From Minisyncoccia bacterium (GTDB taxonomy: Bacteria > Patescibacteriota > Minisyncoccia > Phycocordibacterales > UBA9973), in the NCBI GenBank assembly GCA_049287305.1, contig JBAQFO010000012.1, positions 89,768-153,767 of the forward strand: a stretch of DNA of 64,000 nt. The letters run 5' to 3'. Positions within the stretch are counted from its first letter, which is position 1. Each line of letters begins with the position of its first letter. The notes under the pieces are model-generated. The model made no database searches. It saw only the letters and a program-made list of their open reading frames with translations, and was not told where the DNA came from. Of the stretch, positions 1 through 64,000 are shown one piece after another. The position numbers were made by a program, and so were the translations under genes.

Positions 1-42
1 TATCCTCTTATTCTTAAAATTGAAAAAATTCAAAAAGGGATT

Positions 43-390
43 TTGCCTAATATCTTAGAGGATATAAAAACAAATTTCGGTTTGGATTATTTTGAAGGCT
101 CCAAGGAAGAGTATATAAGTCAAATCAAACGCAGACTGGAAATTATAAAAGAAGCTCGTTCACTAAAGCAGGTAACTGCACATGATTTAGAGTACCGAAT
201 CAACAACACCTTAAGAATTTTGGACAAAAAAAGTTTAGGCAAAATTAATGATCCTCTTGCTCATTACCTAAAAGACGACAGGGCTAGGTCATATGTTTAT
301 CAGTTGTTTACAAAGATACAGTTGTTAAAACCTTTCAAAATAGACCCTTATCTCGTGTATGATGCAGGTCATAGAAGTAAAGTGAGGTAG
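43..390 (+). CDS. hypothetical protein; frame is open upstream to nt 1, so this may be the 3' part of a longer gene
   Basis: ORF track 43..390 with a TTG start. The same frame has no stop back to the window edge. Codon usage is AT-rich like the rest of the window, and I see no recognisable motif. Confidence 0.3.
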   Translation: MPNILEDIKTNFGLDYFEGSKEEYISQIKRRLEIIKEARSLKQVTAHDLEYRINNTLRILDKKSLGKINDPLAHYLKDDRARSYVYQLFTKIQLLKPFKIDPYLVYDAGHRSKVR

Positions 391-652
391 ACCTAGGCGG
401 GTTAGGGTCTGAGACTAGAATTTTGGTATAATTCGGAGTATGAAAACTAAGATTCGGGGGGTGATGCAATTACAAGCTTTGATGGTAAAGATTTAACTTG
501 GTTTTTTGCTGGGTTATGTTCTCTTGTTTCAATTGGATATTTTATTTTTCAATATATTAAGAACAAAAACAATCCACTTTAGTTAAGTAAAGTGGAGAAG
601 TCGGGGGTGGTGGTTAGAGGTTGCAGGGGGAAGAGAAAACAAGCAAAACAGG

Positions 653-682
653 TACGTAATGTATTACGTAATACATTACGTA
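653..682. repeat. perfect 30-bp palindrome TACGTAATGTATTAC|GTAATACATTACGTA
   Basis: Read directly from the sequence: the second 15-mer is the exact reverse complement of the first. It is followed by an A-run and then AAGTTATGCAC. Confidence 0.85.
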
Positions 683-969
683 AACAAAAAAGTTATGCAC
701 CTTGGGCATGGCGCTTCGGACGTTTAAGCGTATAGTGGTGTTGAATAGGGGGGAAGCGTGGACATTACCTGTGACAACTGCACGAATAGCAAAATCGGCG
801 ACTTGCTGGTTTGGATCAACAATCTGTGGGGATTCTCTTGCTCTCTTTGTGTGGCAAGATACGAGGAGCAGGAGCGGGAGAAGGAAATCTACCGCAGAAA
901 GTTCGAGGTAAGAGTGAGATAACACCCCGACCAGTTCAGAGAAGGAGGAAGATGAATAGTGAACCCCGT

Positions 970-1011
970 GCGGGCGCGCTCGAAGTTGAGTGCGCCCGCT
1001 TTTCTATTTTT
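970..1011 (+). terminator. intrinsic terminator: GCGGGCGCGC stem, 12-nt loop, GCGCCCGC, then a TTTTCTATTTTT tract
   Basis: A perfect 8-bp GC stem (970-979 pairing 992-999) is followed by a T-rich tract. Only the + strand has the U-run. Confidence 0.7.
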
Positions 1012-1099
1012 AAGTTATGCACTTTTAGAAAGGGCGTGGGGAATTTTTGAGCGTATACTATTGGAGAAACACAGTTCTCTTCGGGAAGGAGGAAGACAA

Positions 1100-1342
1100 G
1101 TGTTAGAGTCTGTTATTGAAGTTTCCGGCTCTTCTTGCTCCTCCTGTCATAGGAGCTTGGAGATTGGAAAGATGGAATGGATTCCCAACGTGGGAGTCAT
1201 GTGTGATGGGTGTGTGAAGCATTACTGGGAGTGGCACAAGGAGTGGGCAGAAGTTCAACGACAGAGGATGATGGAAGATGAAGAATGGTCAGCAGAAGAA
1301 GTTGAAGTTGCTTCGCTTGAAGAGATGGCACTCGTCTCTTGA
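1100..1342 (+). CDS. small GC-rich protein with CSSC...CDGC (CxxC-x22-CxxC), putative zinc ribbon; hypothetical
   Basis: GTG at 1100 is in frame with ORF 959..1342 and is preceded by the SD GGAAGGAGG 8 nt upstream. GC content and GC3 are far above the window background. There is no homology call. Confidence 0.3.
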   Translation: MLESVIEVSGSSCSSCHRSLEIGKMEWIPNVGVMCDGCVKHYWEWHKEWAEVQRQRMMEDEEWSAEEVEVASLEEMALVS

Positions 1343-1699
1343 ACCGAAGGTCAGCCTCTCCATCCACGGCAGTCATGTGTCCATGCGGCAGGAGGCCGCT
1401 CTTTACTTGAGGCCGAGTTGGTAGTCACCCTGTGTTCGCCGAAAGCAGTTCTGCGCGGCGCCCTGGCTGACACGGGGAGAATGTGCGGGGGGATAGAAGA
1501 ATGAGATTACGGTTCGACATTTATTACCATTGTAGCCTCGGCAAGCCGTTGGCGACCATGGAGAAGATACGTCGATACTGTTCCGTCATTGAATGCCCGA
1601 ACCTCGGGCAACGCAAACGAAAGAAGGTGAAGGAAAACCATCGCAGTCTCGCCCGAGAGTAAAGTCTCGCGCCCCGCGAAGCGTGTCAAGCGTGTCCGC

Positions 1700-1728
1700 C
1701 TTTATTTCTGATTGGCATGTGGTATACT
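1700..1728 (+). promoter_or_regulatory. extended -10 promoter TGgTATACT for the ileS leader
   Basis: TGGTATACT at 1720-1728; the -35 is weak. Confidence 0.35.
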
Positions 1729-1734
1729 ACTTTT

Positions 1735-1954
1735 ACAGGCGTTCGAGGGGAGATCACCCCTTCGCCCCGCGAAGCGGGGCAGGCTTCGGGAAGAATTAAG
1801 TAGAACCCGACGGGCAAGCCCGTTATAGCCGTAATGAGAAACCCCGCTCGAAGCGGGTAAAAACAAAGGTGGTACCACGAGCAAAGAAACTCGTCCTTGT
1901 TCAGCAATTCAGTCAGTCTTTTGAATTGTTGTCCGAGGACGAGTTTTTTATTTT
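1735..1954 (+). promoter_or_regulatory. T-box riboswitch-like leader with intrinsic terminator, upstream of ileS
   Basis: AAAGGTGGTACCACGAG at 1865-1881 matches the T-box consensus AGGGTGGNACCGCG at 12 of 14 positions, including the UGGU bulge that pairs with tRNA ACCA. A terminator immediately downstream has arms AAACTCGTCC (1887-1896) and GGACGAGTTT (1937-1946), an inner helix CAATTC/GAATTG and a TTTTTTATTTT tract. GATCA in an upstream hairpin would give an AUC specifier followed by A. Confidence 0.5.
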
Positions 1955-2035
1955 GACAAGAGAGGAGCATATATAAAGTTATTTATATAATATCCGAACG
2001 GTGTCAAAATATTATACCCAGTTATATTTACGAAA

Positions 2036-2296
2036 ATGGACAAAAAAGAAAAAACCATAAAGTTTCTTGGAACGCTTGGCACAACCATAGCTATACTTAT
2101 GTTCGTTTCGCTTCTTGAAATCGCCCGAGCAAACATAAGAGGCGAGAGTCATATATTCATACAGCCGATTATGGTTACAATAAATTGTTTTACTTGGTCA
2201 TTGTATGCTTATCTTAAAAAAGAAAAGTTCGTATTTTGGGCAAATTTCCCAGGAGTCCTACTTGGAATTATTACAATAATAACAGCTTTTATATAA
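2036..2296 (+). CDS. small three-helix membrane protein with SemiSWEET-like topology
   Basis: 86 aa with three hydrophobic segments and Trp and Asn at SemiSWEET-like positions (FTWSLYAY, FWANFPG), but no PQ motif. The stop lies 2 nt before the ileS ATG. Confidence 0.35.
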   Translation: MDKKEKTIKFLGTLGTTIAILMFVSLLEIARANIRGESHIFIQPIMVTINCFTWSLYAYLKKEKFVFWANFPGVLLGIITIITAFI

Positions 2297-2298
2297 AT

Positions 2299-5200
2299 AT
2301 GAGTGAAGAAACAAAAAAAATCATAGAAAAATCTGACGCAGCCTTCCGCGAAGAGAAGGTTTTGGAATTTTGGAAAGATAATAAAATTTTCAACAAGACG
2401 CTGGAAGCAAGTGCCGGCAAGAAAGAATTTATTTTTTACGACGGTCCGCCTACTGCTAACGGCATGCCGGGGATTCACCACCTGATTCCGCAATCTTTTA
2501 AGGATGCTATTCCGCGATATAAAACAATGCGCGAGTTCCATGTCCGCAGAAAGGGGGGCTGGGATACTCACGGCCTTCCCGTTGAACTCTTGGTGGAAAA
2601 AGAACTGGGATTGAAATCAAAAAAAGAAATTGAGAGTTACGGTATTGCCGCCTTCAACCAAAAATGCAAAGAAAGTGTCTGGAAGCACGTGGATGTCTGG
2701 TATAAATACCGCGACCGAGTCGGATACTGGGTGGACAAGGATAATCCATACGTTACTTACCACAACGAATTCATTGAGTCGCTGTGGAGTGTGGTGAAAA
2801 AAATAAACGAACGCGGACTACTTTATAAAGATTATAAAGTAGTGCCATGGTGTCCGAGGTGCGGGACGGCGCTGTCTTCACATGAGCTTGCCCAAGGATA
2901 TGAGGACGTAAAAGATTTATCGGTGACGGCAAAATTCAAAGTTGTCGGACAAAACAATACTTATATCCTGGCATGGACGACGACTCCATGGACGCTTCCA
3001 GGGAATGTGGCACTCGCTGTTGGAGAAAATATTGATTATGTAAAGGTGAAAGTAGGAGCCGAGCTTTATATTTTAGCCAAAGCCCGACTTTCTATAATAA
3101 CCGAATCTTACGAGATAGTGGAAGAGATAAAAGGCGGAGGGCTGATTGGCTTGGAATATGAACCGCTGTTCCCATATTTCAAAAATACGATTTCCGAAAA
3201 TGAAAAACCAAAACTGGAAAAAGCCTTCCGGGTGCATAAAGCAAACTTTGTAACCACGGAAGACGGCACGGGGGTAGTGCATACCGCCGTAATGTATGGA
3301 CAGGACGACTTTGTGCTCGGGAACGAAGTCGGCTTGCCGAAACATCATATGGTAGGGCTGGATGGAAAATTCCTTCCCGGGACTGGCATATTTGAAAGGC
3401 GCTTTGTAAAAGACGAGGAAGTTGCCGTAGATATAATCAAAGATTTGGCTGGACGAGGGCTTCTTTTTAAAAAAGAAAAATACGAACACTCGTATCCGCA
3501 TTGCTGGCGATGCAAAACTCCGCTCATATACTACGCGAGAGATTCTTGGTATATCAAAATGTCTGACCCGAAAATAAAAGCCGAACTCATCAGCCAAAAC
3601 AAAGAAATAAATTGGGAGCCGGCGCATACCCGCGACGGACGTTTCGGCGAATGGCTTCGGGAGATAAAAGATTGGGCAATATCACGTGAGCGATATTGGG
3701 GAACACCGCTTCCGGTGTGGTCTTGCGAAACTTGCAAGAAAACCGAAGTGCTCGGGAGCATAGAAGATATAAAATCTAAAGCAAAAAAATCCGGAAATAA
3801 ATATTTGGTAATGCGGCACGGCGGAACTAATGCCAACAAGAAAGGACTTGTAAGCTATAAAAATGAGGCAAGCGACCACCTGACGGAAGAAGGGAAAAGG
3901 CAAGTCACGGCAAGCGCGGAGAAACTAAGTAGCCAAAAAATAGATTTAATTGTGGCGTCTCCCTTTGTTCGCACTAAAGAAACAGCATTAATAGTTAAAG
4001 ACAAATTTGGCCTCGGCGAAGACCAGGTTGTTTTTGACTCGCGCTTGGCGGAATTTGACCCTGGGGATTTTGACGGCAAAGAATGGAAAGATTATCACAG
4101 ATATATTGCTAGCTCAGGGTCTGGATGGTTCAATCAAACAATCCCGGGCGGAGAATCCCTCAAGGATGTGGGGGAGAGGACGGCGTCCCTCTTATATGAG
4201 ATTGAAAATAAGTTCAGTGGAAAAAATATTCTCATTGTTACCCATGGCGGACCGGCATGGCTTTTGTTCGTTAATTCTGGGTTGTTTATACCAGGAGGCG
4301 AGGCTTATAGGATTCCAAACGGAGAATCTTTCGTAAAAGAATTTCAACAGCTAAGGAATGCCGAGGTTAGAGAGTTACCGTTCGCGCCGTTGCCCCATAA
4401 TGAAAAATACGAATTGGATTTGCACAAACCTTATATTGATGAAGTAAAAATGGTTTGTTCCTGCGGAGGAGAACTTATCCGCACCAAAGAAGTCATGGAC
4501 GTGTGGTTTGACTCTGGTGCAATGCCTTTTGCTCAGGACCACTATCCGTTTGAAAATAAAAAATGGGTGGAAGGGCCCGGGTTCCCTGCGGATTTTATCG
4601 CGGAGGCCATAGACCAGACGCGCGGATGGTTCTATACGCTACATGCCGTCGGAATTTTGATGGGGCGAGGCAAGGCATATAAAAACGTGATTTGCTTAGG
4701 TCATTTACTAGACGCCAAAGGAAAGAAAATGTCCAAGTCTCTCGGCAACGTAGTGAATCCGTGGGAAGTAATGGATAAATATGGAGTGGACACATTACGC
4801 CTGTGGATGTATTCCATAAACCAGCCAGGGGAGTCAAAGAATTTTGACGAGAAAACGGTGGCGCTTCTCTCTCAGCAAGTTTTCGGACTGCTTTACAATG
4901 TGCTGGCCTTTTACGAACTTTACCGAGACAAAAGCTACGAAGATAACTCCAGACCAAGCTCTAAAAATATTTTGGACAAATGGATTCTCACCCGTCTTTT
5001 TGAATTAAGGAATGATGTAACAGCCAACATGGATAGTTATAAATTGTTGGAACCTGTGCGAGGAATGAGAGATTTCATCGGAGACCTTTCTACTTGGTAT
5101 TTAAGGCGGTCCCGAGAAAGAATAAAGGAAGGCGACTCGGAAGCGAAGGCCACTTTATATTTTGTGTTGAAGAGTCTAGCCAAGCTGATGGCTCCGTTCG

Positions 5201-5808
5201 CCCCTTTCGCTGCGGAAGACATCTGGTTAAAACTTAGAACAGACAAAGATAAAGAAAGTGTGCATTTGGAAAATTGGCCGACCGAATCCAATATTTTAGG
5301 CATTCTAATGCGACTACCCGGACAAATGCGCACCCTGGTCTACATGGATGAAGTAAGGAAAATAGTAACCCTGGGACTTGAGGCTAGGCAGAAAACCGGG
5401 ATAAAAGTCCGCCAGCCACTTGCCTCCATCAAGGTAAAGTTCGGGAAGCTTGGAGCGGAATACTTGGAATTAATAAAAGAAGAACTGAACGTGAAAGAAA
5501 TAATCTTTGATGATTCAATTTCAGAGGAAGTATTGCTGGATATAAGAATAGACGAAGAACTGAAAGCGGAAGGAAGCTATCGCGAACTTGTGCGGGCTCT
5601 TCAGGATATGAGGAAAAAATCAGGACTTACGCCGAGCGATGTCATAGCGCTTACCATTGCAACAAACGAAGACGGGAAAGCGTTGATTGAGAAATTCCAG
5701 GCGGACATGAAGAAAACAGTTCTTGTCTCAAATATAGAATTTGCTGAAAATGACGGGGAGAAAATAGTAGTTGATGAGTTGGTTTTCAGGGTTAAGATTG
5801 AGAAATAA
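2299..5808 (+). CDS. ileS: isoleucyl-tRNA synthetase (type-2, Thermus/eukaryote-like) carrying an inserted histidine-phosphatase domain
   Basis: The HIGH-class motif PTANGMPGIHH and the KMSKS motif are both present. The CP1 editing region (TTTPWTLPGN), WGTPLP and DVWFDSG are also there. The start is ATG 2299 (MSEETKK); the track ORF from 2236 is an upstream extension. Confidence 0.93.
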   Translation: MSEETKKIIEKSDAAFREEKVLEFWKDNKIFNKTLEASAGKKEFIFYDGPPTANGMPGIHHLIPQSFKDAIPRYKTMREFHVRRKGGWDTHGLPVELLVEKELGLKSKKEIESYGIAAFNQKCKESVWKHVDVWYKYRDRVGYWVDKDNPYVTYHNEFIESLWSVVKKINERGLLYKDYKVVPWCPRCGTALSSHELAQGYEDVKDLSVTAKFKVVGQNNTYILAWTTTPWTLPGNVALAVGENIDYVKVKVGAELYILAKARLSIITESYEIVEEIKGGGLIGLEYEPLFPYFKNTISENEKPKLEKAFRVHKANFVTTEDGTGVVHTAVMYGQDDFVLGNEVGLPKHHMVGLDGKFLPGTGIFERRFVKDEEVAVDIIKDLAGRGLLFKKEKYEHSYPHCWRCKTPLIYYARDSWYIKMSDPKIKAELISQNKEINWEPAHTRDGRFGEWLREIKDWAISRERYWGTPLPVWSCETCKKTEVLGSIEDIKSKAKKSGNKYLVMRHGGTNANKKGLVSYKNEASDHLTEEGKRQVTASAEKLSSQKIDLIVASPFVRTKETALIVKDKFGLGEDQVVFDSRLAEFDPGDFDGKEWKDYHRYIASSGSGWFNQTIPGGESLKDVGERTASLLYEIENKFSGKNILIVTHGGPAWLLFVNSGLFIPGGEAYRIPNGESFVKEFQQLRNAEVRELPFAPLPHNEKYELDLHKPYIDEVKMVCSCGGELIRTKEVMDVWFDSGAMPFAQDHYPFENKKWVEGPGFPADFIAEAIDQTRGWFYTLHAVGILMGRGKAYKNVICLGHLLDAKGKKMSKSLGNVVNPWEVMDKYGVDTLRLWMYSINQPGESKNFDEKTVALLSQQVFGLLYNVLAFYELYRDKSYEDNSRPSSKNILDKWILTRLFELRNDVTANMDSYKLLEPVRGMRDFIGDLSTWYLRRSRERIKEGDSEAKATLYFVLKSLAKLMAPFAPFAAEDIWLKLRTDKDKESVHLENWPTESNILGILMRLPGQMRTLVYMDEVRKIVTLGLEARQKTGIKVRQPLASIKVKFGKLGAEYLELIKEELNVKEIIFDDSISEEVLLDIRIDEELKAEGSYRELVRALQDMRKKSGLTPSDVIALTIATNEDGKALIEKFQADMKKTVLVSNIEFAENDGEKIVVDELVFRVKIEK
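3796..4410 (+). other. in-frame histidine phosphatase (PGAM/SixA-like) domain inserted in IleRS between the WGTPLPVW...KAKKSG and LDLHKPYIDEV segments
   Basis: The catalytic RHG is at 3814-3822 (LVMRHGGTNAN). Further PGAM-type segments are LTEEGKRQ, IVASPFVRTKETA, RLAEFDPGDFDG, PGGESLKDVGER and a second His motif ILIVTHGG (His near 4243). A Thermus-type IleRS has only about 40 aa between these flanking motifs. Confidence 0.7.
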
Positions 5809-5838
5809 AATTCTCGTTCTTGTCTTTAAAAAGAATAG

Positions 5839-5847
5839 TGGTATAAC
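5839..5847 (+). promoter_or_regulatory. extended -10 TGgTATAAC for the small GC-rich gene
   Basis: Read from the sequence. It is followed by GGAGG at 5854-5858 and ATG at 5866. Confidence 0.4.
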
Positions 5848-5865
5848 AAGACTGGAGGCCTAAGC

Positions 5866-6063
5866 ATGGTCAATTGCGAGAGCTGTCAGATGCGGTCGCT
5901 CAAGGAATGTGAACGGTGTGCAACCAATTTCCTCATGGAAAACAAGTGCACACCGGAAGGGGCTCCTGTTCAGGTGGAGCCCTTCGACGCACGCAACCGC
6001 CTTCGGTTCGACCCGAACATGTTCGTGTCGAACCGGAAGCGTCGCCAGCTCAATCCGTCCTAA
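5866..6063 (+). CDS. small GC-rich Cys-motif protein (CESC-x9-CERC), hypothetical
   Basis: The SD GGAGG sits 7 nt before the ATG and a terminator lies downstream. Codons are strongly GC-rich compared with ileS. The region also holds a 12-bp inverted repeat, CTTCGGTTCGAC...GTCGAACCGGAAG. Confidence 0.35.
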   Translation: MVNCESCQMRSLKECERCATNFLMENKCTPEGAPVQVEPFDARNRLRFDPNMFVSNRKRRQLNPS

Positions 6064-6086
6064 GTCCAGCATCCTCTGCTGGCAGA

Positions 6087-6132
6087 ATCCGTCGGGAGCG
6101 CACCTTCGTTGCGCCCGACGGATTTTAATTTT
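6087..6132 (+). terminator. intrinsic terminator: ATCCGTCGGG ... CCCGACGGAT with inner GCGCA/TGCGC, then TTTAATTTT
   Basis: A perfect 10-bp outer stem plus a 5-bp inner stem, followed by a T tract. Confidence 0.7.
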
Positions 6133-6148
6133 ATGGTAAAATATAGTT

Positions 6149-6790
6149 ATGAAGATCAAGAAACTTGGACACTCCTGCCTAGTAATTAATATTAACGGGG
6201 CTAAGATAATGTTGGACCCCGGCAAGTATTCTCTGTCTCAGGTTGAAGAAAGGGATATTGACATAATTCTAATCACGCACGAGCATAGTGATCATTGCCA
6301 CTTAGAATCTATTAAAAAGATATTGGAGAATAACCCACAAGCAGAAATAATTACCAACTTTTCGGTAGGGAAAATTCTGGAGAAAGAAAGTATTAACTAT
6401 GCAATGATTGAAGATGGGCAGAAGGTTGTAAGTCATGGTGTTACTATTATTGGTGTGGGGAAATTACACATAGAAGCACATCGTAGAATTCCTGTGGTTC
6501 CAAATACTGGTTTTATAATAAATGACAAGTTTTTTTACCCCGGGGATGCGTTGCACATACCAAAACATAAGGTAGAAGTTGTTGCCTTTCCTGTTGGCGG
6601 AGGATTTCTTAAAATCAGCGAAGTTGTTGAGTGGCTCGAAACACTTAAACCCAAAGTGGCTATTCCTGTGCATGATGGCCTACTAAACGAAGACGGTAAA
6701 AAAACTTTCTATAAAAATTACCAAAATATCCTTACAGGCACCGGAATTGAATTTAAGGCATTAGAAGTAAATAAAGAAGAAGAATTTTGA
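6149..6790 (+). CDS. MBL-fold metallo-hydrolase
   Basis: ITHEHSDH (the HxHxDH motif) and further His and Asp ligands downstream. Confidence 0.8.
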   Translation: MKIKKLGHSCLVININGAKIMLDPGKYSLSQVEERDIDIILITHEHSDHCHLESIKKILENNPQAEIITNFSVGKILEKESINYAMIEDGQKVVSHGVTIIGVGKLHIEAHRRIPVVPNTGFIINDKFFYPGDALHIPKHKVEVVAFPVGGGFLKISEVVEWLETLKPKVAIPVHDGLLNEDGKKTFYKNYQNILTGTGIEFKALEVNKEEEF

Positions 6791-6791
6791 T

Positions 6792-7238
6792 ATGCCCAAG
6801 GAAGTGATTAATTTTATTAATAGCCAATTTCTATCAGTCCTTTCCGTGGAGATGATGGATGGCTCTCCGCATGCGGCAACGGTGCACTTCGCGCTGTCGG
6901 AAGAGCCATTCATGTTTTTGTTTGAGACATATCGCCCATACAGGAAATGCGAGGCGCTTTTCGGACGCGAAATATCGCGGGCTTCGGTTGTCATAGGGTT
7001 TGACGAAAGCAACAGGAAAACTTTGCAAATGGACGGGGAAGTTAAGCTTTTAACCACGGACACGGAGATGATGCTTTTTAATAAAGTATATTTTAAAAAA
7101 TTCCCAAATAAAAAGGAAAAATCCAAGGACCCGAAATTTGTTTTCTTTGCGTTTGTTCCGAAATGGTGGCGGTATACCGACTGGGACCATTCGTCCGGGA
7201 AAATAATTCTTAGTTCTGAAGACGGACAGAAACAATAA
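6792..7238 (+). CDS. pyridoxamine 5'-phosphate oxidase-like FMN-binding split-barrel protein
   Basis: Size and residue pattern fit small PNPOx-like family proteins. The similarity is weak. Confidence 0.4.
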   Translation: MPKEVINFINSQFLSVLSVEMMDGSPHAATVHFALSEEPFMFLFETYRPYRKCEALFGREISRASVVIGFDESNRKTLQMDGEVKLLTTDTEMMLFNKVYFKKFPNKKEKSKDPKFVFFAFVPKWWRYTDWDHSSGKIILSSEDGQKQ

Positions 7239-7239
7239 A

Positions 7240-7821
7240 ATGCATCACATTTACCACACCGAGGGAATAATACTGGGAAGCAGGGCTCACGGAGAATCCG
7301 GGAAGTATTATTATATTTTCACCCGAGACTTGGGAATGGTATACGCTTCGGCGCAAGGAGTCCGCAAGATTTCTTCCAGACTTCGGTTTATTCTCCAGGA
7401 TTTTGCTTATTTAAAAATTGACCTGGTGCAAGGCAAGGATTTGTGGCGATTAACAAGTGCCCAGAAGACAAACATGCTGGAAAAAGTATCCAAAAACCCC
7501 GAAACATTCAGAGTATTTTTTAACATAGCTCGTCTTTTGAAAAGACTGCTGGCCGGAGTGGAGCCCAATATTCCTTTATTTTCAGACCTAATAAGCGGGC
7601 TTTCGGTTTTGGAAAAAACTACCAAACTCGAAGATTTACGGAATATTGAAGCTGTCATAGTTTTACGGGTGCTTCACAACTTAGGCTACATCGGGGACGA
7701 TAAATTACTGGGGAATCTCGTGCAGTCTCCGTTTGAGGAAGAATTAATTTATAAAGTTTCAAAAAACAGGCCCGAAGTGCTGGAACAGATAAATAAAGCG
7801 CTAAAAGAAACTCATCTGTAA
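7240..7821 (+). CDS. recO: DNA repair protein RecO (short form)
   Basis: The N-terminal OB-fold pattern EGIILGSRAHGESGKYYYIFTRDLGMVYASAQGVRK matches RecO. Confidence 0.65.
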   Translation: MHHIYHTEGIILGSRAHGESGKYYYIFTRDLGMVYASAQGVRKISSRLRFILQDFAYLKIDLVQGKDLWRLTSAQKTNMLEKVSKNPETFRVFFNIARLLKRLLAGVEPNIPLFSDLISGLSVLEKTTKLEDLRNIEAVIVLRVLHNLGYIGDDKLLGNLVQSPFEEELIYKVSKNRPEVLEQINKALKETHL

Positions 7822-7848
7822 AGCGTAAAGTATGGTATAATTCCCTTT

Positions 7849-9780
7849 ATGCCGCTAGATGACAAAAATAAGCTAAATAGGATTGAAGAATTAAAAGGTA
7901 AGCTCTTCCGAAAAAATTATCACACGAAATTGGAACACAGAGATGGTTTCACCGCCCAAGGGAGTCGTGGAGTCGTGGATTCTTGGAACACTAAAGAGAA
8001 AACCGCATCGGACTTTAAGAAAGAGTTTTTCATGAAAACATCAATGTTTAAAAAACTTTTTATTTTTTCTGTCGCGTTTTTTGCTTTAACCCTCCTGTAC
8101 GCGGGATATGTTTTTTTTGCCGGGAGCAACACTGTTTCCAGCGACAACATTGAAATATCGGTTTTAGGCAACAATTTTACCGCCGGGGGAGAGGAGCTGG
8201 ATTTGATAGTGGGAATTACGAACAGAAATAGCGCATCTCTTGATTTGGTGGACTTGGTTGTGGAATATCCGAAGGGCGGAGCGGTGGATTTATCCACTGA
8301 TACCGACCGCATGCGTGTGTCACTTGGGTCTATTCCAGCCGGAGCGGTGCGGAATGAAACTTTGAAGCTTGTGCTGTATGGACAGCAGGGCAGTGTTCGC
8401 CCCATAAGAATTACGCTGGAATACAGAGTAGTTGGCTCAAACTCCATATTCGTTAAAGAAAAACTTTTTGAAGTAAATATTAACTCAACGCCTATTAATC
8501 TTTCCGTGGAAGCGCCGTCGTCCGTAAGCCCGAATCAAAACATTAATTTAGTAGTCAAAACATCATTAAACGCCACCAAGCCGGCTGAAAAAATGCTTAT
8601 AAAACTTGATTACCCCTTGGGGTTTCAGTTTATAAGCGCAACCCCGGCGCCATCCTTTAGTAATAATATTTGGGACCTGGGAGACCTAGCTCCCGGAGCG
8701 GAGCATAGTATTTCCATATCTGGGAAAATGGTGGATGTATTTGACGGCGAAGAAAAAACTTTCAATATTTCCAGTGGTTCGCAGTCGTCATCAAGCAAAT
8801 CCGTAATCGGAGTTGTTTTTAATTCCATCAGGCACACGGTGATGGTAAGCAGGCCTTTTATTGAAGCCAACCTGTTCGTGAACGGTGTCTCCGAGAAAGA
8901 ATACGCGGTAGACGCCCGGACAGCTCTTAACGTGGAAGTGCGTTACGTTAACCACCTGGACACAAGGGTTGATAATTTGAAAATAAACGCGAAAATTTCG
9001 GGGAATGCTTATAACCGCACTACGGTAAGGCCCCAGCTCGGATTTTATAATTCTTCCACCAACACGATAACGTGGGACAGAAATTCTAACAACAAGCTTC
9101 GGGAAGTGGACCCGGGGGAATCCGATTCGGTGGTGTTTTCTGTTTCTCCACTGCCACTTTTTTCAGCAGAAGGGGGAGTTCTTACCGACCCAGTTATAAA
9201 TATTGAAGTCAGCGTAGAGGGACAGCAAGCCATAGAGGGATTTGAAAATAAGGAATTACAAAATTCTTCTTCCGCGCTGGTGAGAATAATTTCCGACGTT
9301 GGGTTTACGCCGAAGGCCTACTACTACTCCGGACCGATTAAAAATTCGGGACCAATCCCTCCTAAGGCCGAACAAGTAACCACCTACACTATTTTATGGA
9401 CACTGACCAATACATCCAACAGCATCTCGGGCGCGCAGGTAAACGCCACTCTTCCTCCATGGATGAATTTTGAAGGCTCAATTTCACCTGCCGGACAAGA
9501 CGTGACATATGATGCCGCCGCTCGGGCAATAAAATGGAATGCGGGCAGAATTCCTAAAGGCGCCGGAATTTCAGCCGCTTCTCCGACTGTTGCATTTAAG
9601 GTTTCTTTCAAGCCTTCGGTTTCGCAAGTCGGTTCTACTCCGAACATTATAAATTCCTCTATTTTGACTGGGCGTGACGATTTTGCTAAGGTGGACGTGA
9701 GGGTAAACAAGGGGCCACTCACCACGAAAATGGAAGGCGACGCGGCGTTCCCCCAAAATGGAGGCATCGTAGCTCCGTAA
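7849..9780 (+). CDS. membrane-anchored hypothetical protein with a large beta-rich ectodomain
   Basis: A single TM helix (LFIFSVAFFALTLLYAGYVFF) follows a roughly 60-aa cytoplasmic N-terminus. I see no catalytic motifs. Confidence 0.5.
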   Translation: MPLDDKNKLNRIEELKGKLFRKNYHTKLEHRDGFTAQGSRGVVDSWNTKEKTASDFKKEFFMKTSMFKKLFIFSVAFFALTLLYAGYVFFAGSNTVSSDNIEISVLGNNFTAGGEELDLIVGITNRNSASLDLVDLVVEYPKGGAVDLSTDTDRMRVSLGSIPAGAVRNETLKLVLYGQQGSVRPIRITLEYRVVGSNSIFVKEKLFEVNINSTPINLSVEAPSSVSPNQNINLVVKTSLNATKPAEKMLIKLDYPLGFQFISATPAPSFSNNIWDLGDLAPGAEHSISISGKMVDVFDGEEKTFNISSGSQSSSSKSVIGVVFNSIRHTVMVSRPFIEANLFVNGVSEKEYAVDARTALNVEVRYVNHLDTRVDNLKINAKISGNAYNRTTVRPQLGFYNSSTNTITWDRNSNNKLREVDPGESDSVVFSVSPLPLFSAEGGVLTDPVINIEVSVEGQQAIEGFENKELQNSSSALVRIISDVGFTPKAYYYSGPIKNSGPIPPKAEQVTTYTILWTLTNTSNSISGAQVNATLPPWMNFEGSISPAGQDVTYDAAARAIKWNAGRIPKGAGISAASPTVAFKVSFKPSVSQVGSTPNIINSSILTGRDDFAKVDVRVNKGPLTTKMEGDAAFPQNGGIVAP

Positions 9781-9786
9781 CACACA

Positions 9787-11187
9787 ATGAAAAACCAAGA
9801 AAAAAATGAAAATGATTTAATGGAAAAAATAGTTTCACTCTGCAAAAGACGCGGATTTATTTTTCAAGGTTCGGAAATATACGGCGGGATGGCTGGAATG
9901 TATGATTTTGGTCCTTATGGTGTTGAGCTTTTAAATAATATTAAATCAGCTTGGTGGAAAGAACATGTCCAGAAACGAGACAATTATTTTGGTCTTGATT
10001 CAGCTATGTTTAAAGATCCGCGAGTTTGGGATGCGTCAGGGCATACCAGCGGTTTTTCGGATCCGTTAGCAGAATGTAAAAAATGTAATACTCGTATCCG
10101 AGTCGATAAAGAATTGGAGAAAGTTGGAGTCACTGCAGATGAAAAAATGTCTGAAATTGAACTCAATACTTTATTTACTGAACACAAAACAAAAATTAAA
10201 TGTCCTAAGTGTGGGGCAAGCGATTTTACGCCAGTGCGCGCGTTTAATTTATTAGTCAAGACCAATATGGGTGATTTTACGGGCAAGAATGAAACCCCAG
10301 TATATTTACCAGGGGAAGCATGTCAGGGGATATATCTCAATTTTAAAAATGTAGTTGATACCACTCGCGCCAAAATACCTTTTGGTATTGCTCAGATAGG
10401 TAAGGCATTTCGTAACGAAATATCTCCACGTAATTTTCTTTTCCGAACTCGTGAACTCGAACAGGCTGATACTCAATATTTTGTGCGTCCACATGAAAAC
10501 AAAGAAGCATACGAAAAAATAAAACAAGATCGTTTCAGTTGGTATATAAAAATGGGAATAAAACCAGAAAATCTTCGTTTCAAACAGCACGAGAATCTAG
10601 TATTTTATGCTGCGGATGCGTGGGACATTGAATACAATTTTCCAGCAAATGGTTTTGATGAGCTTGAAGGTATCCACGACAGAACAGATTACGATCTGAC
10701 TCAGCATATGAAATTTTCTGGGACAGATTTGAATTATACTGATCCGAATACTAACGAAAAATATATTCCTTGGATTTTAGAAACTTCCGTAGGTCTTGGT
10801 CGCATGTTTCTGGCTTTTATTTCTGAAGCTTATACTGAAGAAGATTTTGATGGTGAGCTTCGCACTGTTCTTAAGCTTGCATACCGACTTGCTCCAATCA
10901 AAGCTGCTGTTTTTCCATTGTTAAAAAACAAACCTGAACTTGTGGCAAAGGCGCGTGAAGTCTATGAAATGCTCCGAGAAGATGTGCGGACTGAATGGGA
11001 TGACAATGGCAACGTCGGCAAGCGATATCGTCGTCAGGATGAAATTGGAACGCCATTTTGTATAACTATAGATTTCGAAACGATTGAACAGGATGTGGGA
11101 GTGACTGTGCGAGATCGTGATACAGGGAAACAAGAGAGAGTAAGAATTGAGGACTTGAAAGATTATATAAAAGAAAGAATAAGCTAA
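9787..11187 (+). CDS. glyQS: glycyl-tRNA synthetase (alpha2 type)
   Basis: GSEIYGGMAGMYDFGPYG plus class II motifs. Confidence 0.9.
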   Translation: MKNQEKNENDLMEKIVSLCKRRGFIFQGSEIYGGMAGMYDFGPYGVELLNNIKSAWWKEHVQKRDNYFGLDSAMFKDPRVWDASGHTSGFSDPLAECKKCNTRIRVDKELEKVGVTADEKMSEIELNTLFTEHKTKIKCPKCGASDFTPVRAFNLLVKTNMGDFTGKNETPVYLPGEACQGIYLNFKNVVDTTRAKIPFGIAQIGKAFRNEISPRNFLFRTRELEQADTQYFVRPHENKEAYEKIKQDRFSWYIKMGIKPENLRFKQHENLVFYAADAWDIEYNFPANGFDELEGIHDRTDYDLTQHMKFSGTDLNYTDPNTNEKYIPWILETSVGLGRMFLAFISEAYTEEDFDGELRTVLKLAYRLAPIKAAVFPLLKNKPELVAKAREVYEMLREDVRTEWDDNGNVGKRYRRQDEIGTPFCITIDFETIEQDVGVTVRDRDTGKQERVRIEDLKDYIKERIS

Positions 11188-12455
11188 TGAAATTTTCAAA
11201 GAAAACACTTAAAAACGGATTAAGGGTTATTACTGTCCCGATGAAAGACAATCCTACGGCAACAGTGCTCGTGCTTGTGGAAGCAGGCTCAAAATATGAA
11301 GATAAAAAAGTGAACGGGATATCTCATTTTTTGGAGCATATGTGCTTCAAGGGAACGGAGAAAAGACCGAAAGGCATAGATATCTCCAAGGAGTTGGACG
11401 CGCTCGGAAGCCAATACAACGCTTTTACCGGGCAGGAATACACGGGATATTATGCCAAATCCGACGCCCGACACTTCGGTAAAATTTTTGATATTGTGTC
11501 CGATATTTACCTGAACTCCACTTTCCCCGAAGCGGAAATGCAGAAAGAAAAAGGGGTGATAATAGAAGAAATAAATATGTATGAAGACATGCCGAACAAG
11601 CATGTGCAGGATTTGATGATGAAGCTGCTCTACGGGGATACTCCCGCGGGCTGGAACATAGCGGGGGAGAAAAGCAACATTCTTTCCATGAAACGGGACG
11701 ATTTTGTTAAATACAAAAAGGCGCAATATCTGCCCGAGGCGACTGTCCTTATTGTGGCGGGCCGTGTGACCGAAAAAGAAGTAATGAAGGAAGCCAATAG
11801 GATTTTCGGCGCGATTCCGCGGGGAAATAAAAAAGGAAAAATAAAAGTCAGAGAAAAACAGTCTAAACCCGAAGTTTTGGTGAAGTTTAAAAAAACAGAT
11901 CAGACCCATTTCGTGTTGGGTGTGCGAACCTTCGACTTGTTCAACAAAAAAAATACAGTGCTTTCTGTCTTAAGCGGAGTTTTGGGCGGGGGTATGAGCT
12001 CCCGACTTTTCCAAAAGCTTCGCGAAGAGATGGGGGTGGGGTATTATGTCCGAGCTTACAACGATGTCTATACCGACCACGGATTTTTTCAAATTTCAGC
12101 GGGCGTGGATAATAAAAGAATCCATGAAGTCATAGAGGCTGTTTTGGAAGAATGCCGAAAGCTCAAAAAAGAAAAAGTAATCCCGGAAGAGCTCAACAAA
12201 GTGAAGGAATGCCTGATAGGCAACATGAAACTTTCTCTGGAATCCAGCGACGACATCGCGAATTTTTATGGTTCGCAAGAACTTTTAAAACGGGAAATAA
12301 AAAATGCGGAAGATAAGACTAAGGAGGTAAGGAAGGTTACGGCGGAGCAAATACAAGAAATGGCGAATAAGATTTTCAAGGATAATTCTCTCAATTTGGC
12401 GTTAATCGGTCCGTTTAAAGAGAAGGCTCCTTTTTCCAAAAACCTCAAATTCTAA
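11187..12455 (+). CDS. M16 family zinc peptidase
   Basis: HFLEHMCFKGT, the inverted zincin HxxEH motif. Confidence 0.85.
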   Translation: MKFSKKTLKNGLRVITVPMKDNPTATVLVLVEAGSKYEDKKVNGISHFLEHMCFKGTEKRPKGIDISKELDALGSQYNAFTGQEYTGYYAKSDARHFGKIFDIVSDIYLNSTFPEAEMQKEKGVIIEEINMYEDMPNKHVQDLMMKLLYGDTPAGWNIAGEKSNILSMKRDDFVKYKKAQYLPEATVLIVAGRVTEKEVMKEANRIFGAIPRGNKKGKIKVREKQSKPEVLVKFKKTDQTHFVLGVRTFDLFNKKNTVLSVLSGVLGGGMSSRLFQKLREEMGVGYYVRAYNDVYTDHGFFQISAGVDNKRIHEVIEAVLEECRKLKKEKVIPEELNKVKECLIGNMKLSLESSDDIANFYGSQELLKREIKNAEDKTKEVRKVTAEQIQEMANKIFKDNSLNLALIGPFKEKAPFSKNLKF

Positions 12456-12492
12456 CTTTTTTATTTGCAGTTTTCTGTGCTATCATATTTCT

Positions 12493-13566
12493 ATGACTTC
12501 TCCTGAGCAACCCACAACCTTCGCTATTAATACCGGCACAATGATTCGGGCGGTTATGGTGGGGCTCGCGGTATTCTTGATTTGGTTTTTGCGGGATTTA
12601 GTGCTAGTCGTCCTTACATCCATTGTTATTGCTTCTTTTATAGAATCGGCTATTCCGCACTTTAGGAAAATAGGAATTAACCGAATCTTGGCTATCGTGG
12701 CGATGTATGCGATATCACTACTTACCCTCGCAGGACTCTTTTACTTGTTTGCTCCGCTTCTTATTACGGAAATTTACAATCTTTCAAGTTTCTTCTCTTC
12801 TTTTATCCCGGGAGTTTATTGGCTGGACTTTTTCCAAAGTGAAGCTTTTTCCGGCGCCAAAGACATAGTTGGGTCTTTGTCGGGAGATTTCTCCGTGGGT
12901 GGGTTGTTGTCTATATCCAGAGCGTTTATCTTAAATCTCTCCGGAGGTTTCTTTACTACTATCTCCGTAGCCTTCGACGGTATTTTCAACTTCGTGCTGA
13001 TTATAGTTATTTCTTTTTATCTTTCAATTCAAGAGAAAGGAATAGAAAATTTCCTTAGAGTTGTGGTGCCTATCAAGTACGAGAATTACGCCGTAGACCT
13101 CTGGAGCCGTTCCAGCCGCAAAATTGCGCTTTGGATGAAAGGTCAGGTAGTGCTGGCTGTTGTGATAGCGGTGCTTATTTACTTGGTTCTGTCGCTTCTC
13201 GGTATTGAATATGCTCTGCTTCTGGCTATTATTGCGGGAGTTATGGAACTCGTGCCGTATGGCATGATAGTTGCCTTGATTCCTGCTTTCTCTTTTTCTT
13301 ATATTTCCGGTGGCTGGTCTAGCGCATTCATGGTGCTGGGAGCGTATCTTATCATCCACCAATTTGAGGTCTTCCTTTTTGCTCCGCTAATTATAGAAAA
13401 AGTAGTAGGGCTTTCTCCTGTAGTAATAATTTTATCGGCATTGATAGGGTTTGAACTCGGAGGTGTATGGGGCATATTGCTTGCTATCCCGGTGGCTGTG
13501 GTTGTGATGGAATTCATGAACGACGTTGAAAAGGATAAAATTTTAGCCCGAAGCAGCAATAAATAA
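12493..13566 (+). CDS. AI-2E family transporter / PerM-like permease
   Basis: Multi-TM protein whose C-terminal pattern GFELGGVWGILLAIPVAVVV is typical of AI-2E (UPF0118). Confidence 0.65.
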   Translation: MTSPEQPTTFAINTGTMIRAVMVGLAVFLIWFLRDLVLVVLTSIVIASFIESAIPHFRKIGINRILAIVAMYAISLLTLAGLFYLFAPLLITEIYNLSSFFSSFIPGVYWLDFFQSEAFSGAKDIVGSLSGDFSVGGLLSISRAFILNLSGGFFTTISVAFDGIFNFVLIIVISFYLSIQEKGIENFLRVVVPIKYENYAVDLWSRSSRKIALWMKGQVVLAVVIAVLIYLVLSLLGIEYALLLAIIAGVMELVPYGMIVALIPAFSFSYISGGWSSAFMVLGAYLIIHQFEVFLFAPLIIEKVVGLSPVVIILSALIGFELGGVWGILLAIPVAVVVMEFMNDVEKDKILARSSNK

Positions 13567-13567
13567 T

Positions 13568-15016
13568 ATGAGCGGTAAAAAAAGTTTCTATATAACTACA
13601 ACCCTCCCGTATGTGAATGCCGACCTTCATATGGGGCATGCGCTTGAGTTCGTGCGGGCGGACATTATTGCCCGGGCCAAGAAGCTCCAGGGCTTTGATG
13701 TGTTCTTTAATACGGGCACCGACGAGCATGGAATGAAGATATACGAGAAAGCCGACTCTCTAGGGAAAGCTCCGCAAGAATTTGTAGATGAAAGCTTTTT
13801 GCGATTCAAGGATTCGGTAAAAATTTTCGGAATGGACGAAGAAATTCTTCATTTCGTTCGCACGACCGACCAGCATCACGTGGAGGCAGCCCAGGAATTT
13901 TGGAAAAGAGTAAGTGATAATGGGTATATCTATAAGAAATTTTATGAAGCGAAATATTGCGTGGGCTGTGAAGAAAATAAAAGCGATTCCGAGCTTGTAA
14001 ATGGCGAGTGCCCAATTCATCCCGGGAAAAAGGTAGAAACTATTCAGGAAGAAAATTACTTTTTCAAATACAGTGCATTCGGAGACAAGCTTTCAAAATT
14101 TTACGAAGAAAATCTAAACTTTGTTATTCCCGATTTTCGCTTCAACGAAATAAAAGCTTTTGTGGGGCGCGGGTTGCAGGACTTTTCAATTTCCCGTCTA
14201 AAAAGCAAAATGCCATGGGGGATTCCTGTGCCGAGGGATGATGACCACGTGATGTATGTGTGGTTTGACGCCCTGACGAACTATATTTCTACCTTGGGCT
14301 GGCCCGACCAGACAGAAAACTTTGAAAAATATTGGGTAAATGGAAATCCTACCCAGTATTGCGGGAAGGACAATACTCGTTTTCAGTCTGCTGTGTGGCA
14401 GGCGATGCTTATGGCAGCGGGGGTGAAAAATTCTCATCAGATAGTGGTGGACGGGTTCATAACTGCCGACCAAGGTTTGAAAATGTCTAAAACTCTCGGC
14501 AATGTAGTAAATCCGAAAGATGTCGTCGCAGAATTCGGCACGGACGCCCTCCGATTTTTCTTAGCGAAAGAAATTTCAAACTTTGAGGATAGTCCTTTCA
14601 CCATAGAAAGATTCAAGGAGGCCTACAATTCCGGGCTGGCAAACGGCTTGGGGAACTTATCTTCTCGCATACTCACTCTCTCGGAAAAATATTTGGAAAA
14701 GTGTCCAGAAATCCCGGAAGAATCAATCCCAAAAGAATTTTTTGAAATTCTTGGAACATTTGATATCAAAAAAGCTGCTGATTCCGTTTGGGATAGAATT
14801 CAAGCGTTAGATAAAAAAATTCAAAACACAGAGCCTTTCAAAGTTGTAAAAATTGATGAAACAAAAGGAAAAGAATTAATTACCGAAATGGTTTTAGAGC
14901 TTTATGCCATAGCCAGAATGTTAAATCCGTTACTTCCCGCAACCAACGAAAAATTAAAAAAATTAATTAGAGAAAATAAAAAGCCTGAACAGCCTTTATT
15001 CCCCCGTAAAGATTGA
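13568..15016 (+). CDS. metG: methionyl-tRNA synthetase
   Basis: TTTLPYVNADLHMGHA (HMGH) and KMSKTLGN motifs. Confidence 0.92.
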   Translation: MSGKKSFYITTTLPYVNADLHMGHALEFVRADIIARAKKLQGFDVFFNTGTDEHGMKIYEKADSLGKAPQEFVDESFLRFKDSVKIFGMDEEILHFVRTTDQHHVEAAQEFWKRVSDNGYIYKKFYEAKYCVGCEENKSDSELVNGECPIHPGKKVETIQEENYFFKYSAFGDKLSKFYEENLNFVIPDFRFNEIKAFVGRGLQDFSISRLKSKMPWGIPVPRDDDHVMYVWFDALTNYISTLGWPDQTENFEKYWVNGNPTQYCGKDNTRFQSAVWQAMLMAAGVKNSHQIVVDGFITADQGLKMSKTLGNVVNPKDVVAEFGTDALRFFLAKEISNFEDSPFTIERFKEAYNSGLANGLGNLSSRILTLSEKYLEKCPEIPEESIPKEFFEILGTFDIKKAADSVWDRIQALDKKIQNTEPFKVVKIDETKGKELITEMVLELYAIARMLNPLLPATNEKLKKLIRENKKPEQPLFPRKD

Positions 15017-15441
15017 TTATGAAACTAAAAGACCCATTTTCAATTTATTCCCACATTTTTTTCCTTATCCCTTTGTATTTTGCCATTATTGTCGGAGCAA
15101 AAATTCACGCAATCATTATCACCGCCCTTTTCCTTGTTTCAATTTTATTCCACGGCTCAAAACCTAAAGGCCCGGTATGGTGGCATAAAACCGGAGAATT
15201 AAATATTTACCAAAAAGTTTTTCTCTGGACAGACACTTTCGTCGGCATGTCTTTAATAGTGCTAAACCTCTTTGTGTTTTGGCAAAAAGGTTTTCCGGAT
15301 GCATTTTGGTGGGCGATGATATTTGCTGTTATTGCGCTTTTTATCCTGTTTTTTAAAACCAAAGAACAAGAATATGATTTTTATCACGGCACCTGGCATA
15401 TTCTAGCAAGTCTTATAACATTACTTGCGGTAGTATCCTGA
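15013..15441 (+). CDS. hypothetical membrane protein
   Basis: Four predicted TM helices; overlaps the metG stop by 4 nt. Confidence 0.4.
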   Translation: MIMKLKDPFSIYSHIFFLIPLYFAIIVGAKIHAIIITALFLVSILFHGSKPKGPVWWHKTGELNIYQKVFLWTDTFVGMSLIVLNLFVFWQKGFPDAFWWAMIFAVIALFILFFKTKEQEYDFYHGTWHILASLITLLAVVS

Positions 15442-15527
15442 TATACAAGTGCTATAATAATCTTTCAGAAAGAAAAACCTTATTTGATTATAAATAAATT
15501 GCCCAGCCTAACCTTATGTTGAATTAA

Positions 15528-16367
15528 ATGACTCCGAAATACATAGATATACATAGTCATGTGAATTTTTCCGCCTTTGATGCCGACAGGGACGAGGTGA
15601 TGAAACGTGCTTTGGAGAATGACACCTTGGTAATAAATGTGGGAACCCAGATAGATACTTCACGCAAAGCAGTAGATATGGCTCATCAATACGAAGGCGC
15701 ATTCGCTATTATTGGGCTTCATCCCATCCACACTGGTGCGTCCTATCACGACGTGAAGGAATTGGGGGAGGGTGGAAAAGAATTTACTTCGCGAGGGGAA
15801 ACAATAAACAAAGACGCTTACAGAGAACTTTTGAAAGATTCGAAGGTCCTGGGAATTGGGGAATGCGGGCTGGATTATTATAGGTGCGATGAAGACTCTG
15901 TAGCAAAACAAAAAGAGGCGTTTATAGCGCAGATAGAACTTGCGAACGAAGTTAACAAGCCGCTCATGCTCCACATTCGCAACAATCCGGAAGACAAAAC
16001 TAGAAATGCTTATTTTGATTCTCTGGTTCTCCTTAAAGAACACGCCAAGGTAAGGGGGGATGTCCACTTTTTCGCGGGGAACTGGGAGGAAGCGAAGGCG
16101 TTTTTAGATTTCGGCTTTACGCTTTCTTTCACGGGAGTTGTTACTTTCACCCATGATTATGATGATGTTATAAAAAACACTCCAATGGACATGATAATGA
16201 CGGAAACAGATTCTCCCTACGTGACGCCGGCGCCTCACAGGGGCAAGCGGAACGAGCCTTCTTATGTGAGAGAAGTGGTAAAAAAAATCGCTGAAATCAA
16301 AAATTTGTCAGAAGAAGAAACAGCGGAAGCAATTATCGCTAACGCCAAGCGAGTTTTCGGCATATAA
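15528..16367 (+). CDS. tatD: TatD family metal-dependent hydrolase
   Basis: IDIHSHVNF at the N-terminus and conserved TatD His and Asp positions. Confidence 0.8.
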   Translation: MTPKYIDIHSHVNFSAFDADRDEVMKRALENDTLVINVGTQIDTSRKAVDMAHQYEGAFAIIGLHPIHTGASYHDVKELGEGGKEFTSRGETINKDAYRELLKDSKVLGIGECGLDYYRCDEDSVAKQKEAFIAQIELANEVNKPLMLHIRNNPEDKTRNAYFDSLVLLKEHAKVRGDVHFFAGNWEEAKAFLDFGFTLSFTGVVTFTHDYDDVIKNTPMDMIMTETDSPYVTPAPHRGKRNEPSYVREVVKKIAEIKNLSEEETAEAIIANAKRVFGI

Positions 16368-16416
16368 AATATAATAAAATCGGGAGGGGTTTACTTTTTC
16401 AGGGCTTTTTGCTAGT

Positions 16417-16941
16417 ATGAACTTCATGCAAGATAGCGATACAAACGTGGAAATGAATGATAAAAACGAGGCGGAAGGAAGCGCAACCGAGCGAGTATAC
16501 GAACTCGGCTATTTGTTGGTTCCTACTCTTTCTGAAGAAGAAGTGCCAGGAGCATACGGAAACTTGAAAGACCTTATCTCCACATTGGGCGGAGCACATG
16601 TTGCCGACGAAATGCCAAAGATGATACCCCTTGCTTACCAAATGGTTAAAGTAATTTCAAACATTCGGAACAAGTTTAATACCGGGTATTTCGGATGGAT
16701 TAAATTCACCATGGAGGCGGACAAGGTTTTGGAATTGAAGAAGAAGCTTGACCTTGATACCACTATAATCAGATTTTTGATACTAAAAACAGTTAAAGAA
16801 AACACTATCGCCGCCAAGAGGTTCGTGCGAAGCGATATGCACAGGAAGCCAAAGACCACTAAAGCAGAAGGGGATGCCGAAGCTGCTCCTATCAATAAAG
16901 AAGAAATAGATAAAGAAATAGACGCCATGGTTGCGGTGTAG
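16417..16941 (+). CDS. rpsF: 30S ribosomal protein S6 with N- and C-terminal extensions
   Basis: YELGYLLVPTLSEEEV...LAYQM pattern; gene order rpsF-ssb-rpsR. Confidence 0.8.
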   Translation: MNFMQDSDTNVEMNDKNEAEGSATERVYELGYLLVPTLSEEEVPGAYGNLKDLISTLGGAHVADEMPKMIPLAYQMVKVISNIRNKFNTGYFGWIKFTMEADKVLELKKKLDLDTTIIRFLILKTVKENTIAAKRFVRSDMHRKPKTTKAEGDAEAAPINKEEIDKEIDAMVAV

Positions 16942-16964
16942 ATTATTCATAAAATTGTAAAATC

Positions 16965-17414
16965 ATGTATTTAAACAAAGCAATTGTGATAGGAAATCTT
17001 ACACGCGACCCAGAACTGCGTTCTTTGCCTTCAGGCATAAAGGTCTGCACGTTCTCATTGGCCACCAACAGAGTATGGAAGGACAAGAATGGCGCTAGAC
17101 AGGAATCAACCGACTATCACAATGTTGTGGTCTTCGGAAGACAAGCTGAAACAGTAGCTCAATACATGAAGAAAGGAAGTTCAATATTAGTAGAAGGCAG
17201 GATGCAGACCAGGAGTTGGGACGACAAGAATAGCGGGGAAAAGAAATACCGCACCGAAATCGTCGCCGACCGCACTCAGTTTGGTCCGAAGGGGGCGGGA
17301 AGTAGCAGTGAGGGAACAACCAGCGCAGGCTCCAAAGCTCCAGCTGCCGAAGGAGAAGTTGACGCTATAGAATATCCCGAAGAAGATATTAACCCAGAAG
17401 ACATCCCATTTTAA
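16965..17414 (+). CDS. ssb: single-stranded DNA-binding protein
   Basis: OB fold with a C-terminal acidic tail ending in DIPF. Confidence 0.93.
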   Translation: MYLNKAIVIGNLTRDPELRSLPSGIKVCTFSLATNRVWKDKNGARQESTDYHNVVVFGRQAETVAQYMKKGSSILVEGRMQTRSWDDKNSGEKKYRTEIVADRTQFGPKGAGSSSEGTTSAGSKAPAAEGEVDAIEYPEEDINPEDIPF

Positions 17415-17433
17415 TTAAAAAATAAGCAACATT

Positions 17434-17634
17434 ATGAAACAAGATTACTTTTCAGCAAACAATATAAAATTCATAGATTACAAGGATATAGAAATCCTCA
17501 AGAAATTTTTGAATCCTAACGGAAAGATAGTTAGTCACAAGAGAACAGGGGTAACTTCCAAGAATCAGCGGGCGTTGGCTATGGCCGTGAAGCACGCTAG
17601 ATTTATGGGACTCCTTCCATTCGTAGTTAAATAA
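17434..17634 (+). CDS. rpsR: 30S ribosomal protein S18
   Basis: Matches the S18 family and sits third in the rpsF-ssb-rpsR operon. Confidence 0.9.
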   Translation: MKQDYFSANNIKFIDYKDIEILKKFLNPNGKIVSHKRTGVTSKNQRALAMAVKHARFMGLLPFVVK

Positions 17635-17644
17635 AAACCTAAAC

Positions 17645-17674
17645 AAAAATCCCCCATATGGGGGATTTTTGTTT
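17645..17674 (+). terminator. intrinsic terminator: AAAAATCCCCC ATAT GGGGGATTTTT
   Basis: Perfect hairpin followed by a T-run after rpsR. Confidence 0.85.
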
Positions 17675-17814
17675 ATAGGTAAGGAATTTTTTTCTAAACT
17701 CTTTCTAGGCATACTTTTTATAATGCAATCTGTCTGGCGGTGCTCCGCCAGCGAACTGCTCGGCGCGACCGCCTGCGCAAGGCATTCTAAAAAGTAAGCC
17801 TACGACGAGTTTCG

Positions 17815-18393
17815 CTATACTCTTTCTACGTATTCTCCGGTTTCGGTATTTACGTTTACTCGATCGCCCTCCTTGATGAACATGGGGGCGTTTAGAGTTG
17901 CGCCGTTCTCAAGGGTGATGATTTTGTTTCCTCCTTTGGAGGTATCGCCTCGGACAGCGGGAGGGGCTTCTTTTACCAGGAATTCCATCTTGATAGGCAA
18001 GGTAACTTTTATTATTTTTTCTTCATCATCGTCATCCCAGACGAGGGCGACGGCATTTCCGTTCTGCTTCAAAAATTTTGAAGTATCTCCGATAAGCGCT
18101 CCGTCGAGCTTGAACCTCTTGCTCTTGTCTTCAGGGTCGCAAAACCAGAACTCTCCTTTGCTTTCGTATAAAAAAGTAATGTCCTTCTTGTTGATGTCTG
18201 CCTCATGAGCTGATTCAGAAACGTGGAAAGTGGCAGGGAAGACCTTGCCCGATATCAAGCTTTTGAGTTTGACTTGGTTCTGAGGTTTCCTTTGCTGGGT
18301 GCGGGCTACGTGGCTCTCTACGACTTCACAAGGCTCGTCGTTGTGGATAATTATTTTCTTTTCGCGAATTTCGCTGTAATCTAATTGTGACAT
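17815..18393 (-). CDS. efp: elongation factor P
   Basis: The C-terminus reads NTETGEYVERV and the KOW-like N-terminus matches EF-P. I place the start at MSQLDY, because the track ORF extends further upstream. Confidence 0.85.
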   Translation of the reverse strand: MSQLDYSEIREKKIIIHNDEPCEVVESHVARTQQRKPQNQVKLKSLISGKVFPATFHVSESAHEADINKKDITFLYESKGEFWFCDPEDKSKRFKLDGALIGDTSKFLKQNGNAVALVWDDDDEEKIIKVTLPIKMEFLVKEAPPAVRGDTSKGGNKIITLENGATLNAPMFIKEGDRVNVNTETGEYVERV

Positions 18394-18440
18394 AGGCATT
18401 ATACTATCAGAATAAACTGCATTCCGCAATAAACACCTTT

Positions 18441-18469
18441 TTGACAATTAGCACTTTTTCGTGTTAAAT
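18441..18469 (+). promoter_or_regulatory. sigma70-type promoter TTGACA-17-TTAAAT
   Basis: Read from the sequence. GAAGGAGG follows at 18477-18484 and ATG at 18490. Confidence 0.55.
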
Positions 18470-18489
18470 GCTTTTTGAAGGAGGTAGGT

Positions 18490-18777
18490 ATGACATACCT
18501 ACGGGGCGTTGAGACCTACGGGGTCGAGGATGGGAAGTACTTCAGACAGTGGAGTTTCCTCGACAAGGAGGAGAGGACGCAAGTCTTCCTCCTCGCCGCT
18601 GAGATGGAGGACGTCCACAAGCGTCAGGACGTCGTCGAGATGAACCTGCGAGAAGTCTCGGAGGTCGTTTCCGAGGGGACCCTCCAGGGGATGGTCGACG
18701 GTCTGTTCGAGAGGATGGAGCCCATTCTCAAGGCCACAGACGTCGTGCGCATCGCTGTCGGAGAAGGTCTGAAGTAG
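18490..18777 (+). CDS. small acidic protein with compositionally foreign (high GC3) coding sequence; hypothetical
   Basis: Canonical promoter, SD and ATG. Codons are almost all G/C-ending (gag, gac, gtc, ctc), unlike neighbouring efp and recA. A mirror ORF on the antisense strand is typical of GC-rich coding DNA. Confidence 0.45.
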   Translation: MTYLRGVETYGVEDGKYFRQWSFLDKEERTQVFLLAAEMEDVHKRQDVVEMNLREVSEVVSEGTLQGMVDGLFERMEPILKATDVVRIAVGEGLK

Positions 18778-18858
18778 GGGAGAAGTCACAATCGGTTGAG
18801 CTGGTGTGGACAGGGAGCTGTCGCACTAGCTCTTTGTTCTTTTACTCCAATTTTTATT

Positions 18859-19899
18859 TTAAGCTTCCTCTGCAAACTTTTTCTTTATAACTTTCATTAT
18901 TTCTCCTGAGATTTTTTTATCTCCTTTTAGAAATGTGCGGGTAGCGTCATATCCGACTCCGAGCTTTACCTTTTCACTACCTTCGGGTGCGTAGAAATAC
19001 GAGTTTCCGCTTTTTTCTATAATTTTAAATTTTTCTCCGAGCGCCATGATTTCTCCCTCTCTGGAAATACCTTCGTTGTAGATGATATCAAATTCCGTCT
19101 GCTTGAACGGAGCGGCGACTTTATTCTTCACTATTTTCACGCGGGTGCGGGAACCGACGACATCTTCCCCTTTTTTGATTTGAGCGATTTTTCGGATATC
19201 AAGCCGGACAGAAGTATAGAATTTCAGAGCTTTTCCTCCCGGGGTTGTTTCCGGGTTGCCGAACATTACTCCTATCTGCATTCTGATTTGGTTTATGAAA
19301 ATAACCGATGTTTTAGAGCGGGCGACAATAGCAGTCAGCTTCCTTAACGCTTGAGACATAAGGCGAGCCTGCTTGCCGACGTGGTATGCTCCCATGTCTC
19401 CTTCAATTTCATCCTTCGGCGTGAGGGCGGCAACAGAGTCAATGACGATAACATCAATTTTCCCGGTTCGCACCAAAGACTCCACGATTTCAAGTGCCTG
19501 TTCTCCGTTGTCGGGCTGAGAGATAAGAAGGTCGTTTATATTTACTCCGAGTTTCTTGGTGTAGTCGGGGTCCATGGCGTGTTCGGCGTCTATGTATGCG
19601 CATATACCGCCCAATTTTTGAGCTTCAGCCACAATGTGAAGCGAGAGAGTGGTTTTCCCCGAAGATTCAGGTCCGAATATTTCAATAATTCTTCCGCGGG
19701 GGATTCCGCCTACTCCGAGAGCCATATCAAGTCCGATGGAGCCCGTGGGGATGACGTTTATATCCACCTTTGGCGAATCTCCGAATTTCATTATGGAACC
19801 TTCTCCGAATTTGGTTTGGATGGCTTTCAGCGTGTCATTTAGAACTTCGCTTCCGCCTCCTATAGTCTTATCTTCCCTTTTTTCTTTTTTCTTTGCCAT
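18859..19899 (-). CDS. recA: recombinase RecA
   Basis: Walker [11 protein letters not shown] and RecA loop motifs. Confidence 0.95.
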
Positions 19900-19929
19900 A
19901 TCTATTTTAAATTCAAATAAAAGAAATAT

Positions 19930-20283
19930 TTACTGAATTTTGTAAGTTAATTTATAATTTTCTTCATCCACATAGCCGAACTTATCTTCTGCGCGGATGC
20001 TCACTATATTATACCCCGAAAGGAGAGCGATAGTTTCTTCAAAGTCTCCCGCCTGGTTTATTGATATTTCACGTCCGTTTAGCGTCAGGTGAATGGCGTT
20101 TCGGGCGTTTCCCGTTATTTTTTGGACATTCTCCGTGTAGGTTACGCCGTCCTCCAGACTGATACCTTTTATTTTTACCCCAAAGAGCAAGTCTTTAGAC
20201 ACAAAAACAGCGTAACCTACCATCAAGATGAAAAAAATAAACACCCCTCCCATTTTCGCTATTTTTTTTACATCTCTGGTCAT
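19930..20283 (-). CDS. hypothetical N-terminally anchored small protein
   Basis: A single N-terminal TM segment and no recognisable motifs. Confidence 0.4.
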   Translation of the reverse strand: MTRDVKKIAKMGGVFIFFILMVGYAVFVSKDLLFGVKIKGISLEDGVTYTENVQKITGNARNAIHLTLNGREISINQAGDFEETIALLSGYNIVSIRAEDKFGYVDEENYKLTYKIQ

Positions 20284-20298
20284 TTTTTATTTTTCTAA

Positions 20299-20366
20299 GC
20301 AGGGAGTTACTTTTACGAATGGTCTCTAGATTTGTTCCGAGGACCTGAGTAAAAGAAACTCCCTGC
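20299..20366. repeat. long inverted repeat with 18-bp arms and one mismatch (GCAGGGAGTTACTTTTAC ... GTAAAAGAAACTCCCTGC)
   Basis: Read from the sequence; it lies between the ftsK stop and the next gene's start, with no U-run on either strand. Confidence 0.6.
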
Positions 20367-20374
20367 GGCAGATT

Positions 20375-22591
20375 TTAAATTACGGTGTCTCCTTCGTCTG
20401 TTCGCTCTATTTTCTCAAGCACCTCTCTCGGCTTGGCGCCGTCGCCCGGTCCTATGACTCCTCGTTCTTCCAGCTTATCCATTAGTCGGGCAGCGCGAGC
20501 GTAACCAAGTTTCAATTTTCTTTGCAGGTAGGAGGTGGAAGCTTTTCCCGCTTCCATGACGCATGCCCTGGCTTCTTCATACATTTCGTCATCATCTTCC
20601 ATGCCGTCTTCTTCCAGGGAGGCTTCAAATATACTCTTATCAGCCGATATGGACCCTACCGATAGAGAAATTTCTTCGGAGATTTCGTCTTTATAAGCGT
20701 CGGCAAGATATTTTACAACTTTCTTTACTTCCGCTTCGGAGATGAAGGCGCTCTGCAGTCTTTCGGGCTGAGCTTCCCCAGAAGAGTAAAGCATGTCTCC
20801 CGCTCCGAGGAGCTTCTCGGCTCCGCCCGCATCCAGGATTGTTCGGGAATCTATTTGGGAAGAAACTTTAAGCGCTACACGAGCAGGAATGTTTGCCTTG
20901 ATAAGACCTGTAATAACGTTGACTTCGGGTCTCTGGGTAGAAAGTATTAAATGTATTCCCACTGCGCGGGACATTTGAGCTAAGCGAACAATTGCTGATT
21001 CTAATTCTCGGGGGTAAGTGCTCATTATGTCGGCGAGCTCGTCTATTATAATGACTATGTAAGGCATTCGGTCAGCGTTTATTTCCTCTTCCACTCCTTC
21101 GCTGTTGGTCTTCAGCTTCTTCGGCGACTTATTGAAGACGTTGTTGTGGTAAGACTCAATGTCCCGCACGGATTCCGCTTCCAATATGTCATATCGACGG
21201 TCCATTTCTTTTGCCGCCCATTTGAGGGCAAGGATTGTTTTCTTCGCTTCGGTAATAACAGGGGTGAGAAGGTGGGGGATGTTGTTATATAGAGTAAGCT
21301 CCACCCGTTTTGGGTCTATGAGGATAAGCTTGAGGTCATCGGGGCCGTTCCTATATAGAAGGGAAGTAATCATGGAATGGATAGTCACGGATTTCCCGGA
21401 GCCTGTTGTTCCTGCCACCAAGGCATGAGGCATTTTTGCCAAGTTCCCAAATACTGCCTTGCCGGAAATAGCGCGTCCCAGAGCCGTCGTCAGAGGCTTT
21501 GAAGAATTTACGAATTTATCGTCGGCTAGGAGAGTCGCAAGCCCGACGATGGACTTGGACTTGTTCGGAATTTCAATACCCACGAGAGATTTCCCCGGAA
21601 TAGGTGCTTCTATTCTAATAGGATGCGCTGCTAGAGAAAGGGCGAGGTCATTCTGAAGTCCCACGATGCGTGAGAGTTTCACTCCTTCGGCAGGCTTGAG
21701 GGCGTATCTGGTTACGGTAGGTCCGACGGTGATTTCATCCATTTCTACTTCAATGCCGAAGTTTGCGAGAGTGCGTTTTATTATATTCGCGTTTGCCTTG
21801 ATGTCTCCCGTGTTTGGTTTGCCCTTATCTTCTTCCAAGAGCGACAGTGGGGGAGGGATGTAGGTAGACACGAGTCCGCTTCTCATCTTCCTGATTGGCA
21901 TTTCTTCTTCTTCCGGCTTTTCTTCTTTCTTCTTGCCTACCCCGAGAGCGCTTTTGATTTTCGCTCCGGCGCTTTCTTTCGGTTCTTCATCTTCTTCCAC
22001 CGGTATAGCTTTCAGAACTTCTTTTGCTTCGTCTTCGTTAAGAGACACTTCCTCCAACTTTTCTTTTTTAGAGAACAACGCCATAATTTTGCGACCGATA
22101 GGGGCGAGGCTGAACTTGGCATCAAACATTATTGAAATTGAGATTATCAGAATAGCGAAAAGGAACACCAGGCTGGCGTATTTTTCAAAAAGCGCCAAGA
22201 ACGGCTTTGCCAATATTTCTCCGAAAAATCCTCCAGCGTGAGTGGCGGATGTTATGTCTATGATGCCCAAGCCTGAGAGCAGAAACATTGTTCCGCTTAC
22301 CATACGAGTCCAGCCGATATCAGGAGCTTCGGACTTCATAAAAGAGCTTGCGAGCAAGAAAAAAAGTATCGGCACCAAATAGTAACCGATGCCGAGAAGG
22401 TAGAAGAGTTTTTCATATACGAATGCTCCCGCCACTCCCGCCGCGCCGAACGCTGACATTAAAAAGAAGAAGGCGAAGACAAGGCATATCACCGCGATGA
22501 TTCCATGTTTGGTCTGAGTTTTTAATCCGTTTCCCGACTTGCTCTCATTCTTGTTATTTTTCCTATCAGTCCTTTTTTTATTTTGTTTCAT
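20375..22591 (-). CDS. ftsK: DNA translocase FtsK/SpoIIIE
   Basis: N-terminal TM region, Walker A GTTGSGKSV and a C-terminal winged-helix gamma domain. Confidence 0.9.
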   Translation of the reverse strand: MKQNKKRTDRKNNKNESKSGNGLKTQTKHGIIAVICLVFAFFFLMSAFGAAGVAGAFVYEKLFYLLGIGYYLVPILFFLLASSFMKSEAPDIGWTRMVSGTMFLLSGLGIIDITSATHAGGFFGEILAKPFLALFEKYASLVFLFAILIISISIMFDAKFSLAPIGRKIMALFSKKEKLEEVSLNEDEAKEVLKAIPVEEDEEPKESAGAKIKSALGVGKKKEEKPEEEEMPIRKMRSGLVSTYIPPPLSLLEEDKGKPNTGDIKANANIIKRTLANFGIEVEMDEITVGPTVTRYALKPAEGVKLSRIVGLQNDLALSLAAHPIRIEAPIPGKSLVGIEIPNKSKSIVGLATLLADDKFVNSSKPLTTALGRAISGKAVFGNLAKMPHALVAGTTGSGKSVTIHSMITSLLYRNGPDDLKLILIDPKRVELTLYNNIPHLLTPVITEAKKTILALKWAAKEMDRRYDILEAESVRDIESYHNNVFNKSPKKLKTNSEGVEEEINADRMPYIVIIIDELADIMSTYPRELESAIVRLAQMSRAVGIHLILSTQRPEVNVITGLIKANIPARVALKVSSQIDSRTILDAGGAEKLLGAGDMLYSSGEAQPERLQSAFISEAEVKKVVKYLADAYKDEISEEISLSVGSISADKSIFEASLEEDGMEDDDEMYEEARACVMEAGKASTSYLQRKLKLGYARAARLMDKLEERGVIGPGDGAKPREVLEKIERTDEGDTVI

Positions 22592-22605
22592 AATTTTTCA
22601 TTTTT

Positions 22606-22637
22606 CCCGCCCGTACCGAACGGTACGTTCGGGCGGG
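22606..22637. repeat. GC-rich hairpin CCCGCCCGTACCG AA CGGTACG(TT)CGGGCGGG just upstream of ftsK
   Basis: Read from the sequence. No T-tract follows on the ftsK strand, so it is not a terminator. Confidence 0.5.
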
Positions 22638-22747
22638 TGCCATATGGGTGTATTTTATCACATTTTATTTTTTCCCGCAGACCACTCAAAACACAGAATT
22701 GGTGCAAAACTTGGCTGAATATTTTTCTTGAAGTAAAGTTTTTCATT

Positions 22748-22850
22748 GGCGGGGTTGGTGTTAAATATAGTCCGAATATTTTTCTGCTAAAAAATTTCTC
22801 AAGACTCGCGCCGCCGCGCTCCGTAGCCTATATTTAACACCAACCCCGCC
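22748..22850 (+). repeat. hairpin element copy A: 23-bp perfect inverted arms GGCGGGGTTGGTGTTAAATATAG flanking a conserved loop (..TGCTAAAAAATTTCTCAAGACTCGCGCCGCCGCGCTCCGTAGC)
   Basis: Left arm 22748-22770, right arm 22828-22850. The loop is homologous to copies C and B. Confidence 0.6.
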
Positions 22851-22858
22851 ACCTCTTA

Positions 22859-22963
22859 AAAACAAGATATAGTTTTAAAATGACTACGGAGGCCGACGGG
22901 CCGAGTCCTGAGCAAAAATTCAGAAGAATTTTATGCGTGCATTTTAAAACTATATCTTGTTTT
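22859..22963 (-). repeat. hairpin element copy C: 24-bp perfect inverted arms AAAACAAGATATAGTTTTAAAATG with the conserved loop in opposite orientation
   Basis: Arms 22859-22882 and 22940-22963. The reverse complement of the loop (..TGCTCAGGACTCGGCCCGTCGGCCTCCGTAGT) aligns with the loop of copy A. Confidence 0.6.
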
Positions 22964-23007
22964 CTCTCCCTTAAAGGACTTGCAATCAAGGCGGAGGAGT
23001 ATATAAT

Positions 23008-23869
23008 GGACAGCATGTTTAGAGACAAGAAAGACATTCAGGAAAATCTCAAAGACTCCTCCGGGGACATGGGTCTCGCCATAAAGGACAGCCCAAATTC
23101 TATTTCATACACAAAGACCGATAAGCTAGTAACTGCTTTGTATATGGTCACGGACATCATAGACAAAGACGAACCTCTAAGGAACAAATTAAGGACATTG
23201 GGCACAAACATAATATCGGACATAAACGACGTTCCCGCGGGAGCTTGCGCCAGGATATCCGAAGTCATGTCCTTTTTAGACATCGCATTTGCCATGAATA
23301 TCATCTCTCAGATGAACTGCAATATTTTAAGAAAAGAATTCTCGGAACTTGACCAAGCTATCAGGGAGTCCGGAGACAATGGGGCAATACTGGCAAGGGG
23401 AGAAAGAAAGATAAACCTTTCAGAATTTTTCACGGAAGACGAATCGGAAGATTCCCACCCTTCTCTCCTGAAAGAAAATTTTTCTTCGCATCATGGACGC
23501 GCCCCCCGCAGCCTCGGAGTTCAAAAAGGAGGAACCCTCCTCAAGGCCTTGAAGGGGATAGAAGGAGGTGTCCATGTGTCCGATAAAACTTCACATATGT
23601 CCGATAGAGTTCACGAACATCACACTGCCGAGCACTTTGATGTCCTAAAGAAACAACGCCGTGAAGATATATTAAATGTAATAAAGATTATGGGTGGAAG
23701 CGCTACCATAACGGACATAAAGGACAAGGCCAAGACCTTGCCAGCCGGAATAGGTTCGCTATCCTCTTGCGGAGAAAAAACGCTCCAGAGAGAGCTTCTG
23801 TCTATGCTCAAAGACGGTGTCCTTAAGAAAACCGGAGAAAAAAGATGGAGCCGATATTTCGTGAAATAA
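23008..23869 (+). CDS. hypothetical protein with a C-terminal winged-helix-like segment
   Basis: The SD GGAGGAG precedes ATG 23008 (MDSMFRD). The track start at 22880 lies inside hairpin element C. The C-terminus has the pattern ILNVIKIMGG..TITDI...LQRELLSMLKDGVLKKTGEKRWSRY. Confidence 0.45.
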
Positions 23870-24338
23870 CTCTACACGCTTAAGTGTTGCATTTGATAAA
23901 AAAGTATGATAATATAAGGCTGAGATGACTTGTCTTTGCGACAGGTTATCCACATAATATATTGCCTTATTTTTTGGCTATATATTATAATGTAATTGTA
24001 TTCGCATGTTGCACGTCATGTGTAATGTGCGGACGCAAATTGTATTTATTTTCCCCTAACCATCTCTTTGGATTTCGTCGAAAAAATCCAAAAAAAGATG
24101 AAGAGGAAAGTAAGGAAAGGTCATTGAAAATTAAATACTCACCCGAGTGCCGAATTAAAACTTTGGCAGGAGGGGGAAGATTTGTTTTCAGTGTGTTAGT
24201 TCGTCTTTATTCGTTGTTTCGTATCCGCTGCATTATTAAAATTTATAAATTATAAGCGGAGAGGGGATGACGATAAGAAAAAAATACGCTTTTAGTTTTG
24301 TCGAAACTTATTAATGGCGTAGAAAATTAGAAAATTAT

Positions 24339-26321
24339 ATGAGTAAATTATTTAAATCAAAATTCCTTCTTGGAGTTATGGTTGTAGCCGTATTGGTTGT
24401 AGGCGGAGTTGCATTTGGTGCAAGCGACGCTTCAGCTGATTGTACAATCGTGAATACCTTGAGGGTTGGTTCTGTAGGCGATGAAGTAAAGTGTTTACAG
24501 GGCAAAGTTGGAGCAACCGCTGACGGCAAGTTCGGTCCTATGACTGCAACTTCTGTTAAGGCTTTCCAAGCTTCCAAAGGATTGTCCCCTGACGGTGTCG
24601 TAGGTCCTATGACCCGCGCAGCTTTGATGGGAGCTCCTACAGGAAACTTCCCAGCAGGTTGTACTTCAGCTTCTGGATTTAGTTCTACAACTGGTCTTCC
24701 ATGTAACAGTGGTCCATCAGCAGGACTTCCAGCAGGTTGTTCTTCAACTGCAGGGTTCTCTCCTCTAACTGGCACAAAGTGTGATAGTTCAGCAGCCCCA
24801 ACACCTGATGGTGATCTAGCAGGAACAGCAGGAACTGTTACATATACCCAGTTGTCACAATACACTAATGAAAAGGTGGGAGCTGGCGTAACTGATACAA
24901 AAATTGCTGGATTTGAACTTGAGGCATCAGACGGAGATGTATCACTTAGGTCATTCAAACTAACCTTTAGTTCCACTGGAAATGCAGCAGCAGATTCAGA
25001 TCGTCTTATTGATTACCTTGATTCAGTATCAATCTGGCAAGGTGAAGAAGAAATCGGTTCTGCTGACACAGTAGACTTCACGAGAGACAGCGCTGGTGTT
25101 TATTCAAAGGTTGTGACTGTTTCTGACGCTATCGTTAGAGATGGTGATACGGAGAAATTCTACATCGCCGTTAACGCAGCAAACAACATAGACTCAGCAG
25201 ATATTGACTCAGATTCTTGGGGTGTTGATCCTATTAACGTAAGATATGAGGATGGAGGTGGTGTAGTGTCAACAGATACTATCACACAGGCTGAAATCCC
25301 ACTTAACTTCGTTACTTCCGCATCAGCAACTGATACTGAACTTAAGCTAACAGTTGATTCAACATTGAAGGCTGGTGTTCAGACTGCGAATGTAACTTCT
25401 GACACAAATGATGTTCTTATCTTAAAGGGTACTTTGGAAATAGAAGGTTCATCTGATGTTTGGTTGGATGAAGTTCCATTCTTGTTTACTACAAACGCTA
25501 CAAACGCGGATGCTGTATCAAACACTGTATACTTTACTATTGACGGAACAGAATTCTCAGAATCTATGGGTTCTGCAGTAGGAACTACAGAAGTTATTAC
25601 CTTTAACGAGCTTGATAAGACTCTTGCTCCTGGTAAATACACATTTACTGTTACAGCAGATGTGAATGATATTGAGGACAGCACATTTGACGAAGGAGAC
25701 TACTTGTTAGCAGAATTGGATGCTACTCGTCGTGCTTCTATCGTTGCTCTTAACACAGAGGGTGGCGATCAGTTGACTGACGCTACAGAAATGACTGGTG
25801 TTGCCGCAGGTACCATCCAGTACTTCTATTCAAAGTCACCAACGGTTACAGTAGAATCAAAGTCTATCGTAGCTAACGATAACGGTTCAAGCGCTCCATC
25901 TTCTGCAACTGCTAAGATGAGACTAAAGATTGTAGCTAACGGCGGAACCATCTACCTTAACGGTGATGATGAAACCACACAAGCTGAAGAGTTCTTTGGT
26001 ATAGCTGTTGATGGAGGGGATGCAAGTTCTTCAATCAGCGCTACGGGATATACATTTACACCATCAGGCACTTATACTGTTACAAACAGTGGTGCTGATA
26101 ATGAATACTTCACTATGAATGAAGGTGACATAATGTATATTGACATTGAAGCTACAGTCGTAGAAGCTACCGGTTCAGCTGCTATACTAGTAGGTATGAA
26201 GGGAGACGAAATTTCCTTCGGTACTGATAGTACATCTGGAGCTACTCGTTCAGCTAACGACTTGAGCTTCACAGCGTTAACTGATCTCTTGAAGACAGGA
26301 AAGGTAACATTGGATAGCTAA
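24339..26321 (+). CDS. secreted or cell-wall-associated protein with a PG_binding_1-like domain, two Cys-bracketed repeats and a large beta-rich region
   Basis: N-terminal signal or anchor. CLQGKVGATADGKFGPMTATSVKAFQ resembles a peptidoglycan-binding domain. The repeats are GCTSASGFSSTTGLPC and GCSSTAGFSPLTGTKC. Confidence 0.6.
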   Translation: MSKLFKSKFLLGVMVVAVLVVGGVAFGASDASADCTIVNTLRVGSVGDEVKCLQGKVGATADGKFGPMTATSVKAFQASKGLSPDGVVGPMTRAALMGAPTGNFPAGCTSASGFSSTTGLPCNSGPSAGLPAGCSSTAGFSPLTGTKCDSSAAPTPDGDLAGTAGTVTYTQLSQYTNEKVGAGVTDTKIAGFELEASDGDVSLRSFKLTFSSTGNAAADSDRLIDYLDSVSIWQGEEEIGSADTVDFTRDSAGVYSKVVTVSDAIVRDGDTEKFYIAVNAANNIDSADIDSDSWGVDPINVRYEDGGGVVSTDTITQAEIPLNFVTSASATDTELKLTVDSTLKAGVQTANVTSDTNDVLILKGTLEIEGSSDVWLDEVPFLFTTNATNADAVSNTVYFTIDGTEFSESMGSAVGTTEVITFNELDKTLAPGKYTFTVTADVNDIEDSTFDEGDYLLAELDATRRASIVALNTEGGDQLTDATEMTGVAAGTIQYFYSKSPTVTVESKSIVANDNGSSAPSSATAKMRLKIVANGGTIYLNGDDETTQAEEFFGIAVDGGDASSSISATGYTFTPSGTYTVTNSGADNEYFTMNEGDIMYIDIEATVVEATGSAAILVGMKGDEISFGTDSTSGATRSANDLSFTALTDLLKTGKVTLDS

Positions 26322-26380
26322 TCCGATTAACCTGACTTCTTTAAACTCTGGTTAATACGCCTTAAAAAGTATTACAAAAC

Positions 26381-26420
26381 AACCCCCGCCTCTTACGAGA
26401 GGCCGGGGTTTTTTGTTGTT
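26381..26420 (+). terminator. intrinsic terminator: CCCCCGCCTCT TACG AGAGGCCGGGG then TTTTTTGTTGTT
   Basis: Near-perfect hairpin followed by a T tract. Confidence 0.7.
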
Positions 26421-26609
26421 CTTTTTTGTTGTATAATTAGACTATATGAATCCCGTTAGAAGCCCCCGCCCGCTTTCGCCAGAGCAAAGCGATGGCGGGT
26501 GGGGCGATCGCAATGTAAAAACAAATAAAAATATGAAGTTAAATATTGTAAGAATTAATAACTTAACATATCAGATACGCGAGATGATCGCGATCTGCTT
26601 CTAAACGGG

Positions 26610-28544
26610 ATGAATTCAATCATCAGAAAAATAATCTTGGTTTTCATTTTTATATTGCCTTTTATAATTTTCCCATATACACCATATTCAATGGTGTTTT
26701 CAAAATCTCTTTTTTTAGAGGGTGTTACTCTCGTTATTGGTGTTCTTTGGATAATGGGCAAATTATTTAAAACAGAAACAGAAACAGAAAAAATTTCTAG
26801 AAATATCACCCTCTTTGTATTTGGAGTTTATGTTTTTTCTCTTTTAATTTCTGCTCTTAGTAGTTTTGTTCCCGGACTTTCATTTTGGGGAACCTTGGAC
26901 CATGGGACCGGAGCTGTTTTTATGCTGTGTTTATTCCTTTTTTCTGTCATTACCAGTTCGGTGTTTAAAAAGATAGAAGATTGGTACACACTTTTTACAA
27001 CTTTTGTGATTTCAGGAATTATTTTCACCTCGGGAACTTTTTTATCAGAAATGGGGATGAATTTTTTTCCCACTATAACGATCAATGCTTCAGGAGGTTT
27101 TCTTGTTGGCAACTCATCTTGGGCGGGAATTTATCTTGCTTTTGTTTTTTTTATAAGCCTAGGACTTACATTTTCACCACAAAACAAAAGTCATAGAGTT
27201 ATTGGTTTTTTGGGTTTAATCTTTACATTTTTTAACCCAATTATTACTGGCTTTATAATTCCGGCCCCTGATCAGTCTTTTCGGCTCATTGGTTTAGCTC
27301 GAGCATCATTATACTCTATTTTTGCTGGTACTAGTTTTTTTGTTCTTTATTTGTTTTTTAGAAAAATAACATCTATAAAGTGGAGAAAGATATGTATAGG
27401 AAGTTTTATTACGATTTTGGTTGCAGTATCTTTGTTTGTAGTAATCAGCCCAGGTGTGTTTCGTCAGGGCATATCTGAAACAGCCGGTCCAAATAGATTG
27501 ATCTTTTGGGATATTGCAGTTTCTAGTTTCAAAGAACATCCAGTTCTGGGGTGGGGTGGTGATACTTATCAGTTTGCATATGCGAAATATTTTAACCCAA
27601 TTATTACTTCTCCAGGTTATTCTCCAGAATATTGGGCAGATCGTGCACATAGTATATATTTTGACGAACTTCACGCTGGAGGTTTTATTGGTTTTATTTT
27701 ACTTATGTTTTTGTATGGAATAATTTTATTTGGTCTTTTACGTAATGGAATAAAACAAAATGATGAAAATAATATTTTGTTTATGGCTTTGGCGGCTGGG
27801 TTAATCTCTTTTTTGATACAAGGGCTGTTGTTGTTTCAGACTATTGTTGGTTGGGTGGTTGTGTCTATAGTTATTGCTTTTGTTGCTAATTTTTGTTTTA
27901 TGGATAGAAATGTAATTGATACTAAGATTGAGAAGAATAAAAAAAGAAATAAAGACAGTGATAATACTTTTCGTAATTTGTTTTCAGTAGTTGTTATAGT
28001 GATTTTTGGATTTTTATTTTACTATGTAATAATTGTGCCTTATCGTGTTGCTAATATGTTGGCTAGATTTCCGACTGAGTCTTATAGTAAAAGGTTAGAG
28101 CTTTATAAAGAAATAGATAATGCTTATATAGGAAATACCACAGATTTAGGAAATATTTTTTTACCATATCATATTAGACTTAGGCAAATATTGAAAAAAG
28201 GACTCAAGGATGAAGAAAAAAAATTAATGATAAACGAAGCCAAAGAAATTATTAGAATTTTGGATAATGGTTTAAAAAAGCAAGATTACAAAGAGCTGAA
28301 AATTTTGATGGGACAAGCAGGATTTTACTCAGTAGTTATAGCGTTAACTGACGGACAGGAAAGACAAGCTTATTATGATCAAAGTCTGTTTTATGTGGAA
28401 AAAATGAAGCTAGCTTCTCCTCAAAGCCCGACACCAGAAATAGCCAAAGCCCTGCTAGACATTTCCCTCAAATATGGCGAAGAAGGTCTGGATCTTTTAA
28501 ATTTGGATAAAGAAAAAGCTATAAAAGAAAGTAATAATAATTAA
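26610..28544 (+). CDS. O-antigen ligase/polymerase family (Wzy_C-like) membrane protein with a soluble C-terminal extension
   Basis: More than ten TM helices and a central periplasmic loop pattern (WGGDTYQF...YWADRAHSIYFDELHAGGFIG). Confidence 0.5.
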   Translation: MNSIIRKIILVFIFILPFIIFPYTPYSMVFSKSLFLEGVTLVIGVLWIMGKLFKTETETEKISRNITLFVFGVYVFSLLISALSSFVPGLSFWGTLDHGTGAVFMLCLFLFSVITSSVFKKIEDWYTLFTTFVISGIIFTSGTFLSEMGMNFFPTITINASGGFLVGNSSWAGIYLAFVFFISLGLTFSPQNKSHRVIGFLGLIFTFFNPIITGFIIPAPDQSFRLIGLARASLYSIFAGTSFFVLYLFFRKITSIKWRKICIGSFITILVAVSLFVVISPGVFRQGISETAGPNRLIFWDIAVSSFKEHPVLGWGGDTYQFAYAKYFNPIITSPGYSPEYWADRAHSIYFDELHAGGFIGFILLMFLYGIILFGLLRNGIKQNDENNILFMALAAGLISFLIQGLLLFQTIVGWVVVSIVIAFVANFCFMDRNVIDTKIEKNKKRNKDSDNTFRNLFSVVVIVIFGFLFYYVIIVPYRVANMLARFPTESYSKRLELYKEIDNAYIGNTTDLGNIFLPYHIRLRQILKKGLKDEEKKLMINEAKEIIRILDNGLKKQDYKELKILMGQAGFYSVVIALTDGQERQAYYDQSLFYVEKMKLASPQSPTPEIAKALLDISLKYGEEGLDLLNLDKEKAIKESNNN

Positions 28545-28547
28545 TTT

Positions 28548-29450
28548 ATGGAAAAAATAATTGTAACAGGTGGAGCGGGGTTTATAGGTTCACATATTGT
28601 AGATGCTCTTATTGAGGAAGGATACGAAGTGCATGTCGTAGACAATATGTCAGCTGGGAGAAAAGAAAATATAAACCCAAAAGCAGTTTTACATATAGTA
28701 GATATAAGAGAAAAAGAAAAGCTGATCCCGATATTTACAAATGCAAAATATGTATTTCATGAAGCAGCATTTCCGCAAGTTCAGTATTCCATAGAGAATC
28801 CCGTTGAAACTAACGCGATTAACGTAGAAGGTACTTTAAATATTTTAGAGGTTTCTAGGATAAATAAGGTTAAGAGGGTAATTTTTGCTTCTTCTTCTGC
28901 TGTATATGGTGACCAAGATATATTACCCATAACCGAAAGCATGGAAGCGAGTCCACTTTCTCCATATGGCGCACAGAAATACATAGGTGAAGTTTATATG
29001 AAACTTTATGCGCAGATTTATGGAGTAGAGACTATCTCTCTTCGGTATTTTAATGTGTATGGACCTAGGCAGAGCGCAAGTGGTGCCTACGCGTCGGCGA
29101 TTCCTAAATTTATAGAATTTCGGCAGAAGAACGAACCACTTTCTATCACCGGAGACGGCGAACAGACTAGAGATTTTGTAAATGTTAAAGATATAGTTTC
29201 TGCCAACATTTTGGCCATGAAAGGGGATAAGGTAGGAAAAGGGGAAGTGTTAAATATCGGAGGAAATAATCAATACTCTATCAATTACATTGCAAAACTG
29301 GTGGGAGGAGAAGTTTCTTATATTCCTCCTCGAATAGAACCTAGAAATACCCAAGCAGGAATATCAAAGGCTAAGGAGTTCTTAAATTGGGAACCACGTG
29401 TTGTCCTGGAGGAAGGCATAGAAGAATTAAAGAAGTATAACAATATTTAA
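28548..29450 (+). CDS. NAD-dependent sugar epimerase/dehydratase (UDP-hexose 4-epimerase-like)
   Basis: VTGGAGFIGSH Rossmann motif and extended SDR features. Confidence 0.8.
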   Translation: MEKIIVTGGAGFIGSHIVDALIEEGYEVHVVDNMSAGRKENINPKAVLHIVDIREKEKLIPIFTNAKYVFHEAAFPQVQYSIENPVETNAINVEGTLNILEVSRINKVKRVIFASSSAVYGDQDILPITESMEASPLSPYGAQKYIGEVYMKLYAQIYGVETISLRYFNVYGPRQSASGAYASAIPKFIEFRQKNEPLSITGDGEQTRDFVNVKDIVSANILAMKGDKVGKGEVLNIGGNNQYSINYIAKLVGGEVSYIPPRIEPRNTQAGISKAKEFLNWEPRVVLEEGIEELKKYNNI

Positions 29451-29456
29451 CATGTC

Positions 29457-29734
29457 TCCCGTTAGAGATCACTTATGTTTTATTACACATATACTTTAAA
29501 AAGTAAGAAAGATGGCAAAATTTATACAGGATATACGCAAGACCTACGGAAGCGCCCGAGTGAGCATAATAAAGGTTTATCTACATATACTAAAGGACGA
29601 GGCCCATTTATTTTGATATACTACGAAGGGTGCTTATTAAAAGATAAAGCTAGGTCGAGAGAATTATATTTAAAATCAGGAATGGGCAAGCGTTATCTAA
29701 AAAATAGATTAGGCGCTTCCTACCTCTAACGGGA
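29457..29734. repeat. perfect 11-bp inverted repeats TCCCGTTAGAG (29457-29467) and CTCTAACGGGA (29724-29734) bracketing GIY-YIG copy 1
   Basis: Read from the sequence. The right repeat overlaps the GIY-YIG stop and the gmd ATG. Confidence 0.7.
29475..29729 (+). CDS. small stand-alone GIY-YIG nuclease-superfamily protein (YhbQ/UPF0213-like), copy 1
   Basis: [28 protein letters not shown]...ELYLK, with GIY-YIG-like YTGYT and a conserved Arg and Glu. About 85 aa. Paralogous to copies 2 and 3. Confidence 0.75.
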
Positions 29735-30795
29735 TGAAAGATAAAAAAAGGGCTTTAATTATAGGTATTACAGGGCAGGATGGGTCATATTTGGCTGAAT
29801 TTTTGCTAGAAAAAGGCTACGAGGTTCATGGAATGATAAGGCGTTCTTCCAGCTTCAACACCGAAAGATTGGACAAAATATATGAAGATCCGCACGTGGA
29901 CAATCGTCATCTAGTTCTTCATTATGGAGATCTGTCTGATTCCAACAGTATAAATAATATGGTTAATAAAAGTAAACCGGACGAGATTTATAACTTGGGT
30001 GCGCAGAGTCACGTAAGAGTAAGTTTTGATATTCCCGAATATACTGCTGACATAGATGCGCTTGGAACATTACGATTGCTAGATGTTATAAAGGAACAAA
30101 GTTATCCAATAAAATTTTATCAAGCGGGGTCAAGTGAAATGTTTGGGAAAGTTTTAGAGACTCCGCAAAAAGAAACAACGCCATTCAACCCCCAGAGTCC
30201 CTATGGTTGTGCCAAAGTATTTTCGCATATGATTTGCGTGAATTATCGCGAGGCTTATAATATGTTTATTTGCAATGGTATACTTTTTAACCATGAATCT
30301 CCGAGGAGGGGGCGGACTTTTGTTACTAAAAAGGTGGTGGAAGGTCTCGCAGATATAAAACTAGGGAAAAAAGAAAAAATATTTTTGGGAAACCTAGATG
30401 CCAAACGGGATTGGGGTTATGCCAAGGACTATGTGCGGGCTATGTGGCTGATGCTCCAGCAAGATACTCCTGATGATTACGTGATAGCAACAGGAGAGAC
30501 ACATTCCGTCCGTGAGTTCGTGGAATATGCGGCATCTTTGGTTGGTTATAAAATTGTTTGGCAAGGGTCAGGATTGGAAGAAGTTGGTATAGATGAAAAA
30601 TCAGGAAAAGTCCTCATCAGTATAGATGAAAATTATTACAGGCCGTCGGAAGTAGATGTATTGTTGGGAGACAATACAAAAGCAAAAGAGAAATTAAACT
30701 GGGATACCAATGTAAAATTTAAAGACCTTATAGATTTAATGGTAAAAGAAGAATTTGAAGAGCGGGGACTTCCCAGTAAAGATTATATAAAATAA
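29734..30795 (+). CDS. gmd: GDP-mannose 4,6-dehydratase
   Basis: [27 protein letters not shown] and Gmd-specific motifs. Confidence 0.92.
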
Positions 30796-30797
30796 TT

Positions 30798-31730
30798 ATG
30801 AACAAAGATGCAAAAATATATATTGCGGGGCATAATGGGCTAGTTGGTTCTGCTATTGTGCGGGAATTGCAAAAGAACGGCTACTCAAATCTTTTAACAA
30901 GAACTCGCGTGGAACTGGACCTGACTAGGCAAGATCTAGTAGAAGGGTTTTTTAACAAAGAGAAACCGGATTATGTTTTTCTGGCTGCGGCAAAAGTCGG
31001 GGGAATCCTAGCCAACGATACACATCCAGCAGATTTTATCAGAGATAACTTGATGATAGAAACGAATATTATAGACTCTGCTTATAAAAACAAAGTTAAG
31101 AAACTTTTATTTCTGGGGAGTTCTTGTATATATCCTAGAAATGCTCCTCAGCCGATGAAAGAAGAATACCTACTAACAGGCGAGCTTGAACCTACCAACA
31201 AGGCTTATGCTACAGGGAAAATAGCTGGTATAGTCATGTGTCAGGCTTACAACAAGCAGTATGGGGCAAATTTTATAAGTGTAATGCCGACCAATCTGTA
31301 TGGCGAGGGTGACAATTTTGACTTGGATAATTCGCATGTACTTCCGGCAATGATAAGAAAGTTCAATGATGCTAAGAAAAATAATGCACCGGAAGTAACT
31401 TTATGGGGGAGTGGTAGCCCGAAAAGAGAATTTCTATATGTAGATGATTTAGCCAATGCTTGCGTATATCTCATGAATAATTATAATAATTCTGAAATAT
31501 TAAACATCGGCACCGGAGAAGATTTATCCATTCTAGAATTAGCTAATTTAGTAAAAGAAGTTGTAGGATATGAAGGGAGTATTGTGTGGGATTCATCAAA
31601 GCCGGACGGCACCCCTCGCAAGTTGCTTGATGTGTCTAAAATACGCTCTTTAGGCTGGAAACACAGCACTAGCCTGAAAGAGGGTATAAAACACACTTAC
31701 GAGTGGTATAAAGCTAACCAAAGCCTATAA
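30798..31730 (+). CDS. fcl: GDP-L-fucose synthase (GDP-4-keto-6-deoxymannose 3,5-epimerase/4-reductase)
   Basis: [14 protein letters not shown] pattern; adjacent to gmd. Confidence 0.9.
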
Positions 31731-31731
31731 A

Positions 31732-32577
31732 ATGATAACTGTAAGATTAAAAGGGGGTTTGGGTAATCAGATGTTTCAATATGCCTTAGGGCGTGCTTTG
31801 TCTATTAAAAATAACACAACTCTCGGACTAGATATCGGTTTTTATGATATGAATCTAAACCCTAAGAGGCAATACGACCTGGAGGTGTTTAATATTGCCG
31901 GAAAAGTTCTGGAGCAGAAAGAAATTCCTTTTTTATACAGATTTTGTCATAAAAGCAAAATTTTGGATAAAATTACAAGATATGGATTTAAAGAAAAATC
32001 TTTTGATTTTGATCCGCAGATTTTTTGTCGTGGATCAAGCTTATACATAGATGGATACTGGCAAAGTCCGAAATACTTTGAAGATTTTGAGGATGAAATT
32101 AGAAAAGATTTTACTTTAAAAAACCCACCAGTTCAAAACATAGAAGACCTTGCGAAAGAAATAGAGCATATAAATTCGGTGTGCGTTCATGTGCGCAGAG
32201 GGGATTATGTAGGAAATAAAAATCATGAAATTGTAGATAATGAATATTATATAAAAGGCATTGAGTATATAAAAAATCATGCGTCAGTAGATAAAATATA
32301 TGTTTTTTCTGATGACATAGAATGGTGTAAAAATAGTTTAAAATTTGAATTTTCTACGGTATTTGTGGATAGCGTATACGCAGGAGAAAAAGGAGAAGGG
32401 CATATGTTTTTAATGAGTAAGTGTAAAAATTTTATAATTGCGAACAGCTCCTTTTCTTGGTGGGCTGCTTGGCTTTCTAACAATAAAGAGAAAATTGTAA
32501 TTTGTCCCAAACAATGGTTTCCTGATAAATCTATATACACAAACGATTTAATACCAAAAGAGTGGGTAAGAATATGA
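31732..32577 (+). CDS. alpha-1,2-fucosyltransferase (GT11 family)
   Basis: GT11 motifs GGLGNQMFQYA, HVRRGDY and ANSSFSWWAAW. Confidence 0.8.
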   Translation: MITVRLKGGLGNQMFQYALGRALSIKNNTTLGLDIGFYDMNLNPKRQYDLEVFNIAGKVLEQKEIPFLYRFCHKSKILDKITRYGFKEKSFDFDPQIFCRGSSLYIDGYWQSPKYFEDFEDEIRKDFTLKNPPVQNIEDLAKEIEHINSVCVHVRRGDYVGNKNHEIVDNEYYIKGIEYIKNHASVDKIYVFSDDIEWCKNSLKFEFSTVFVDSVYAGEKGEGHMFLMSKCKNFIIANSSFSWWAAWLSNNKEKIVICPKQWFPDKSIYTNDLIPKEWVRI

Positions 32578-32604
32578 ATCCCGTAGTAGATTTTTAATTA
32601 GATT

Positions 32605-32877
32605 ATGTTCTACACATATATATTACAAAGTCAGAAAAATAAAGAACTATATATTGGTTATACTTCAGATTTAAAAAGAAGAGTCGAAGAACATAATCAA
32701 GGGTTAAATTTTTCTACAAAAAGATATATTCCATGGAATATCATATACTACGAAGCGTGTATAGAAGAAAGTGATGCTAAGCGCAGAGAGAAATATCTGA
32801 AAACAACACAAGGGAATAGATTAATAAAGAGAAGGATAAAAGATTATATTTATAAGTTGAAAAATTTAACAAATTAA
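32605..32877 (+). CDS. small stand-alone GIY-YIG nuclease-superfamily protein, copy 2
   Basis: MFYTYILQSQKNKELYIGYTSDLKRRVEEHN. It is bracketed by the imperfect inverted repeat TCCCGTAGTAG (32579-32589) and CACTACAGG (32883-32891). Confidence 0.75.
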   Translation: MFYTYILQSQKNKELYIGYTSDLKRRVEEHNQGLNFSTKRYIPWNIIYYEACIEESDAKRREKYLKTTQGNRLIKRRIKDYIYKLKNLTN

Positions 32878-32891
32878 AAATTCACTACAGG

Positions 32892-34232
32892 ATGATAAAT
32901 ATAATCAATAAAATTAAAAGTTTAACACTCGAGCAGATAAACAAAAACCTAGTTTTTTTGGCTATTATCGCCTTAATTTACCGAAAAGGTAATTTTTACA
33001 ATACTTTTGTTCCAAAGCCATTTGAAATAATTCTCGTACTGATTATCATTCTTACATTTGTGCATTTACTAATCAATAAGAAATTTAAAGCTTTTTTCTC
33101 TTCAATTGATAAAAAAATTTGGATAGCATTGTCGTGCCTCCTGGTATCTGTTTTTGTGGGCTGGGCTGTAGCTGTATTTTTTAAGAATGTGCCGATAAAT
33201 TTCAATGTTATTTTAGAGTTTGGGAATTTTGTAATTTCTTTGGTGATATTTGTATTGGTTTTATTTTACACAAAAAATGATAAAATATTTGCCCAAAAAT
33301 ATTTATACGCATTACTTTTGCCGGCTGTATATACGATTTTTGTGTTATTCACCGAAGGGGCTAATTACTTTAACTTGGAAAACAACGGCACATTTCTTGG
33401 GCTTACAATCAATCCGAATATAATTTCTAAAATATTGCTTATTCCTGCGTTATTCTTTATAACGCATTCTTTGTTTAAACTTCAAAACAGGTGGCTGAGA
33501 ATTGGATATATTGCTATTTCTTGCGCTATGGTTGCTTTATTGTTTTGGGTTGCATCCAGGGGAGGATTGGTTTCTTTGGCGATTTCAATGATGTTCGTGT
33601 GGCTTGTTTTTTCTTTACATCATTTTAATTGGAAAAAACTATTTTATAGTGGTGGACTTCTCTTCATTATATTTTTAATTGGATTTCTTATAACTCCGCA
33701 AACTGGGAAGCAGAGGGTTATCCTTCGAGCTTTATACCCAAGTGGATCTGATTATTCTAGTTATGTCGAAGTTATAAATAAACCGGTTGACGATATTGTA
33801 TCTAAATTTATTACTGATAAGTCAGATAAGCATGTTTTTATTTATGCTAATGGAGAAAATCGTTTTAAAATTTGGCCATTTTATTTAAAGTACATATTGA
33901 TGAACCCACTTGGTATAGGGCCAAATACTCACTTGAGCTTTAGCTTAAAGGATAATGTTGGAGAATATATAAATTCAGGTCCACATAATACTTTCCTACA
34001 AATTTGGCTATGGGGAGGACTGCTAGGGATACTGAGTTTCTTATATATCTTTATCAATGCATTTAAAAACCTAAGATTACAATTAAAATCAGAATTTAAT
34101 CCTACTGCCTTGGCATTGCTTGGAGTTCTATTTGCTGTTAGTATTTCTGTCATGTTTGATGACAGCTTATCATTTTTTTGGTTTTTTATAATTTTAGCTT
34201 TGACATTGAGATATGAAAATACCAGTAGTTAG
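32892..34232 (+). CDS. O-antigen polymerase/ligase-like (Wzy family) membrane protein
   Basis: About 11 TM helices; the WVASRGGLVSLAISMMF pattern is typical of the Wzy_C region. Confidence 0.45.
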   Translation: MINIINKIKSLTLEQINKNLVFLAIIALIYRKGNFYNTFVPKPFEIILVLIIILTFVHLLINKKFKAFFSSIDKKIWIALSCLLVSVFVGWAVAVFFKNVPINFNVILEFGNFVISLVIFVLVLFYTKNDKIFAQKYLYALLLPAVYTIFVLFTEGANYFNLENNGTFLGLTINPNIISKILLIPALFFITHSLFKLQNRWLRIGYIAISCAMVALLFWVASRGGLVSLAISMMFVWLVFSLHHFNWKKLFYSGGLLFIIFLIGFLITPQTGKQRVILRALYPSGSDYSSYVEVINKPVDDIVSKFITDKSDKHVFIYANGENRFKIWPFYLKYILMNPLGIGPNTHLSFSLKDNVGEYINSGPHNTFLQIWLWGGLLGILSFLYIFINAFKNLRLQLKSEFNPTALALLGVLFAVSISVMFDDSLSFFWFFIILALTLRYENTSS

Positions 34233-35046
34233 CATAATTTTGCCTGTTTATAATGGTGCAGATCGCCTGAAAGAGACTGTAGCTAGTGTTATAAGCCAAT
34301 CTTACGCAGGCTGGGAGATGCTTGTCATAGATGACGGCTCTGCTGACAATACAAATGAGGCTGTTGGCGATTTTGTAAAAAAAGATTCCAGAGTAAAGTA
34401 CATAAGAAATGAAGTAAATTTGGGTATACAAAAAACCTTGAATAAAGGATTAAGAGAAGCAAAAGGTGAATATATTGCGCGCATAGACGATGACGATATC
34501 TGGATAGATAAAGATAAATTGAAAAGACAAGTAGAGTTTTTGGAAGATAACAAAGACTATGTTTTGTTGGGTACGGGTGCGGTAATTTTAGATGAAGAGG
34601 GGAAAGAGCTGACAAGATTTTTAATGCCCAAGAAGGATAGTGAAATAAGAAGTAAAATTTTGGGGCAAAATTGTTTTTTGCATTCTAGCGTAATGTTTAG
34701 AAAAAGTTTTGCCTTTAGGGTCGGAGGATATAATGAAACTGTTAATACGCTCCACATAGAAGATTATGATTTATGGCTGAAATTGGGGACAGTGGGTCAA
34801 TTTGCTAATCTTGATATTTATTCAGTCTCTTTAGCTCAGCGGAGAAGTACGATTTCGAATCGCCATAGAATAGCCCAAGCACGAAAATCTATTTTTGAAG
34901 TTTTAAGATTTAAAAACAAATACCCTAATTTTTTTAGGGGTTTTCTTGTAAGTATAATCAGGGGGTGCTTTTTCGTGGTTCAAAAAATCATTTCGCTAGA
35001 CGGAGTATTTGTATATAAAATTAAAAGAATATATAAAAATTTTTAG
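34213..35046 (+). CDS. family 2 glycosyltransferase
   Basis: VSIILPVYNGADRL...LVIDDGSADNT and a DDD motif. Confidence 0.88.
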   Translation: MKIPVVSIILPVYNGADRLKETVASVISQSYAGWEMLVIDDGSADNTNEAVGDFVKKDSRVKYIRNEVNLGIQKTLNKGLREAKGEYIARIDDDDIWIDKDKLKRQVEFLEDNKDYVLLGTGAVILDEEGKELTRFLMPKKDSEIRSKILGQNCFLHSSVMFRKSFAFRVGGYNETVNTLHIEDYDLWLKLGTVGQFANLDIYSVSLAQRRSTISNRHRIAQARKSIFEVLRFKNKYPNFFRGFLVSIIRGCFFVVQKIISLDGVFVYKIKRIYKNF

Positions 35047-35056
35047 ATAATCTTAT

Positions 35057-35878
35057 CTATTTACCTTCCAAGATTGATTTTTCTTCTTGGGAAAGTGGTT
35101 GATCATATAGAGATTTTTCTTGATGTGAAACCTGGATACTGTTCAATAATTTTCGTGGCCAATAAAATAATCGTGTTTGTTCATACCACCCGAAGTAAGG
35201 TCCGACGGATCCACCAAAATATACAGTAAACGTATTGATGCATACATCAGAAGGCATAAGGTTGTTGTAGCGTTTTTTTATACTAGAAGAAAATTGCTTA
35301 AGTGGTTCCTCAATATTATTAAAATGTTCTAAGATAAATTTTTTTCTCATAATAAAACCATCACCAAACGCGCGCATGTCATCGTATTTTGAATATACAA
35401 TTTTATTTTTTCTAAAAAAGTTTTTCAACCTTCGCTTGAGTCGTCCTCTCCAGTATCCTTCACCACCATTTAAATCGTATTTAAGATTTGTGATTGGTTT
35501 AAATACATGCACGTCATCCGCCAAGAGGATAATATAATCTTCTTTTATTTTTTGCGCAGCCTCATATATTCTTTTGACATATAGCTTTACTCCTGCTTCG
35601 TCAGAAAAATACACGCTGTGATTACTATTTGATTGAAAGCTGTGAGTGTAATTGCAATTAAAAAATCGGGCTACGTTCTCCATATTATCTCCATTATTAG
35701 AAACCAGCACCACTGTACTATTCGGGTATATTTTACGAAAATGTTGCAAAGCGTGAATAAGAGCCTTCGGTTGTTTGTAGCACTGATAAAAAGCACCAAT
35801 TGTAGGATTTTCTTTCTTTCTGATGGTTAGCATGTTCTGAATAAAATTCATTTTATTTGATTTTATCACACCTTGCAT
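35057..35878 (-). CDS. hypothetical protein (possible glycan-modifying enzyme); divergently oriented paralog of 35932..36801
   Basis: Shares AFYQC(Y/F)xQPK..., FNC(N/K)Y, (V/L)YFGG(S/T)(V/I)GPY and a C-terminal LSxEExxI(L/F)(E/L)GK with the neighbouring gene. Confidence 0.45.
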   Translation of the reverse strand: MQGVIKSNKMNFIQNMLTIRKKENPTIGAFYQCYKQPKALIHALQHFRKIYPNSTVVLVSNNGDNMENVARFFNCNYTHSFQSNSNHSVYFSDEAGVKLYVKRIYEAAQKIKEDYIILLADDVHVFKPITNLKYDLNGGEGYWRGRLKRRLKNFFRKNKIVYSKYDDMRAFGDGFIMRKKFILEHFNNIEEPLKQFSSSIKKRYNNLMPSDVCINTFTVYFGGSVGPYFGWYEQTRLFYWPRKLLNSIQVSHQEKSLYDQPLSQEEKSILEGK

Positions 35879-35931
35879 GGTATTGTAAATGTATGATTTT
35901 CTTAAGAAGAGCCTTTGGTAGGTTAAAGTTC

Positions 35932-36801
35932 ATGGGCAGATGTTATTTTTTAAGTTTTTTTGCTATTGTGGATTATTTTAAATCAAATCGGGTTTATAAC
36001 GAACCTTCTGTCTGCGCTTTCTATCAATGCTTTAATCAGCCCAAATGTGTTATTGCTACCATTAAATCATTTCGAGAATTTTATCCCAATAGTTCAGTTT
36101 ATTTGTTTAGCAACAAGGGACTTGATATGAGTCATATCGCCTCTCATTTCAATTGTAAGTATGAATATCTTTATAGTGGCAATGATTCCGGTTTCTGGTT
36201 CTTATCTAAAGAAGAAGTATTATCGTGGGTGAAAAGATTGTTGTTTGTCGCACAGAACTCCACAGAGGATTTCGTGATGATATTAGAAGACGACGCTAGG
36301 ATGTATGGAAAAATTAAAAAATTAAAATTTGATTTTAATGGTATCAAACCATGCGAACAACTCAGAGAAAAAATCACCGCCTTCTTAAAGCTTCAGAATA
36401 AATCTATTCCAAATTATATCAATAATATATATTATGGTGGTTGTGGAGGGACTCTAATTAATCGCAATTTTATAGTTAACAATTTTTCAAATCAAGAAAA
36501 ATTAAGCTCGGCTTTAGACGCAGTTCTTCCGTATGCACAAGAACATTTCGGAACACTACCGGCTGATGCCTTGATAACTATGCTTGTTCTGTATTTTGGC
36601 GGTACTATTGGGCCATATGCAGGTTTTGCAGAAGTTGGCAGTTCTGGTTTTATGGGCTTTATTGATAATTTCGTTGAAATGTCACATTGGAAGTACTACT
36701 TTAGTCCCTTTTTAGGTAGAATTGAGGTTGTTCATAACGACAAAAGTTTCTACAATGTTCTGTTATCCGAGGAAGAGAATAAAATATTTTTGGGAAAATA
36801 A
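35932..36801 (+). CDS. hypothetical protein; paralog of 35057..35878 (start placed at MGRCYFL to avoid head-to-head overlap)
   Basis: Same conserved blocks as its divergent neighbour. The track ORF from 35857 would overlap the divergent gene start. Confidence 0.45.
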   Translation: MGRCYFLSFFAIVDYFKSNRVYNEPSVCAFYQCFNQPKCVIATIKSFREFYPNSSVYLFSNKGLDMSHIASHFNCKYEYLYSGNDSGFWFLSKEEVLSWVKRLLFVAQNSTEDFVMILEDDARMYGKIKKLKFDFNGIKPCEQLREKITAFLKLQNKSIPNYINNIYYGGCGGTLINRNFIVNNFSNQEKLSSALDAVLPYAQEHFGTLPADALITMLVLYFGGTIGPYAGFAEVGSSGFMGFIDNFVEMSHWKYYFSPFLGRIEVVHNDKSFYNVLLSEEENKIFLGK

Positions 36802-36805
36802 AGTT

Positions 36806-37861
36806 TTATTGCATAAACAATGTGCTATATTTTTCTCTGTTGTCTAGAATATATTTCGGTAGTTCTGATTCATCTTTCCAAAATTTAATATGTCTTCCGC
36901 GAATATCCTTATTTCCCAAGATTGTTGCTTCTATTTTTAGTTTTATGTCTTTGGTATTAATTTCTTGATGACTGTATGATTCAAGTTTTTGTTTAACCAT
37001 ATTAGATCCACCCTGAAATGAAAAATGCCATCCACCATCTCTAAGCATCGTGAATCTGTTTTTATTTGGAGTTCTGATGTGATTGATTGAATTATTTTTA
37101 ATATTTTTATATTTTGTAGCTATGGTCCCCACCCATCCTCTCCAATTTTCATTTGAGCGATTATTGAGATGATATATGTATGCAGTTTGTTTTAATTTAA
37201 AAATATCATTTCTGGAATAATCTATTGTTATCTCTGGATTCCAGATTTCATCCAAATCTGATATAAAACAAATATCATCATCTTTTAATCCTGTCAGCAC
37301 TCTTTGCATAGTTTCTTTTTGATAAAACTCCCTTAACCACTGTAATTGTTTTTTGTCCGGGACATTATCGGTCGATAAAGTAAAGTTTAGTATTTCTTTA
37401 TCTGTAGTGCTTAAATTTTTATTTAAAAGTCGATTTCGGATATCGGCCTCATTTTTAGGTGTATCCCTTACTGCATAGTGAATTATTTTATGTTCCCATT
37501 TTTTAAAAAGGTGCTTGTTTTCTTCAAAATATAATTGTTTAGGTAAGCCAGTAAATGTTTCTGTGGCTTCAACAATCACAAAATAATCTACGTATTGATC
37601 TAGAATATTCAATCGTATTTCTAAAAGCTCCAATTCGTTAAAAAAAAGAAAAACATCATAAATTTTTATATTTTTTCTATAAATCTTTATATCTTCTTTG
37701 GATAACCACAGTTTCTCTCTTCTAGACTCTTCTAGAATAAGGAATGGCTCTTTTAGATAATCAATAAAATTTCTTAGATCATTGAGAAAAAATTTGGCTA
37801 TATTTTTTAGTGATAAGGGAATACGTTTTTTTATTTTTGTTACAATTCTTTCAAAAATCAT
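36806..37861 (-). CDS. putative glycosyltransferase (GT17-like, MGAT3-type fold); low confidence
   Basis: DVFLFFNELELLEIRLNILDQYVDYFVIVEATETFTG resembles the N-terminal signature of the Glyco_transf_17 family. Confidence 0.4.
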   Translation of the reverse strand: MIFERIVTKIKKRIPLSLKNIAKFFLNDLRNFIDYLKEPFLILEESRREKLWLSKEDIKIYRKNIKIYDVFLFFNELELLEIRLNILDQYVDYFVIVEATETFTGLPKQLYFEENKHLFKKWEHKIIHYAVRDTPKNEADIRNRLLNKNLSTTDKEILNFTLSTDNVPDKKQLQWLREFYQKETMQRVLTGLKDDDICFISDLDEIWNPEITIDYSRNDIFKLKQTAYIYHLNNRSNENWRGWVGTIATKYKNIKNNSINHIRTPNKNRFTMLRDGGWHFSFQGGSNMVKQKLESYSHQEINTKDIKLKIEATILGNKDIRGRHIKFWKDESELPKYILDNREKYSTLFMQ

Positions 37862-37864
37862 AAG

Positions 37865-38890
37865 CTAGTTTTGAGACAAAAAATTTTTAATTCTATTGGG
37901 TATCAGTCTAGATATTTTTTTATATAGCAATCTCGGAATATTTCTGTTAGTTTTGTATGATTTCAATAAATATATATTTTCCTTATCATGGGAAGATAAA
38001 AAATAATTTTTATGACTTGTCTTGTATTCATTAAATTCTTTTAGGCACATTGGATAATCACTTAGTTTTCCATTTCTATCCTGATACATCCAATTCGCTG
38101 TGATATTGTATCCACAGCTCCAATAACCATCTGATACATTGTGACGAGCCCAGTATTTCGGGGCTATGCAGTATTTAAGGTTTTCTGAAAGCCAAGCCGG
38201 GAACCAGGCGAAACTAGAGTTAGATAGAATTAAATAATGTGCATTTTTTATAACCACGTAGTCCTTAGCAATACTAAAATGAAAAACGTCATAATTGGGG
38301 AAGAATTTCTTTGCTTCAAACGTGTCGTCAGTAATAACGACAAATTTAAAGTTTTGGTTTACTTGGAGCATATTGTTCACAGCATCTTCCCAGTATTTCT
38401 TGCTTAAGTATATATCTTTATGTCGTGCATATTCTCCACCCCTAAAATTAATGACACAAGTATTATCATTAGCATAATCATTACATTCATATTCTGTTTT
38501 AACCTTTAGCCATTCTTTTATTTCGTTTTTCCTATGTTCAAAATATTTTTCATCCTGCATCATACCGTCAATCTTGGTGTTCGGATAAACACTTACTAGA
38601 TCTTTATCATAAAGTCTTATATCGGAACCATTAACCGGGTGATTAATTTCTTTTTCTTGATAGTAGTATTCAATACCCTCTGGTAATTTTGTAGGAGGGC
38701 CACCTTCAGGACCAGAGCCACCTATAACCCTTTTTCCATAATCTAAATTTAAAAAATCAGCACCCTTAAATTTTTCTGGATGCATTATTCCAAAATCATA
38801 TCCTAAGTCTTTCGCTATGACCCTAGTGGCGACATAGCAGGCGAGTTGATTGCCCAATCCCTGTCCTTTATAAAATTCTGTTATAATCAT
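37865..38890 (-). CDS. second GT11-type fucosyltransferase
   Basis: GQGLGNQLACY, FRGGEYARH and ILSNSSFAWFPAW parallel the three GT11 motifs of 31732..32577. Confidence 0.65.
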   Translation of the reverse strand: MIITEFYKGQGLGNQLACYVATRVIAKDLGYDFGIMHPEKFKGADFLNLDYGKRVIGGSGPEGGPPTKLPEGIEYYYQEKEINHPVNGSDIRLYDKDLVSVYPNTKIDGMMQDEKYFEHRKNEIKEWLKVKTEYECNDYANDNTCVINFRGGEYARHKDIYLSKKYWEDAVNNMLQVNQNFKFVVITDDTFEAKKFFPNYDVFHFSIAKDYVVIKNAHYLILSNSSFAWFPAWLSENLKYCIAPKYWARHNVSDGYWSCGYNITANWMYQDRNGKLSDYPMCLKEFNEYKTSHKNYFLSSHDKENIYLLKSYKTNRNIPRLLYKKISRLIPNRIKNFLSQN

Positions 38891-38899
38891 ATTTTCTTT

Positions 38900-39652
38900 T
38901 TACCACCATTTAAATAGTTTCGATATAATATTTTTGTGGTCCTGATTTGTTGCGTATTTATTTTTAACGTATTTATATTCTGTTCTTTTAATGAAGCGAT
39001 TTAAATGATTGGTTGTTTGGTATTTTCCTATACCTATGACAACATTTATTTTGTTTAAAATTGTTGGTTCACCATATTTTTCATAAAGTCTTCTATAATA
39101 GTCGCAATCTAGTAACCAAGTAAGATTTTCATCAAAGAAGATAAGGTCTTCGTTTTTAATTGTAAGTACTGACGGTGATCCTATTGTATTTTTACCCATA
39201 TAGATTTTATCATTATAAGTAGGGAAATGGAGGTTTATTATCTTTCCGTCACCCTCATCATGCCCGCACCCAGTAACCAGCCAGTTCCCTTTGAAGTTGT
39301 CTACGATATCCTGCAGAGAGTTTTCACTAGCTAAATAATCATCCAAGTATAATATCTTTATTAATTCACCACTTGCTTTCTTGACGGCCTCGTTTGTATT
39401 TTGCGATATTCCCTTTTTTACGGTTTTGTTGTTCTTGGTATATTTAATATCCAAAGATCTATATTTTTCATTTTCACAAATATTTTTTATTACATCATCC
39501 TCGGAATTATCCGTTATGACAACTTCAAAGTCTTTAAATGTTTGTCCAAGAAGTACATTGAGATTATTGGGTAGAAAACTACTAGCCATACCATGCATTT
39601 CGTAGGTGGGGATACAGATACTAACTTTTTTTGTTTTATTGTTTGTATTCAC
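38900..39652 (-). CDS. family 2 glycosyltransferase
   Basis: VSICIPTYEM...VVITDNSED and a DD motif. Confidence 0.8.
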   Translation of the reverse strand: MNTNNKTKKVSICIPTYEMHGMASSFLPNNLNVLLGQTFKDFEVVITDNSEDDVIKNICENEKYRSLDIKYTKNNKTVKKGISQNTNEAVKKASGELIKILYLDDYLASENSLQDIVDNFKGNWLVTGCGHDEGDGKIINLHFPTYNDKIYMGKNTIGSPSVLTIKNEDLIFFDENLTWLLDCDYYRRLYEKYGEPTILNKINVVIGIGKYQTTNHLNRFIKRTEYKYVKNKYATNQDHKNIISKLFKWW

Positions 39653-39653
39653 G

Positions 39654-40538
39654 CTACTTATAGGTTTTTTTAATTCCTTCTTCTAAAGTAATACTTGGTT
39701 TCCATCCTGGGATTACCTTTCCATTGTTCCAAGGATTCATGTTTTCACGTTCTCTGTATGTTTTTTTGCCCCAGCGGATGTTTAATGTTCTACCTGTTAT
39801 TTTTTCAAAAAGGTGAGCAAGCTTTTTTAACGACATTCTTTTGGGTGATTTTACAACATAAGATTTTCCCGAAAACTTTCTTTGCTTATCTGTTGATAAC
39901 AACATAATCATTTGTAAAAAAGCGCTAACCACGTTTTCTACATGAGTTATATCAAGGATCTGTTTACCAGGAGACATGTCCAGGACTTCACCAGATCTAC
40001 TTATTTTATCCCAAACATTCAAGAGCTTTGGTCTTGAATCGTTTGGGCCAAAAGTATCATTCAATTTTATGGTTACAAAATTTATATTTGAACTTTCTGC
40101 GTAATATTTTGCTATATCTTCAAAGGCTTGTTTGGTGGCACTATATAGGTTGATCGGGGAGTAATCTTTGCCTCGGTAATGTTGCCAGAAAGTACCAGTA
40201 TTTATGAACCATTTTACGTTACCTCTGACCGAAGCTTCTAAGACCAAAGAACCAAGATAGACGTTTGAGTCAATTAAATTTTTTACGTCTTCTGGGTTGT
40301 GTTGTGTCAAAAACAAAGAAGCCAAATGGATAACCCCATCGATTTTTTCGTTTTGCATAAACGAAATAAAATTTTCAATATTTTTGTCTAAAACGTGATA
40401 TTTTATATTTTCCTTGATTAAAAAGTCTTTGTTGGTAGATGGTCTTACTAAGGCGTATAAAATATAACCTCTTTTTTTAGCTTTCTTGATCAAATTTTTT
40501 CCTACAAATCCTGTTGCTCCTGTTATGAGTATTTTCAT
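39654..40538 (-). CDS. NAD(P)-dependent sugar-nucleotide reductase/epimerase (RfbJ/RmlD-like 4-reductase)
   Basis: MKILITGATGFVGKNL. About 290 aa, adjacent to the CDP-sugar genes. Confidence 0.6.
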   Translation of the reverse strand: MKILITGATGFVGKNLIKKAKKRGYILYALVRPSTNKDFLIKENIKYHVLDKNIENFISFMQNEKIDGVIHLASLFLTQHNPEDVKNLIDSNVYLGSLVLEASVRGNVKWFINTGTFWQHYRGKDYSPINLYSATKQAFEDIAKYYAESSNINFVTIKLNDTFGPNDSRPKLLNVWDKISRSGEVLDMSPGKQILDITHVENVVSAFLQMIMLLSTDKQRKFSGKSYVVKSPKRMSLKKLAHLFEKITGRTLNIRWGKKTYRERENMNPWNNGKVIPGWKPSITLEEGIKKTYK

Positions 40539-40544
40539 AGTATA

Positions 40545-41111
40545 TTATTTACTTTCATTAAGCATAAAAGGGGAGTCAAACTCACTTAAATTTTGTAGCT
40601 CTTGATCTCGTTTTGAAACTATTGGATTTGCAACTCGCCAGTCCATACCGAAAGAATTAAAGTGGATGCCGTCTTCATTTTTTTCTGATCTTGCTTTTTC
40701 TTGTAGATATATGACACAAGAATTGTCTTCTAGGGACAGAAATCCATGCGCGCACCCCTTGGGCATGTAAATTATTTTGTGATTTTTTTTGGACAATTCT
40801 AAGGAAGAACATTGACCATATGTCGGAGAATTTTTTCGCAGATCTATTACTACGTCTAAGATAGATCCATGAGTGACATATACAAGCTTGGCATGATCTG
40901 ATTCATTTTTCTGGAAGTGCATGCCCCTAATTACGTTCTTGTTTGATATAGAATAATAATTCTCTTCAAAGCTTGAAATCAGTCCATTTTTTATAAAAAA
41001 ATCTTTATTGAAAGATTTTACAAGAGAACCTCGATCATCTTCAAAGGTGTCGGGTTCTATGATATATACTCCGGATAATTTTGTGTCTACGATTTTCATA
41101 TTTTTGTCCAA
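40545..41111 (-). CDS. NDP-4-keto-6-deoxyhexose 3,5-epimerase (RmlC-like cupin)
   Basis: RmlC fold motifs (IIEPDTFEDDRGSLVKSF, HGFL). Confidence 0.75.
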   Translation of the reverse strand: MDKNMKIVDTKLSGVYIIEPDTFEDDRGSLVKSFNKDFFIKNGLISSFEENYYSISNKNVIRGMHFQKNESDHAKLVYVTHGSILDVVIDLRKNSPTYGQCSSLELSKKNHKIIYMPKGCAHGFLSLEDNSCVIYLQEKARSEKNEDGIHFNSFGMDWRVANPIVSKRDQELQNLSEFDSPFMLNESK

Positions 41112-42196
41112 TCAATATTTAACCTCTTTGCATTTTCTATGTAATCTTTCAAATCTTTTTCGCTTAAAACAATATTATTTTCATAATAACTTTTATACCA
41201 ATTAATTGTTTTTGATATTGTGTCTTCGTATTCCCATACACTCTGCCATTTTAATAACGAACGTGCTTTTGAGGAATCTAATTTTAAAATATTTGCTTCA
41301 TGTAAATTATCAGCATTTGTTTTTAAATCAATTTTTATTGCACCCCAGTATTTTTGAGCATGTTCAATGATTTTTTTTACTGATAGTATAGATTCTTCCT
41401 TGGGTCCAAAGTTCCAATTGTCAGCATATTCTTTTTCCCCATTCAATAGTTTTGCTCCGAGAGATAAATACCCACTAATCGGTTCTAGAACGTGTTGCCA
41501 TGGGCGTACTGAGTCAGGATTTCGAATCACGGACCCATTACCTGCTACTGTTGATTTTATTATATCTGGGATGAGTCTATCTTGCGCCCAGTCTCCGCCA
41601 CCTATAACATTACCTGCTCGCACATTAGCTAGAAGGGTAGTGTGAGTCTTGCCATATTCGTCTAGAGAAAAGAATGATTTTCTGTATGAATTTGAAACTA
41701 TTTCAGCTGCACCCTTGGAAGCACTATAAGGATCATTTCCCCCCATCGGGTCGCCTTCAGTGTATGGCTTCCCGTCTTCTTTATTCTCATAACACTTATC
41801 GCTAGTAATATTTACTATAACTTTTACAGTTTTTAATTTCCTACAACTTTCTAAGATATTTATCGTTCCAAGTATGTTTGTCTCAAATGTTTCTGCAGGA
41901 ATGGTATAAGATCTTCTGACTAGTGCTTGAGCGGCCATATGAAAAATTATTTCGGGATTGTGCTCTTTGATTATTTCAAAAAGTTTATTTTTGTCTAATA
42001 CATCCCCTTTTACGGAAGTCATTTTCAAGTTTAATAATTCAAAATGATTAGGCTCTGAGGGGATATCTATCGAATAACCTATAACCTCTGCTCCAAGCTT
42101 AGTAAGCCAGAGAGCGAGCCAAGAACCTTTAAACCCAGTATGCCCGGTTATTAAAACTTTCTTTCCTTTGTAAATATTATTAAAGAGATTATCCAT
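41096..42196 (-). CDS. rfbG: CDP-glucose 4,6-dehydratase
   Basis: KKVLITGHTGFKGSWLALWL and YSASK active-site residues. Confidence 0.85.
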   Translation of the reverse strand: MDNLFNNIYKGKKVLITGHTGFKGSWLALWLTKLGAEVIGYSIDIPSEPNHFELLNLKMTSVKGDVLDKNKLFEIIKEHNPEIIFHMAAQALVRRSYTIPAETFETNILGTINILESCRKLKTVKVIVNITSDKCYENKEDGKPYTEGDPMGGNDPYSASKGAAEIVSNSYRKSFFSLDEYGKTHTTLLANVRAGNVIGGGDWAQDRLIPDIIKSTVAGNGSVIRNPDSVRPWQHVLEPISGYLSLGAKLLNGEKEYADNWNFGPKEESILSVKKIIEHAQKYWGAIKIDLKTNADNLHEANILKLDSSKARSLLKWQSVWEYEDTISKTINWYKSYYENNIVLSEKDLKDYIENAKRLNIDWTKI

Positions 42197-42914
42197 TTTT
42201 TTTATCCCCCAAATTTTTCCAGAAAGCCTTACCTTCTGCCCATATTTTATTTAAATGTTTTAGATCTCTTTCTGTGTCCACACATTCCCAATCACCTAAA
42301 TGTTTGTAAACCATAATTTGTCCTTGTTCCGCCAATTTATCAAAAGCCCCGTACTCTAAATCGCAATTTTCGTCTTCCGTTAGGTGTTCTAACAGTTTCT
42401 TATTAAATACAATAAAACCTCCCGAGATAAGTCCGGAAGAAGCTTGTGGTTTTTCTTTAAATGAAAGCAGTTTACCATCTTTTTCAATTAATTCTCCAAA
42501 TCGAGATGGTGGGCGAACTCCAGTTATTGTTAACATATTTCCGTGAGCTTTATGGAATTTCACAAGTTCATGTATGTTAATATTCGCTACTCCGTCTCCG
42601 TAGGTCAACATGTGAGTATCATCATCCTGCAAATATTTTTCTAGTCTTTTTAATCTACCCCCCTTTAGGGTGTTTAGCCCTGTATCAACTAAGGTAACAT
42701 TCCAGCCATGACTAGTATCTTTGAAATGTTCTTCAATGACCCCTTTTTTATATCCAAGTGCTAGGATAAAATCTTTGTATCCATGATCTGCATATATTTT
42801 CATGATATGTTTTATGATTGGTTCATCGCCAATACGTACCATGGGTTTTGGCATATCACTAGTAATACTTCCCAAACGCGTACCATATCCTCCAGCTAAA
42901 ATAATGACTTTCAT
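42189..42914 (-). CDS. rfbF: glucose-1-phosphate cytidylyltransferase
   Basis: MKVIILAGGYGTRLGSITSDMPKPMV. Confidence 0.85.
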   Translation of the reverse strand: MKVIILAGGYGTRLGSITSDMPKPMVRIGDEPIIKHIMKIYADHGYKDFILALGYKKGVIEEHFKDTSHGWNVTLVDTGLNTLKGGRLKRLEKYLQDDDTHMLTYGDGVANINIHELVKFHKAHGNMLTITGVRPPSRFGELIEKDGKLLSFKEKPQASSGLISGGFIVFNKKLLEHLTEDENCDLEYGAFDKLAEQGQIMVYKHLGDWECVDTERDLKHLNKIWAEGKAFWKNLGDKKNG

Positions 42915-42924
42915 GCGAATATAT

Positions 42925-44142
42925 TTATTTATATTTTGATAAAAATTCTACAAATTTTTCTTTTAAGTATTTTAACTGTTCTTTTTTTAGGCCATGATGT
43001 GAGGCAACCACGAAAGCATTTGCCATTATATTTTCTGTATTTGGATATGTTTTTTGAGCTAAACGGTGTGGGATTTTTTCATATCCTGGTTGTTTTAAAA
43101 TATTGCCAGTGAATACTGGACGAGTTTGTATGTTGTTGTTTTCTAGAAAAGTTATTAATTCTAGGCGAGTAAATGGTGCATCTTTATTGATTATGAAAGG
43201 GAAGGCCAGCCAGATGGTTTCTGTATTTGGAGTTTGATTAGATAGAGTGAAATATTTGGTGTGTTGGCTGAAAAATTTATATAAATCAGCGAAATTTTCT
43301 TTGCGAGCCTTGGCAAATTTTGGAAGTTTTTTTAGTTGCTCTAAAGCGAAAGCAGAGGAGAGCTCGAGTGGCAAGAAATTGTATCCAATTTCACTAAATA
43401 TAAATTTGTTATCATAAGGTATTCCGGAAAGTTTACTTTTAAATCTATTTGTTAAAAGTTCTGAATTTGCTTTTTCTCCAAATAGAGATGACTGTCTTCC
43501 CCAGCCACGCAAAACTACTAATTGATCAACCCATTTTTTGTCATTTACACAGACCATTCCGCCACCTCCGGCGCCATTGATAATATGCGAGCCGTAAAAG
43601 CTGGTAGTGGTGATGTGGGAATATTTTCCTGTTGGATTGTTTTTATATTTACCTCCAAGAGTATCACAAGAATCTTCGATGAAATATAAATTATGTTTCT
43701 TGGCAATTTTGGCTAATCTTTCTAGGTCTGGAATATTGCCCATCAGTGAGGGAATCATCAAGGCTTTTGTTTTCTTTGTTATTGATTTTTCTAATTGATA
43801 AATATTAATCAAAAATGTGTTTGGATCTACATCTATAAAAACAGGAACTAAACCTTTTTGAACTATTGGAGCTACTGTCGTTGCAAATGTAAGTATCGGG
43901 GTGATGACCTCGCTCCCTTTGGGTAAATTTAAAATTTCAAAAGCAAGGAGATTTGCAGAAGATCCAGAATTTACCATAACTCCATATTTTTTACCAAAAA
44001 GTTTTGCTATTTTTGATTCGAATTCCTTTGTTTTATCACCTAAGGCGGTGTTACCCTCTAGAATTTTTACAACCGCATTGATCTCTTCTTTTCCATGAAC
44101 AGAAAATCCATAGGGAACTCGGATATTATTTTTTTTCATCAA
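42925..44142 (-). CDS. rfbH: DegT/DnrJ/EryC1-family enzyme, CDP-4-keto-6-deoxyglucose 3-dehydrase (E1)-like
   Basis: The SFYGSHII segment has His where aminotransferases carry the PLP-binding Lys, as in E1 dehydrases. Confidence 0.65.
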   Translation of the reverse strand: MMKKNNIRVPYGFSVHGKEEINAVVKILEGNTALGDKTKEFESKIAKLFGKKYGVMVNSGSSANLLAFEILNLPKGSEVITPILTFATTVAPIVQKGLVPVFIDVDPNTFLINIYQLEKSITKKTKALMIPSLMGNIPDLERLAKIAKKHNLYFIEDSCDTLGGKYKNNPTGKYSHITTTSFYGSHIINGAGGGGMVCVNDKKWVDQLVVLRGWGRQSSLFGEKANSELLTNRFKSKLSGIPYDNKFIFSEIGYNFLPLELSSAFALEQLKKLPKFAKARKENFADLYKFFSQHTKYFTLSNQTPNTETIWLAFPFIINKDAPFTRLELITFLENNNIQTRPVFTGNILKQPGYEKIPHRLAQKTYPNTENIMANAFVVASHHGLKKEQLKYLKEKFVEFLSKYK

Positions 44143-44355
44143 AATTTATAGGCTTTAATATTATTAAAAAATTACTTTACTTGAGATAAATTTAACATAA
44201 ATTAAGTCAATAATCAATGACATAAAAAGTGTCTTATAAGTAAGTGTAAATGGACCGATCAGCTTAGAAGCTGGCTCGGTCCATTTTAGGCGTCCTCACT
44301 AGCGTAGTGGACATCACGGCTGGATTATCCTCTCGTCTTGATTTTCTAGCTAATG

Positions 44356-45360
44356 TTACTTTTCGTGTTTATTGCAATCTAAGTATTTTTTTGAAATGAT
44401 TTTCTGCCACCAAGGCTTGTTTTCTTCATACCATTTAATGGTCTTTTGTATTCCTTCTTCAAAAGATACAGAAGGGCTCCATCCTAATTCTCGGGTAATT
44501 TTTGAATGATCCATGGCATAACGCATATCGTGCCCCCTACGATCTTCTACGAAAGTTTGTAAACTTTTCGGTTTATTTAGCAGGTTCAATATGGTATCAG
44601 TAATTTCAAGTCCATTTTTCTCTGAATCTCCCCCGATGCAATACGTCTCTCCTATTTTGCCTTTGTGGATTATTAAATCAAGAGCTTCACAATGATCTAT
44701 GACATACAAATAGTCTCGCACAGCTTTACCTTTACCATAAACAGGCAAAGGTTTGTTTTCAAAAGCATTAGTTATAAAAAGTGGGATTATTTTTTCCGGA
44801 AACTGGAACGGGCCATAGTTATTTGTACAGTTTGAAATTGTGGCAGGGAAATTGTATGTTTCAATGAAAGCCCTGACTAGGTGATCTGAGCCAGCCTTTG
44901 ATGCGGAGTAAGGGGACCTAGGAGAATACGGAGTATTCTCCTTAAATTTTTCTCCCGGTTTGTCGAGCGACAAGGTGCCGAAAACTTCGTCGGTGGATAC
45001 GTGGTGAAATCTTTTTAAATTAAACTTTCTTGCAGTTTCTAACAACACCAGTGTGCCTTTGACATTGGTTTCGACAAAATCTTCTGGGTTCTCAATTGAC
45101 CTATCCACGTGGGACTCGGCGGCAAAATGAACCACCAAATCACATCCCGTCATTGCTTGCATAACTATTTTTCTATCGCAAATGTCGCCGTGAATAAATG
45201 TATAATTTGGGTTATTCTCTATGCTTTTTAAATTGTCTAAATTTCCAGCATAGGTTAGTTTGTCTAGGTTTACTACCTCGTAGGTAGGGTATTTATTCAT
45301 CATATAGATGATAAAGTTTGAACCTATGAATCCAGCTCCACCCGTGACTAGAATTTTCAT
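44356..45360 (-). CDS. rfbB: dTDP-glucose 4,6-dehydratase
   Basis: MKILVTGGAGFIGSNF and YSASK. The start ATG at 45358-45360 overlaps the stop of GIY-YIG copy 3. The longer track ORF to 45465 is that upstream gene read in another frame. Confidence 0.9.
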   Translation of the reverse strand: MKILVTGGAGFIGSNFIIYMMNKYPTYEVVNLDKLTYAGNLDNLKSIENNPNYTFIHGDICDRKIVMQAMTGCDLVVHFAAESHVDRSIENPEDFVETNVKGTLVLLETARKFNLKRFHHVSTDEVFGTLSLDKPGEKFKENTPYSPRSPYSASKAGSDHLVRAFIETYNFPATISNCTNNYGPFQFPEKIIPLFITNAFENKPLPVYGKGKAVRDYLYVIDHCEALDLIIHKGKIGETYCIGGDSEKNGLEITDTILNLLNKPKSLQTFVEDRRGHDMRYAMDHSKITRELGWSPSVSFEEGIQKTIKWYEENKPWWQKIISKKYLDCNKHEK

Positions 45361-45629
45361 CACGTATGAAATAGGAATCGTTTTAAACGAGAATTTAAAT
45401 ATCTTCTCCCCATTCCTGTTTTTAAATATAATTCTCTCGACCGAGCATCGTCTGCGTTTAGACATGCCTCATAGTACATAATCTTATATGGTCCACGTCC
45501 TTTTGTATATGTTGACTTACCTTCATTGTGCTGTTTAAAACGCTTCCGTAATTCACTCGTATATCCAATATACCACTTATTATTCTTTTGACTTTGTAAA
45601 ACGTAAGTATAGAACATATTAGATTTCAT
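45360..45629 (-). CDS. small stand-alone GIY-YIG nuclease-superfamily protein, copy 3 (probable start at MFYTY, 45617)
   Basis: MFYTYVLQSQKNNKWYIGYTSELRKRFKQHN; STYTKGRGP and ARSRELYLK are shared with copy 1. The direct repeat CGTGACTA occurs at 45343-45350 and 45631-45638. Confidence 0.75.
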   Translation of the reverse strand: MKSNMFYTYVLQSQKNNKWYIGYTSELRKRFKQHNEGKSTYTKGRGPYKIMYYEACLNADDARSRELYLKTGMGRRYLNSRLKRFLFHT

Positions 45630-45635
45630 ACGTGA

Positions 45636-46181
45636 CTAAAAGTTAATATCGCAATCTTTTAGAAAGGGAGCGTCTTTGTCTCTATCTATTAATAGGGGAT
45701 TCATGTCTCCCCAATCTATGCCAATATCTGGATCGTCAAAACGGATACTTCTTTCGGATTGCTTATCGTAATCATTGTCAACCTTGTATATGAATTCGGT
45801 ATTGTCTACCAAAGTTAAAAAACCATGAGCAAAACCACGAGGTATATAAAGCTGTTTTTTATTTTCTTCGGTTAATTCTATAGAATACCACTCTTTATAT
45901 GTGGGGGAATTTTTTCTTAAATCCACGGCTACATCTAGGACGGCTCCTCGCGTACAGCTGACTAGTTTGGCTTGAGAGAAAGGAGCATTCTGTAAATGAA
46001 GCCCCCTGAGGGTTCCCTTCATTTTACTAAAAGAACGATTGTCTTGGATAAAGGCAGAACTTATTCCAGCTTCCGCTAGCCTCTTCTGATTGTAAGATTC
46101 AAAAAACCACCCACGGGTGTCTTCAAATATATCCGGTTCAATCACTAAAACATCTTTTATTTTTGTTGGAGCAATTTTCAT
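45636..46181 (-). CDS. rfbC: dTDP-4-dehydrorhamnose 3,5-epimerase
   Basis: RmlC motifs (VLVIEPDIFEDTRGWFFE, HGFL). Confidence 0.9.
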   Translation of the reverse strand: MKIAPTKIKDVLVIEPDIFEDTRGWFFESYNQKRLAEAGISSAFIQDNRSFSKMKGTLRGLHLQNAPFSQAKLVSCTRGAVLDVAVDLRKNSPTYKEWYSIELTEENKKQLYIPRGFAHGFLTLVDNTEFIYKVDNDYDKQSERSIRFDDPDIGIDWGDMNPLLIDRDKDAPFLKDCDINF

Positions 46182-46191
46182 GAAATTTAAT

Positions 46192-47091
46192 TTAAAATAT
46201 CTTTTTAGGATTATTTTCTTGAGCTACTCTCATAAGGTGTTGTCCGTATTGTGATTTTTTATATTGCTTGGCTACTTTAAGTAAATCATTTCTGGTAATC
46301 CAACCGTTTCTGAAAGCTATTTCTTCTAGGGCAGCGATTTTAGTATTTTGCCTTTCCTCTATTATTTTGACAAAATCATTGGCATCCATCAGGGAACTAA
46401 TCGTGCCAGTATCCAGCCAAGCAAATCCACGACCCAGCAATTCAACATCTAAATCTCCAGCATTTAAGTATAGCTGGTTAATATCTGTTATCTCCAATTC
46501 TCCGCGGCCGCTTGGTTTGATTTTTTTAGCAAAATTTATAACTCTATTATCATAAAAATAAAGCCCAGTCACGGCGTAGTTGGACTTGGGATTTTTCGGC
46601 TTCTCTTCTATGGAAGAAACTTTACCATTTTTATCAAATCCGACGACACCGAATCTCTCTGGATCATTTACATAATATCCGAAAACAGTTGCTCGATTTT
46701 TATTCTCTACGGCTTCTTTTAAGGTTTTCACTAAGCCATTTCCATAAAAAATATTATCACCTAGTATCATGGCGACGTTACTCTTGCCAATAAATTTTTC
46801 TCCGATGATAAAGGCTTGCGCTAGGCCGTCGGGGGAAGGCTGTTCGGCGTAGGATAGTTTTAATCCAAAACTTTCACCGGTGCCTAGAAGTTTCTTGAAA
46901 TTTGGCAAGTCGCTCGGAGTTGAAATAATTAAAATTTCTCTAATACCAGCGAGCATCAGAATAGAAAGTGGGTAGAAAATCATCGGCTTATCGTATACAG
47001 GCAAAAGCTGTTTACTCATGGCTATCGTCAATGGATATAGCCTGGCGCCACTCCCGCCTGCTAATATTATGCCTTTTGTGTTGTTTTTCAT
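46192..47091 (-). CDS. rfbA: glucose-1-phosphate thymidylyltransferase
   Basis: [17 protein letters not shown]. Confidence 0.9.
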
Positions 47092-47150
47092 TGAGATATA
47101 TACTTTAATTTTCCTATTATAATACAGATTTATAAAAATTTCTACTCATA

Positions 47151-48602
47151 TTAACTCTTGACCATTTCTCTTAAATCTTTAAAAATTGACTCTTTCAGTA
47201 ATAAAAGAGTAGCGAAATATATTACTGCTGATACTAAAATATTGAACATAACACCAACTTCCAAATACTTAAGAATAAAAATAAAACATACCATAACCAA
47301 AGTTGCCAAAATGGATTTTTTCAAATTTCGTAGGACCGTAAAGTCGTTTATTTTCTTTAATTTTACCCAAATAAAAATAGTAATGGTTCCAGTGGAGACG
47401 AGGGTGGCTACGGCGGAGCCGACCGCTCCAAATTTTGGGATGAGGAGTAGGTTGAACAAAGCATTCGCCAGGATTCCGAGCGTGTATGCTGGAGCAAGAT
47501 TGCGCTGTTTGTTGTGAGCAAAAATTGCATTAGATAATAGCACGAGAGGGAAAGAGATTAATAACATCAACATAAGTACACGGAATATCGGTATGGCGCC
47601 TACATAACCCTGACCAAAAACTTTTAAAATTATCTGGTCGGCGAGAAATATTCCACCGAGGGCTATAGGAATTCCTATTAGGAAAATCATAGAAAGGGTT
47701 TTTTCTAAAAGTACTCTAAATTGTTGTTTGTCTACATTCACTAAGCGGGACATCAAAGGGAATACGGCAACGGCAATAGTGGAAGGTATAATTATAATAA
47801 ATTGTTGAATTCTCTGGACCGAAGCGTAGAGACCGATTTCTTCTGCATTTTTCCAAATACCAAGCATATATATGTCTATGTTTCCCATTATTACTCCTAT
47901 CAAAGTAATGAATACAAATGGCCAAGTCGTTTTTATGATTACTTTAAATATTCTTAAGTCTACTTTTGCAAGTAAAACCTTGAGTTCTTTTCTGATAAGG
48001 ATTGCTATAGCAATGAACCCAATGGCGCTTCCGATAGCGTAAGCTAAAGCGATTGATTCTGGAGCCAATTTTATTTTTAACAACATTACACCTAAGAAAA
48101 AAATGGCAGCATTGGTAGTTACTTTTACCACCATATCTCGTTCCATTTTTTCTGAAGCTCTGTTTATAGAAAGGCCGAGCTCTCGCATGGAGTCAAAGAA
48201 TAAAATAAGTGCTACTAAGAAGAAAAGAGAATTTGCTTGTGGAATATGCGATATAAACGGACTTGCGAAAATTACTAAAAAAGTACTGATCACGAGGACT
48301 ATTATCTTCAGCAATAATGCCGTGGAGATGAAAGTCTGATGTCCTTCTTTTTTTTGCGTTATTTCTCTAATCATAAGCTCACTTATTCCTATGTCTCCAA
48401 ACATAGTTAACAAAGAAGCTACAGATATAGCATAAGAGAACAGACCCCAGCCGCTCGCGCCCAAGACTCTAGCGGCGTAGACTATCAATCCCATTTTTAA
48501 TAAACGGCCGGAGGTTTCACTCAAAAAAAGCCAAAAAGTATTTTTTACTATAGTTTGCTTAGTGTTTGTATTTTGAAAGAAGAAAGCTTTTAACTTTTCC
48601 AT
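47151..48602 (-). CDS. wzx: polysaccharide flippase (Wzx/PST family)
   Basis: About 14 TM helices and PST-family architecture. Confidence 0.7.
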   Translation of the reverse strand: MEKLKAFFFQNTNTKQTIVKNTFWLFLSETSGRLLKMGLIVYAARVLGASGWGLFSYAISVASLLTMFGDIGISELMIREITQKKEGHQTFISTALLLKIIVLVISTFLVIFASPFISHIPQANSLFFLVALILFFDSMRELGLSINRASEKMERDMVVKVTTNAAIFFLGVMLLKIKLAPESIALAYAIGSAIGFIAIAILIRKELKVLLAKVDLRIFKVIIKTTWPFVFITLIGVIMGNIDIYMLGIWKNAEEIGLYASVQRIQQFIIIIPSTIAVAVFPLMSRLVNVDKQQFRVLLEKTLSMIFLIGIPIALGGIFLADQIILKVFGQGYVGAIPIFRVLMLMLLISFPLVLLSNAIFAHNKQRNLAPAYTLGILANALFNLLLIPKFGAVGSAVATLVSTGTITIFIWVKLKKINDFTVLRNLKKSILATLVMVCFIFILKYLEVGVMFNILVSAVIYFATLLLLKESIFKDLREMVKS

Positions 48603-48604
48603 AT

Positions 48605-49909
48605 TTAATAGGTGAACACCTTCGCAATTGTTTTAAGAACAATCAAGATATCAAAAAAGATGGTTCTGTTTTTTATATAATAAAAATCATATCTTAATTT
48701 TTCCCTAGCATCTTCTACGGAAGACCCGTATTTGTAATTTACCTGAGCCCAGCCCGTCAATCCTGCTTTCACGGAATGTCTTAAATCATAATATAAGATA
48801 TCTTTTTTTAATACATTTATAAATTCTGGTCTTTCGGGACGAGGGCCAACAAAAGAAATATCACCCCTTAGAATATTTACTAATTGCGGAATTTCATCTA
48901 TGTGTGTTTCTCTCATAAATCGTCCAATCGGTGTTATCCTAGGATCCCTTCTGTTGTTTTCTGTCCAAACAGCGCCATTCTTTTCTGCATCAACATACAT
49001 AGATCTAAATTTATAAATAGTAAACTCTGTGTCATTCAGACTAATTCTCTTGTGTTTAAATAATACTGGCCCCCTTGATGTTATTTTAATTAGAATAGGA
49101 ATAATTATAAAAAGAGGTAAGAAAACAATCATTAATACGAAAGATAGACTCGCATCCAAAGCTCTTTTTGTAAAGTTGAAAATAGCTCTATTTTTGCTTA
49201 AATAATCCACAATTTCTTCCTTTTCTATTTTTTCAGTTGGAACTTTTTGAAATATTTCTGCATAAAAATTATTTATTGTGTATGCGAAAATTCCTCTCTT
49301 GATAAGAGTATAAATCTTATCAAATTCTTTTTCTGAAATTGAATTTATGACGACTAGGTCTGGATTTAGATTTATTATTTCATTTAAATCAAAATTGTTT
49401 GTTTCTTTTATAATTTCATAACCAATATTTTGATTTTGTTTTAACTCTGAGACCAAACTATTTTCTCCCTCGCTTATAATAATTATTTTCCTGTTAACCC
49501 CTTTTTTTACGAAATATCTCTTAATCAGGATTCTTAAATAAAAATCACTGATTCCAAAGATTGCTGTGAATAAAACCAAATTTGTTTTCGGAGTTAATTT
49601 AAAAAAATCTCCAAACATATAAAAGATCAAAGCAGAGAGAGCGAATGACACAGCCAAGCTTTTTATAAAAGAGTTGGTGAATTCAGCTGTGTTTTTGTTA
49701 AATCTAAAAGAGTATAAATTGAATATATAAAAAATAAGTAAAAACAAAAGGATGATAATAGAAAAGGGAAGAGCGTGGGCAGTTATTTGAGAATAAAGAT
49801 CACTCCCTCCATACCTTATAAAAAGCATCAAAAAAAGAGCACCAAAAGCGACAATTAAATCAACAATAAAAATAAGAAACATCTTAAATTGTATAAGTAA
49901 ACCCTTCAT
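48605..49909 (-). CDS. undecaprenyl-phosphate sugar phosphotransferase (WbaP/bacterial sugar transferase family)
   Basis: N-terminal TM helices and the conserved C-terminal sugar transferase domain (PRPERPEF-like region, ending DILIVLKTI). Confidence 0.8.
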   Translation of the reverse strand: MKGLLIQFKMFLIFIVDLIVAFGALFLMLFIRYGGSDLYSQITAHALPFSIIILLFLLIFYIFNLYSFRFNKNTAEFTNSFIKSLAVSFALSALIFYMFGDFFKLTPKTNLVLFTAIFGISDFYLRILIKRYFVKKGVNRKIIIISEGENSLVSELKQNQNIGYEIIKETNNFDLNEIINLNPDLVVINSISEKEFDKIYTLIKRGIFAYTINNFYAEIFQKVPTEKIEKEEIVDYLSKNRAIFNFTKRALDASLSFVLMIVFLPLFIIIPILIKITSRGPVLFKHKRISLNDTEFTIYKFRSMYVDAEKNGAVWTENNRRDPRITPIGRFMRETHIDEIPQLVNILRGDISFVGPRPERPEFINVLKKDILYYDLRHSVKAGLTGWAQVNYKYGSSVEDAREKLRYDFYYIKNRTIFFDILIVLKTIAKVFTY

Positions 49910-50021
49910 TTTTTTATTGCCTCAAAAGCATGCCCTGTTGATATATACTATATCAGGTAATGTAGCATAAAAGTGGATTTTTTACAGCTTTATTGTGGAA
50001 TTTAATAGATTGCTAAGTAAT

Positions 50022-50049
50022 TTGTGTTCTTGAAAGAAAGAGGTATAAT
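50022..50049 (+). promoter_or_regulatory. promoter TTGTGT-16-TATAAT placed 6 nt before ATG (leaderless-type)
   Basis: TATAAT at 50044-50049 and ATG at 50056. Confidence 0.4.
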
Positions 50050-50055
50050 TTTCTC

Positions 50056-50475
50056 ATGATAAGAGGATTTACTTGTGGAGCTATGGACTTGTTGCATGCG
50101 GGACATATTTTGATGTTAAAAGAATGTAAAACTCAATGTGATTTTCTTGTAGTGGGGCTACAAACTGATCCAACCATAGATAGACCAGAAAAAAATAAAC
50201 CCATAGAAACGTTAGAGGAGAGATTGATACGTCTAGAAGGATGTAAATACGTGGATGGGGTGGTAACGTATGACACAGAAGAAGATCTTTATCAGCTTCT
50301 TCTAAAACTAAAACCCGACCTTCGTTTTATGGGAGCGGACTGGAAGAGTAAGAAGAATTATTCCAGAGACAAACTTCCTTCTATGCAAGTTATTTACAAC
50401 AGTCGAGACCATGGATACTCTAGTAGTGACTTAAGGAAAAGGATTATGAACAGCCAGAAACCCCACGGGATTTAA
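50056..50475 (+). CDS. cytidylyltransferase-like nucleotidyltransferase (TagD/RfaE-II type)
   Basis: CGAMDLLHAGH (HxGH motif), 139 aa. Confidence 0.75.
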   Translation: MIRGFTCGAMDLLHAGHILMLKECKTQCDFLVVGLQTDPTIDRPEKNKPIETLEERLIRLEGCKYVDGVVTYDTEEDLYQLLLKLKPDLRFMGADWKSKKNYSRDKLPSMQVIYNSRDHGYSSSDLRKRIMNSQKPHGI

Positions 50476-50573
50476 ATCAAAAAGTCTTTTTTGCTCATTA
50501 TAGTTTTTATAAGTGTTTTAGCTAAGTGGTAGTTTGGTTTGCCTAAAATAGTAATTTTCTATACAATAAGAAG

Positions 50574-50882
50574 ATGGAAAATGATTCAATCAACGAAAAT
50601 ATCCCTGAAGAAGACAAAGCTCCGACTCGACTTGAGATAATTCAAAGCAAAAAGAATCTAATAATGCTGATAGTTGGAGTCTTGGTTTTGGCGACCTTGG
50701 CTATTTTCGGAGCTTCAAAATATTTGAAACCCGTGAGACTTGAAACCATAGAAGATGGTTGCCGTTCGGGCGACAGATTTAGTCAGACGACAGGCAAGCC
50801 GTGTCAGGGAGGAGAATTGCCTCCGACTTGCCTAGAAGGAGACCTCTTCAATCATGAAACGGGTGAACCGTGTCTGGAATAA
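50574..50882 (+). CDS. small membrane-anchored protein with two Cys-bracketed repeats
   Basis: A TM helix followed by CRSGDRFSQTTGKPC and CLEGDLFNHETGEPC. Confidence 0.5.
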   Translation: MENDSINENIPEEDKAPTRLEIIQSKKNLIMLIVGVLVLATLAIFGASKYLKPVRLETIEDGCRSGDRFSQTTGKPCQGGELPPTCLEGDLFNHETGEPCLE

Positions 50883-50903
50883 AACATTTTTAATTTTGGA
50901 GCA

Positions 50904-50932
50904 AGCCGCCCGAAGGGCGGCTTTGTGTTTTT
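50904..50932 (+). terminator. intrinsic terminator: AGCCGCCC GAA GGGCGGCT then TTGTGTTTTT
   Basis: Perfect 8-bp stem followed by a T tract. Confidence 0.8.
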
Positions 50933-50958
50933 CCTCAATATTGATACAATTGGCGCAT

Positions 50959-51153
50959 ATGATGGATATTGTTTTAAAACTTCTCTTCTTCCTGTTCATC
51001 CTTCCTTATTTGATAATTGAGGAGGGGATTGAAATGCTAAATGGCTACAGGGTAAAGCACGGCAAGCCAAAAATAAAAATGGACTGGATGACCTTCACTC
51101 TTGTCGCTCTCGTAATTGTTGTCATAATTTTATGGCTCAATGGTTTCCGTTAA
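50959..51153 (+). CDS. small two-helix membrane protein, hypothetical
   Basis: The start is placed at MMDIVLK, after the terminator hairpin that the track ORF would otherwise include. Confidence 0.3.
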   Translation: MMDIVLKLLFFLFILPYLIIEEGIEMLNGYRVKHGKPKIKMDWMTFTLVALVIVVIILWLNGFR

Positions 51154-51217
51154 TCCTAGAACTATAAGCTGTGGGTGCAATTTGCTTCCTTTGTTTTAGT
51201 TGATATAATCAGCTCAT

Positions 51218-51376
51218 ATGATTACGAAACACTTTTTCAAACGCTTGGCTGTATTTTTATTCATGATAGCCCTCGGAATGGCGGGTGTTCTTCTCCTTGG
51301 CAACATAAAATTTAACGATAAAGAAGCCGAAACAGTCCAAACTGCATCCGAGCCTTGCGTTGGCGACGAGTGCTAG
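51218..51376 (+). CDS. 52-aa signal-anchored peptide ending CVGDEC, hypothetical
   Basis: TTGATA/TATAAT lies 8 nt before the ATG. It is not in the ORF track because it is under 60 aa. A hydrophobic core follows a basic N-terminus. Confidence 0.25.
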   Translation: MITKHFFKRLAVFLFMIALGMAGVLLLGNIKFNDKEAETVQTASEPCVGDEC

Positions 51377-51471
51377 CCGAGTAACTTTTGCCCCGATGCC
51401 CCACAGGCCAAAGTCACGCGGGGTTTTTATTTTGACTAATATATGTATACTTAAGGCGAAAGGAGACGCCC

Positions 51472-51714
51472 ATGCTCTTGTGTGAACTTATCGTTCGGTG
51501 TGAGAAGTGCCCTCGCGGTGAAGATGGGGATCTTCAAATATGCCACCTTATACAGGTGTGGACGGGCGGCGTTGGTGTGTCCGTGGCAATCGCAACCTGT
51601 GAAAGGTGTGGCTACCAAGAGGAGTGTGATATCTCCTATCCCGCACTCGTCGCAGAGCACGAGGAACGAAGCAGTCGGGTTGTCCCGAATCCCGAATCTT
51701 CGTTCGTCATGTAG
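51472..51714 (+). CDS. small GC-rich Cys-rich protein (CEKC...C..CERCGYQEEC), hypothetical
   Basis: AGGAG 6 nt before the ATG; a downstream hairpin AGGGGC...GCCCCT is followed by a T tract. GC content is well above the window background. Confidence 0.4.
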   Translation: MLLCELIVRCEKCPRGEDGDLQICHLIQVWTGGVGVSVAIATCERCGYQEECDISYPALVAEHEERSSRVVPNPESSFVM

Positions 51715-51926
51715 TGAGGGGACAATGAAGAATCATCAGAGCCTGAGTTGTTCAGGAAAGGGGCAAAACGCAAGTTAGCCCCTTTATCATTTCCAGGCTT
51801 GCGGTTTGGACGAATTGTGATATATTACATATACCGCAGAGAAAGTAGGCACAGATAGTTTATCTGGTTAAGTCCTATTTAGTGGGTCGATATTCCTTTT
51901 GCCTATATGGTGGAATGGAAGAAAAA

Positions 51927-51950
51927 CTTGCGGCGGAAGCCGTTTTTTTG
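51927..51950 (+). promoter_or_regulatory. attenuator-like hairpin (CGGC GGAA GCCG then TTTTTTT) in the rplJ leader
   Basis: A GNRA-capped stem plus a U-run about 30 nt upstream of the rplJ ATG. Many bacteria have a regulated rplJ leader. Confidence 0.45.
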
Positions 51951-51975
51951 TTGAAAAAAATTAAATCAAAAAATT

Positions 51976-52455
51976 ATGTTACAAAAATCAAAAAAGGAGG
52001 AAATGATAAAAGACCTGGAAGGAGCCATTAAAGGTTCCGAATCTTTGGTTTTTGTTAATTTCCATGGCTTGAAAGTAGCCGACGAAACCAAGTTAAGGAG
52101 AGCTTTGCGAGACAACGGAGTAAACTACAAAGTGTCTCGAAAGACTCTTTTGAAACGCGCTCTTGAAGGCAAGGCGGAAGGAGAATTGCCTGAACTTGCC
52201 GGAGAAGTAGCGATAGCGTATTCCAAGGACGGCACCGCGTCTCCTCGCGAAGTTTACAACTTCCAGAAAGCGAATAAAGGTCTTCTAAACATTATCGGAG
52301 GCATATTCAATGGAAAATTTGTGGATGGAGCATATATGATGGAGATTGCGACAATCCCTTCCAAGGAAGTTTTGCTTTCAAAGTTCGCATTCTTGCTGAA
52401 GAGCCCAATGCAGAGATTTGCCTTGGCCTTGAGCGAAGTGTCAAAGAAAAAATAA
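51976..52455 (+). CDS. rplJ: 50S ribosomal protein L10
   Basis: Matches the L10 family; followed by rplL. Confidence 0.9.
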   Translation: MLQKSKKEEMIKDLEGAIKGSESLVFVNFHGLKVADETKLRRALRDNGVNYKVSRKTLLKRALEGKAEGELPELAGEVAIAYSKDGTASPREVYNFQKANKGLLNIIGGIFNGKFVDGAYMMEIATIPSKEVLLSKFAFLLKSPMQRFALALSEVSKKK

Positions 52456-52480
52456 ATTTATTATTTAATTATTAAAAAAT

Positions 52481-52852
52481 ATGAACAAAGATACATTATT
52501 GGAATGGTTAGACAAAGCAACAACCCTTGAACTAAATGAAGTTGTGAAAGCTATTGAAGAAAAATTCGGAGTATCCGCTCAAGCTGTCGCTGTAGCAGGA
52601 GGCGGAGGAGCCGCAGCCGGCGCCGAAGCAGCCGAAGAGAAAGACGCCTTTACTGTTGTTCTAGCATCAGCCGGAGAACAGAAAATCGCCGTGATGAAAG
52701 TTGTGAAAGAAGCTCTAGGACTAGGACTTAAAGACGCAAAGGATTTGGTTGACGCCGCTCCTTCTACCTTGAAAGAAGGAATGAAGAAAGCCGAAGCTGA
52801 AGACTTGAAGAAGAAAGTTGAGGAAGCTGGAGGAAAGGTTGAACTTAAATAG
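52481..52852 (+). CDS. rplL: 50S ribosomal protein L7/L12
   Basis: Ala/Gly-rich hinge and the conserved C-terminal domain [16 protein letters not shown]...[12 protein letters not shown]. Confidence 0.95.
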
Positions 52853-52874
52853 TTCAACCTTCGGCAACTTATTA

Positions 52875-52950
52875 TTTTAGACTGCACGGATATTTTTTTG
52901 CTAAAAAATTCCTCGTGCTCGAGCCGTCGCTCTCGCAAGTCAGCCTAAAA
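52875..52950 (+). repeat. hairpin element copy B (imperfect arms TTTTAGACTGCAC / GTCAGCCTAAAA; conserved loop ..TGCTAAAAAATTCCTCGTGCTCGAGCCGTCGCTCTCGCAAG)
   Basis: The loop aligns with copies A and C. It sits in the rplL 3' region upstream of the purH terminator. Confidence 0.5.
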
Positions 52951-53021
52951 CAACAAGTTACCTCCGTTGTAGCCCTTACAAAATACAAATTGCTTTCCTT
53001 GCCTAGAAATACTAAAATTAA

Positions 53022-53049
53022 AACACCCGTAAAGGGTGTTTTAATTTTT
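53022..53049 (+). terminator. intrinsic terminator: CACCC GTAAA GGGTG then TTTTAATTTTT
   Basis: Perfect 5-bp stem and T tract immediately before the purH ATG. Confidence 0.7.
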
Positions 53050-54657
53050 ATGAAACAAAAAACTGCCCTAATATCTGTATATAACAAAGAAGGCATAGTG
53101 GAATTTGCCAAAGAACTCGTAAACCTAGACTGGAAGATAGTTTCTTCGGGAGGCACAGCCAAGCACTTGGTGGAAGCTGGGGTGGCTGTCACGGACGTAG
53201 AAGAGATAACGGGCATGCCCGCTATTTTATCCCACAGAGTAGTGACACTTCATCCGAAAATCCACGGAGGGCTTCTAGCTCTGAATACTCCTGAACATTT
53301 AGCAGAATTGGAAAAATATGGAATTCCTTGGATAGATATGGTCTGCGTGGACCTTTATCCGTTGGAAGAAGAAACCAAAAGTCCAAACGCAACCCTAGAG
53401 TCGGTCATAGAAAAAACAGATATAGGCGGACCCACAATGATTCGCTCGGGAGCGAAAGGTGGACGTATCGTTGTTTGTGACCCCGCCGACCGGGCAAAAG
53501 TAATTGATTGGCTAAAAAACGGCGAAGCGGAGAGAGAAGAATTTTTAAATAATTTGTCCGCAAAAGCGGAAGCGGTAATAGCCAGGTATTGTTCTATGTC
53601 CGGAGAATATAGAAGTGGGGGAGAGTCAAAAGGAATCTTCGGAAACAAACAATTGGAATGCGCTTATGGTGAAAACGCCTACCAAAAACCCGCCAGCCTG
53701 TATGGAAATTTAAATACAAAAGAAGACGCGCTTGCGATTCATAATTGGCAGCTTGTGGCGGGTAGCCCCTTGAGCTACAACAATATTTGCGACTTGGATA
53801 GAATGATGCAAACGATGACCCACATCGGTGCGGGATTTGAGAAAAATTTTGCAAAAGAAAATAAAGGAGTTCCATTCGTGGCTATCGGAGCCAAGCACGG
53901 CAATGCCTGCGGAGCGGGTATCGGTGAAAATGAAATTGAGGCAATCGGGAAGATGCTTCAGGGGGATTTGCGCGCTATTTTCGGCGGTTCGGTTATGCTT
54001 AATTTCCCGGTGGATGAAAATATTGCGGAAGAACTTATTCACAAATACGCGGGAGAAGGAAGACGGCTTTTGGATATCGTCGCTGCTCCATCTTTCAGCC
54101 TCGAAGCGGTAGAAATTCTTTCCCGCAAAAAGGGAAAATGCAGACTGCTTGCCAACCTCGCTATTTCCAAGGCGGGACTTGCGACGCTTGATGTTGCAAT
54201 GAGGTTTCGCTATGTTCGGGGAGGTTTTATGGAACAGCCCAATTATACTTTTGTGCCCGATATAAATAACAAAGATATTATCCTGGCATGGGCAGTGGGA
54301 AGCACTTCTAATAGTAACACCATAACCCTAGTTAAAGACGGAAGGCTTTACGGGAACGGCGTGGGTCAGCAAGACCGGGTAGGGGCGGCCAAGCTTGCGA
54401 TTTTCCGAGCGGATGACGCGGCCAAATTTTCTGATGCTACGCTGGAGATGGCGGACCTGGAGAACGCGACAGCTTACAGCGACAGCTTCTTTCCTTTTCC
54501 TGATGCTCCGGAAACCCTAATAAATCGGGGGATCAAAACTATTTTCTCAACAAGCGGTTCGGTCAATGACGAGAAAATAATAGAGTTGTGTAAGGCTAAA
54601 AATGTAAATCTTGTATTAATTCCCGACACGGAAGCAAGGGGATTTTATCAACACTAG
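53050..54657 (+). CDS. purH: bifunctional AICAR transformylase / IMP cyclohydrolase
   Basis: MKQKTALISVYNKEGIVEFAKEL...TGGTAKHL. The true start is ATG 53050; the track ORF from 52915 is an upstream extension. Confidence 0.85.
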   Translation: MKQKTALISVYNKEGIVEFAKELVNLDWKIVSSGGTAKHLVEAGVAVTDVEEITGMPAILSHRVVTLHPKIHGGLLALNTPEHLAELEKYGIPWIDMVCVDLYPLEEETKSPNATLESVIEKTDIGGPTMIRSGAKGGRIVVCDPADRAKVIDWLKNGEAEREEFLNNLSAKAEAVIARYCSMSGEYRSGGESKGIFGNKQLECAYGENAYQKPASLYGNLNTKEDALAIHNWQLVAGSPLSYNNICDLDRMMQTMTHIGAGFEKNFAKENKGVPFVAIGAKHGNACGAGIGENEIEAIGKMLQGDLRAIFGGSVMLNFPVDENIAEELIHKYAGEGRRLLDIVAAPSFSLEAVEILSRKKGKCRLLANLAISKAGLATLDVAMRFRYVRGGFMEQPNYTFVPDINNKDIILAWAVGSTSNSNTITLVKDGRLYGNGVGQQDRVGAAKLAIFRADDAAKFSDATLEMADLENATAYSDSFFPFPDAPETLINRGIKTIFSTSGSVNDEKIIELCKAKNVNLVLIPDTEARGFYQH

Positions 54658-54664
54658 CACTGTG

Positions 54665-54693
54665 TTGGTTTAAATTTAAGGTAAGTGTATAAT
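54665..54693 (+). promoter_or_regulatory. promoter TTGGTT-17-TATAAT placed 6 nt before ATG 54700 (leaderless-type)
   Basis: Read from the sequence. Confidence 0.45.
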
Positions 54694-54699
54694 TAACGT

Positions 54700-57048
54700 A
54701 TGAAAAAATACATCTCAGCATTTTTTATAGTTGCTATTGTTTTTGGTCTTTTTAGTTTTAATATTAAACCAACTCTTGCTAAAACAAGAAGCGTTTCTTC
54801 GGGTGCTGAGTGTCCTAGTGTACTGGATGATTTTTCCGACAACGCTCCGCCGAGGCTTGCTTATGTGAACAAACATGCTTTGAATTTATATGTTGGAGAA
54901 GACTATAGTAATCACGGCGGTAGAGACTATGGAGCTATTGGAACAAGAATGACGAATTTGTTGTCAGGCAATTTAAAGCCTATAGTGGTAACAGCGCTTG
55001 ATCCTCTTCCATCCGGATTGACCAGCATAAAACAAGACGAGATAACTTACGGGAGAGAAATCACGACCTATGTAAATGGTGTTCTTGTGTCCAGCAAGGG
55101 CCCTTGGCTCAGACTTTTTATTCCAGGTAGTCCGAAACAAGTCGGAGATACTTTAGTAAGGATTAAAGCCGAATTTATGTCCGAAGGAGTTCCTTGTGTT
55201 GAAACAGGTTTTATTAATTTTCACATTACAAAGAAAAAAGACAAATCTACTCCTCCGCCTCCGCCGCCCATAGATACAACTCCAAGCGCTGGAGGTAAAA
55301 TAAGGTTTATTAAAGAAGCCGTAAAACCTATTCAAAGAGATCCCAACGGGAGCGTAACCCTTGAAGAAATACTAGCAATAAAGGACAAGTTTGTGATTTC
55401 CGGCGAATGTGGCAGCAGGTTCACCAATCTATGGGTAATTAAAGAAGACGGCTCTGTCGTTTCAGAAAGAAATGCCTGCGTGGATGCGATGCACGGCACC
55501 GGTTGGGCCGATTTATACGGACATGGGCATATTTCTTCGCAGTTATTATTAAATTGGGGCAACGACGAGGGTGCTTTTGTGCACGGGATAGTAGCTACCG
55601 GCAATATGTGGATATGTTTACTCCGAGGTCCGAGCGGTGAGCCGGGAGATTGTGAACCGGAAAATGTTTATCCCGGCGGATTCAATCGCGCCGTTTATTA
55701 TGGGATGGATGAAACAGGCAGGATAGAACCAGTTTCCGTTTCTCCGGACCCAGGCGGACCAATAACATACAACTATGGTTTGACTGTATTAAAGGATCGG
55801 CTTCTTACAAGAGAGGGAAAATTACTTGGCCTGCCAGACTGGAACAGTCAGGGGGCTAGTGGTGCTATAGATGAAAACAGCAGTATCGGATTTGGCGATT
55901 TCCTTATCCAGCGGTATGGCAATAACAGCAATGGAGGCTGGAAAGTATATAAAGTTTCCGCAAATGGCGCAAAAACATACCTAGAGACCTTGCCCGTAAA
56001 ATACAATGCCTTATATAATTTTGATAACTCTACCTGGCCGCCCAAACTGACATTTTTGGAGTATGTTAATGGCTCGGGATACCCTACACCAAGTCCAGTA
56101 AGAATTTATGCTTATAAAGCTACAGCCAGTGGCATTACATTAGATAAAACGATTAATTTGCCTGCAACCTTTTCTCATTTGCCGGTGGCTGCTTATGGAA
56201 CAAAGTTTGCAGTATGGGGGGACTACGTGGCTGTTATCTCCAGCGGTAAAACTGGTGCTCAATACAAAAGTGCGGGGGGAGCTATGGTAGATCTTTATAA
56301 CACCAGAATAGAACTCTGGAAAAATGGCACCAAAATAGACGAGTTGGTAGCGATTCCCGATCCATATGGCGGGAGTCTAAGCATGGCTACGATTTCCAAA
56401 AATGGATATTTAGCAGTAAGGGAAAGTAAAAACAACGCGATTCGTATTTATAAACTTGAGATGGGTCCGTCTACGGACCTTCCCATTACCCCCATAGCTA
56501 CCGGCTGCGCCTCTGGCGAAAAATTTAGCAGCAGCACCGGTGTTCCTTGCACCTGCGTTCTTAATCCGCCATTCCCACTTGGGACAAGAGGAGAGGCCGT
56601 CAGAGTGTTACAGCAAAAACTAAAAGACGCTGGATTCTTTGGTAGTAATAAAGTTGACGGAGTATACGGACCCGCGACTGCGGCAGCTGCCATGGCTCAC
56701 TGTGCGAGCGTAGAGAATCCTAGATACAAAGTAACTCCACCAACCTCTTCTACCGCTCCTGTAATAAAAGCAATAAGCGGACCGACGTCCCTAAAAGTAA
56801 ATGAACAAGGAACCTGGACAGCCACAGCCACTGATGCCAATAATGATGACCTCTCTTGGAGTGTAAACTGGGGAGAAGGAAAGTCCACCGAAACATGTAA
56901 AGTAAATCCACCAGTGGGAACTTCTCAAAACTGGAGCTATACCGTTTCAAACGGCTGGACAAAGGCCGGAAGCTACACGGTTAAAATCTACGTAAACGAT
57001 TGCAAAGGAGGAACAACAAGCAAGTCTTTCACTGTGAAAGTAAACTAA
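54700..57048 (+). CDS. secreted surface protein: signal peptide, large beta-rich region, Cys-bracketed repeat, PG_binding_1-like domain and a C-terminal PKD-like domain
   Basis: MKKYISAFFIVAIVFGLF signal peptide, CASGEKFSSSTGVPC, RGEAVRVLQQKLKDAGFFGSNKVDGVYGPATAAAAM, and WSVNWGEG...GSYTVKIYVND (PKD-like). Confidence 0.65.
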   Translation: MKKYISAFFIVAIVFGLFSFNIKPTLAKTRSVSSGAECPSVLDDFSDNAPPRLAYVNKHALNLYVGEDYSNHGGRDYGAIGTRMTNLLSGNLKPIVVTALDPLPSGLTSIKQDEITYGREITTYVNGVLVSSKGPWLRLFIPGSPKQVGDTLVRIKAEFMSEGVPCVETGFINFHITKKKDKSTPPPPPPIDTTPSAGGKIRFIKEAVKPIQRDPNGSVTLEEILAIKDKFVISGECGSRFTNLWVIKEDGSVVSERNACVDAMHGTGWADLYGHGHISSQLLLNWGNDEGAFVHGIVATGNMWICLLRGPSGEPGDCEPENVYPGGFNRAVYYGMDETGRIEPVSVSPDPGGPITYNYGLTVLKDRLLTREGKLLGLPDWNSQGASGAIDENSSIGFGDFLIQRYGNNSNGGWKVYKVSANGAKTYLETLPVKYNALYNFDNSTWPPKLTFLEYVNGSGYPTPSPVRIYAYKATASGITLDKTINLPATFSHLPVAAYGTKFAVWGDYVAVISSGKTGAQYKSAGGAMVDLYNTRIELWKNGTKIDELVAIPDPYGGSLSMATISKNGYLAVRESKNNAIRIYKLEMGPSTDLPITPIATGCASGEKFSSSTGVPCTCVLNPPFPLGTRGEAVRVLQQKLKDAGFFGSNKVDGVYGPATAAAAMAHCASVENPRYKVTPPTSSTAPVIKAISGPTSLKVNEQGTWTATATDANNDDLSWSVNWGEGKSTETCKVNPPVGTSQNWSYTVSNGWTKAGSYTVKIYVNDCKGGTTSKSFTVKVN

Positions 57049-57095
57049 CTCTGTTCGCAAATTGCGAAACATACAAGGGGGTGTATAATTGGGGT

Positions 57096-59729
57096 ATGAA
57101 AAAACTTTTCTTGAGCGTTTCATTTTTAGCATTAGCTTTTTACTTTACTAGCGGTATTGAAGTTTCCGCTCAAGTTGCTCCCCAAGCTTATCCCTTCGGC
57201 AAGACAGTACAGGGCAATCTACGTGTTAATAATCCTATAACCGTAGCTGACGGAGAGGATTACTGGTTTCAGATCACCAATGCTCCTTTGAATGCTCAAG
57301 TAAAGCTCTGGGTGGACAATGGTGACAGTAAGGGCTTCCAAGATTTTGGGGTTATAGGAAAAACTGCGCAAAGCAATACCGCGTATGTACAAGTGGGAGA
57401 TTTTAATTTGCAGAAGGTTTTGGATTGTTCTAAATACGAATATTTAGAGCCTGGCAAGAGTTTGTCAGTGGGCAACCGGGACTTGTTTCAGAGATTCTAT
57501 GTGGAATTTGTAGGTTTAAATAAAGTCTCTAATATTGACTCGGCCGTGCGGGACTGTTCTCAGACAGGAGACCCGGTATCTACCGGCAATATAATTTTCC
57601 CTTATACATTAGAAAGTATTTACGGCAGAAATAATATCGTCAAGCCTTTTCCCGACAGCTACCCCTCCGGAATACCTGCGTCGCTGAAATTTGCCGGAAG
57701 ATACTTTGACGGACGCGACAGAGGCGGCACAAACACAGGCCTAGGCTTTGAATGGTATGAACCGTATGGAGTTTCAACTAATGTTGAGGGGGGCAATAAT
57801 CCGAGAATTGTGGGAAACAAGATTTATCTTGCTATCGGAGGCACCATAGCTACATATAACAAAGATACATTTCTCAGTCGAATTGCCAATAAAGCAAATG
57901 ATTCCCTAGCTGTTTTCGCTGGAACTCAGGAACATAATACCCATGATTTAAAATTTCAATATGATCACTCTGCTGTGCCCTGGGATGCCTACATATATCC
58001 AGAACATCCAGACAACGCATGGATGCGTGAATTTTGTGACTGCCATACGGGTGTCACGTGGTTCGAAGCAGATGACCGCGGATATGTGTATTTCAGTGAT
58101 TCCTTCGGTTTCGGTATTGCCCGAGATAGTGGTTCGAGTTTACGGATAATTACACAAGTACGAGACACAGAAAGTATATATAATACAGACGGGTCAATAC
58201 ATGCTTCGCCCTGGCTTCGAACCGGTAAAAACGGGACAGTGAGGTTAACCGATATGGATGGCTATGGAAAGCCAAATGGAGACAGTAGTCATATAACGGT
58301 AGTCAAAACCGGAGGTAAATATTATGCAGTATTTACCGGACTATCTGCAAGTGGGGCAGGAGGCACGAAAATAATAGATGTTACTGATCCAAACAATCCT
58401 GCCTATGTGCGATCTGATCCAAAAGAGGCTATCCGCAAATTAGTTCAGGCCGGTGAAACTGTCGCAGTAACTACCGGAATTTCTCATGGCGGATTTGCGC
58501 AAACAAATTCTGAGATTAAGATTTACAATGCAGCAGATTTTATCAACGGTGGTGCACCGCTGAAAACTTTTGTTGCCGGACCTGTAATGCAGGATAAACA
58601 TGCAACAGCAGCTTATACTGGCTTAGCAATAGATAAAGTTAGTAAGAAAATTTACTCCGTGGTGTACTCTTCCAATCCAAGGCCAAAGTCCAGCATACCG
58701 GCATACATATTGCCGACTGCCTCTGTCGCTGTATTTACTCCGAGCGGGAGTATTTATACCGAACAAAGATATGTAATCAGTCCGGAAACAATGGGAGGAA
58801 GGGCTGGAAATCCTGGTTGGAACGGGTATCAGTATATTTACACAATAAAAGATCTGGATTATCAAAGTGGTTACCTGGTTGCAAGAGGTCAAGCTCCGGA
58901 TTTATACAGCGACGTTAAGATATGGAAACTTGCGACTGGCGCACCACAAGAACTAGATACCAAAGATTTTTTGCACGAATATTATAAAGGGTTAGGTGAA
59001 ATATATCAGGTGAGCGTCCAGGTAATAGGAGAAAAAGCTTTTCTATTTGTCGGCACTTTTTATACAGCCGATGTCTATGAACTTACAGGTGCAGTTTCAG
59101 TTACTCCCACGGACCCAGTTGTGGATAACGGCTGTGCTGCAGGAAATGTTTACAGCACGACCACTGGCAACCCCTGCGTCTGCGTCCTTAATCCACCGTT
59201 TCCGCTCGGAACAAGAGGAGAAGAAGTCAAAGTGCTTCAACGAAAACTGAAAGCTGCGGGGTTCTTTGGTAGCAATAAAATAGATGGAATTTTCGGACCA
59301 ATGACAGCAGCAGCCGCCTTGGCTTATTGTTCCAGCGTGGAGCATCCGAGATATACTCCAACCCCTACACCAACGTCAACAGCGCCAACAATAAACACGA
59401 TAGATGGTCCTACCTCCATAAGTGTAAATACGCTAGGGACTTGGACCGCCAGAGCGACAGATGCGAACGGCGACGACCTTACTTGGTCAGTAAACTGGGG
59501 AGGAGGACGCTCAACACATACTTGCCCTATAAATGCACCAAAAGGAACTTCGCAAGGCTGGAATTACACAACATCTAACTCATGGTCCCAGACGGGGACA
59601 TACACGGTTACAATGTATGCTTCAGATTGCAGGGGGGGCACGGTCAGTAAAACAACTTCAGTTACCGTAACGGGCGGCGGAGGGGGAGGGGGCGGACAGC
59701 CAATAGACCCGGCTCAGAACGTATTTTAG
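57096..59729 (+). CDS. secreted surface protein paralog with the same C-terminal module (Cys repeat, PG_binding_1-like, PKD-like) plus a poly-Gly tail
   Basis: Start at ATG 57096 (MKKLFLSVSFLALAFYF), preceded by TATAAT 6 nt upstream. The C-terminal roughly 180 aa align closely with the previous gene. Confidence 0.65.
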   Translation: MKKLFLSVSFLALAFYFTSGIEVSAQVAPQAYPFGKTVQGNLRVNNPITVADGEDYWFQITNAPLNAQVKLWVDNGDSKGFQDFGVIGKTAQSNTAYVQVGDFNLQKVLDCSKYEYLEPGKSLSVGNRDLFQRFYVEFVGLNKVSNIDSAVRDCSQTGDPVSTGNIIFPYTLESIYGRNNIVKPFPDSYPSGIPASLKFAGRYFDGRDRGGTNTGLGFEWYEPYGVSTNVEGGNNPRIVGNKIYLAIGGTIATYNKDTFLSRIANKANDSLAVFAGTQEHNTHDLKFQYDHSAVPWDAYIYPEHPDNAWMREFCDCHTGVTWFEADDRGYVYFSDSFGFGIARDSGSSLRIITQVRDTESIYNTDGSIHASPWLRTGKNGTVRLTDMDGYGKPNGDSSHITVVKTGGKYYAVFTGLSASGAGGTKIIDVTDPNNPAYVRSDPKEAIRKLVQAGETVAVTTGISHGGFAQTNSEIKIYNAADFINGGAPLKTFVAGPVMQDKHATAAYTGLAIDKVSKKIYSVVYSSNPRPKSSIPAYILPTASVAVFTPSGSIYTEQRYVISPETMGGRAGNPGWNGYQYIYTIKDLDYQSGYLVARGQAPDLYSDVKIWKLATGAPQELDTKDFLHEYYKGLGEIYQVSVQVIGEKAFLFVGTFYTADVYELTGAVSVTPTDPVVDNGCAAGNVYSTTTGNPCVCVLNPPFPLGTRGEEVKVLQRKLKAAGFFGSNKIDGIFGPMTAAAALAYCSSVEHPRYTPTPTPTSTAPTINTIDGPTSISVNTLGTWTARATDANGDDLTWSVNWGGGRSTHTCPINAPKGTSQGWNYTTSNSWSQTGTYTVTMYASDCRGGTVSKTTSVTVTGGGGGGGGQPIDPAQNVF

Positions 59730-59757
59730 TTGATAAATTATCTATTGGTAGTATACT
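59730..59757 (+). promoter_or_regulatory. promoter TTGATA-16-TATACT placed 6 nt before ATG 59764 (leaderless-type)
   Basis: Read from the sequence. Confidence 0.45.
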
Positions 59758-59763
59758 TTGGGT

Positions 59764-62358
59764 ATGAAAAAATACATGCGAGTGTTTCTCGTTCTAGTCT
59801 TTGTTTTCAGCCTATTTAGCATTAATGTCTACAACGCAAGCGCAACTACCCCTGCTTCCGAGGAGGGGTGTAGTGGAGGCGCGATATATAATTATTTAAC
59901 CGGGGAAAGATGTGTGGCTTCCCACCCCCAGGATGGATGCCAGCCCGGATTTAAATACAGCCCTCTTACCGGAGCCAGGTGTTCCGATGATGAAGATGAA
60001 GTTCCTATTTTTCCTCCGGGGTGCACTAGTAGTGCAGGGTATAGCTACTTAACAGGACAGCGCTGCTTCCCATACCCTGTCCCTGTTCCATTTCCTACAC
60101 CTCCTTCTGCGGTAAATTTCTCATATCTTCAAATCTCCGGAGTCCCATCCAAATATCAATTTTCCGTCAGCTCTCCAAAACTTTTTGATAAAGTAGTCAT
60201 AACTCCGGATTGCAGTGAAAGCGGAAAAATAGAAATAGTTGGACCTGTTGGTAAAGAAAGATGCAGAGCCTTCAGTGCGTCTCTCCGTCCGACAAACGGC
60301 ATTTCATATTCTGTTTACCTTACTTCAAAAGATGCGAATGTTCACTACGCAGATGTTCGTGCGGATATTTATTACAAAGGTTCTTTCGTGGGAACCAATA
60401 CGATTGAAGTCGCGGTTTATCCTTCCGTCAGCAATTCAGGTGGTCCTGTTATCAACGGAGTAAGCGGACCACAGACTTTAAATGTGAACCAACTAGGAAC
60501 TTGGAAAGTTTCAGCTTATAACAAAAATGGCGGGAATCTTTCTTATTCCGTTGTTTGGGGAGATGAGTATTCATACGGATACGGCGCAAATTCAAATGCA
60601 GTTAAAGCGGCGAATATTTCTCAACAGTCCGCAACCTTTACTCATATTTATTCTCAAGCGGGGACATATTCACCCACTTTCACGGTTACAAGTCCAAATA
60701 CAATCAGATGTGTTCAAGCTCCATGCCCTTCGAACGGAGGGAGTGCGCAAACTAGTTTGAGTGTAAACGTAGGGAATTCAAAAAACTCAGGATATTTATA
60801 TATTTCCCCTTCAAGTATTTCACTTGGCGTCGGTGAAAATAAAAGCGTAAAAGCATACTATCAGCCACCTATGCCCCCATGTCCTACTCTCACAGTGTGC
60901 GCGCAAGTAATGCCTGCGCCTAGTGATGTTACTGCTTATACAGATTGGTCATCAAGCAACTCCAATGTAGCCAAAGTGGAATACATAGCTCCTACTTGTA
61001 TAGGCTGCAAGTCTTATCCAATGGTGCGAGGAGTGTCTCCAGGAACTGCTAAAATTACTGCAATCTATGGTGAAGTTGTTGCAACAAATGTTGTATTTGT
61101 GGTGGGAAAAGAGGTATCTTCTATTACAGTTCTTTCTCCGAATGGCGGAGAAACATTTATACAAGGTCAGGAAAATAAAATTTCTTGGTCAGGCGGAAAT
61201 AATAGCGTAGATCTCGGGCTAGTTCTTGAGGGCGCCACTCAGAACACAAACATCGCTGGAAATCCTTATCAGATAGTGGGATGGATAAGAACTAATCTAA
61301 AGGCAAATTCTCCGGGGTATATTATGTGGGATGCCAAAAAAGTATGCGGGGGCGGAAATGTTTGTTGGAATGTGTCACCTGGCAGCTATAAAATAATAGC
61401 CATCACTGAAGATAAAGTTGGTAATAAACTCATATGGGATTCTATCGCTAATAAGCAAGGAGCGTGGGATTTAAGTGATAGTTATTTCAAAATTACAAGC
61501 GATACCCCAACTTCAACTAACTTAATAAAAATTCGTCCAGCAAATAAGCAAAAAAACTATGAACCGGGACAGATAGATGTCACCCTCGCTGAGTTCAATT
61601 TTACAGCGCTTGATTCTGGCACGAAGGCAACGTTTAGCGACCTTGGTTTTTGGGGGTTTATGGCTGATTCTCAAGGAAATTACTATACATCCAGTCCTAC
61701 ATACCCAACACATTTTAAAAATTTCACATTGTGGGTAAATGGAATAAAACACTCTTACGCTGAAGCATCTAGTATGGGCGATATAAGTTTTTCTGGAAAA
61801 AGTGAATTCTTGGTTTCTTACGGATCTCCTGTAAAAGTGTCGCTGAAAGCCAATGTAGCTGCTGGGATGTCTGCGGCGACCTACAGATTTGCTTTAACTG
61901 GCTATGGCACTGACGGCATTTACGATATTGATTATCTTGATTCTTCAGGTATGGTTTTTACGGGTGCGGATTCTGAGATTAAAATAAAGGGATCTACTTC
62001 CAATTGTTCGTCTTCAGGATATGATACTCAAACTGGCTTTCGTTGTGGGTGCACCTCAACTTCAGGATATAGCGCCACAAATGGCATGTCTTGCAAAATC
62101 AGCGACGATGGGAACGGGCGAAATCAGGTTTTTGGAGCCGAAACCTTTGCTTTCACGGAACGATTACAGCGAGGCTCGGAAGGAAATGAAGTTATAGAAT
62201 TGCAAAAATTTCTTGTTGAGGCGGGATATGACGTGGGTAGTGTTGACGGAAAATTTGGACTAAAAACACAAGCCGCTGTTTCTCAATTGCAGACAAAAAA
62301 TAATTTAAAAGTTGACGGAATTGTAGGAACCGAAGTCAGATTATTGCTTAATAGATAA
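59764..62358 (+). CDS. secreted surface protein with five Cys-bracketed repeats, a Big_2-like Ig domain and a C-terminal PG_binding_1-like domain
   Basis: Signal peptide MKKYMRVFLVLVFVFSLF. Repeats GCSGGAIYNYLTGERC, GCQPGFKYSPLTGARC, GCTSSAGYSYLTGQRC, CSSSGYDTQTGFRC and CTSTSGYSATNGMSC. Big_2-like segment (VSPGTAKITAIYGEVVATNV). C-terminal RGSEGNEVIELQKFLVEAGYDVGSVDGKFGLKTQAAVSQLQ. Confidence 0.65.
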   Translation: MKKYMRVFLVLVFVFSLFSINVYNASATTPASEEGCSGGAIYNYLTGERCVASHPQDGCQPGFKYSPLTGARCSDDEDEVPIFPPGCTSSAGYSYLTGQRCFPYPVPVPFPTPPSAVNFSYLQISGVPSKYQFSVSSPKLFDKVVITPDCSESGKIEIVGPVGKERCRAFSASLRPTNGISYSVYLTSKDANVHYADVRADIYYKGSFVGTNTIEVAVYPSVSNSGGPVINGVSGPQTLNVNQLGTWKVSAYNKNGGNLSYSVVWGDEYSYGYGANSNAVKAANISQQSATFTHIYSQAGTYSPTFTVTSPNTIRCVQAPCPSNGGSAQTSLSVNVGNSKNSGYLYISPSSISLGVGENKSVKAYYQPPMPPCPTLTVCAQVMPAPSDVTAYTDWSSSNSNVAKVEYIAPTCIGCKSYPMVRGVSPGTAKITAIYGEVVATNVVFVVGKEVSSITVLSPNGGETFIQGQENKISWSGGNNSVDLGLVLEGATQNTNIAGNPYQIVGWIRTNLKANSPGYIMWDAKKVCGGGNVCWNVSPGSYKIIAITEDKVGNKLIWDSIANKQGAWDLSDSYFKITSDTPTSTNLIKIRPANKQKNYEPGQIDVTLAEFNFTALDSGTKATFSDLGFWGFMADSQGNYYTSSPTYPTHFKNFTLWVNGIKHSYAEASSMGDISFSGKSEFLVSYGSPVKVSLKANVAAGMSAATYRFALTGYGTDGIYDIDYLDSSGMVFTGADSEIKIKGSTSNCSSSGYDTQTGFRCGCTSTSGYSATNGMSCKISDDGNGRNQVFGAETFAFTERLQRGSEGNEVIELQKFLVEAGYDVGSVDGKFGLKTQAAVSQLQTKNNLKVDGIVGTEVRLLLNR

Positions 62359-62452
62359 GCCTTTGGCGCAAATTGTTTCTTGCGGGGAAAGTCGTATACC
62401 CGGTAGTGAGTTTTGGTAAAGCACAAAGTGCGCTCCGACCTTGTTCGGAGCA

Positions 62453-62480
62453 TTGCCAAAATCTACTAACCGGGTATAAT
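62453..62480 (+). promoter_or_regulatory. promoter TTGCCA-16-TATAAT placed 6 nt before ATG 62487 (leaderless-type)
   Basis: Read from the sequence. Confidence 0.45.
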
Positions 62481-62486
62481 ACACAA

Positions 62487-63068
62487 ATGGAAATTCTAGG
62501 TAAAATATTGGGCAACTCTGCGCGGGTAAAAATAATGCGCCTCTTCCTCATTAATAGAGGTAAAACTTTTGCGGCCAAAGACGTGGCGAAAAGAAGCAGA
62601 GTAGCAGCTCCCATGGTGCGTCGGGAACTTCGCCTTTTGGCATCAGTTGGATTCATAAAGAAACGAGGGGCGAATTGGTCTTTTGATGCTCAGTTCCAAT
62701 ACGGTTCGGAGTTTGAAGACCTCCTTTTAGGAGGAGACACTTTAAGCAAAGAATCAATCCTGGGGAACTTCAAGAAAGTCGGACGCATTAAGCTGTTTGT
62801 CGTTTCCGGCATTTTCATTAAAAGCCACGAAAGCAGAGTGGACTTGCTTATTGTTGGAGACAAAATGAAACGGGGGAGGATAGAGGAAGGGGTAAAAAAA
62901 ATGGAAGCCGAAATGGGCGGAGAATTGTCCTACGCCGTCTTTGAAACTAAAGAATTCCTTTACAGACTAAATATGTATGACAAGCTGGTTCGGGACATCT
63001 TAGACTATCCTCACGAGGTAATTCTTCAGGCGAAGGAGTTATCCACACAAACCCTTAAAAAGGCTTAA
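62487..63068 (+). CDS. putative transcriptional regulator: N-terminal winged-helix (ArsR/MarR-like) plus an uncharacterised C-terminal domain
   Basis: The start is placed at MEILGK. The wHTH pattern is ARVKIMRLFLINRGKTFAAKDVAKRSRVAAPMVRRELRLLASVGFI. Confidence 0.4.
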   Translation: MEILGKILGNSARVKIMRLFLINRGKTFAAKDVAKRSRVAAPMVRRELRLLASVGFIKKRGANWSFDAQFQYGSEFEDLLLGGDTLSKESILGNFKKVGRIKLFVVSGIFIKSHESRVDLLIVGDKMKRGRIEEGVKKMEAEMGGELSYAVFETKEFLYRLNMYDKLVRDILDYPHEVILQAKELSTQTLKKA

Positions 63069-63146
63069 AATTTGGTATAATAATTCTAGAACTTTAATAA
63101 GGTCGAAACTTAAAAAAGTGCTTTTATTATTAATTAATTATTTATT

Positions 63147-63839
63147 ATGGATAATAATCTTTGGCTTGCGTGGAGCGACGTGTTTACTCAGTCGCTTCAA
63201 ACTCTTTGGTGGAATTTCGTTCAATTTACACCGAGATTGGTTATAGCTATCGTTTTCTTTGTTGTGGGTTGGTTGCTGGGTTCCCTTATTGCGCGAGCAA
63301 TAGAGCAAGTATTTAACAGCTTGAAAATAGATGGGCTGTTTTCATCTATTGGTGCTGATAATTTCTTGAGAAAGGCCGGAATGAATCTCAATACGGGATA
63401 TTTTGTCGGACAAGTTGTTCGATGGTTTATCATAATCGTATTCCTTCTTCCTTCTCTTAATATCGTAGGGCTTTACGATGTCGCCTCTTTCTTGAAAGAC
63501 GATGTGCTTGGATATTTGCCGCAAGTTATCATCGCCGCGTTTGTGCTTATCATCGCCGCGCTTGTTTCTGAAGCTCTGTCCAAGACAGTCTTGGCTACCA
63601 GCAAAGCTATGAACCTACGAGCAGCTAACATGCTTGCGACAGTAGCTAAATACGCTGTCTGGGTGTTTGCTTTCATAATCGCTCTGGGCAAACTCGGACT
63701 TAACGACTACATGAGCATTCTATTCTCAGGAATCATCGCCATGCTTGCCCTCGGAGGCGCTCTCGCTTTCGGCTTGGGTGGCAAGGAGCACGCTTCTCGC
63801 CTCATTTCCCGTCTCGGGGAAGAGGTTTCCGAAAGATAA
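63147..63839 (+). CDS. conserved membrane protein with duplicated TM-helix repeat (MscS-N-terminal/PF05552-like), hypothetical
   Basis: Two similar halves, each a TM helix followed by a short amphipathic segment. Confidence 0.4.
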   Translation: MDNNLWLAWSDVFTQSLQTLWWNFVQFTPRLVIAIVFFVVGWLLGSLIARAIEQVFNSLKIDGLFSSIGADNFLRKAGMNLNTGYFVGQVVRWFIIIVFLLPSLNIVGLYDVASFLKDDVLGYLPQVIIAAFVLIIAALVSEALSKTVLATSKAMNLRAANMLATVAKYAVWVFAFIIALGKLGLNDYMSILFSGIIAMLALGGALAFGLGGKEHASRLISRLGEEVSER

Positions 63840-63871
63840 AAAACCGAAGTAAAAACACGACTTTAACCCAA

Positions 63872-63910
63872 AAAAGATGTCCCCAGTTTCTACTGGTTGA
63901 CATCTTTTTT
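63872..63910 (+). terminator. intrinsic terminator: AAGATGTC ... GACATCTT then TTTT
   Basis: Perfect 8-bp outer stem with an inner CCAG/CTGG pair, followed by a T-run. Confidence 0.7.
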
Positions 63911-64000
63911 GATTCTAATACAATAAGTAGTATAGATATGAAAGTAAAATATAGTAAATCTTTTATAACAACAACTTCATCTACCAGCCTTCCCCATAGA

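Follow-up and report, generated by a model that had tools for sequence, protein, structure and literature searches.

Between recA and efp of a Nomurabacteria (CPR/Patescibacteria) genome lies a GC-rich islet that, judged from its sequence, is a genuine, self-contained gene unit. With a probability of about 60%, it is an autonomous protein-coding accessory cassette of ~445 bp (~18414-18858), located at a recA-efp hot spot. It would belong to an old orphan family in which a high GC content at third codon positions (GC3) is maintained, and it would spread or persist by homologous recombination. The window (the whole stretch of DNA analysed, 64,000 nucleotides) displays the following features at this locus.

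17815-18393, minus strand: efp (EF-P, 192 aa), flanking core gene; Pfam EFP_N and Elong-fact-P_C matches on an identical product
18394-18413, minus strand: remnant of the ancestral recA-efp spacer, from its alignment with the whole 21-24 bp spacer (AGGCAATATACTAGCAGAAC) of relatives L002, L003, L009 and L011
18441-18446, plus strand: -35 hexamer TTGACA; identical in homologues L082 and L067, TTGATA in L093
18464-18469, plus strand: -10 hexamer TTAAAT, 17-nt spacer after the -35 and GTG before it; G(T/A)GTT(A/T)AAT at equal spacing in the homologues
18477-18484, plus strand: Shine-Dalgarno (SD) sequence GAAGGAGG, 5 nt upstream of the ATG; GAAGGAGG, AAGGAGG or GAAAGGAG in the homologues
18484-18502, plus strand: 8-bp start hairpin GUAGGUAU-GAC-AUACCUAC (predicted fold), in which the AUG and the SD 3' end are buried
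18490-18777, plus strand: coding sequence of 95 aa (MTYLRGVETYGVEDGKYFRQW...GEGLK), orphan family; frame, start and stop kept in four homologues
18499-18789, minus strand: antisense mirror ORF of 96 aa, without SD or promoter, its limit set by the only CTA codon in the sense frame
18798-18843, plus strand: intrinsic terminator, stem GAGCUGGUGUGGACAG/CUGUCGCACUAGCUC then UUUGUUCUUUU, ending 15 nt short of the recA stop codon
18859-19899, minus strand: recA (346 aa), flanking core gene, convergent with the cassette

The recA-efp junction

The gene neighbourhood of the cassette is composed of rpsF-ssb-rpsR, efp, recA, and ftsK. In the closest relatives (L002, L003, L009, and L011), the gap between recA and efp is 21-24 bp wide and the cassette is absent. 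The synteny comparison proposed together with an earlier, sequence-only reading of this DNA hence reveals an insertion, the extra DNA extending from ~18414 to 18858. On the minus strand, the spacer remnant reads TG-A-TAGTAT-N7-ATG, an extended -10-like box directly adjoining the efp start codon. The insertion point would be the ancestral gap between the recA stop codon and this minimal efp promoter and start. Among 105 tandem loci, the spacer is at most 30 bp long in 27 and exceeds 250 bp in 31, with diverse cargo that includes DUF559 genes and ORFs resembling GIY-YIG nucleases or IS200-type transposases by sequence. The cassette is thus an insertion into the recA-efp spacer, itself a hot spot for varied cargo.

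The sharp compositional step within a MAG contig is also what an assembly or binning chimera would produce, with foreign GC-rich DNA joined to a CPR contig. However, the sequence across both junctions is identical in an independent Logan contig (L001, 1454 bp) and in a contig of a second NCBI assembly, from which it follows that the islet is not a chimera. The same architecture also recurs in three further lineages, in independent assemblies from many samples. Within the window's own lineage, all three available copies are identical (3/3) and hence show no population variation. The chimera, one of two cases that the sequence-only reading had held against its own gene, retains a vanishingly small probability.

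Expression signals and coding strand

The TTGACA-17-TTAAAT promoter, the SD with its ATG, and the closing hairpin with a T tract, all proposed in the sequence-only reading, are present. Taken alone, the promoter hexamers occur at chance level in 64 kb (1 match versus 1.36 expected, one mismatch allowed), and the weight of the promoter evidence comes from their conservation in the homologues. The combined promoter and SD pattern was found only in the window and at the family loci, among the genome/metagenome relatives and look-ups compared. SD-N5-ATG sites of this kind number 2 in 64 kb versus 0.02 expected. The ORF starts with the ATG at 18490 and stops with a TAG at 18775-18777; the NCBI annotation features a 100-aa version with a TTG start, named hypothetical protein. 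The terminator hairpin, at about 18798-18832, is followed by the T-tract TTTGTTCTTTT. In L082, L067, and L093, homologous hairpins end with ...GGCTCTCTGT(C)TTTT(T) and adjoin or overlap the recA stop codon. The sigma-70-type promoter would therefore be expected, from its sequence, to yield a short mRNA. Its elements would be a consensus SD, a hairpin occluding the SD 3' end along with the AUG, the ORF of 95 codons and, set against the recA stop codon, an intrinsic terminator.

The start region (-22 to +28) has a predicted folding energy of -11.3 kcal/mol, versus -3.5 +/- 3.0 (minimum -10.3) for 46 other starts of the window. Those of the three homologues reach -9.6, -8.7, and -7.3 kcal/mol with differing sequences. 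The hairpin would probably throttle translation. The whole plus-strand mRNA also folds better than its shuffles (z = -4.7 in the window, z = -2.9 in L082). Part of this folding strength, at the start as well as over the full mRNA, is a trivial effect of GC richness.

The same folding would favour a non-coding element, such as a structured RNA, with the ORFs of both strands as by-products of GC richness. Both strands are open in all four homologues, and GC-rich islands within AT-rich genomes frequently turn out to be RNAs. However, Rfam returned no match over the ORF, for the whole window at gathering level or for the islet at E<=10, and ARAGORN detected no tRNA or tmRNA. The consensus structure of the four transcripts calculated by alifold is negligible (-7.8 kcal/mol over 393 columns, covariation term -0.75), a weak negative considering that the sequences are diverged and align poorly. 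Furthermore, the ORF displays a strong period-3 composition (GC1/2/3 of 0.66/0.31/0.80). The correctly spaced SD and start, and a stop just ahead of the terminator, are found in all four homologues, among which the ORF indels are in frame only. Identity by codon position follows the order 2 >= 1 > 3 in all six pairs, position 3 being the least conserved, and the BLOSUM62 score per column is +1.04 in the sense frame versus +0.19 or less in the other five. At the sequence level, protein coding is supported by the conserved frame, by indels that keep it, by the period-3 composition, and by the lack of an Rfam match or consensus RNA structure. A structured RNA, the other case held against a gene, is very improbable.

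The antisense mirror ORF that had been announced is present. As a real gene, it would share its strand with recA and efp and possibly be co-transcribed with them; the frame is uninterrupted both in the window and in L082, where it spans 113 aa, and the alignment between the two translations has an E-value of 1e-8. Between homologues, however, antisense similarity is weaker and shorter than that of the sense translations (35 bits over 47 aa versus 46 bits over 73 aa), and the ORF has neither an SD nor a plausible start context. In 6/6 pairs, conservation is higher at sense position 1 than at position 3, the polarity of promoter and terminator matches the plus strand, and mirror ORFs are expected where TTA, CTA, and TCA codons are avoided. 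A gene on this strand is hardly credible, and the antisense ORF is judged to be a by-product of codon bias.

An orphan family with GC-rich codons

The product is acidic (pI 4.7; 19 D+E versus 12 K+R), as had been proposed, with a length of 95 aa instead of 96. The ORF has a GC content of 0.59 and a GC3 of 0.80, in agreement with the 58-60 percent and the mostly G- or C-ending codons of the sequence-only reading; the flanking efp and recA genes, assumed to be at roughly 40 percent, are in fact at about 42-50% (about 45%). The islet is ~19 points GC-richer than the genome. The GC level of the ORF is matched by only one other stretch of the window (1200-1900; 300-nt windows), and strand skews turn purine-rich on the plus strand exactly across the islet. 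The codon and GC3 check that had been suggested identifies a usage foreign to the host: long ORFs near the islet have a GC3 of 0.44-0.51, and the same protein re-coded by host codon usage has a GC3 of 0.47 +/- 0.05, peaking at 0.67 among 5000 simulations. The GAG:GAA ratio is 11:2, versus a GAA share of 78-83% in the host. Extreme translational selection was rejected as the cause of the high GC3, as highly expressed host genes prefer GAA (83%) whereas the three tabulated members (the window gene, L082, and L067) prefer GAG.

Searching 5.8 billion clusters, 1.84 billion representative proteins, and about 160 syntenic loci yielded three homologues (P0002/L082, P0003/L067, and P0005/L093), sharing 22-42% identity with the window protein. 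All are located between efp and recA in other Nomurabacteria (~40% GC), in equal orientation, with the promoter, SD, and terminator layout of the window cassette and GC-rich codons. No homologue was found outside this locus in the clusters and representatives, nor was any family match obtained by tblastn against phages and plasmids or by a pattern-based search of viral and metagenome contigs. The cassette is present in 4 of roughly 100-140 sampled lineages. A scan for GC3-rich intergenic mini-ORFs in the efp neighbourhoods of 80 relatives returned mostly spurious frames. Family members are 65-98 residues long, with pI values from 4.6 to 10, two of the four being acidic. Their GC3 is 0.60-0.80 versus 0.40-0.45 in their flanks, and the 60 nt upstream (promoter and 5'UTR) have 27-33% GC in all four. 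The proportion of synonymous differences (pS) is 0.65-0.75 among the four islets and 0.71-0.91, hence saturated, in the recA and efp genes of their hosts. The dN values are 0.6-1.4 in the family versus 0.03-0.16 for recA and efp, dN/dS being unusable with saturated synonymous sites and four distinct members only. From the 22-42% identity and the islet pS, the family dates back to the split between hosts with saturated recA and efp, or predates it. The cassette is a rare, long-lived accessory unit, and its patchy distribution requires either many losses or repeated transfer.

The sequence-only reading took the islet for a recent import from a high-GC source, with donor codon usage retained; if the bacterium is an episymbiont, its host organism might be that source. 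The insertion and the foreign codon usage stand, and the gene combines atypical codon usage with absence from the closest sampled relatives, as expected for recent horizontal gene transfer. An unsampled GC-rich reservoir is conceivable. The recent date and the high-GC donor or host organism, however, are not supported. No donor homologue emerged from the clusters, representatives, phages, plasmids, and viral contigs, the only relatives being the anciently diverged same-site copies of other ~40% GC Nomurabacteria. A transferred composition should fade with time (amelioration), yet GC3 is still 0.60-0.80 despite saturated synonymous sites between members and between hosts. The compositional anomaly does not extend upstream of the start codon: the preceding 60 nt are AT-rich and conserved with the family, unlike what a block taken from a high-GC genome would display. 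Four independent insertions from a GC-rich pool into the same 0-2 nt target would also be unparsimonious. With saturated host sites, a persisting GC bias, an AT-rich promoter, and no donor, recent import is only partly supported and is considered unlikely.

Population data are available for the L067-type cassette. Among eleven contigs, retrieved through exact protein identity, the 297-nt ORF is invariant and 550 nt across the module contain 0-3 differences, while divergence at the recA 3' end reaches 8%, falls on third positions, and is mosaic; the cargo on the other flank also differs. No variant of this protein with 90-99% identity exists in the collection. A cassette nearly invariant over diverged backgrounds is compatible with recent spread, which also favours a recent donor. 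In another reading of this low diversity, imports from cassette-less relatives cannot overwrite the cassette, and clonal-frame diversity is thereby retained. In the accessory-cassette explanation, in favour of which these population data also count, the cassette would persist or spread via homologous recombination through its highly conserved flanks, and the family would be tiny, fast-evolving, and confined to the recA-efp junction. GC-rich synonymous sites would then be a maintained family property rather than the fading mark of a recent high-GC donor, and could result from mRNA selection or from GC-biased conversion at a recombining locus.

A de novo origin at the junction, compatible with the accessory cassette, would involve a GC-rich non-coding insert, open by chance and later captured by a promoter. 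The confinement of the family to one locus of one narrow clade, without homologues elsewhere in the searched databases, is consistent with it, as are its short, fast-evolving sequences and its variable length and pI. However, the relatives examined contain no non-coding precursor. The helical model is confident and, together with the seven residues invariant in the core, speaks for a fold already established; moreover, four sequences cannot establish an origin. Such a birth is regarded as improbable.

Structurally, AlphaFold2 with a very shallow, 3-sequence alignment predicts an all-helical protein of five helices (pLDDT 79.7, pTM 0.70). A single-sequence model disagreed, showing beta strands with a pLDDT of 62, and was dropped in favour of the alignment-based one. 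The conserved core of ~55 aa contains the invariant residues W21, L24, R29, F33, D41, T64, and L72. A structural search with the helical model returned no significant match, while Pfam, PHROGs, NCBIfam, and PADLOC on all family members, as well as a PDB sequence profile search, gave noise only. The product would be a small soluble all-helical protein, most likely a binding or regulatory adaptor rather than an enzyme, this function being a guess.

Genes of atypical composition are routinely interpreted as recent horizontal transfers. The anomaly described here, conserved in four anciently diverged same-site copies, with a sharp stop at the start codon and no donor, offers a clean counter-example to that reading. 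It points to a force that acts in a reduced, AT-rich CPR genome to hold one small gene at high GC, through either synonymous-site/mRNA selection or biased conversion. The islet also defines a small-protein family without an earlier name, and the interval between the recA stop codon and the minimal efp promoter is a well-delimited Nomurabacteria hot spot, usable to study gene flow in uncultivated CPR. Its practical importance is limited pending a function. More broadly, and rather speculatively, Nomurabacteria chromosomes might carry long-persisting moron-like cassettes at core-gene hot spots, moving or sweeping by homologous recombination. Their GC-rich sites would be actively maintained against AT bias by selection on locked mRNAs or by GC-biased gene conversion, and the helical protein would modulate RecA, recombination, or local transcription; we hold this wider proposal to be doubtful.

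Comparison with known systems

By eye, the family motif L-x-x-[DE]-[DE]-R-x-x-V-F ... [SC]-x-x-x-T-[VL]-x-x-x-V-x-x-L resembles the LPxxxRxVFxL ... GTVKSRL of sigma-70 region 4 and LuxR-GerE helix-turn-helix domains. This identity was rejected, as hhalign and structural comparison gave no significant profile or structural match. RecX, DinI, and PsiB, RecA modulators encoded by or near recA, share with the cassette a small protein, acidic in 2/4 members, and here a gene fixed to the 3' end of recA. The product shows no similarity to them in sequence or fold, and membership is not supported. Type I toxin mRNAs and other locked small-ORF mRNAs are likewise compact and structured, with the SD and AUG in a predicted hairpin; the cassette differs from type I toxins by its presumably soluble, non-hydrophobic protein and by the absence of an identified antisense promoter or RNA.

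In PMC4378225 (citing Hendrix and Juhala), phage morons are described as ORFs that occur singly, each equipped with a promoter and a terminator, at sites where two genes directly neighbour each other in related phages, and that deviate in base composition. The cassette resembles them as a putative promoter-ORF-terminator unit between genes that abut in relatives, by a composition unlike that of its neighbours (GC 0.59 versus about 0.45, GC3 0.80 versus 0.47-0.51), and by its presence or absence among close relatives. It differs in residing in a CPR chromosome, between housekeeping genes, and not in a phage or prophage; viral contigs and phage records gave no match, and no PHROG was assigned. 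Furthermore, its anomaly is ancient and conserved rather than indicative of a recent arrival.

Lineage-specific ORFans and hot-spot accessory genes are, as the cassette, short, fast-evolving, taxonomically restricted, and located between conserved core genes. Bacterial ORFans and recently acquired genes are reportedly AT-rich, as a rule, relative to their genome (Daubin and Ochman 2004), whereas the cassette is GC-richer than its own by 19 points, with its GC3 of 0.80.

Layout and composition of the islet

The islet is a GC-rich mini-gene with its own promoter and terminator, lying in the gap between efp and recA. Its elements are arranged as follows.

Elements of the islet and its flanks (window positions)
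17815-18393, minus strand: efp, left flank
18394-18858: efp-recA gap, 465 bp
18441-18446 and 18464-18469, plus strand: promoter TTGACA and TTAAAT, 17-nt spacer
18477-18484, plus strand: Shine-Dalgarno sequence (SD) GAAGGAGG, upstream of ATG 18490
18490 to 18775-18777, plus strand: ORF of 95 codons, ATG to TAG
~18798-18832, plus strand: terminator, a 15-bp hairpin followed by TTTGTTCTTTT
18859-19899, minus strand: recA, right flank

The sequence-only reading had described a promoter, SD and ATG driving an acidic ORF of 96 aa closed by a hairpin and T tract. These elements are present (18441-18490 for the upstream signals), and the protein is acidic (pI 4.7), its length being 95 aa. SD-N5-ATG sites occur twice in the 64 kb, against 0.02 expected. 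The NCBI pipeline annotates a 100-aa version from an upstream TTG ("hypothetical protein WAV15_02930 [Minisyncoccia bacterium]"); ATG 18490 is the better start, being the point from which the homologues align, while the TTG overlaps with the SD. An assembly chimera, which the earlier reading had considered as an alternative to a gene, is ruled out: both junctions are spanned at 100% identity by an independent Logan contig (L001, SRR28062869, 1454 bp) and by one from another NCBI assembly, GCA_049303715.1.

The GC content of the ORF is 0.59 (GC1/2/3 of 0.66/0.31/0.80) against 39.8% for the window; the flanks, put at 40% by the sequence-only reading, measure ~42-50%. GC3 is 0.51 in efp, 0.47 in recA, and 0.28-0.51 in long ORFs of the first 24 kb. 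Re-coding the protein with host codon frequencies (5000 draws) yields a GC3 of 0.47 +/- 0.05 with a maximum of 0.64-0.67, the observed value lying ~6.8 sd above expectation. Codon usage, for which an analysis had been suggested, is foreign to the host: GAG:GAA is 11:2 while GAA makes up 78-83% in host genes, and GTC accounts for 10 of the 13 Val codons. Highly expressed host genes favour GAA, yet also favour C-ending NNY codons. GC and AT skews are positive (purine-rich plus strand) exactly across the islet, and AT skew is negative in the minus-strand genes on both sides, a switch that fits a plus-strand gene. The compositional anomaly is real.

Other GC-rich pieces are found in the window. 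In region 700-1700 (plus strand, GC ~0.55) lie several small ORFs, rich in Cys, that have CxxC...CxxC pairs and strong SDs; they may be additional GC-rich mini-genes, similar in general kind to the islet.

Other GC-rich small ORFs of the window
758-922, plus strand: small Cys-rich ORF, 54 aa
1100-1342, plus strand: small Cys-rich ORF, 80 aa, preceded by GGAAGGAGG
1483-1662, plus strand: small Cys-rich ORF, 59 aa
5866-6063, plus strand: intergenic Cys-rich mini-gene, SD upstream, 65 aa, GC3 0.72; hairpin and T-tract downstream (~6088-6128)
51473-51715, plus strand: intergenic Cys-rich mini-gene, SD upstream, 80 aa

None of these proteins has a Pfam match, and the last two are unrelated to the islet protein. 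The genome seems to contain several such GC-rich units. Another GC-rich piece, of ~100 nt (17700-17800), separates the efp stop from the bidirectional terminator of rpsR (17640-17675). TTTTTATAAT lies before this piece, which carries the hairpin CTGGCGG-TGCT-CCGCCAG, has no credible Rfam match and could represent a small RNA, a remnant or the terminator of efp. A divergent T-box leader missed by the default Rfam scan (1733-1950, plus strand; RF00230, 49.3 bits, E = 8e-10, under the gathering score of 93) has a terminator hairpin along with the motif AAAGGTGGTACCACGAG; downstream of it follow an 86-aa SemiSWEET-type ORF (2036-2296, PF03083) and ileS (2236-5808). Finally, ~20 consecutive ORFs at 26600-49900 have a GC3 of 0.23-0.38, against 0.44-0.51 in most ORFs of 2-24 kb, and form a large low-GC domain, which may be a gene cluster that was acquired or that serves surface structures.

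Homologues and coding status

A word-indexed search of 5.8 billion clusters returned the islet protein itself as sole match. Exhaustive phmmer over 1.84 billion representatives added P0002, a 78-aa protein with 40% identity (E = 7e-4; E = 4e-13 in pairwise comparison). Its gene lies between efp and recA, oriented like the islet, on a groundwater Nomurabacteria contig (L082, L083, L084). Its locus reproduces TTGACA-17-TTAAAT, GAAGGAGG and ATG, followed by an ORF with GC 0.59 and GC3 0.72 and a terminator hairpin and T-tract overlapping the recA stop. Scanning of relatives' loci yielded two more members at the identical recA-efp site, with an islet-type promoter/SD/terminator module.

Members found by scanning relatives' loci
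L067, 4087-3791: P0003, 98 aa, GC3 0.60
L093, 1628-1431: P0005, 65 aa, GC3 0.66

A regular expression for promoter and SD matches family loci only, across the window and the loci of genome and metagenome relatives on which it was run. No member beyond these four came from profile searches with three and four members, from scanning viral and metagenome contigs for the pattern, or from tblastn on records of phages and plasmids. The four host lineages are not mutual nearest relatives, and each has closer relatives devoid of the cassette. By sequence and locus similarity, the islet gene belongs to a family and is no singleton.

The ORF displays strong period-3 composition, and SD, start and stop keep identical positions relative to promoter and terminator in 4/4 homologues. 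In a protein-independent nucleotide alignment, the window and L082 differ by a single 3-nt indel within the shared ORF part. Identity by codon position follows 2 >= 1 > 3 in all six pairs (0.45/0.66/0.40 at positions 1/2/3 for window and L082). The BLOSUM62 score per column is +1.04 in the sense frame and at most +0.19 in the other five, a somewhat circular comparison as the alignment was built in the sense frame; antisense translations, aligned independently, are less similar, with 35 bits (47 aa) where the sense translations reach 46 bits (73 aa). The antisense mirror ORF previously noticed does exist, stops at the sole CTA codon, and is an expected by-product of TTA, CTA and TCA codon avoidance.

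A structured RNA, the other alternative once considered, draws on the fold of the islet mRNA, which is more stable than shuffles (z = -4.7; L082, z = -2.9). The antisense strand also folds beyond shuffles (z = -3.4), and the excess comes mostly from the terminator, the start-site hairpin and local GC-rich stems. The islet has no Rfam match, and RNAalifold finds essentially no common structure (-7.8 kcal/mol over 393 columns); together with the coding pattern of the four homologues, this speaks against the RNA. The favoured reading, with a probability of about 0.8, is that the islet is a real cassette, autonomous and protein-coding, which was inserted at a hot spot.

All four members have a hairpin that takes in the start codon, the 3' end of the SD or both, its stem differing in sequence and register. 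Over -22..+28, the 46 other window starts fold at -3.5 +/- 3.0 kcal/mol (minimum -10.3), and the four members at -11.3, -9.6, -8.7 and -7.3 kcal/mol. This would suggest a strong promoter with throttled translation, the energies being inflated by GC richness.

The recA-efp junction and the GC bias

By its EF-P and RecA proteins, the window belongs to Nomurabacteria/Paceibacteria (CPR). The most closely related species sampled (L002, L003; 92% RecA+EF-P identity), like many others, have 21-24 bp between recA stop and efp ATG; the synteny comparison proposed earlier thus finds the islet absent from the closest relatives. Their short spacer aligns to 18394-18413 alone, which identifies ~445 bp (18414-18858) as inserted DNA. 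In the window (18394-18413, minus strand), L002, L003, L009 and L011, efp lacks an SD. A TG-n-TA(G/T)(T/G)AT box, conserved throughout the clade 6-7 nt before the efp ATG, looks like the extended -10 promoter of a leaderless efp mRNA; it fills nearly the whole short spacer and bounds all insertions. In 37 of 142 informative loci (L004, L007, L013-L018, others), efp has the opposite orientation to recA (rpsR-> efp-> <-recA, versus rpsR-> <-efp <-recA in the window); this order, in about a quarter of related loci, indicates that efp alone flipped in the clade's history.

Of 105 loci where recA and efp stand in tandem, 27 have a spacer of <=30 bp, 47 one of 31-250 bp and 31 one of >250 bp; the long spacers hold unrelated cargo. 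Labels are Pfam-backed for DUF559 alone, the rest being judged from translations.

Cargo of long recA-efp spacers
L054, L067 (4196-4570), L008, L088, L048, L056, L037: DUF559 endonuclease-like gene (L067 copy: PF04480, E = 3e-31)
L155: GIY-YIG nuclease-like ORF
L108, L060, L162: IS200-type (RAYT) transposase-like ORFs
Among others: kinase-like and DksA-type zinc-finger-like ORFs

In L054, L067 and L008, GC-rich inverted repeats (CACCTCACCCC...CCCCTCTCC / GGAGAGGG...GGGTGAGG) bracket the DUF559 gene, which thus behaves like a small mobile element. The L149 spacer (487 bp, GC 0.51) holds a relatively GC-rich 119-aa ORF (GC3 0.57) in islet orientation, resembling by eye a DksA/TraR-type protein. 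The junction is thus a hot spot, and the islet one cargo among several.

Population data come from eleven contigs of the L067 lineage from several samples, all encoding identical P0003. Its ORF (297 nt) shows 0 variable sites, where the density of third-position differences in recA would lead to an estimated ~20 synonymous ones, and the 550-nt module shows three (two upstream, one in the terminator loop). The adjoining 600 nt of recA diverge by up to 8%, at third positions and with clear mosaic breakpoints; the other flank varies, with DUF559 or another ORF. The collection searched holds no 90-99% identical P0003 variant. The data fit a cassette that recently swept or spread by recombination. 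They also fit imports from cassette-less relatives, which diversify recA and cannot overwrite the cassette. Under both readings, the locus recombines actively.

The sequence-only reading saw in the islet a recent import from a high-GC donor. Insertion and foreign codons stand, but several points speak against a recent donor import in its simple version. Homology searches for a donor found none in very large collections. Synonymous sites are saturated in host recA and efp (pS 0.71-0.91) and equally among the four cassettes (pS 0.65-0.75), indicating an old family, while dN reaches 0.6-1.4 among cassettes against 0.03-0.16 in the flanks. Every member keeps a GC3 of 0.60-0.80, GAG is favoured in those of the window, L082 and L067, and the start codon is where the anomaly sets in, with 27-33% GC in the conserved promoter and UTR. 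A host translational optimum as its source is countered by the GAA preference of highly expressed host genes. Taken together, these points make a maintained bias somewhat more probable than a recent one. Selection on mRNA, or GC-biased conversion at the recombining locus, would be candidate forces. Repeated delivery to this specific site from a GC-rich reservoir that escaped sampling may also account for it, albeit less parsimoniously.

Candidate role and known systems

Without an alignment, AlphaFold2 returns a poor beta-rich model (pLDDT 62). With a three-member alignment it predicts five helices (14-23, 26-36, 39-48, 53-59, 62-90; pLDDT 79.7, pTM 0.70), for which Foldseek finds no match in PDB and BFVD at E<=0.001. 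The conserved core spans residues ~19-75, and W21, L24, R29, F33, D41, T64 and L72 are invariant in the family. Both the first 18 residues and the C-terminal tail are dispensable, being absent from L093 and P0002. As pI spans 4.6 to 10, the family does not conserve a role based on charge, for example as a DNA mimic. A by-eye likeness to sigma-70 region 4 or LuxR HTH motifs found no support, with hhalign probabilities of 1.5% and 0.1%. The most economical guess is that the protein serves as a small adaptor, for binding or regulation. Since its gene is invariably attached to the 3' end of recA, the first candidates to consider are RecA, recombination or local transcription.

Overall, the earlier interpretation is partly supported, and the observation behind it is confirmed. 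Interest in the islet rests on its compositional puzzle and clean hot spot, tempered by the rarity of the family. ORFans are typically AT-rich; the islet gene is also an ORFan, but GC-rich. In phage biology, a moron is a promoter-ORF-terminator unit of deviant composition lying between genes that are adjacent in relatives (PMC4378225). The islet shares this architecture, insertion between adjacent genes and deviant composition, but departs from the defining context of morons, as it sits without phage relatives between housekeeping genes of a bacterial chromosome. It may be classed as a moron-like accessory cassette of the chromosome, whose product represents a new orphan family of small proteins.

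Follow-up and report, generated by a model that had tools for sequence, protein, structure and literature searches.

Rickettsia palindromic elements (RPEs), the closest described parallel to the repeats analyzed here, were reportedly described by Ogata et al. in 2000. RPE copies align with one another over their whole length. How protein-coding palindromes spread is not known to have been explained in the time since that description. Published accounts give RPEs a length of ~105-150 bp, distinguish several families and place them in reduced genomes, both between genes and in frame in Rickettsia genes, with no transposase (PMC10969869, PMC3184786). Of comparable size is SPRITE, a pneumococcal repeat of ~105 bp that resembles a rho-independent terminator (PMC3184786). 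A 2024 review on MITEs considers the effect of coding palindromes on protein evolution to be still unexplored. Here, a family of hairpin repeats is examined in CPR bacteria, a group for which full-text literature searches found no account of such elements.

The window, i.e., the whole 64-kb stretch of DNA that was analyzed, carries copies A to D of the repeat. Copy A (22747..22851, plus strand) consists of a 5' arm (22747-22770), a core (22771-22827), and a 3' arm (22828-22851); its core is of type 1 and defines the reference 'A-orientation' used throughout. Copy C (22859..22963, minus strand) has arms at 22859-22882 and 22940-22963 and a type 2 core at 22883-22939, and is inverted relative to A at a distance of 7 nt. 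In both copies, perfect 24-bp arms enclose exactly 57 nt. Inverted-repeat analysis and covariance-model scores (111.4 bits for A and, on the minus strand, 111.3 bits for C) confirm that these hairpins are real repeats with perfect arms, as the original prediction had held, although two of its figures, arms of 23 bp for A and a loop of ~45 nt, have to be adjusted slightly to 24 bp and 57 nt. The core of C is an inverted copy of that of A (70% over 54 nt; 111 bits each), in keeping with the predicted homology of the two loops once one is reverse-complemented, and the arm sequences are unrelated, as was also claimed, beyond a few A/T-rich inner bases. Copy B (52863..52962, plus strand; 69.8 bits with the covariance model) has a B-type core of 56 nt between arms at 52863-52884 and 52941-52962 that pair over 22 bp with 4 mismatches, and so matches the imperfectly paired copy that had been noticed after rplL; read on the plus strand, all four mismatches (4/4) are A·C. 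A profile of A, B, and C recovered these copies at E ~1e-20 and gave no further match in the window at E < 0.5. Copy D (17702..17808, plus strand), a divergent member that was absent from the original prediction, was recovered only later, by the covariance model (38.5 bits, E = 7.5e-8). Folding of A and C yielded z-scores of -7.9 to -9.7 on either strand, and no dinucleotide shuffle folded as well; a chance origin of the window hairpins is excluded.

The predicted layout of the A/C pair, between ftsK and a gene whose annotated 5' end falls in the hairpin, is correct. The ftsK gene (20375..22591, minus strand; Pfam FtsK_SpoIIIE, alpha, gamma, and 4TM domains) is divergent from the pair, and the gene 3' of C is a conserved hypothetical gene on the plus strand that the public record starts at an ATG at 22880, within hairpin C, which results in a protein of 329 aa versus ~240-310 aa for most homologues. 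A start motif (TATATAATGGACA) common to the orthologous loci points to a start at 23006, and a ribosome binding site, GGAGGAG, lies upstream of that position. On these sequence features, the true start is likely 23006 rather than 22880, and the gene likely extends over 23006..23869. Copy B begins 10 nt past the stop codon of rplL (L7/L12; 52481-52852, plus strand), and copy D lies in the interval from a 36-bp perfect palindrome that follows rpsR to the efp stop codon.

The conserved loop of the original prediction is borne out as a conserved core, though it is not a plain loop: the 57 nt form two covarying mini-hairpins on either strand, such that the whole element folds as a three-way junction. 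The long stem, P1, is variable in sequence. P3, A/T-rich and 10 bp long, has a bulged T that is invariant (T32) and a TGCT or TACT tetraloop, and P2 is a 4-bp G/C stem with the loop CGTC, CAGTC, or CGCC; in copy A, the A/T hairpin P3 lies at ~22774-22798 and the G/C hairpin P2 at ~22808-22819. In copy D, P3 is swapped for a G+C-rich stem (CTGGCGG/CCGCCAG) with the TGCT loop unchanged. The junction strands are conserved, with CTCAAGACTC and TCCGTAGCC in type 1 and 2 cores and CTCGTGCTC and TCCCAAGT in B-type cores, the latter being 55-56 nt long; GTAG stands beside the stem in type 1 and 2 cores and is absent from B-type cores. Across the family, stems of 12-36 bp surround a core of ~55-57 nt, and the elements measure ~100-115 bp. 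The length of A and C, 105 nt, is a multiple of three, and no such rule applies family-wide, in or out of ORFs. Some copies have composite stems, with a perfect outer and an imperfect inner part, and the inner arm bases are semi-conserved within core subtypes.

A covariance model and a wider search, the course that the original prediction had proposed, yielded further copies: besides copy D in the window, two collection scans combined gave at least 171 distinct copies. A pattern scan of one genome per species resulted in 84 stretches, ~45 of which were true copies after profile matching, the high-G+C matches being all by chance. The second scan, of metagenomes and anchored on P3 only, had true copies in 119 of the 120 loci listed. 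Since both scans demanded a conserved core motif, part of the core conservation across the sample reflects how the copies were ascertained. Named genome records that contain true copies are without exception CPR MAGs; in the first scan, each true copy stemmed from a record titled Nomurabacteria, Paceibacterota, Parcubacteria, Lloydbacteria, Minisyncoccia, 'Saccharibacteria', or uncultured bacterium, with some TPA labels that may be loose. Among viral contigs, 9 pattern matches included no true copy, and the phage and plasmid collections gave no match. A comparison of Rfam with the whole window returned nothing at gathering score; over 22550-23050 at E <= 10, mostly generic long-hairpin and miRNA-precursor models were returned, all below their own gathering scores.

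Pairing was assessed in two sets of copies. In an ungapped alignment of 40 genome copies, changes on both sides occurred in 35 of 39 pairs (25/25 in P1, 7/10 in P3, and 3/4 in P2), and P2 and P3 cells were 98-100% paired; in 112 independent metagenome copies aligned with the model, changes on both sides occurred in 38 of 39 pairs. None of 500 shuffles (0/500) reached either value, and slid registers came nowhere near that of the first set. The earlier observation that base-pairing is kept while the arm sequence is free therefore stands, and it extends to two more helices. Variants of P2 include GCGC/GCGC, GGCC/GGCC, GGCT/AGCC, GCAC/GTGC, GAGC/GCTC, and GCTT/AAGC, among others. Pairs in P3 comprise 1609 Watson-Crick versus 8 A·C and 2 G·T, and those in P2 comprise 612 Watson-Crick versus 4 A·C and 4 G·T. 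Given this near-absence of wobble pairs in the core helices, both strands can fold equally well, a pattern found more typically in DNA palindromes than in RNAs. Overall, the core is nearly constant and the arms drift yet stay paired.

The element lands in intergenic DNA, typically a few bases past a stop codon, and in housekeeping genes, including essential ones, where the reading frame is left open. Intergenic copies begin at a median of ~10 nt past the stop codon of a co-directional upstream gene and are often equally near the end of a convergent gene; co-directional contexts number 40 versus 17 opposite ones. The orientation of the copies is tied neither to genes nor to GC skew. A type-2 copy lies between two tRNA-Thr genes in three genomes, and adjacent pairs like A/C are also present in the loci L075, L151, L157, and L108, in convergent, divergent, and tandem arrangements. 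The 8-nt flanks contain 444 T and 311 A on the 5' side and 437 T and 309 A on the 3' side; both flanks are thus richer in T than in A, and no T-run polarity of the terminator type was detected. A terminator-like or SPRITE-like identity was rejected on the equal T-richness of the two sides.

Of 153 copies with well-defined stems, 27 (~18%) lie within long ORFs, of which 14 are sense and 13 antisense to the ORF. Hosts checked with Pfam are MnmA, PheT (3 loci), TsaD (2), class-V aminotransferases of the Aminotran_5 family that are IscS/SufS-like (2), Dus, UvrD/PcrA, RecG, and a PMT_2 glycosyltransferase; RsmE, TruB, and RNase HII were added by a concatenated peptide search, which had only 18 matches at E <= 1 owing to the shortness of the matches. 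The B-type core can be read through in five of its six frames, and real genes make use of each of these five. The predicted peptides include SPDIFLLKNSS... in MnmA, HGYFSAEKFLVLAPSRS... in PheT, and GIFQQKNIRA... in TsaD. In one genome, MnmA holds two copies. The MnmA inserts occupy two variable surface segments, which AlphaFold models at pLDDT < 50 in a protein with a mean pLDDT of 69 and a middle domain much of which is also of low confidence. Among 111 MnmA orthologues collected by protein similarity, and hence unbiased with regard to the core, one linker site contains this family in 33. At the same linker, many of ~40 inserts of similar length contain a second hairpin family (peptide LSHGSHS...), and the remaining orthologues have other families or short segments. 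One 'empty' orthologue has a 17-bp perfect hairpin of unrelated sequence at the site, and another has kept the arms and lost the core. At the other MnmA site, a second core family is found in opposite orientations in two related genomes.

The clearest record of copying is found at the locus L143, where two copies lie 950 bp apart, one in mnmA and the other filling the spacer just upstream of mnmA. Their 57-nt cores are identical, their arms are near-identical, their flanks are unrelated, and homology ends exactly at the arm ends. The arms differ at three paired positions and by one paired one-base deletion; full compensation is seen at two of the three positions, in one case through transversions on both sides, and a single A·C mismatch remains at the third. 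That the pair shares core and arms in unrelated flanks identifies the whole hairpin with its arms as the copied unit, which reaches new sites complete. The record of recent mobility is poor, since this pair is the only clear intragenomic duplicate and the arms of nearly all other copies are unique. The statement of the original prediction that the element is not a transposon with fixed inverted repeats is right in that it is no classical MITE, but 'not a transposon' is too strong for an element that behaves as a copied, insertable DNA unit. The spacer upstream of mnmA also records gain and loss. Between the RNase T-like gene and mnmA, it is an empty 9 nt in L098, a core-less perfect 19-bp palindrome in L073, and the arms of L073 with a decayed type-2 core in L097, and the corresponding spacer in L143 contains a full B-type copy. 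Together with the contents of the MnmA linker, these spacer states indicate several hairpin families, the reuse of certain sites, and cores that can be lost, replaced, or flipped. Neither the L143 pair nor the series of L098, L073, L097, and L143, a small sample, displayed a target-site duplication or a clear target motif.

Long residence is evident at the orthologous ftsK locus of L075 and L086, where the neighboring protein is only 52% and 61% identical. Copy A is kept in both (core 49-50/57 and arms 12-17/24 identical), and all changes are compensated; copy C is intact in L075 (core 50/57, arms 19/24) and half decayed in L086 (29/57). In the conserved copies of this locus, cores are 86-88%, arms 50-79%, and spacers 35-43% identical, the last being the background level. 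The A/C pair at this locus is old, and copies are inherited for a very long time once they are in place. The better preservation of core and arms than of spacers among distant genomes suggests selection in place and is the strongest point in its favor. It should be noted that the persistence of core and arms beyond that of spacers at orthologous sites, at 52-61% protein identity, is hard to square with an insert that is purely selfish and decays. Copies whose arms and flanks resemble those of B are present in L160 and L187, and the 3' flank of D (the efp end) is almost the same as that of a type-1 copy in L033 with unrelated arms.

Ten ORFs between nearby copies were scanned with Pfam. None was a transposase; nine are housekeeping ORFs, including a tyrosine recombinase, an Exo_endo_phos nuclease, an S41 peptidase, L9, YqeY, and ATP synthase subunits, and one had no Pfam match. 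On the lack of a transposase among these ten ORFs, the idea of a composite transposon was discarded. GIY-YIG enzymes, with three paralogues in the window, were considered as partners and likewise discarded, as none lies within ~1.4 kb of a copy over 1.55 Mb of loci. The finding of no transposase or other partner gene, among the ORFs between copies and the GIY-YIG genes of the window, is a point against reading the element as a mobile and mainly selfish one, as are the missing target-site duplication and motif and the poor record of recent mobility.

Mismatches in the arms are strongly biased by strand. Isolated transition mismatches, read on the A-orientation strand, comprise 133 A·C versus 33 G·T (p = 2e-15). 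The ratio of A·C to G·T is 54:13 where the element is sense and 21:11 where it is antisense to flanking genes, and 14:5 and 12:2, respectively, inside ORFs. The bias tracks the orientation of the core itself and not the direction of transcription, and transcription was rejected as its cause since it remains in copies that are antisense to genes and in copies within ORFs. Replication direction was rejected as well, the GC skew of the element strand being positive in 65 loci and negative in 40, as was base composition, random pairing from the composition of the arms giving ~1.2:1 versus the observed 4:1. The strand that tolerates wobble pairs runs antisense to the host gene or transcript in the majority of genic and tRNA contexts. 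Two explanations fit the bias: either it is the complementary strand that has to fold, as its tolerance of G·T would indicate, or one of the two strands is more open to deamination. The bias could thus have a mutational rather than a selective origin, one strand lying exposed during folding of the other, and neither explanation fits a transcript from the host genes.

Taken together, we incline, by a modest degree, to regard A-D as members of a non-autonomous, RPE-like family of palindromic DNA elements of Paceibacteria-type CPR bacteria that is mainly selfish and handled in a strand-specific manner. The core would serve as a recognition module for a putative trans-acting protein, and that protein would handle the element as a folded single strand, much as single-strand transposases and integron integrases read hairpins; the accumulation of G·T-type mismatches on one strand only indicates that the two strands are treated differently. 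Pairing of the arms may be maintained by selection on the folded strand or by hairpin-templated repair, and the element would be mainly selfish and tolerated, as RPEs are, rather than an RNA gene. A bolder version, which is put forward tentatively and with some doubt, is that of a previously undescribed class of mobile DNA in which recognition depends purely on a conserved three-way-junction tip on one folded strand, the stem is free in sequence and is regenerated or corrected by fold-back templating, and spread among CPR genes and spacers is strand-specific, single-stranded, and free of fixed ends or target duplication, or of such an element domesticated as a cis-site at conserved loci. The alternative of a host-beneficial, cis-acting structure, i.e., a cruciform or hairpin site for a conserved CPR protein of chromosome organisation, replication, or repair, or a 3'-end or processing signal, kept by purifying selection at each locus with the genic copies as by-products, is rather unlikely, but it keeps appreciable weight owing to the conservation at orthologous loci, where core and arms are far better kept than spacers over large distances and all arm changes are compensated. 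It would also account for the median start of intergenic copies ~10 nt past a stop codon and for positions that recur across genomes (after rplL, between tRNA-Thr genes, at the efp 3' end, and upstream of ftsK). It is harder to reconcile with the ~18% of copies that interrupt conserved enzymes in both orientations, with the competition of unrelated hairpin families for the same sites and the orthologues that have none, with the half-decayed copy C of L086, and with the lack of both a terminator-like flank polarity and a fixed orientation relative to genes or GC skew.

Whether the arms belong to the element at all is the issue raised by core-only mobility, in which the core with a few inner stem pairs would enter the tips of existing hairpins, such as terminators or older elements, and the outer arms would be target sequence. 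Core-less perfect palindromes at sites where a full element is present elsewhere (L073 versus L097; L097/P0006 versus L073), palindromes without a core in the window at 17640-17675 and 653-682, related outer arms that carry another core subtype or the opposite orientation (L078/L073, L143/L039, L097/L098), the semi-conserved inner arm bases of subtypes, and composite stems with perfect outer and imperfect inner parts would all follow from such a process. Nevertheless, it is distinctly unlikely: the L143 pair has full arms in common despite unrelated flanks, ready-made perfect hairpins of 15-25 bp in 27 different coding regions are not to be expected, and loss of the core explains the core-less palindromes equally well. 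The structured RNA that the original prediction had named alongside a DNA hairpin element, taken here as a non-coding or cis-regulatory RNA with its function at the transcript level, fares worse and is very unlikely. Three covarying helices and strong predicted folds are what it would lead one to expect, and with the G·U-tolerant strand as the RNA, transcription of A would run toward ftsK and that of C toward the downstream gene. Against this are in-ORF copies in both orientations, a strand bias that is independent of transcription with a wobble-tolerant strand mostly antisense to the host transcript in genic and tRNA contexts, the lack of an Rfam match and of a promoter at a fixed position, and a near-pure Watson-Crick core, P2 and P3 being nearly devoid of G·U despite many compensatory changes, which is unusual for a functional RNA. 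Highly improbable, finally, is an invertible switch, in which the 57-nt core would flip between the arms and thereby recode a host protein or flip a signal, as in intragenic invertons. Perfect inverted repeats do flank 57 nt, or 19 codons, that can be read in both orientations, and opposite core orientations are seen at orthologous sites (between genomes), but arms that differ at every locus could not be recognised by a site-specific invertase, B-type cores measure 55-56 nt, and frequent flipping would erase the mismatch bias relative to the core.

If the family is compared by its consequences, it constitutes a second, independent, and much larger example of coding palindromes, from a huge uncultured radiation. 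Its defined core, its measurable strand asymmetry, and its natural series of filled, empty, and core-less sites make the mechanism testable. The elements distort gene calls, as with the annotated start within hairpin C, and they add 20-40 residues to MnmA, PheT, TsaD, Dus, UvrD, RecG, and other core CPR enzymes; they may account for part of the unusual insertions that have been noted in proteins of CPR bacteria, and they could serve as strain-typing markers.

Several described systems share individual traits with the CPR element. As in attC sites, structure rather than sequence is conserved, the element would be used strand-specifically as a folded single strand, and the position is downstream of ORFs. 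Yet attC keeps its outer R''/R' boxes and varies at the tip, the opposite of the pattern in the CPR element, which also has neither cassette arrays nor intI; on this reversal, the conserved stem-base boxes RYYYAAC and GTTRRRY with a variable tip being absent, an attC identity was set aside. SPRITE is of equal size and likewise biased to sites just past the 3' ends of genes, whereas the CPR element has no U-run polarity, a conserved branched tip, and frequent intragenic copies. With the REP/REPIN-RAYT and IS200/IS605 systems, it would have in common a recognition of folded single strands and a strand asymmetry with G·T wobble and a bulged base in the recognised hairpin, besides the lack of target duplication and, in type 1 and 2 but not B-type cores, GTAG beside the stem. 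The excess of A·C over G·T (133 versus 33) and the invariant T32 bulge are compatible with, but not specific to, systems of this type. The stems of REPs, in contrast, are conserved within a genome, and RAYT/TnpA, which defines those systems, was not found among the ten ORFs scanned between nearby copies; a REP identity is improbable on the variable stem. MITEs (ERIC, Correia, Nezha, RUP) are, like the CPR element, small, non-autonomous, hairpin-forming, and multi-copy, and some are fused to ORFs, but they have common terminal inverted repeats and target-site duplications, neither of which the CPR element shows. The MITE identity was discarded on the same grounds, the outer arms being unrelated between nearly all loci (median pairwise score at background) and target duplication being absent from the small sample of sites compared.

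The likeness to RPEs is the most extensive. Both are short palindromic repeats of reduced genomes that come in several families, both are found between genes and, unusually often, within unrelated housekeeping genes, in frame and with the ORF left open, both have no transposase of their own, and in both systems copies are retained at orthologous sites. The host clade differs, being CPR/Paceibacteria here, and the two are likened by kind and not by sequence relationship. In the CPR element, moreover, only the 57-nt tip is conserved and the stem of 2 x 20-30 nt varies at almost every locus while still being paired, and its arm mismatches have a clear strand bias. An RPE-like palindromic insertion element whose architecture is new is probably a more fitting description than a structured RNA.

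In the public record, the hypothetical gene beside copy C of the hairpin element (window 22859-22963) begins within the hairpin and thereby carries 42 extra codons (22880-23005); its conserved start is at 23006. Because such hairpins can be read through in open frames, they probably give rise to comparable over-extended gene calls elsewhere. Directly 3' of several orthologous copies from other genomes or metagenomes (loci L035, L081, L085, and L026) lies an extended -10-like box (TGCTATACT/TGCTATAAT), followed ~7-10 nt further on by an ATG. This arrangement points to a gene start adjoining the hairpin, with a short leader or none. A subgroup of copies (L019, L051, L053, L057, L069, L034, L064, L080, and L074) has the direct motif CTCGCTCG on both flanks. 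Because DnaA-box-like motifs (TTATCCACA/TGTGGATAA) occur no more than ~35 nt away in several of these, the subgroup may occupy a conserved origin-proximal locus. In the L030 copy (1911-2022), P3, the A/T mini-hairpin, is split by an extra segment of ~35 nt that is G+C-rich and self-pairing, and that may represent a nested insertion into the mini-hairpin tip.

The first of the two variable segments of MnmA holds other in-frame hairpin elements with differing G+C-rich tips (L073 6399-6501; L039 2276-2370; L078 888-982; L097 1881-1970; L098 1877-1960). Those of L097 and L098 share the tip GGAGCCCGCTYGCGGGTAAAGCGG, in opposite orientations. The peptide family LSHGSHS...AEEST is found at one or the other MnmA site, depending on the genome.

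The window itself contains further hairpins. A perfect 36-bp palindrome with no spacer (17640-17675; TAAACAAAAATCCCCCAT|ATGGGGGATTTTTGTTTA), located 6 nt 3' of the rpsR stop and directly ahead of copy D (17702-17808), resembles the core-less hairpins found at sites that full elements fill in other genomes. A second such palindrome, of 30 bp, lies at 653-682 (TACGTAATGTATTAC|GTAATACATTACGTA). The interval from the ftsK stop codon to the following gene contains a long hairpin (20299-20366) that has 18-nt arms with 94% complementarity and a 32-nt loop that folds into a small G/C stem of its own; the hairpin is 88% conserved across 52 nt relative to L033 and may belong to a separate hairpin family. 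A bidirectional, terminator-like hairpin with a perfect 15-bp stem (53014-53048) immediately precedes purH. In this region (52481-54657), the gene that comes after rplJ-rplL is purH (AICARFT/IMPCHase), not rpoB.

Three free-standing GIY-YIG nuclease genes (29475-29729 and 32605-32877 on the plus strand; 45360-45617 on the minus strand) are wedged among genes of sugar-nucleotide and polysaccharide biosynthesis. Across 1.55 Mb of loci, GIY-YIG genes had no spatial association with the hairpin elements. The three encoded paralogues, of 84-90 aa and 45-62% identity, look like the products of mobile, homing-type genes.

Follow-up and report, generated by a model that had tools for sequence, protein, structure and literature searches.

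A 159-nt MITE-like inverted-repeat element at the start codon of a Wzy-like gene in a Minisyncoccia genome, and its larger relatives with a GIY-YIG gene

Correia elements (CREE) of Neisseria, which are bacterial MITEs, are non-autonomous units of about 100-160 nt that carry terminal inverted repeats, duplicate a short target (TA), lie in many copies beside genes and are co-transcribed as a stem-loop; no autonomous partner is known for them. The element described here (E1) is like them in its size class, inverted ends, short target duplication and many copies beside genes, and would also be like them in being a co-transcribed, non-autonomous stem-loop. Unlike Correia elements, the E1 family targets a start codon ((A)TGnn), rebuilds the ATG, and has a cognate long form with a nuclease gene. 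REP/REPIN sequences and their RAYT gene resemble the family in that short palindromic repeats go together with one small gene, which they flank and which is the presumed mover. RAYT proteins are of the HUH/Y1 class (IS200-like), however, and REPs have no target duplication, whereas the E1 family has a GIY-YIG gene and a duplication. The seg and mob genes of T4-like phages and I-TevI share the GIY-YIG domain and the placement of a small selfish gene, squeezed in between host genes and in many cases across a start or stop codon of the host, with the same site filled in diverged alleles; they encode proteins of 200-250 aa with a DNA-binding domain, lack inverted ends and duplication, and occupy one locus, whereas the E1 family encodes a catalytic domain only (84-94 aa), has ends and a repeat, and occupies many unrelated loci. 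The encoded nuclease itself belongs to the Slx1-like/UPF0213 family (1zg2, 1ywl; E. coli YhbQ type), a minimal stand-alone GIY-YIG domain; its gene lies here inside an inverted-repeat unit with a duplication and is polymorphic between genomes. Penelope-like retroelements of eukaryotes are also mobile elements that cut their target with a GIY-YIG endonuclease, but they are retroelements with a reverse transcriptase, and the units described here have none and measure 0.16-0.3 kb. A search of open-access papers and bioRxiv returned no published description of GIY-YIG inverted-repeat elements, of MITEs in CPR or of start-codon-targeting insertions.

The window (the whole 64,000-nt stretch of a Minisyncoccia genome that was analysed) had been reported, in a preliminary description, to hold an orphan copy of a motif that flanks GIY-YIG cassettes. 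The 17-mer ATGAATCCCGTTAGAAG was present, at 26446-26462 rather than 26447-26463, and its recurring 10-mer TCCCGTTAGA lay at 26451-26460 rather than 26453-26462. Exact copies of TCCCGTTAGA in the window were at 26451-26460 (+), 29457-29466 (+) and 29725-29734 (-), three against 0.12 expected (three copies were reached in 1 of 100 shuffles). The degenerate pattern RTGAAYCCCGT, proposed for a scan in the same description, gave three matches in the window against 0.11 expected (reached in 0 of 100 shuffles), and the 11-mer ATGAATCCCGT from the flank of the second GIY-YIG copy had its second occurrence at 32574-32584. As the copies of both TCCCGTTAGA and RTGAAYCCCGT exceed expectation, the repeated motif is real and not chance. 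It is, as had been described, the same sequence as the flanks of the GIY-YIG cassettes, and the GC hairpin noted 3' of it was also confirmed (26463-26504). The word orphan was mistaken: a matching right arm, CTTCTAAACGGG, is present at 26598-26609 and is followed by a second ATGAA at 26610-26614. With this partner arm and the second ATGAA, what lies at the motif site is thus a whole element of 159 nt with inverted repeats (E1, 26451-26609, forward strand), MITE-like and without a nuclease gene.

All features of E1 and its surroundings are on the forward strand. A host -10 box, TATAAT (26432-26437, read from the sequence), belongs to the Wzy-like gene and lies outside E1. The left target-site duplication ATGAA (26446-26450) consists of the original start codon plus 2 nt and is identical to 26610-26614. 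It is followed by the left terminal inverted repeat TCCCGTTAGAAGCC (26451-26464), the core of the flagged motif, which pairs with 26597-26610. Next comes the nested GC-rich hairpin of 39 nt (26465-26503), which is specific to this copy and forms a clean insertion relative to the element of the related locus L206. A 23-codon mini-ORF, MKLNIVRINNLTYQIREMIAICF, spans 26533-26604, and its stop codon TAA (26602-26604) falls in the right arm, 5 nt ahead of the host ATG. On the right side (26586-26609), a bulge separates the inner stem GATCGCG from the right terminal inverted repeat GCTTCTAAACGGG; the stretch 26597-26614, 135 nt downstream of the motif, thus reads GCTTCTAAACGGG-ATGAA, the reverse complement of the motif arm plus an extra A. 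The right duplication ATGAA (26610-26614), whose A pairs with the first T of E1, is the working start codon of the host gene (26610-28544), which encodes a Wzy_C/O-antigen-ligase-like membrane protein of 644 aa (Pfam PF04932, synteny) and is the first gene of a low-GC glycan cluster. The E1 interval folds as one closed structure (-65.8 kcal/mol, z = -7.7 vs shuffled sequence). Its ORFs comprise only 23 and 52 codons and had no Pfam match, the longer one being the frame that is open from the left ATG (26446) through E1 to the TAA at 26602-26604. No second copy of the 39-nt GC hairpin, sought as a separate repeat family, was found in about 2 Mb of fetched sequence; other GC hairpins are nested at the same point in two metagenome copies (L108, L120).

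All sequences compared were metagenome assemblies. The comparison with relatives, which the preliminary description had asked for, proved the decisive test. Eight orthologous loci were compared at the E1 site, each with the Wzy-like gene followed by an epimerase gene, and with a PG-binding protein gene upstream in most. Whether the solo site is occupied in relatives had been put forward as a check: a short E1-type element was found at exactly the same place in L206 and L207 (near-identical contigs, one relative), and the site was empty in the other six (L204, L205, L208, L209, L210, L211). The empty orthologues read TATAAT-N7-11 followed by ATGAA, ATGAC or ATGAG in a single copy, with no arm. 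Identity of the Wzy-like protein was 78% for L204 and 65% for L206/L207. The L206 element was identical to E1 at 118 of 120 positions (98%) with the 39-nt GC-hairpin insertion set aside, and the flanks of L206 and the window (upstream spacer plus the first 600 nt of the Wzy gene) were 79% identical. Because orthologues with an empty site exist and diverged flanks surround a near-identical element, E1 is an insertion, either younger than the divergence of these lineages or kept unusually constant.

Exact boundaries were fixed by another pair of loci, whose host proteins are 98% identical: the empty site (L045) reads ...ACAAATGAGCCAAAG and the filled site (L047) reads ...ACAAATCAG[TCCCG...CGAG]ATGAGCCAAAG. 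An example of the sequence of an empty site is TATAATTAAGCTATATGAACTCAAT. One start codon was found in three states, with a GIY-YIG element (L038, L041, L023), with a short element of the E1 type (L046, L051) and with none (L004, L005, L034, L044).

Three larger relatives of E1, of 275-313 nt, were found in the window, each with only an Slx1-like GIY-YIG gene of 84-90 aa and each ending at the ATG of the next gene; all four elements lie within the low-GC glycan cluster. E2 (29457-29733, forward strand; 29452-29736 with flanks) has the arms TCCCGTTAGAG and CTCTAACGGG and a decayed left repeat, ATGTC. Its 84-aa GIY-YIG ORF (29475-29729) ends with a TAA inside the right arm, and the gmd ATG follows at 29734, 4 nt past that stop; the site is empty in the closest relative, L204. 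E3 (32579-32891, forward strand; 32574-32894 with flanks) has diverged arms of 24 nt (ATCCCGTAGTAGATTTTTAATTAG and its complement). The left ATGAA overlaps the TGA stop of the upstream glycosyltransferase gene, and downstream of the 90-aa GIY-YIG ORF (32605-32877) a second Wzy-like gene starts with its ATG at 32892. E4, which is absent from the preliminary description, came to light in a generic scan for arms with a start codon at their end and lies on the reverse strand (element 45635-45361, within 45358-45635), with the arms TCACGTATGAAAT and ATTTCATACGTGA. It starts directly behind the rmlC stop codon, and its 89-aa GIY-YIG ORF (45629-45360; Pfam GIY-YIG E = 3.7e-15) ends in a TGA that overlaps the ATG (45360-45358) of an rmlB-like dehydratase gene.

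A genome scan with the E2 protein gave 80 CPR loci with homologues 62-94% identical. In nearly all of these the left and right borders read ATGnn-TCCCGTTAGAGAT and ATCTCTAACGGG-ATGnn, respectively, and the host genes, judged by eye from their first residues, were varied (RuvC, MurG, TrmD, LeuS, TopA and RpiB among them). The terminal inverted repeats of the family measure 13-24 bp ((T/C)CCCGTTAGAr ... yTCTAACGGG(A/G)), and two forms were seen, one of about 276 nt with only an Slx1-like (UPF0213) GIY-YIG gene of 84-94 aa, and a short one of 45-180 nt with variable interiors. Within 1.24 Mb, 123 arm pairs were counted, about 75 of GIY-YIG size and about 45 short (30-181 nt), short symmetric elements being oriented by their flanks. 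The position is immediately 5' of a gene, with ATG or GTG rebuilt at the right junction; an ATG directly followed the right end in 58/74 long and 25/44 short elements, and a perfect 5-nt flanking repeat was present in 28/74 and 21/44, respectively (offset control 0). This repeat differed by site (ATGAA, ATGGA, ATGAG, ATGCG and others), and about one-third of copies had no recognisable left repeat. Element DNA was up to 93% identical between different genomes.

For the short form, metagenomes were scanned for exact matches to the right end of the E1 type, of which there were at least 120, the right end being fixed by the search pattern. Among the matches listed there were 106 unique E1-type copies, mostly of 112-121 nt, in which the left end TCCCGTTAGAAGCCGCGATCGC was nearly invariant and the interior variable; the ATGnn repeat was perfect in 61/104 copies among the matches listed, vs 1/104 in the control. 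The same exact scan of viral contigs gave no match. Judged by these assemblies, the family is widespread in the ultra-small bacteria of the CPR/Patescibacteria.

Pairing of the ends was conserved across the family. The terminal 13-bp stem was 98% paired across 80 members, with compensatory changes at position 1 (the outermost pair, 1-40) and at positions 11-13. The opening base of the element covaries with the one that follows CGGG (T/A 95, C/G 18, G/C 1, other 4). The rebuilt start codon therefore has a first base (A, or G in the case of GTG) that behaves like element sequence, and the target duplication may be one of 4 nt (TGnn) rather than 5 nt (ATGnn).

The GIY-YIG proteins matched Pfam PF01541 with E = 2e-15 to 4e-18, and the signature residues were invariant across 12 homologues. 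Against solved structures, the family protein matched 1zg2 (E = 2.9e-8) and 1ywl (1.8e-4), both bacterial Slx1-family structures (PMC1564403). Bacterial Slx1-like GIY-YIG proteins have been treated as vertically inherited repair enzymes, and branched DNA is what the eukaryotic relatives of the group cut (PMC1564403). In CPR genomes small stand-alone GIY-YIG genes abound, and their routine annotation is that of a repair nuclease or 'excinuclease'. The proteins of the window comprise 84-90 aa in a single domain, with no DNA-binding domain. GIY-YIG was the sole protein gene seen inside the units examined. When longer units with such ends and a matching repeat were sought, none came up: each of the 11 candidates ran from one element to another, separate one nearby or in tandem.

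We infer from these comparisons that the GIY-YIG nuclease mobilises the family. The enzyme of the long form would supply in trans the cleavage that moves both long and short forms, by staggered cuts at (A)TGnn. It may recognise the hairpin or cruciform formed by the element ends, Slx1-type enzymes being structure-specific, and such recognition would explain why complementarity is conserved without a fixed sequence. A hydrolytic nuclease of 84 aa alone cannot account for strand joining. Specificity for start codons could come from the enzyme, or from selection alone, with insertions at other ATGs being lost.

The main competitor to mobilisation by GIY-YIG accepts the same element but gives it another engine: the GIY-YIG protein would be a passenger or a homing-type endonuclease, and the element would spread by double-strand-break repair, by allele recombination or by an unlinked transposase. 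GIY-YIG enzymes are classic homing endonucleases, and the near-identical element at one site in Wzy lineages that have diverged to 79% has a homing-like look; the high identity of element DNA between genomes and the third of copies without a matching repeat point the same way. Against this stand the many unrelated host genes, which offer no shared flanks for homologous repair, and a repeat that derives from the target and varies by site, as is characteristic of staggered cleavage. Against the TIGR01453 model of group I intron endonucleases the protein scored only 20-22 bits (cut-off 56), with only the first ~75 of 215 profile positions matching; it has no DNA-binding domain, and no other gene was found between matching ends in the units examined. 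Transposition is favoured by the target repeats, which are specific to each site, and by the many unrelated sites; spread of the homing type without transposition is possible for the long forms, and as an account of the family another engine is judged unlikely.

Two further readings concern what E1 itself is, and both go back to suggestions in the preliminary description. A dedicated cis-regulatory leader (riboswitch, attenuator or antitermination element) that merely shares its stem with the GIY-YIG flanks would suit the place of E1, downstream of a promoter-like -10 box and ahead of the gene that opens the cluster, and would suit a fold so much better than that of shuffled sequence. Six orthologous operons nevertheless do without it, and two elements that stand before unrelated genes, L008:5103-5221 and L051:11342-11462, match E1 minus its hairpin at 84% and 81% identity, so that an RNA dedicated to this operon is contradicted. 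Nor did Rfam give any match in the whole window at the gathering score, and around E1 nothing credible appeared at E-values up to 10. Only the terminal stem is conserved among E1-type copies: the consensus structure of 23 of them is a stem of 13 + 7 bp and nothing else, and across their interiors of about 70 nt neither sequence nor structure is shared, which speaks against a ligand-binding or otherwise elaborate RNA. The leader reading is thus largely refuted, and we hold it to be very improbable. That the site is an empty target, or the footprint left when a GIY-YIG cassette was excised, is refuted by the comparison of orthologues, and we give this reading practically no weight. E1 does have 10-11 nt in common with the cassette flanks, but both arms, both repeat copies and an interior of about 130 nt are present, and a true empty site in the orthologues (TATAAT-N7-11-ATGAAyTCAAT, with a single ATG) holds no arm sequence.

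With these readings weighed, the best joint explanation, and one that we consider probable, is that the motif consists of the duplicated target ATGAA and the left terminal inverted repeat of E1, a non-autonomous MITE-like element of 159 nt, whose mobilisation by GIY-YIG and whose part in a translation relay are the more interpretive components. At the level of sequence, every feature by which a MITE is recognised was found in E1: terminal inverted repeats, a target duplication, small size without a transposase, and multiple copies with presence/absence between genomes.

An insertion into a start codon would survive only where the host gene stays expressed. At the E1 site the Wzy-like mRNA is probably leaderless or nearly so, because a -10 box lies 7-11 nt before the ATG in all orthologues, TTGTATAAT being kept at this spacing where the site is empty. 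After insertion, the original translation-start context would stay with the left ATG, and the 5'-terminal AUG would be the left copy. Pairing of the ends in the mRNA may set the insert aside as a loop. The stop codon of the internal ORF (the GIY-YIG gene, or the 23- or 52-codon frame of E1) falls inside the right arm, 4-5 nt ahead of the host ATG, or else shares bases with that ATG (ATGA/TGATG); ribosomes would terminate there and then re-initiate on the host gene, to which translation would in this way be relayed. Both positions of the stop codon were observed, the first in E2, for instance, and the second in E4. The 52-codon frame of E1 takes in the 39-nt hairpin insert as 13 codons, and the frame is likewise open in the L008 and L206 homologues of E1. 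An ATG-started ORF of at least 18 codons was present in 56/106 E1-type copies listed, and a 23-codon ORF that ends at the arm TAA in 22/106 of those listed, the mini-ORF being confined to one subgroup. For the 23-codon mini-ORF, the synonymous/non-synonymous ratio was 0.23 vs 0.16 and 0.12 in the other frames, a weak signal that includes one mis-registered row.

Three more general versions of this arrangement were tried and gained no support. Leaderless promoters as a general target would place a -10 box 4-9 nt upstream of the left ATG, and this was found in just 13/67 listed E1-type copies and 9/32 long copies with a left ATG; a -10 box near the left ATG does hold at the site of E1 itself. 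As for a relay ORF of universal occurrence, the frame between the left ATG and the stop in the arm was open in only about 8 of 21 short genome copies. A conserved peptide MNPVR from the left ATG was discarded, since the spacing between ATG and arm varies (ATGn, ATGnn, ATGnnn) and the frame is not kept.

A bolder proposal is offered tentatively, and we put its chances at somewhat below even. The units of about 276 nt would be the smallest autonomous DNA transposons known and would form a new class, in which an Slx1-like GIY-YIG protein of 84 aa is the sole enzyme, reads the hairpin or cruciform that the element ends form, and brings about insertion at (A)TGnn. Such a unit would give the first base of the rebuilt start codon, pass ribosomes to the host gene, and colonise the start codons of essential genes in streamlined CPR genomes, with E1 and its more than 100 relatives as MITEs.

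If mobilisation by GIY-YIG holds true, at least part of the stand-alone GIY-YIG genes of CPR would be cargo or engine of a mobile element, and a class of highly structured 'intergenic' repeats in CPR genomes would be accounted for. The family would also offer a clear natural case of a start-codon-targeting insertion that repairs its own damage, with the ATG rebuilt and a stop codon adjacent, and would bear on translation start in organisms with little use of Shine-Dalgarno sequences. As four elements share the low-GC glycan cluster of the window, they may influence how surface-glycan genes are expressed or exchanged. Gene callers are affected as well: the Wzy start of L206 was called 80 nt too far downstream owing to the element, and at other loci the duplicated ATG was taken as the start of GIY-YIG proteins, which at 92-94 aa are thereby extended N-terminally.

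Integron attC sites were considered under the criterion of an inverse core RYYYAAC and a core GTTRRRY 50-140 nt apart after an ORF. The arm sequences GTTAGAG/CTCTAAC resemble core sites, but one stands on each side of the ORF, and past the right one, which directly adjoins the next ATG, there is no attC; this candidate was rejected on its geometry.

A related site next to another GC hairpin had also been proposed at 958-979. A match, GTGAACCCCGT, is indeed present at 959-969 with a GC hairpin adjoining, but kinship to E1 did not hold up: the match shares the repeat and only 6 nt of the arm, with the TAGA part missing, and the partner-arm motif ACGGGGT was not found in window positions 1-3000. 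A single match of this kind is unsurprising, because the pattern is expected 0.11 times per window. The site is probably a coincidence beside a terminator and outside the E1 family, though a decayed left end of an element is possible. The hairpin itself (970-999) directly follows GTGAACCCCGT, lies downstream of a 54-aa ORF, and is terminator-like, with a GC stem of 13 bp and a T-run.

All four of the four elements in the window lie within the glycan cluster (26000-50000), where GC content is 30-38% vs. 41-47% in the flanks. In the remaining ~40 kb of the window, no such element was seen. The fourth GIY-YIG unit, E4, is located at 45358-45635 on the minus strand, between rmlC and a rmlB-like gene. 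Its terminal inverted repeats (arms) have diverged (TCACGTATGAAAT and ATTTCATACGTGA), and the stop codon of its nuclease gene overlaps the host ATG.

The promoter context of the insertion sites was compared at the Wzy-like gene, whose start codon carries the 159-nt element E1, and family-wide. A TTGTATAAT box was found 7-11 nt 5' of the ATG of this gene (window 26430-26448) and is kept in all orthologues, lying around 1480-1503 in the orthologous loci without an insertion (L204, L205, L208-L211). A box in this position suggests that the Wzy-like mRNA is leaderless. Such a box is uncommon across the family, being seen at about one in five insertion sites, and Shine-Dalgarno-like sequences were rare.

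Left junctions were inspected in L036, L023, L038, L041, L037, L027, L017, L026 (6410) and L056 (7141). Where the left ATG was missing, the flanking sequence on that side was often yTGk (CTGG, CTGT, TTGG, GTGG) and not ATGnn, the flanking direct repeat that includes the host start codon; in L047 it was ATCAG. The start codon on the upstream side appears to be lost preferentially once an element has inserted. Tandem arrangements, with ATGAA or GTGAA and then a second left end coming after the right end of a GIY-YIG unit, were identified in L033 (~10255-10300), L053 (5262-5661), L054 (7-406) and L083 (9984-10382). The second left end was part of a short element in each tandem except L033, where it looks like a truncated solo end.

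The same element family was present on contigs assigned outside CPR, and the labels recorded were Woesearchaeota archaeon (L053), Saccharibacteria (L054), Scalinduaceae (L076) and Omnitrophota (L077). Although L053 and L054 are labelled as different domains, the GIY-YIG element and the adjoining short element have the same surrounding sequence in both, and either horizontal transfer or a mistake in binning accounts for this.

In three independent copies of the short E1 type (E1, L108 and L120), a GC-rich hairpin sits nested immediately inward of the left terminal repeat; its position is the same in all three, but its sequence differs. The E1 insert is 39 nt long (window 26465-26503) and leaves the reading frame open. 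The inner stem of E1-type ends contains GCGATCGC (e.g., window 26504-26511 and 26586-26595), the octamer that in cyanobacteria is called HIP1 (highly iterated palindrome); the match is probably a coincidence.

Gene callers are misled by these elements. In L206, one of the filled loci, an ATG further downstream was taken as the start of the Wzy orthologue, which gives a protein of 615 aa (L206/L207, 1300-1500), and some GIY-YIG proteins (P0009, P0071, P0085, P0101) were called at 92-94 aa because the duplicate of the host ATG shares their reading frame.

Near the start of the window, GTGAACCCCGT (959-999 region) lies between a 54-aa Cys-rich ORF (758-922) and a strong hairpin of terminator-like form at 970-999, which it directly adjoins. 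Another small ORF of similar, Cys-rich kind was observed downstream of this site, from ~1101.

Follow-up and report, generated by a model that had tools for sequence, protein, structure and literature searches.

A Patescibacteria dideoxy-sugar enzyme of predicted function without the iron-sulfur cluster or the partner reductase of known CDP-sugar pathways

To our knowledge, the known CDP-sugar pathways require an iron-sulfur cluster and a partner reductase. Their 3-dehydratase, E1 (RfbH/DdhC/AscC; the CDP-6-deoxy-L-threo-D-glycero-4-hexulose 3-dehydrase of Yersinia and Salmonella), has a DegT fold in which His replaces the catalytic Lys, and we take the ligands of its [2Fe-2S] cluster to be C193, C251, C253 and C261. 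E1-type enzymes share a four-cysteine [2Fe-2S] motif (PMC8987622). In the CDP-ascarylose genes of Yersinia pseudotuberculosis (ascA-F), the 3-dehydratase is accompanied by a cytidylyltransferase, a 4,6-dehydratase, an epimerase, a 4-reductase and the E3 reductase (ascD). For GDP-sugars, Fe-S-free His-type dehydratases that use PLP and glutamate are established (PMC8987622, PMC10440746). They include ColD (GDP-4-keto-6-deoxy-D-mannose 3-dehydratase, for colitose) and the C. jejuni GDP-heptose C3-dehydratases, which have no dedicated reductase; an epimerase and a 4-reductase act after ColD, giving a 3,6-dideoxy-L-sugar.

The locus described here lies at positions 26610-50475 of a 64-kb window (the whole stretch of DNA analysed) and is a Wzx/Wzy-dependent heteropolysaccharide cluster of a Minisyncoccia (CPR) bacterium. 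Gene identities were assigned by Pfam and NCBIfam scans of the window ORFs (Table 1). The cluster contains a priming phosphoglycosyl transferase (PF02397), a flippase (PF01943), two Wzy_C proteins (PF04932) and about eight glycosyltransferases, together with the GDP-L-fucose genes gmd and fcl, rmlA to rmlC of the dTDP-rhamnose pathway, and a cassette of five genes (3-dehydratase, rfbF, rfbG, RmlC-like epimerase and SDR reductase). As in enteric Wzx/Wzy O-antigen and capsule loci, the priming enzyme, Wzx, Wzy_C and nucleotide-sugar genes stand among glycosyltransferases, and GC content falls below that of the flanks, here in a trough of 30-38% against 41-47%. Unlike those loci, the present one belongs to a CPR bacterium, has two Wzy_C proteins and three interspersed GIY-YIG ORFs, and shows no Wzz. 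Apart from the dideoxy-sugar enzyme, this surface-polysaccharide cluster is ordinary.

Table 1. Features of the surface-polysaccharide locus (positions in the window) and the matches on which they rest
Feature	Coordinates	Strand	Evidence
Wzy_C membrane protein, polytopic, 644 aa	26610..28544	+	PF04932, 47 bits
SDR nucleotide-sugar epimerase/reductase, GalE/TviC-like	28548..29450	+	PF01370, 214 bits
GIY-YIG small ORF copy a, 84 aa	29475..29729	+	phmmer E=1e-31 to copy c
gmd, GDP-mannose 4,6-dehydratase	29734..30795	+	TIGR01472, 565 bits > 415 cutoff
fcl, GDP-L-fucose synthase	30798..31730	+	NF047922, 507 bits > 500 cutoff
GT11 fucosyltransferase-family glycosyltransferase	31732..32577	+	PF01531, 126 bits
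GIY-YIG small ORF copy b, 90 aa	32605..32877	+	PF01541, 66 bits; 52% identity to copy c
Wzy_C membrane protein, 446 aa	32892..34232	+	PF04932, 45 bits
GT2 glycosyltransferase	34213..35046	+	PF00535, 128 bits
GT-A-fold glycosyltransferase, paralog 1	35057..35878	-	
GT-A-fold glycosyltransferase, paralog 2, divergent	35857..36801	+	32% identity to paralog 1, E=6e-45
GT17-family glycosyltransferase	36806..37861	-	PF04724, 103 bits
GT11-like protein, sub-threshold	37865..38890	-	PF01531, 22 bits < 23.9 gathering score
GT2 glycosyltransferase, directly downstream of dideoxy-sugar genes	38900..39652	-	PF00535, 44 bits
SDR reductase	39654..40538	-	PF01370, 104 bits; cassette position conserved
RmlC-like cupin epimerase	40545..41111	-	PF00908, 182 bits; TIGR01221, 160.5 bits > 155.75 cutoff
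rfbG, CDP-glucose 4,6-dehydratase	41096..42196	-	TIGR02622, 475 bits > 278 cutoff
rfbF-like glucose-1-phosphate cytidylyltransferase	42189..42914	-	TIGR02623, 255 bits < 300 cutoff
RfbH-like 3-dehydratase, His-type, Fe-S-less	42925..44142	-	PF01041, 260 bits
rmlB, dTDP-glucose 4,6-dehydratase, 334 aa	44356..45360	-	TIGR01181, 478 bits, above equivalog cutoff
GIY-YIG small ORF copy c, between rmlC and rmlB	45360..45629	-	
rmlC, dTDP-4-dehydrorhamnose 3,5-epimerase	45636..46181	-	TIGR01221, 214 bits, above equivalog cutoff
rmlA, glucose-1-phosphate thymidylyltransferase	46192..47091	-	TIGR01207, 476 bits, above equivalog cutoff
Wzx-type flippase	47151..48602	-	PF01943, 117 bits; PF13440, 82 bits
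Large polyprenyl-phosphate glycosylphosphotransferase (priming)	48605..49909	-	PF02397, 217 bits
Cytidylyl/adenylyl-transferase-like small protein (CTP_transf_like)	50056..50475	+	PF01467, 56 bits

This gene content agrees with an earlier, sequence-only reading of a surface-glycan locus in a reduced-genome host, the source being an NCBI 'Minisyncoccia bacterium' MAG. Nearly every gene named in that reading was recovered by Pfam or NCBIfam at the given coordinates, including two GT2 enzymes, the GT17-like protein, Wzx and two Wzy-like proteins, while the three GIY-YIG ORFs, the two GT-A-fold paralogs and the GalE/TviC-like SDR had been overlooked. To take its three NDP-deoxyhexose pathways as complete would be an overstatement. 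Both gmd and fcl, and likewise rmlA, rmlB and rmlC, score above their equivalog cutoffs; within the 64-kb window no manB or manC for GDP-mannose supply was found, and no ORF comes near the rmlD cutoff (224 bits). With 49 bits against that model, the GalE/TviC-like SDR is ruled out as an RmlD ortholog; it also falls short of the GalE model (171 bits, cutoff 262). Three further assignments hold in part. Of two proposed GT11 fucosyltransferases the first stands and the second is below the gathering score, although it has a 67% identical ortholog in locus L006 and is kept in the CDP-sugar cassette of CPR relatives. The supposed WbaP passes as a generic large polyprenyl glycosylphosphotransferase (TIGR03025, 321 bits, cutoff 296) but fails the WbaP model (177 bits, cutoff 403), and is called at family level only. 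The 'TagD-like' protein keeps its family but resembles TagD and RfaE domain II equally (TIGR02199, 74 bits; TIGR01518, 71 bits; both far under their cutoffs).

Among the assembly proteins, the 446-aa Wzy_C protein is a candidate repeat-unit polymerase, and the 644-aa one a candidate O-antigen ligase, O-oligosaccharyltransferase or polymerase. The true start of the second GT-A-fold paralog probably lies downstream of its TTG. The length given for rmlB agrees with the L001 gene call; a longer 369-aa ORF overlaps GIY-YIG copy c. Another of these small ORFs, copy a, sits just upstream of gmd.

The 3-dehydratase gene (ATG at 44139 according to NCBI) is followed immediately by rfbF and rfbG. In the alignment, the column of His186, within the motif SFYGSH, holds His220 in E1 and Lys both in the E1 mutant H220K (3bb8) and in four LegC/PseC-like aminotransferases. 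The His-for-Lys replacement noticed previously therefore lies exactly at the catalytic position and stands as the mark of a sugar 3-dehydratase, which, by analogy, the protein most likely is. Its predicted fold (AF2 model, pLDDT 93.8) matches E1 (3bcx) with a Foldseek TM of 0.89 and ColD with 0.86. E1 is also its best sequence match (236 bits), with an equal SFYxxH register, and the adjacency of rfbF and rfbG suggests that the substrate is presumably that of E1, CDP-4-keto-6-deoxyglucose. What separates it from E1 is the cluster. At the loop positions of C251, C253 and C261 the query and 120/120 close homologs have residues other than cysteine, leaving only the C193 equivalent, which ColD has too; the whole protein contains two cysteines, none of them in the cluster loop. 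The RfbH equivalog model, although the best NCBIfam model for this protein, gives 349.9 bits against a cutoff of 423. With the loop cysteines missing here and in every relative examined, the label 'E1-type rfbH' fails in the mechanistic sense. A ColD-type GDP-sugar 3-dehydratase is rejected as well. The enzyme is 31-32% identical to ColD and falls outside its clade, has one residue more between SFY and the catalytic His (SFYGSH vs SFYSH) and carries WGR, as in E1, instead of the ColD hallmark HGW. Its operon contains CDP-glucose genes and not GDP-mannose genes, with no adjacent gmd or ColC-type synthase context; gmd and fcl are on the opposite strand, at a distance of about 12 kb, beside a GT11 gene.

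By its sequence the query falls into a large clade of Fe-S-less proteins, distinct from ColD as well as from E1, with members in 595 or more species genomes and 586 or more viral contigs. The cluster loop is Cys-free in 80/80 genome loci and 80/80 viral loci of the clade, whereas all but two of 61 Fe-S-type representatives keep Cys at the four E1 ligand positions. In a crude NJ tree (134 sequences) the clade lies outside the HGW-bearing ColD group, so homology by itself does not justify assigning ColD chemistry to it. In the SFYGSH subtype, rfbF- or rfbG-type genes lie within 6 kb in 58/67 loci. Some clade members carry a fused RmlC-like epimerase, SDR or RmlD-like reductase (4-reductase) or 4,6-dehydratase; among them a fusion to E3 was never met. 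With an HMM for E3 (Fer2 plus FNR-type reductase), no such protein was detected anywhere in the 64-kb window, the part of the genome that was searched, in agreement with the reductase noted as absent nearby. The same model found E3 near 0/80 clade loci vs 28/80 true-E1 control loci (Fisher p = 3e-10), and in 0/63 vs 19/39 of loci longer than 12 kb. Since 52 of the 80 controls likewise have none nearby, the lack of E3 carries little weight by itself; given that the Fe-S ligands are missing across the clade, it would be expected as a clade property and not as a gap filled elsewhere in the genome.

The cassette resembles the asc genes in all but ascD, which is missing. All five ORFs are intact, and their order is identical in another CPR genome. 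The rfbG gene is well above its equivalog cutoff, and the RmlC-like epimerase and the reductase are present as proposed. At family level only, the cupin may have the AscE-like role of C5 epimerisation, and the SDR is a candidate NDP-4-keto-3,6-dideoxyhexose 4-reductase, AscF-like; the ascarylose configuration is accordingly a predicted one. The best overall explanation, to which we give a probability of roughly 60%, is a glycan locus in which 3-dehydration by the ColD route on a CDP-sugar would lead to a CDP-3,6-dideoxy-L-hexose. RfbF would make CDP-glucose and RfbG would convert it to CDP-4-keto-6-deoxy-D-glucose, from which the His186 enzyme would remove the C3 hydroxyl via a PMP ketimine. 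Because the enzyme has neither a [2Fe-2S] site nor an E3 partner, the sugar-ene adduct would be hydrolysed, not reduced, yielding PLP, ammonia and CDP-4-keto-3,6-dideoxyglucose, and L-glutamate would regenerate PMP. The cupin would then invert C5 and the SDR reduce C4, most simply giving CDP-ascarylose, as predicted from the enzyme families; the adjacent GT2 protein, a candidate dideoxyhexosyltransferase whose position is matched in L004 and L006, would transfer the sugar. The enzyme thus most likely works, by analogy, like ColD (PLP and glutamate) on a CDP-sugar. The 3,6-dideoxyhexose proposed earlier is a likely product; of its suggested types ascarylose fits, while abequose, paratose and tyvelose do not, since the epimerase-reductase pair points to an L-sugar.

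Other outcomes have been considered. That no 3-dehydration takes place in vivo is unlikely. The enzyme would then transaminate or be diverted in some other way, and the cassette would make a CDP-4-amino-4,6-dideoxy sugar or a CDP-6-deoxy-L-hexose. SpnQ without its reductase does have aminotransferase activity with PLP and glutamate (PMC8987622), and the function of the clade is a predicted one, but ColD and E1 are reported to have shown no such transferase activity under similar conditions (reviewed in PMC8987622), and the conserved, sometimes fused epimerase and 4-ketoreductase require a 4-keto product rather than a 4-amino sugar. It is likewise improbable that the ene-adduct is reduced independently of Fe-S by another partner, such as one of the NAD(P)H-dependent SDRs in the cassette or a general flavodoxin/ferredoxin system as proposed for SpnQ. 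SDRs adjoin the clade members and are fused to some, yet the fused ones resemble RmlD or 4-reductases, in keeping with reduction of the 4-keto group; general reductases serve SpnQ, but SpnQ needs its own [2Fe-2S] cluster for single electrons (PMC8987622), and the clade is without one.

A classical E1/E3 reaction, with an E3-type Fe-S flavoprotein encoded elsewhere donating electrons and a cluster bound via other ligands, is very unlikely. RfbH is the best model but its score is under the cutoff, and although the visible genome portion is 64 kb and many control loci also have no E3 nearby, the difference between clade and control loci, the paucity of cysteines in the query and their uniform loss over hundreds of relatives all argue against it. 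The predicted rfbF gene is in place as an rfbF-like gene short of its cutoff because of a 23-residue internal in-frame deletion (it is otherwise 64% identical to a 258-aa CPR ortholog), and RfbF may be impaired; that this deletion has inactivated a decaying CDP branch, leaving only fucose and rhamnose-type sugars, is the least probable outcome, as the cassette is intact, the dehydratase is 73-88% identical to other CPR homologs and an independent assembly has the identical 241-aa RfbF gene call.

ColD-like chemistry on a CDP-sugar remains the preferred reading. We put at about even the odds that the proteins with SFY[GA]SH, WGR and a Cys-free loop form a third class of nucleotide-sugar 3-dehydratase, combining E1-like ancestry and, in the GS subtype, a CDP substrate with a ColD-like need for PLP and glutamate. 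If so, one enzyme would suffice for CDP-3,6-dideoxyhexoses, without E1/E3 radical chemistry, and members of the class would be spread widely over CPR bacteria, Proteobacteria, Bacteroidota, archaea and many viruses. The Patescibacteria bacterium described here would then have a dideoxy-sugar enzyme from a large branch, of predicted function, that dispenses with the cluster and reductase of the known CDP-sugar pathways.

The DegT homolog of the glycan locus finds its best solved-structure matches in the Yersinia 3-dehydrase E1 (236 bits) and then in ColD, the Fe-S-free GDP-sugar 3-dehydratase (198 bits). Its His186, within the motif SFYGSH, falls in the same column as His220 of E1, a position occupied by Lys in the H220K mutant entry 3bb8. 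When aligned directly, four Lys-type DegT paralogs from the fetched comparison loci, whose best models are LegC/PseC aminotransferases, all have Lys in the His186 column. The sequence-only reading, which had placed His at the position of the PLP-binding Lys, is borne out by this alignment against E1 and aminotransferases, with no offset and no Lys kept, and the protein is, judged by its sequence, a His-type sugar dehydratase homolog. E1 and SpnQ contain a four-cysteine [2Fe-2S] motif and ColD none, and E1 needs the Fe-S flavoprotein reductase E3 (PMC8987622). The Fe-S loop of E1 reads WGRDCYCAPGCDNTCKKRF; the corresponding loop of the DegT homolog reads WGRQSSLFGEKANSELLTNRF, and the whole protein, 404 aa long, has two cysteines. 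The His is kept throughout 120 close homologs, which are 73-100% identical and come mostly from CPR or unclassified MAGs, and none of the 120 has a cysteine at any position matching C251, C253, or C261. The earlier designation as an 'E1-type' enzyme therefore fails in its mechanistic sense, the loop cysteines being missing both here and in all close homologs.

In a diverse set of 141 representatives (50%-identity clusters), all but one carry the His. Three or more loop cysteines occur in 61 of the His-bearing representatives, and all but two of these 61 retain the four E1 ligand cysteines; the others, which have no loop cysteines, are mostly ColD-like (HGW motif) or belong to a large query-like group (TSFY[GA]SH…GG, WGR). 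In a crude neighbour-joining tree this group forms a single clade, distinct from both the ColD clade and the Fe-S-bearing grade to which E1 belongs. The AlphaFold model of the DegT homolog (pLDDT 93.8) aligns with TM 0.89 to E1 and 0.86 to ColD, so that the predicted fold would lie about equally near both. Clade members were found in at least 595 of 185,579 species genomes in a scan with a 10-sequence clade alignment, a 26-sequence alignment being too diverse. Cultured carriers include Ruegeria, Leisingera, Sphingomonas, Sphingobium, Novosphingobium, Sinorhizobium/Ensifer, and Aliiroseovarius, with Ruegeria faecimaris DSM 28009, Sphingobium lactosutens, and Ensifer aridi among the strains and species; others belong to Legionellales, Bacteroidota, Nitrosopelagicus, and DPANN archaea.

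The E3 gene was sought with an HMM built from the E3 proteins of the control, 80 metagenomic true-E1 loci (68-80% identical to Yersinia E1), and run on all sets; it replaced an earlier, more conservative regex detector (16/39 long control loci). E3 is present in 28 of the 80 control loci, and in 19 of the 39 that exceed 12 kb, mostly 2-3 kb upstream on the same strand, as against 0/80 loci of the Fe-S-less clade (0/63 over 12 kb); the difference between control and clade is significant (Fisher p = 3e-10). Lack of E3 thus characterises the clade. The same HMM detects none in the 64-kb window, and within these bounds the initial remark that no E3 is visible nearby stands. The first rival explanation places an E3 gene outside the window, in another part of the genome: this would fit an absence within 64 kb, and has to be set against the zero count in the 80 clade loci.

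Of 67 loci with an SFYGSH member, the subtype of the DegT homolog, 58 have rfbF- or rfbG-type genes no more than 6 kb away, and 46 have both; the 11 loci with SFYASH members have no such neighbours and rmlB-like genes instead. The order dehydratase, rfbF, rfbG, epimerase, SDR, GT2, then GT11-like and GT17, is kept in a distant CPR genome. Use of the GDP-sugar made by gmd was rejected as an alternative, on operon structure and the clade-wide rfbF/rfbG linkage. Natural fusions join clade members to RmlC-like epimerases, SDR or RmlD-like reductases, and a 4,6-dehydratase, and none of those examined contains an E3-like domain. The downstream epimerase and 4-ketoreductase predict an L-configured 3,6-dideoxyhexose as product, by a route like that of the Yersinia asc cluster minus ascD.

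What the analysis shows are the gene identities, the His, the lost loop cysteines, the lack of E3, and the linkage to CDP-sugar genes; the reaction steps are inferred from these. The enzyme has no cluster for the uptake of single electrons, and so its PMP-sugar-ene adduct would be hydrolysed as in ColD, giving PLP, ammonia, and the 3-deoxy-4-keto sugar, and PMP would then be regenerated by L-glutamate. ColD and the C. jejuni GDP-heptose C3-dehydratases are established examples of such chemistry (PMC8987622, PMC10440746). The ColD-like explanation as a whole is given a probability of about 0.6. A different reductant is a second rival, which would retain the reductive chemistry. A transaminase outcome is a third; the epimerase and 4-ketoreductase downstream need a 4-keto product, which argues for dehydration rather than transamination. 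Decay of the CDP branch is the last, to be weighed at RfbF, whose score is pulled under the equivalog cutoff by an in-frame loss of 23 residues after residue 64 relative to the CPR ortholog; an independent assembly gives an identical 241-aa RfbF gene call.

Several relatives are unusual in context or architecture. A Vogelbacteria (CPR) contig (L008) has two His-type dehydratases ~5 kb apart, at 4269-5468 (+) and 10001-11215 (+), with an fcl homolog near; one is ColD-like (motif NGWDRNL) and the other query-type, and therefore two Fe-S-free classes can coexist in one CPR genome. Six metagenomic sugar 3-dehydratases (P0172, P0193, P0195, P0227, P0233, P0240) contain long insertions ending HN-C exactly inside the E1-type Fe-S cluster loop, and P0201 has one at the His motif; by their sequence these insertions look intein-like. 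In the clade member P0129, Pfam recognises Hint and intein domains. Clade members are also encoded on at least 586 IMG/VR viral contigs, among which are a giant-virus MAG and contigs 100-180 kb long; these matches came from an alignment query, where a single-protein query found nothing. In all 80 viral loci sampled (L166-L245), the His is kept, the loop is free of cysteine, and E3 is absent; the proteins are 39-52% identical, and their usual neighbours are rmlB- or gmd-like genes, not rfbF/rfbG. This suggests virus-encoded dideoxy-sugar synthesis.

Features of the window and of its glycan locus
Feature	Position	Strand	Remarks
IleRS-like ORF	2236-5808	+	1190 aa; His_Phos_1 domain inserted at residues 524-678, mid class I synthetase core
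PNPOx_N protein	6792-7238	+	Small; pyridoxamine-5'-phosphate-oxidase family, weak 34-bit match; ~35 kb from the PMP/PLP-dependent dehydratase
Large PG_binding_1 proteins	24339-26321, 54700-57048, 57000-59729	+	Flank the glycan locus; one also has PKD/Big domains
Glycan locus	26610-50475		GC trough, 30-38% (flanks 41-47%)
Plus-strand block		+	644-aa Wzy_C protein; GalE/TviC-like SDR; gmd (565 bits), fcl (507 bits); GT11, second Wzy_C protein, GT2
SDR	28548-29450		Rejected as RmlD
GIY-YIG ORFs	29475-29729, 32605-32877	+	
Two paralogs	35057-36801		Divergent; no family match
Minus-strand block	49909 down to 36806	-	Bac_transf priming transferase; Wzx; rmlA, rmlC, rmlB; DegT homolog, rfbF, rfbG; RmlC-like epimerase, SDR; GT2, weak GT11-like, GT17
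SDR of cassette	39654-40538	-	
RmlC-like epimerase	40545-41111	-	
rfbG	41096-42196	-	
rfbF	42189-42914	-	
DegT homolog	42925-44142	-	
GIY-YIG ORF	45360-45629	-	
CTP_transf_like gene	50056		Small; divergent

ORF listing and Pfam/NCBIfam scans confirm the gene list first drawn up for the locus, apart from some corrections. The dTDP-rhamnose set is not complete, as rmlD is missing from the entire window; the SDR tried in its place, at 49 bits, falls short of the 224-bit cutoff. The second GT11 scores under the Pfam gathering score, the 'WbaP' is a priming enzyme that passes only the generic TIGR03025 and not the WbaP model, and the 'TagD-like' protein is equally RfaE-domain-II-like. Two paralogs had been overlooked and are predicted by an AlphaFold model to have a GT-A glycosyltransferase fold. 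Also left out were three paralogous GIY-YIG ORFs (84-90 aa, ~50% identical), each filling an intergenic slot in the orientation of its neighbours; two stop at or just before the start codon of the next gene. The gmd-fcl-GT11 module lies between two of the ORFs, and the third sits between rmlC and rmlB; the rest of the window and 160 comparison loci contain no further copies. The ORFs could represent either selfish nuclease genes or module-exchange sites.

The locus is surrounded by housekeeping genes (IleRS, MetRS, RecA, FtsK, S6, SSB, EF-P, L10, L7/L12, PurH). The window yields no tRNA genes in a tRNA scan and no Rfam matches, and these and promoter/terminator scans were uninformative on the locus borders. 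The flanking PG_binding_1 proteins could plausibly sit at the cell surface and may be targets of glycosylation. A 'Minisyncoccia bacterium' MAG (GCA_049303715.1) encodes, with unchanged gene order, a protein that differs from the DegT homolog only in its start codon (the next ATG, not TTG). Minisyncoccia is a class within the phylum Minisyncoccota, a CPR/Patescibacteria lineage, and for this reason the guess of a 'reduced-genome' organism was right. As surface-glycan genes are already held typical of Patescibacteria (PMC12911398), the locus taken as a whole is ordinary and offers nothing new; the point of interest is the enzyme clade.

In reviews, C3 deoxygenation of CDP-sugars is a two-protein process of a PMP/[2Fe-2S] E1 and the reductase E3 (PMC8987622; 10.1101/2021.09.04.459008). 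No characterised Fe-S-free enzyme tied to CDP-sugars was found in the literature searched, a provisional result as most subscription-journal papers lay outside the search. A large clade near CDP-glucose genes, with neither Fe-S site nor reductase, suggests from gene content a simpler, Fe-S-independent route to the same sugars. If so, the common database labels of its proteins ('CDP-6-deoxy-D-xylo-4-hexulose-3-dehydrase' or 'E1') would be corrected, with a bearing on the origin of the E1, SpnQ, and ColD mechanisms. Failure to obtain active recombinant E1/E3 led one group to give up enzymatic synthesis of CDP-3,6-dideoxy sugars (PMC7851689), a problem that a single-enzyme route could overcome. 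A pathway without an Fe-S cluster or dedicated reductase suits the genome economy of a CPR bacterium with few biosynthetic genes, and the predicted dideoxy sugar would give the surface a distinctive epitope of relevance to host attachment and phage recognition.
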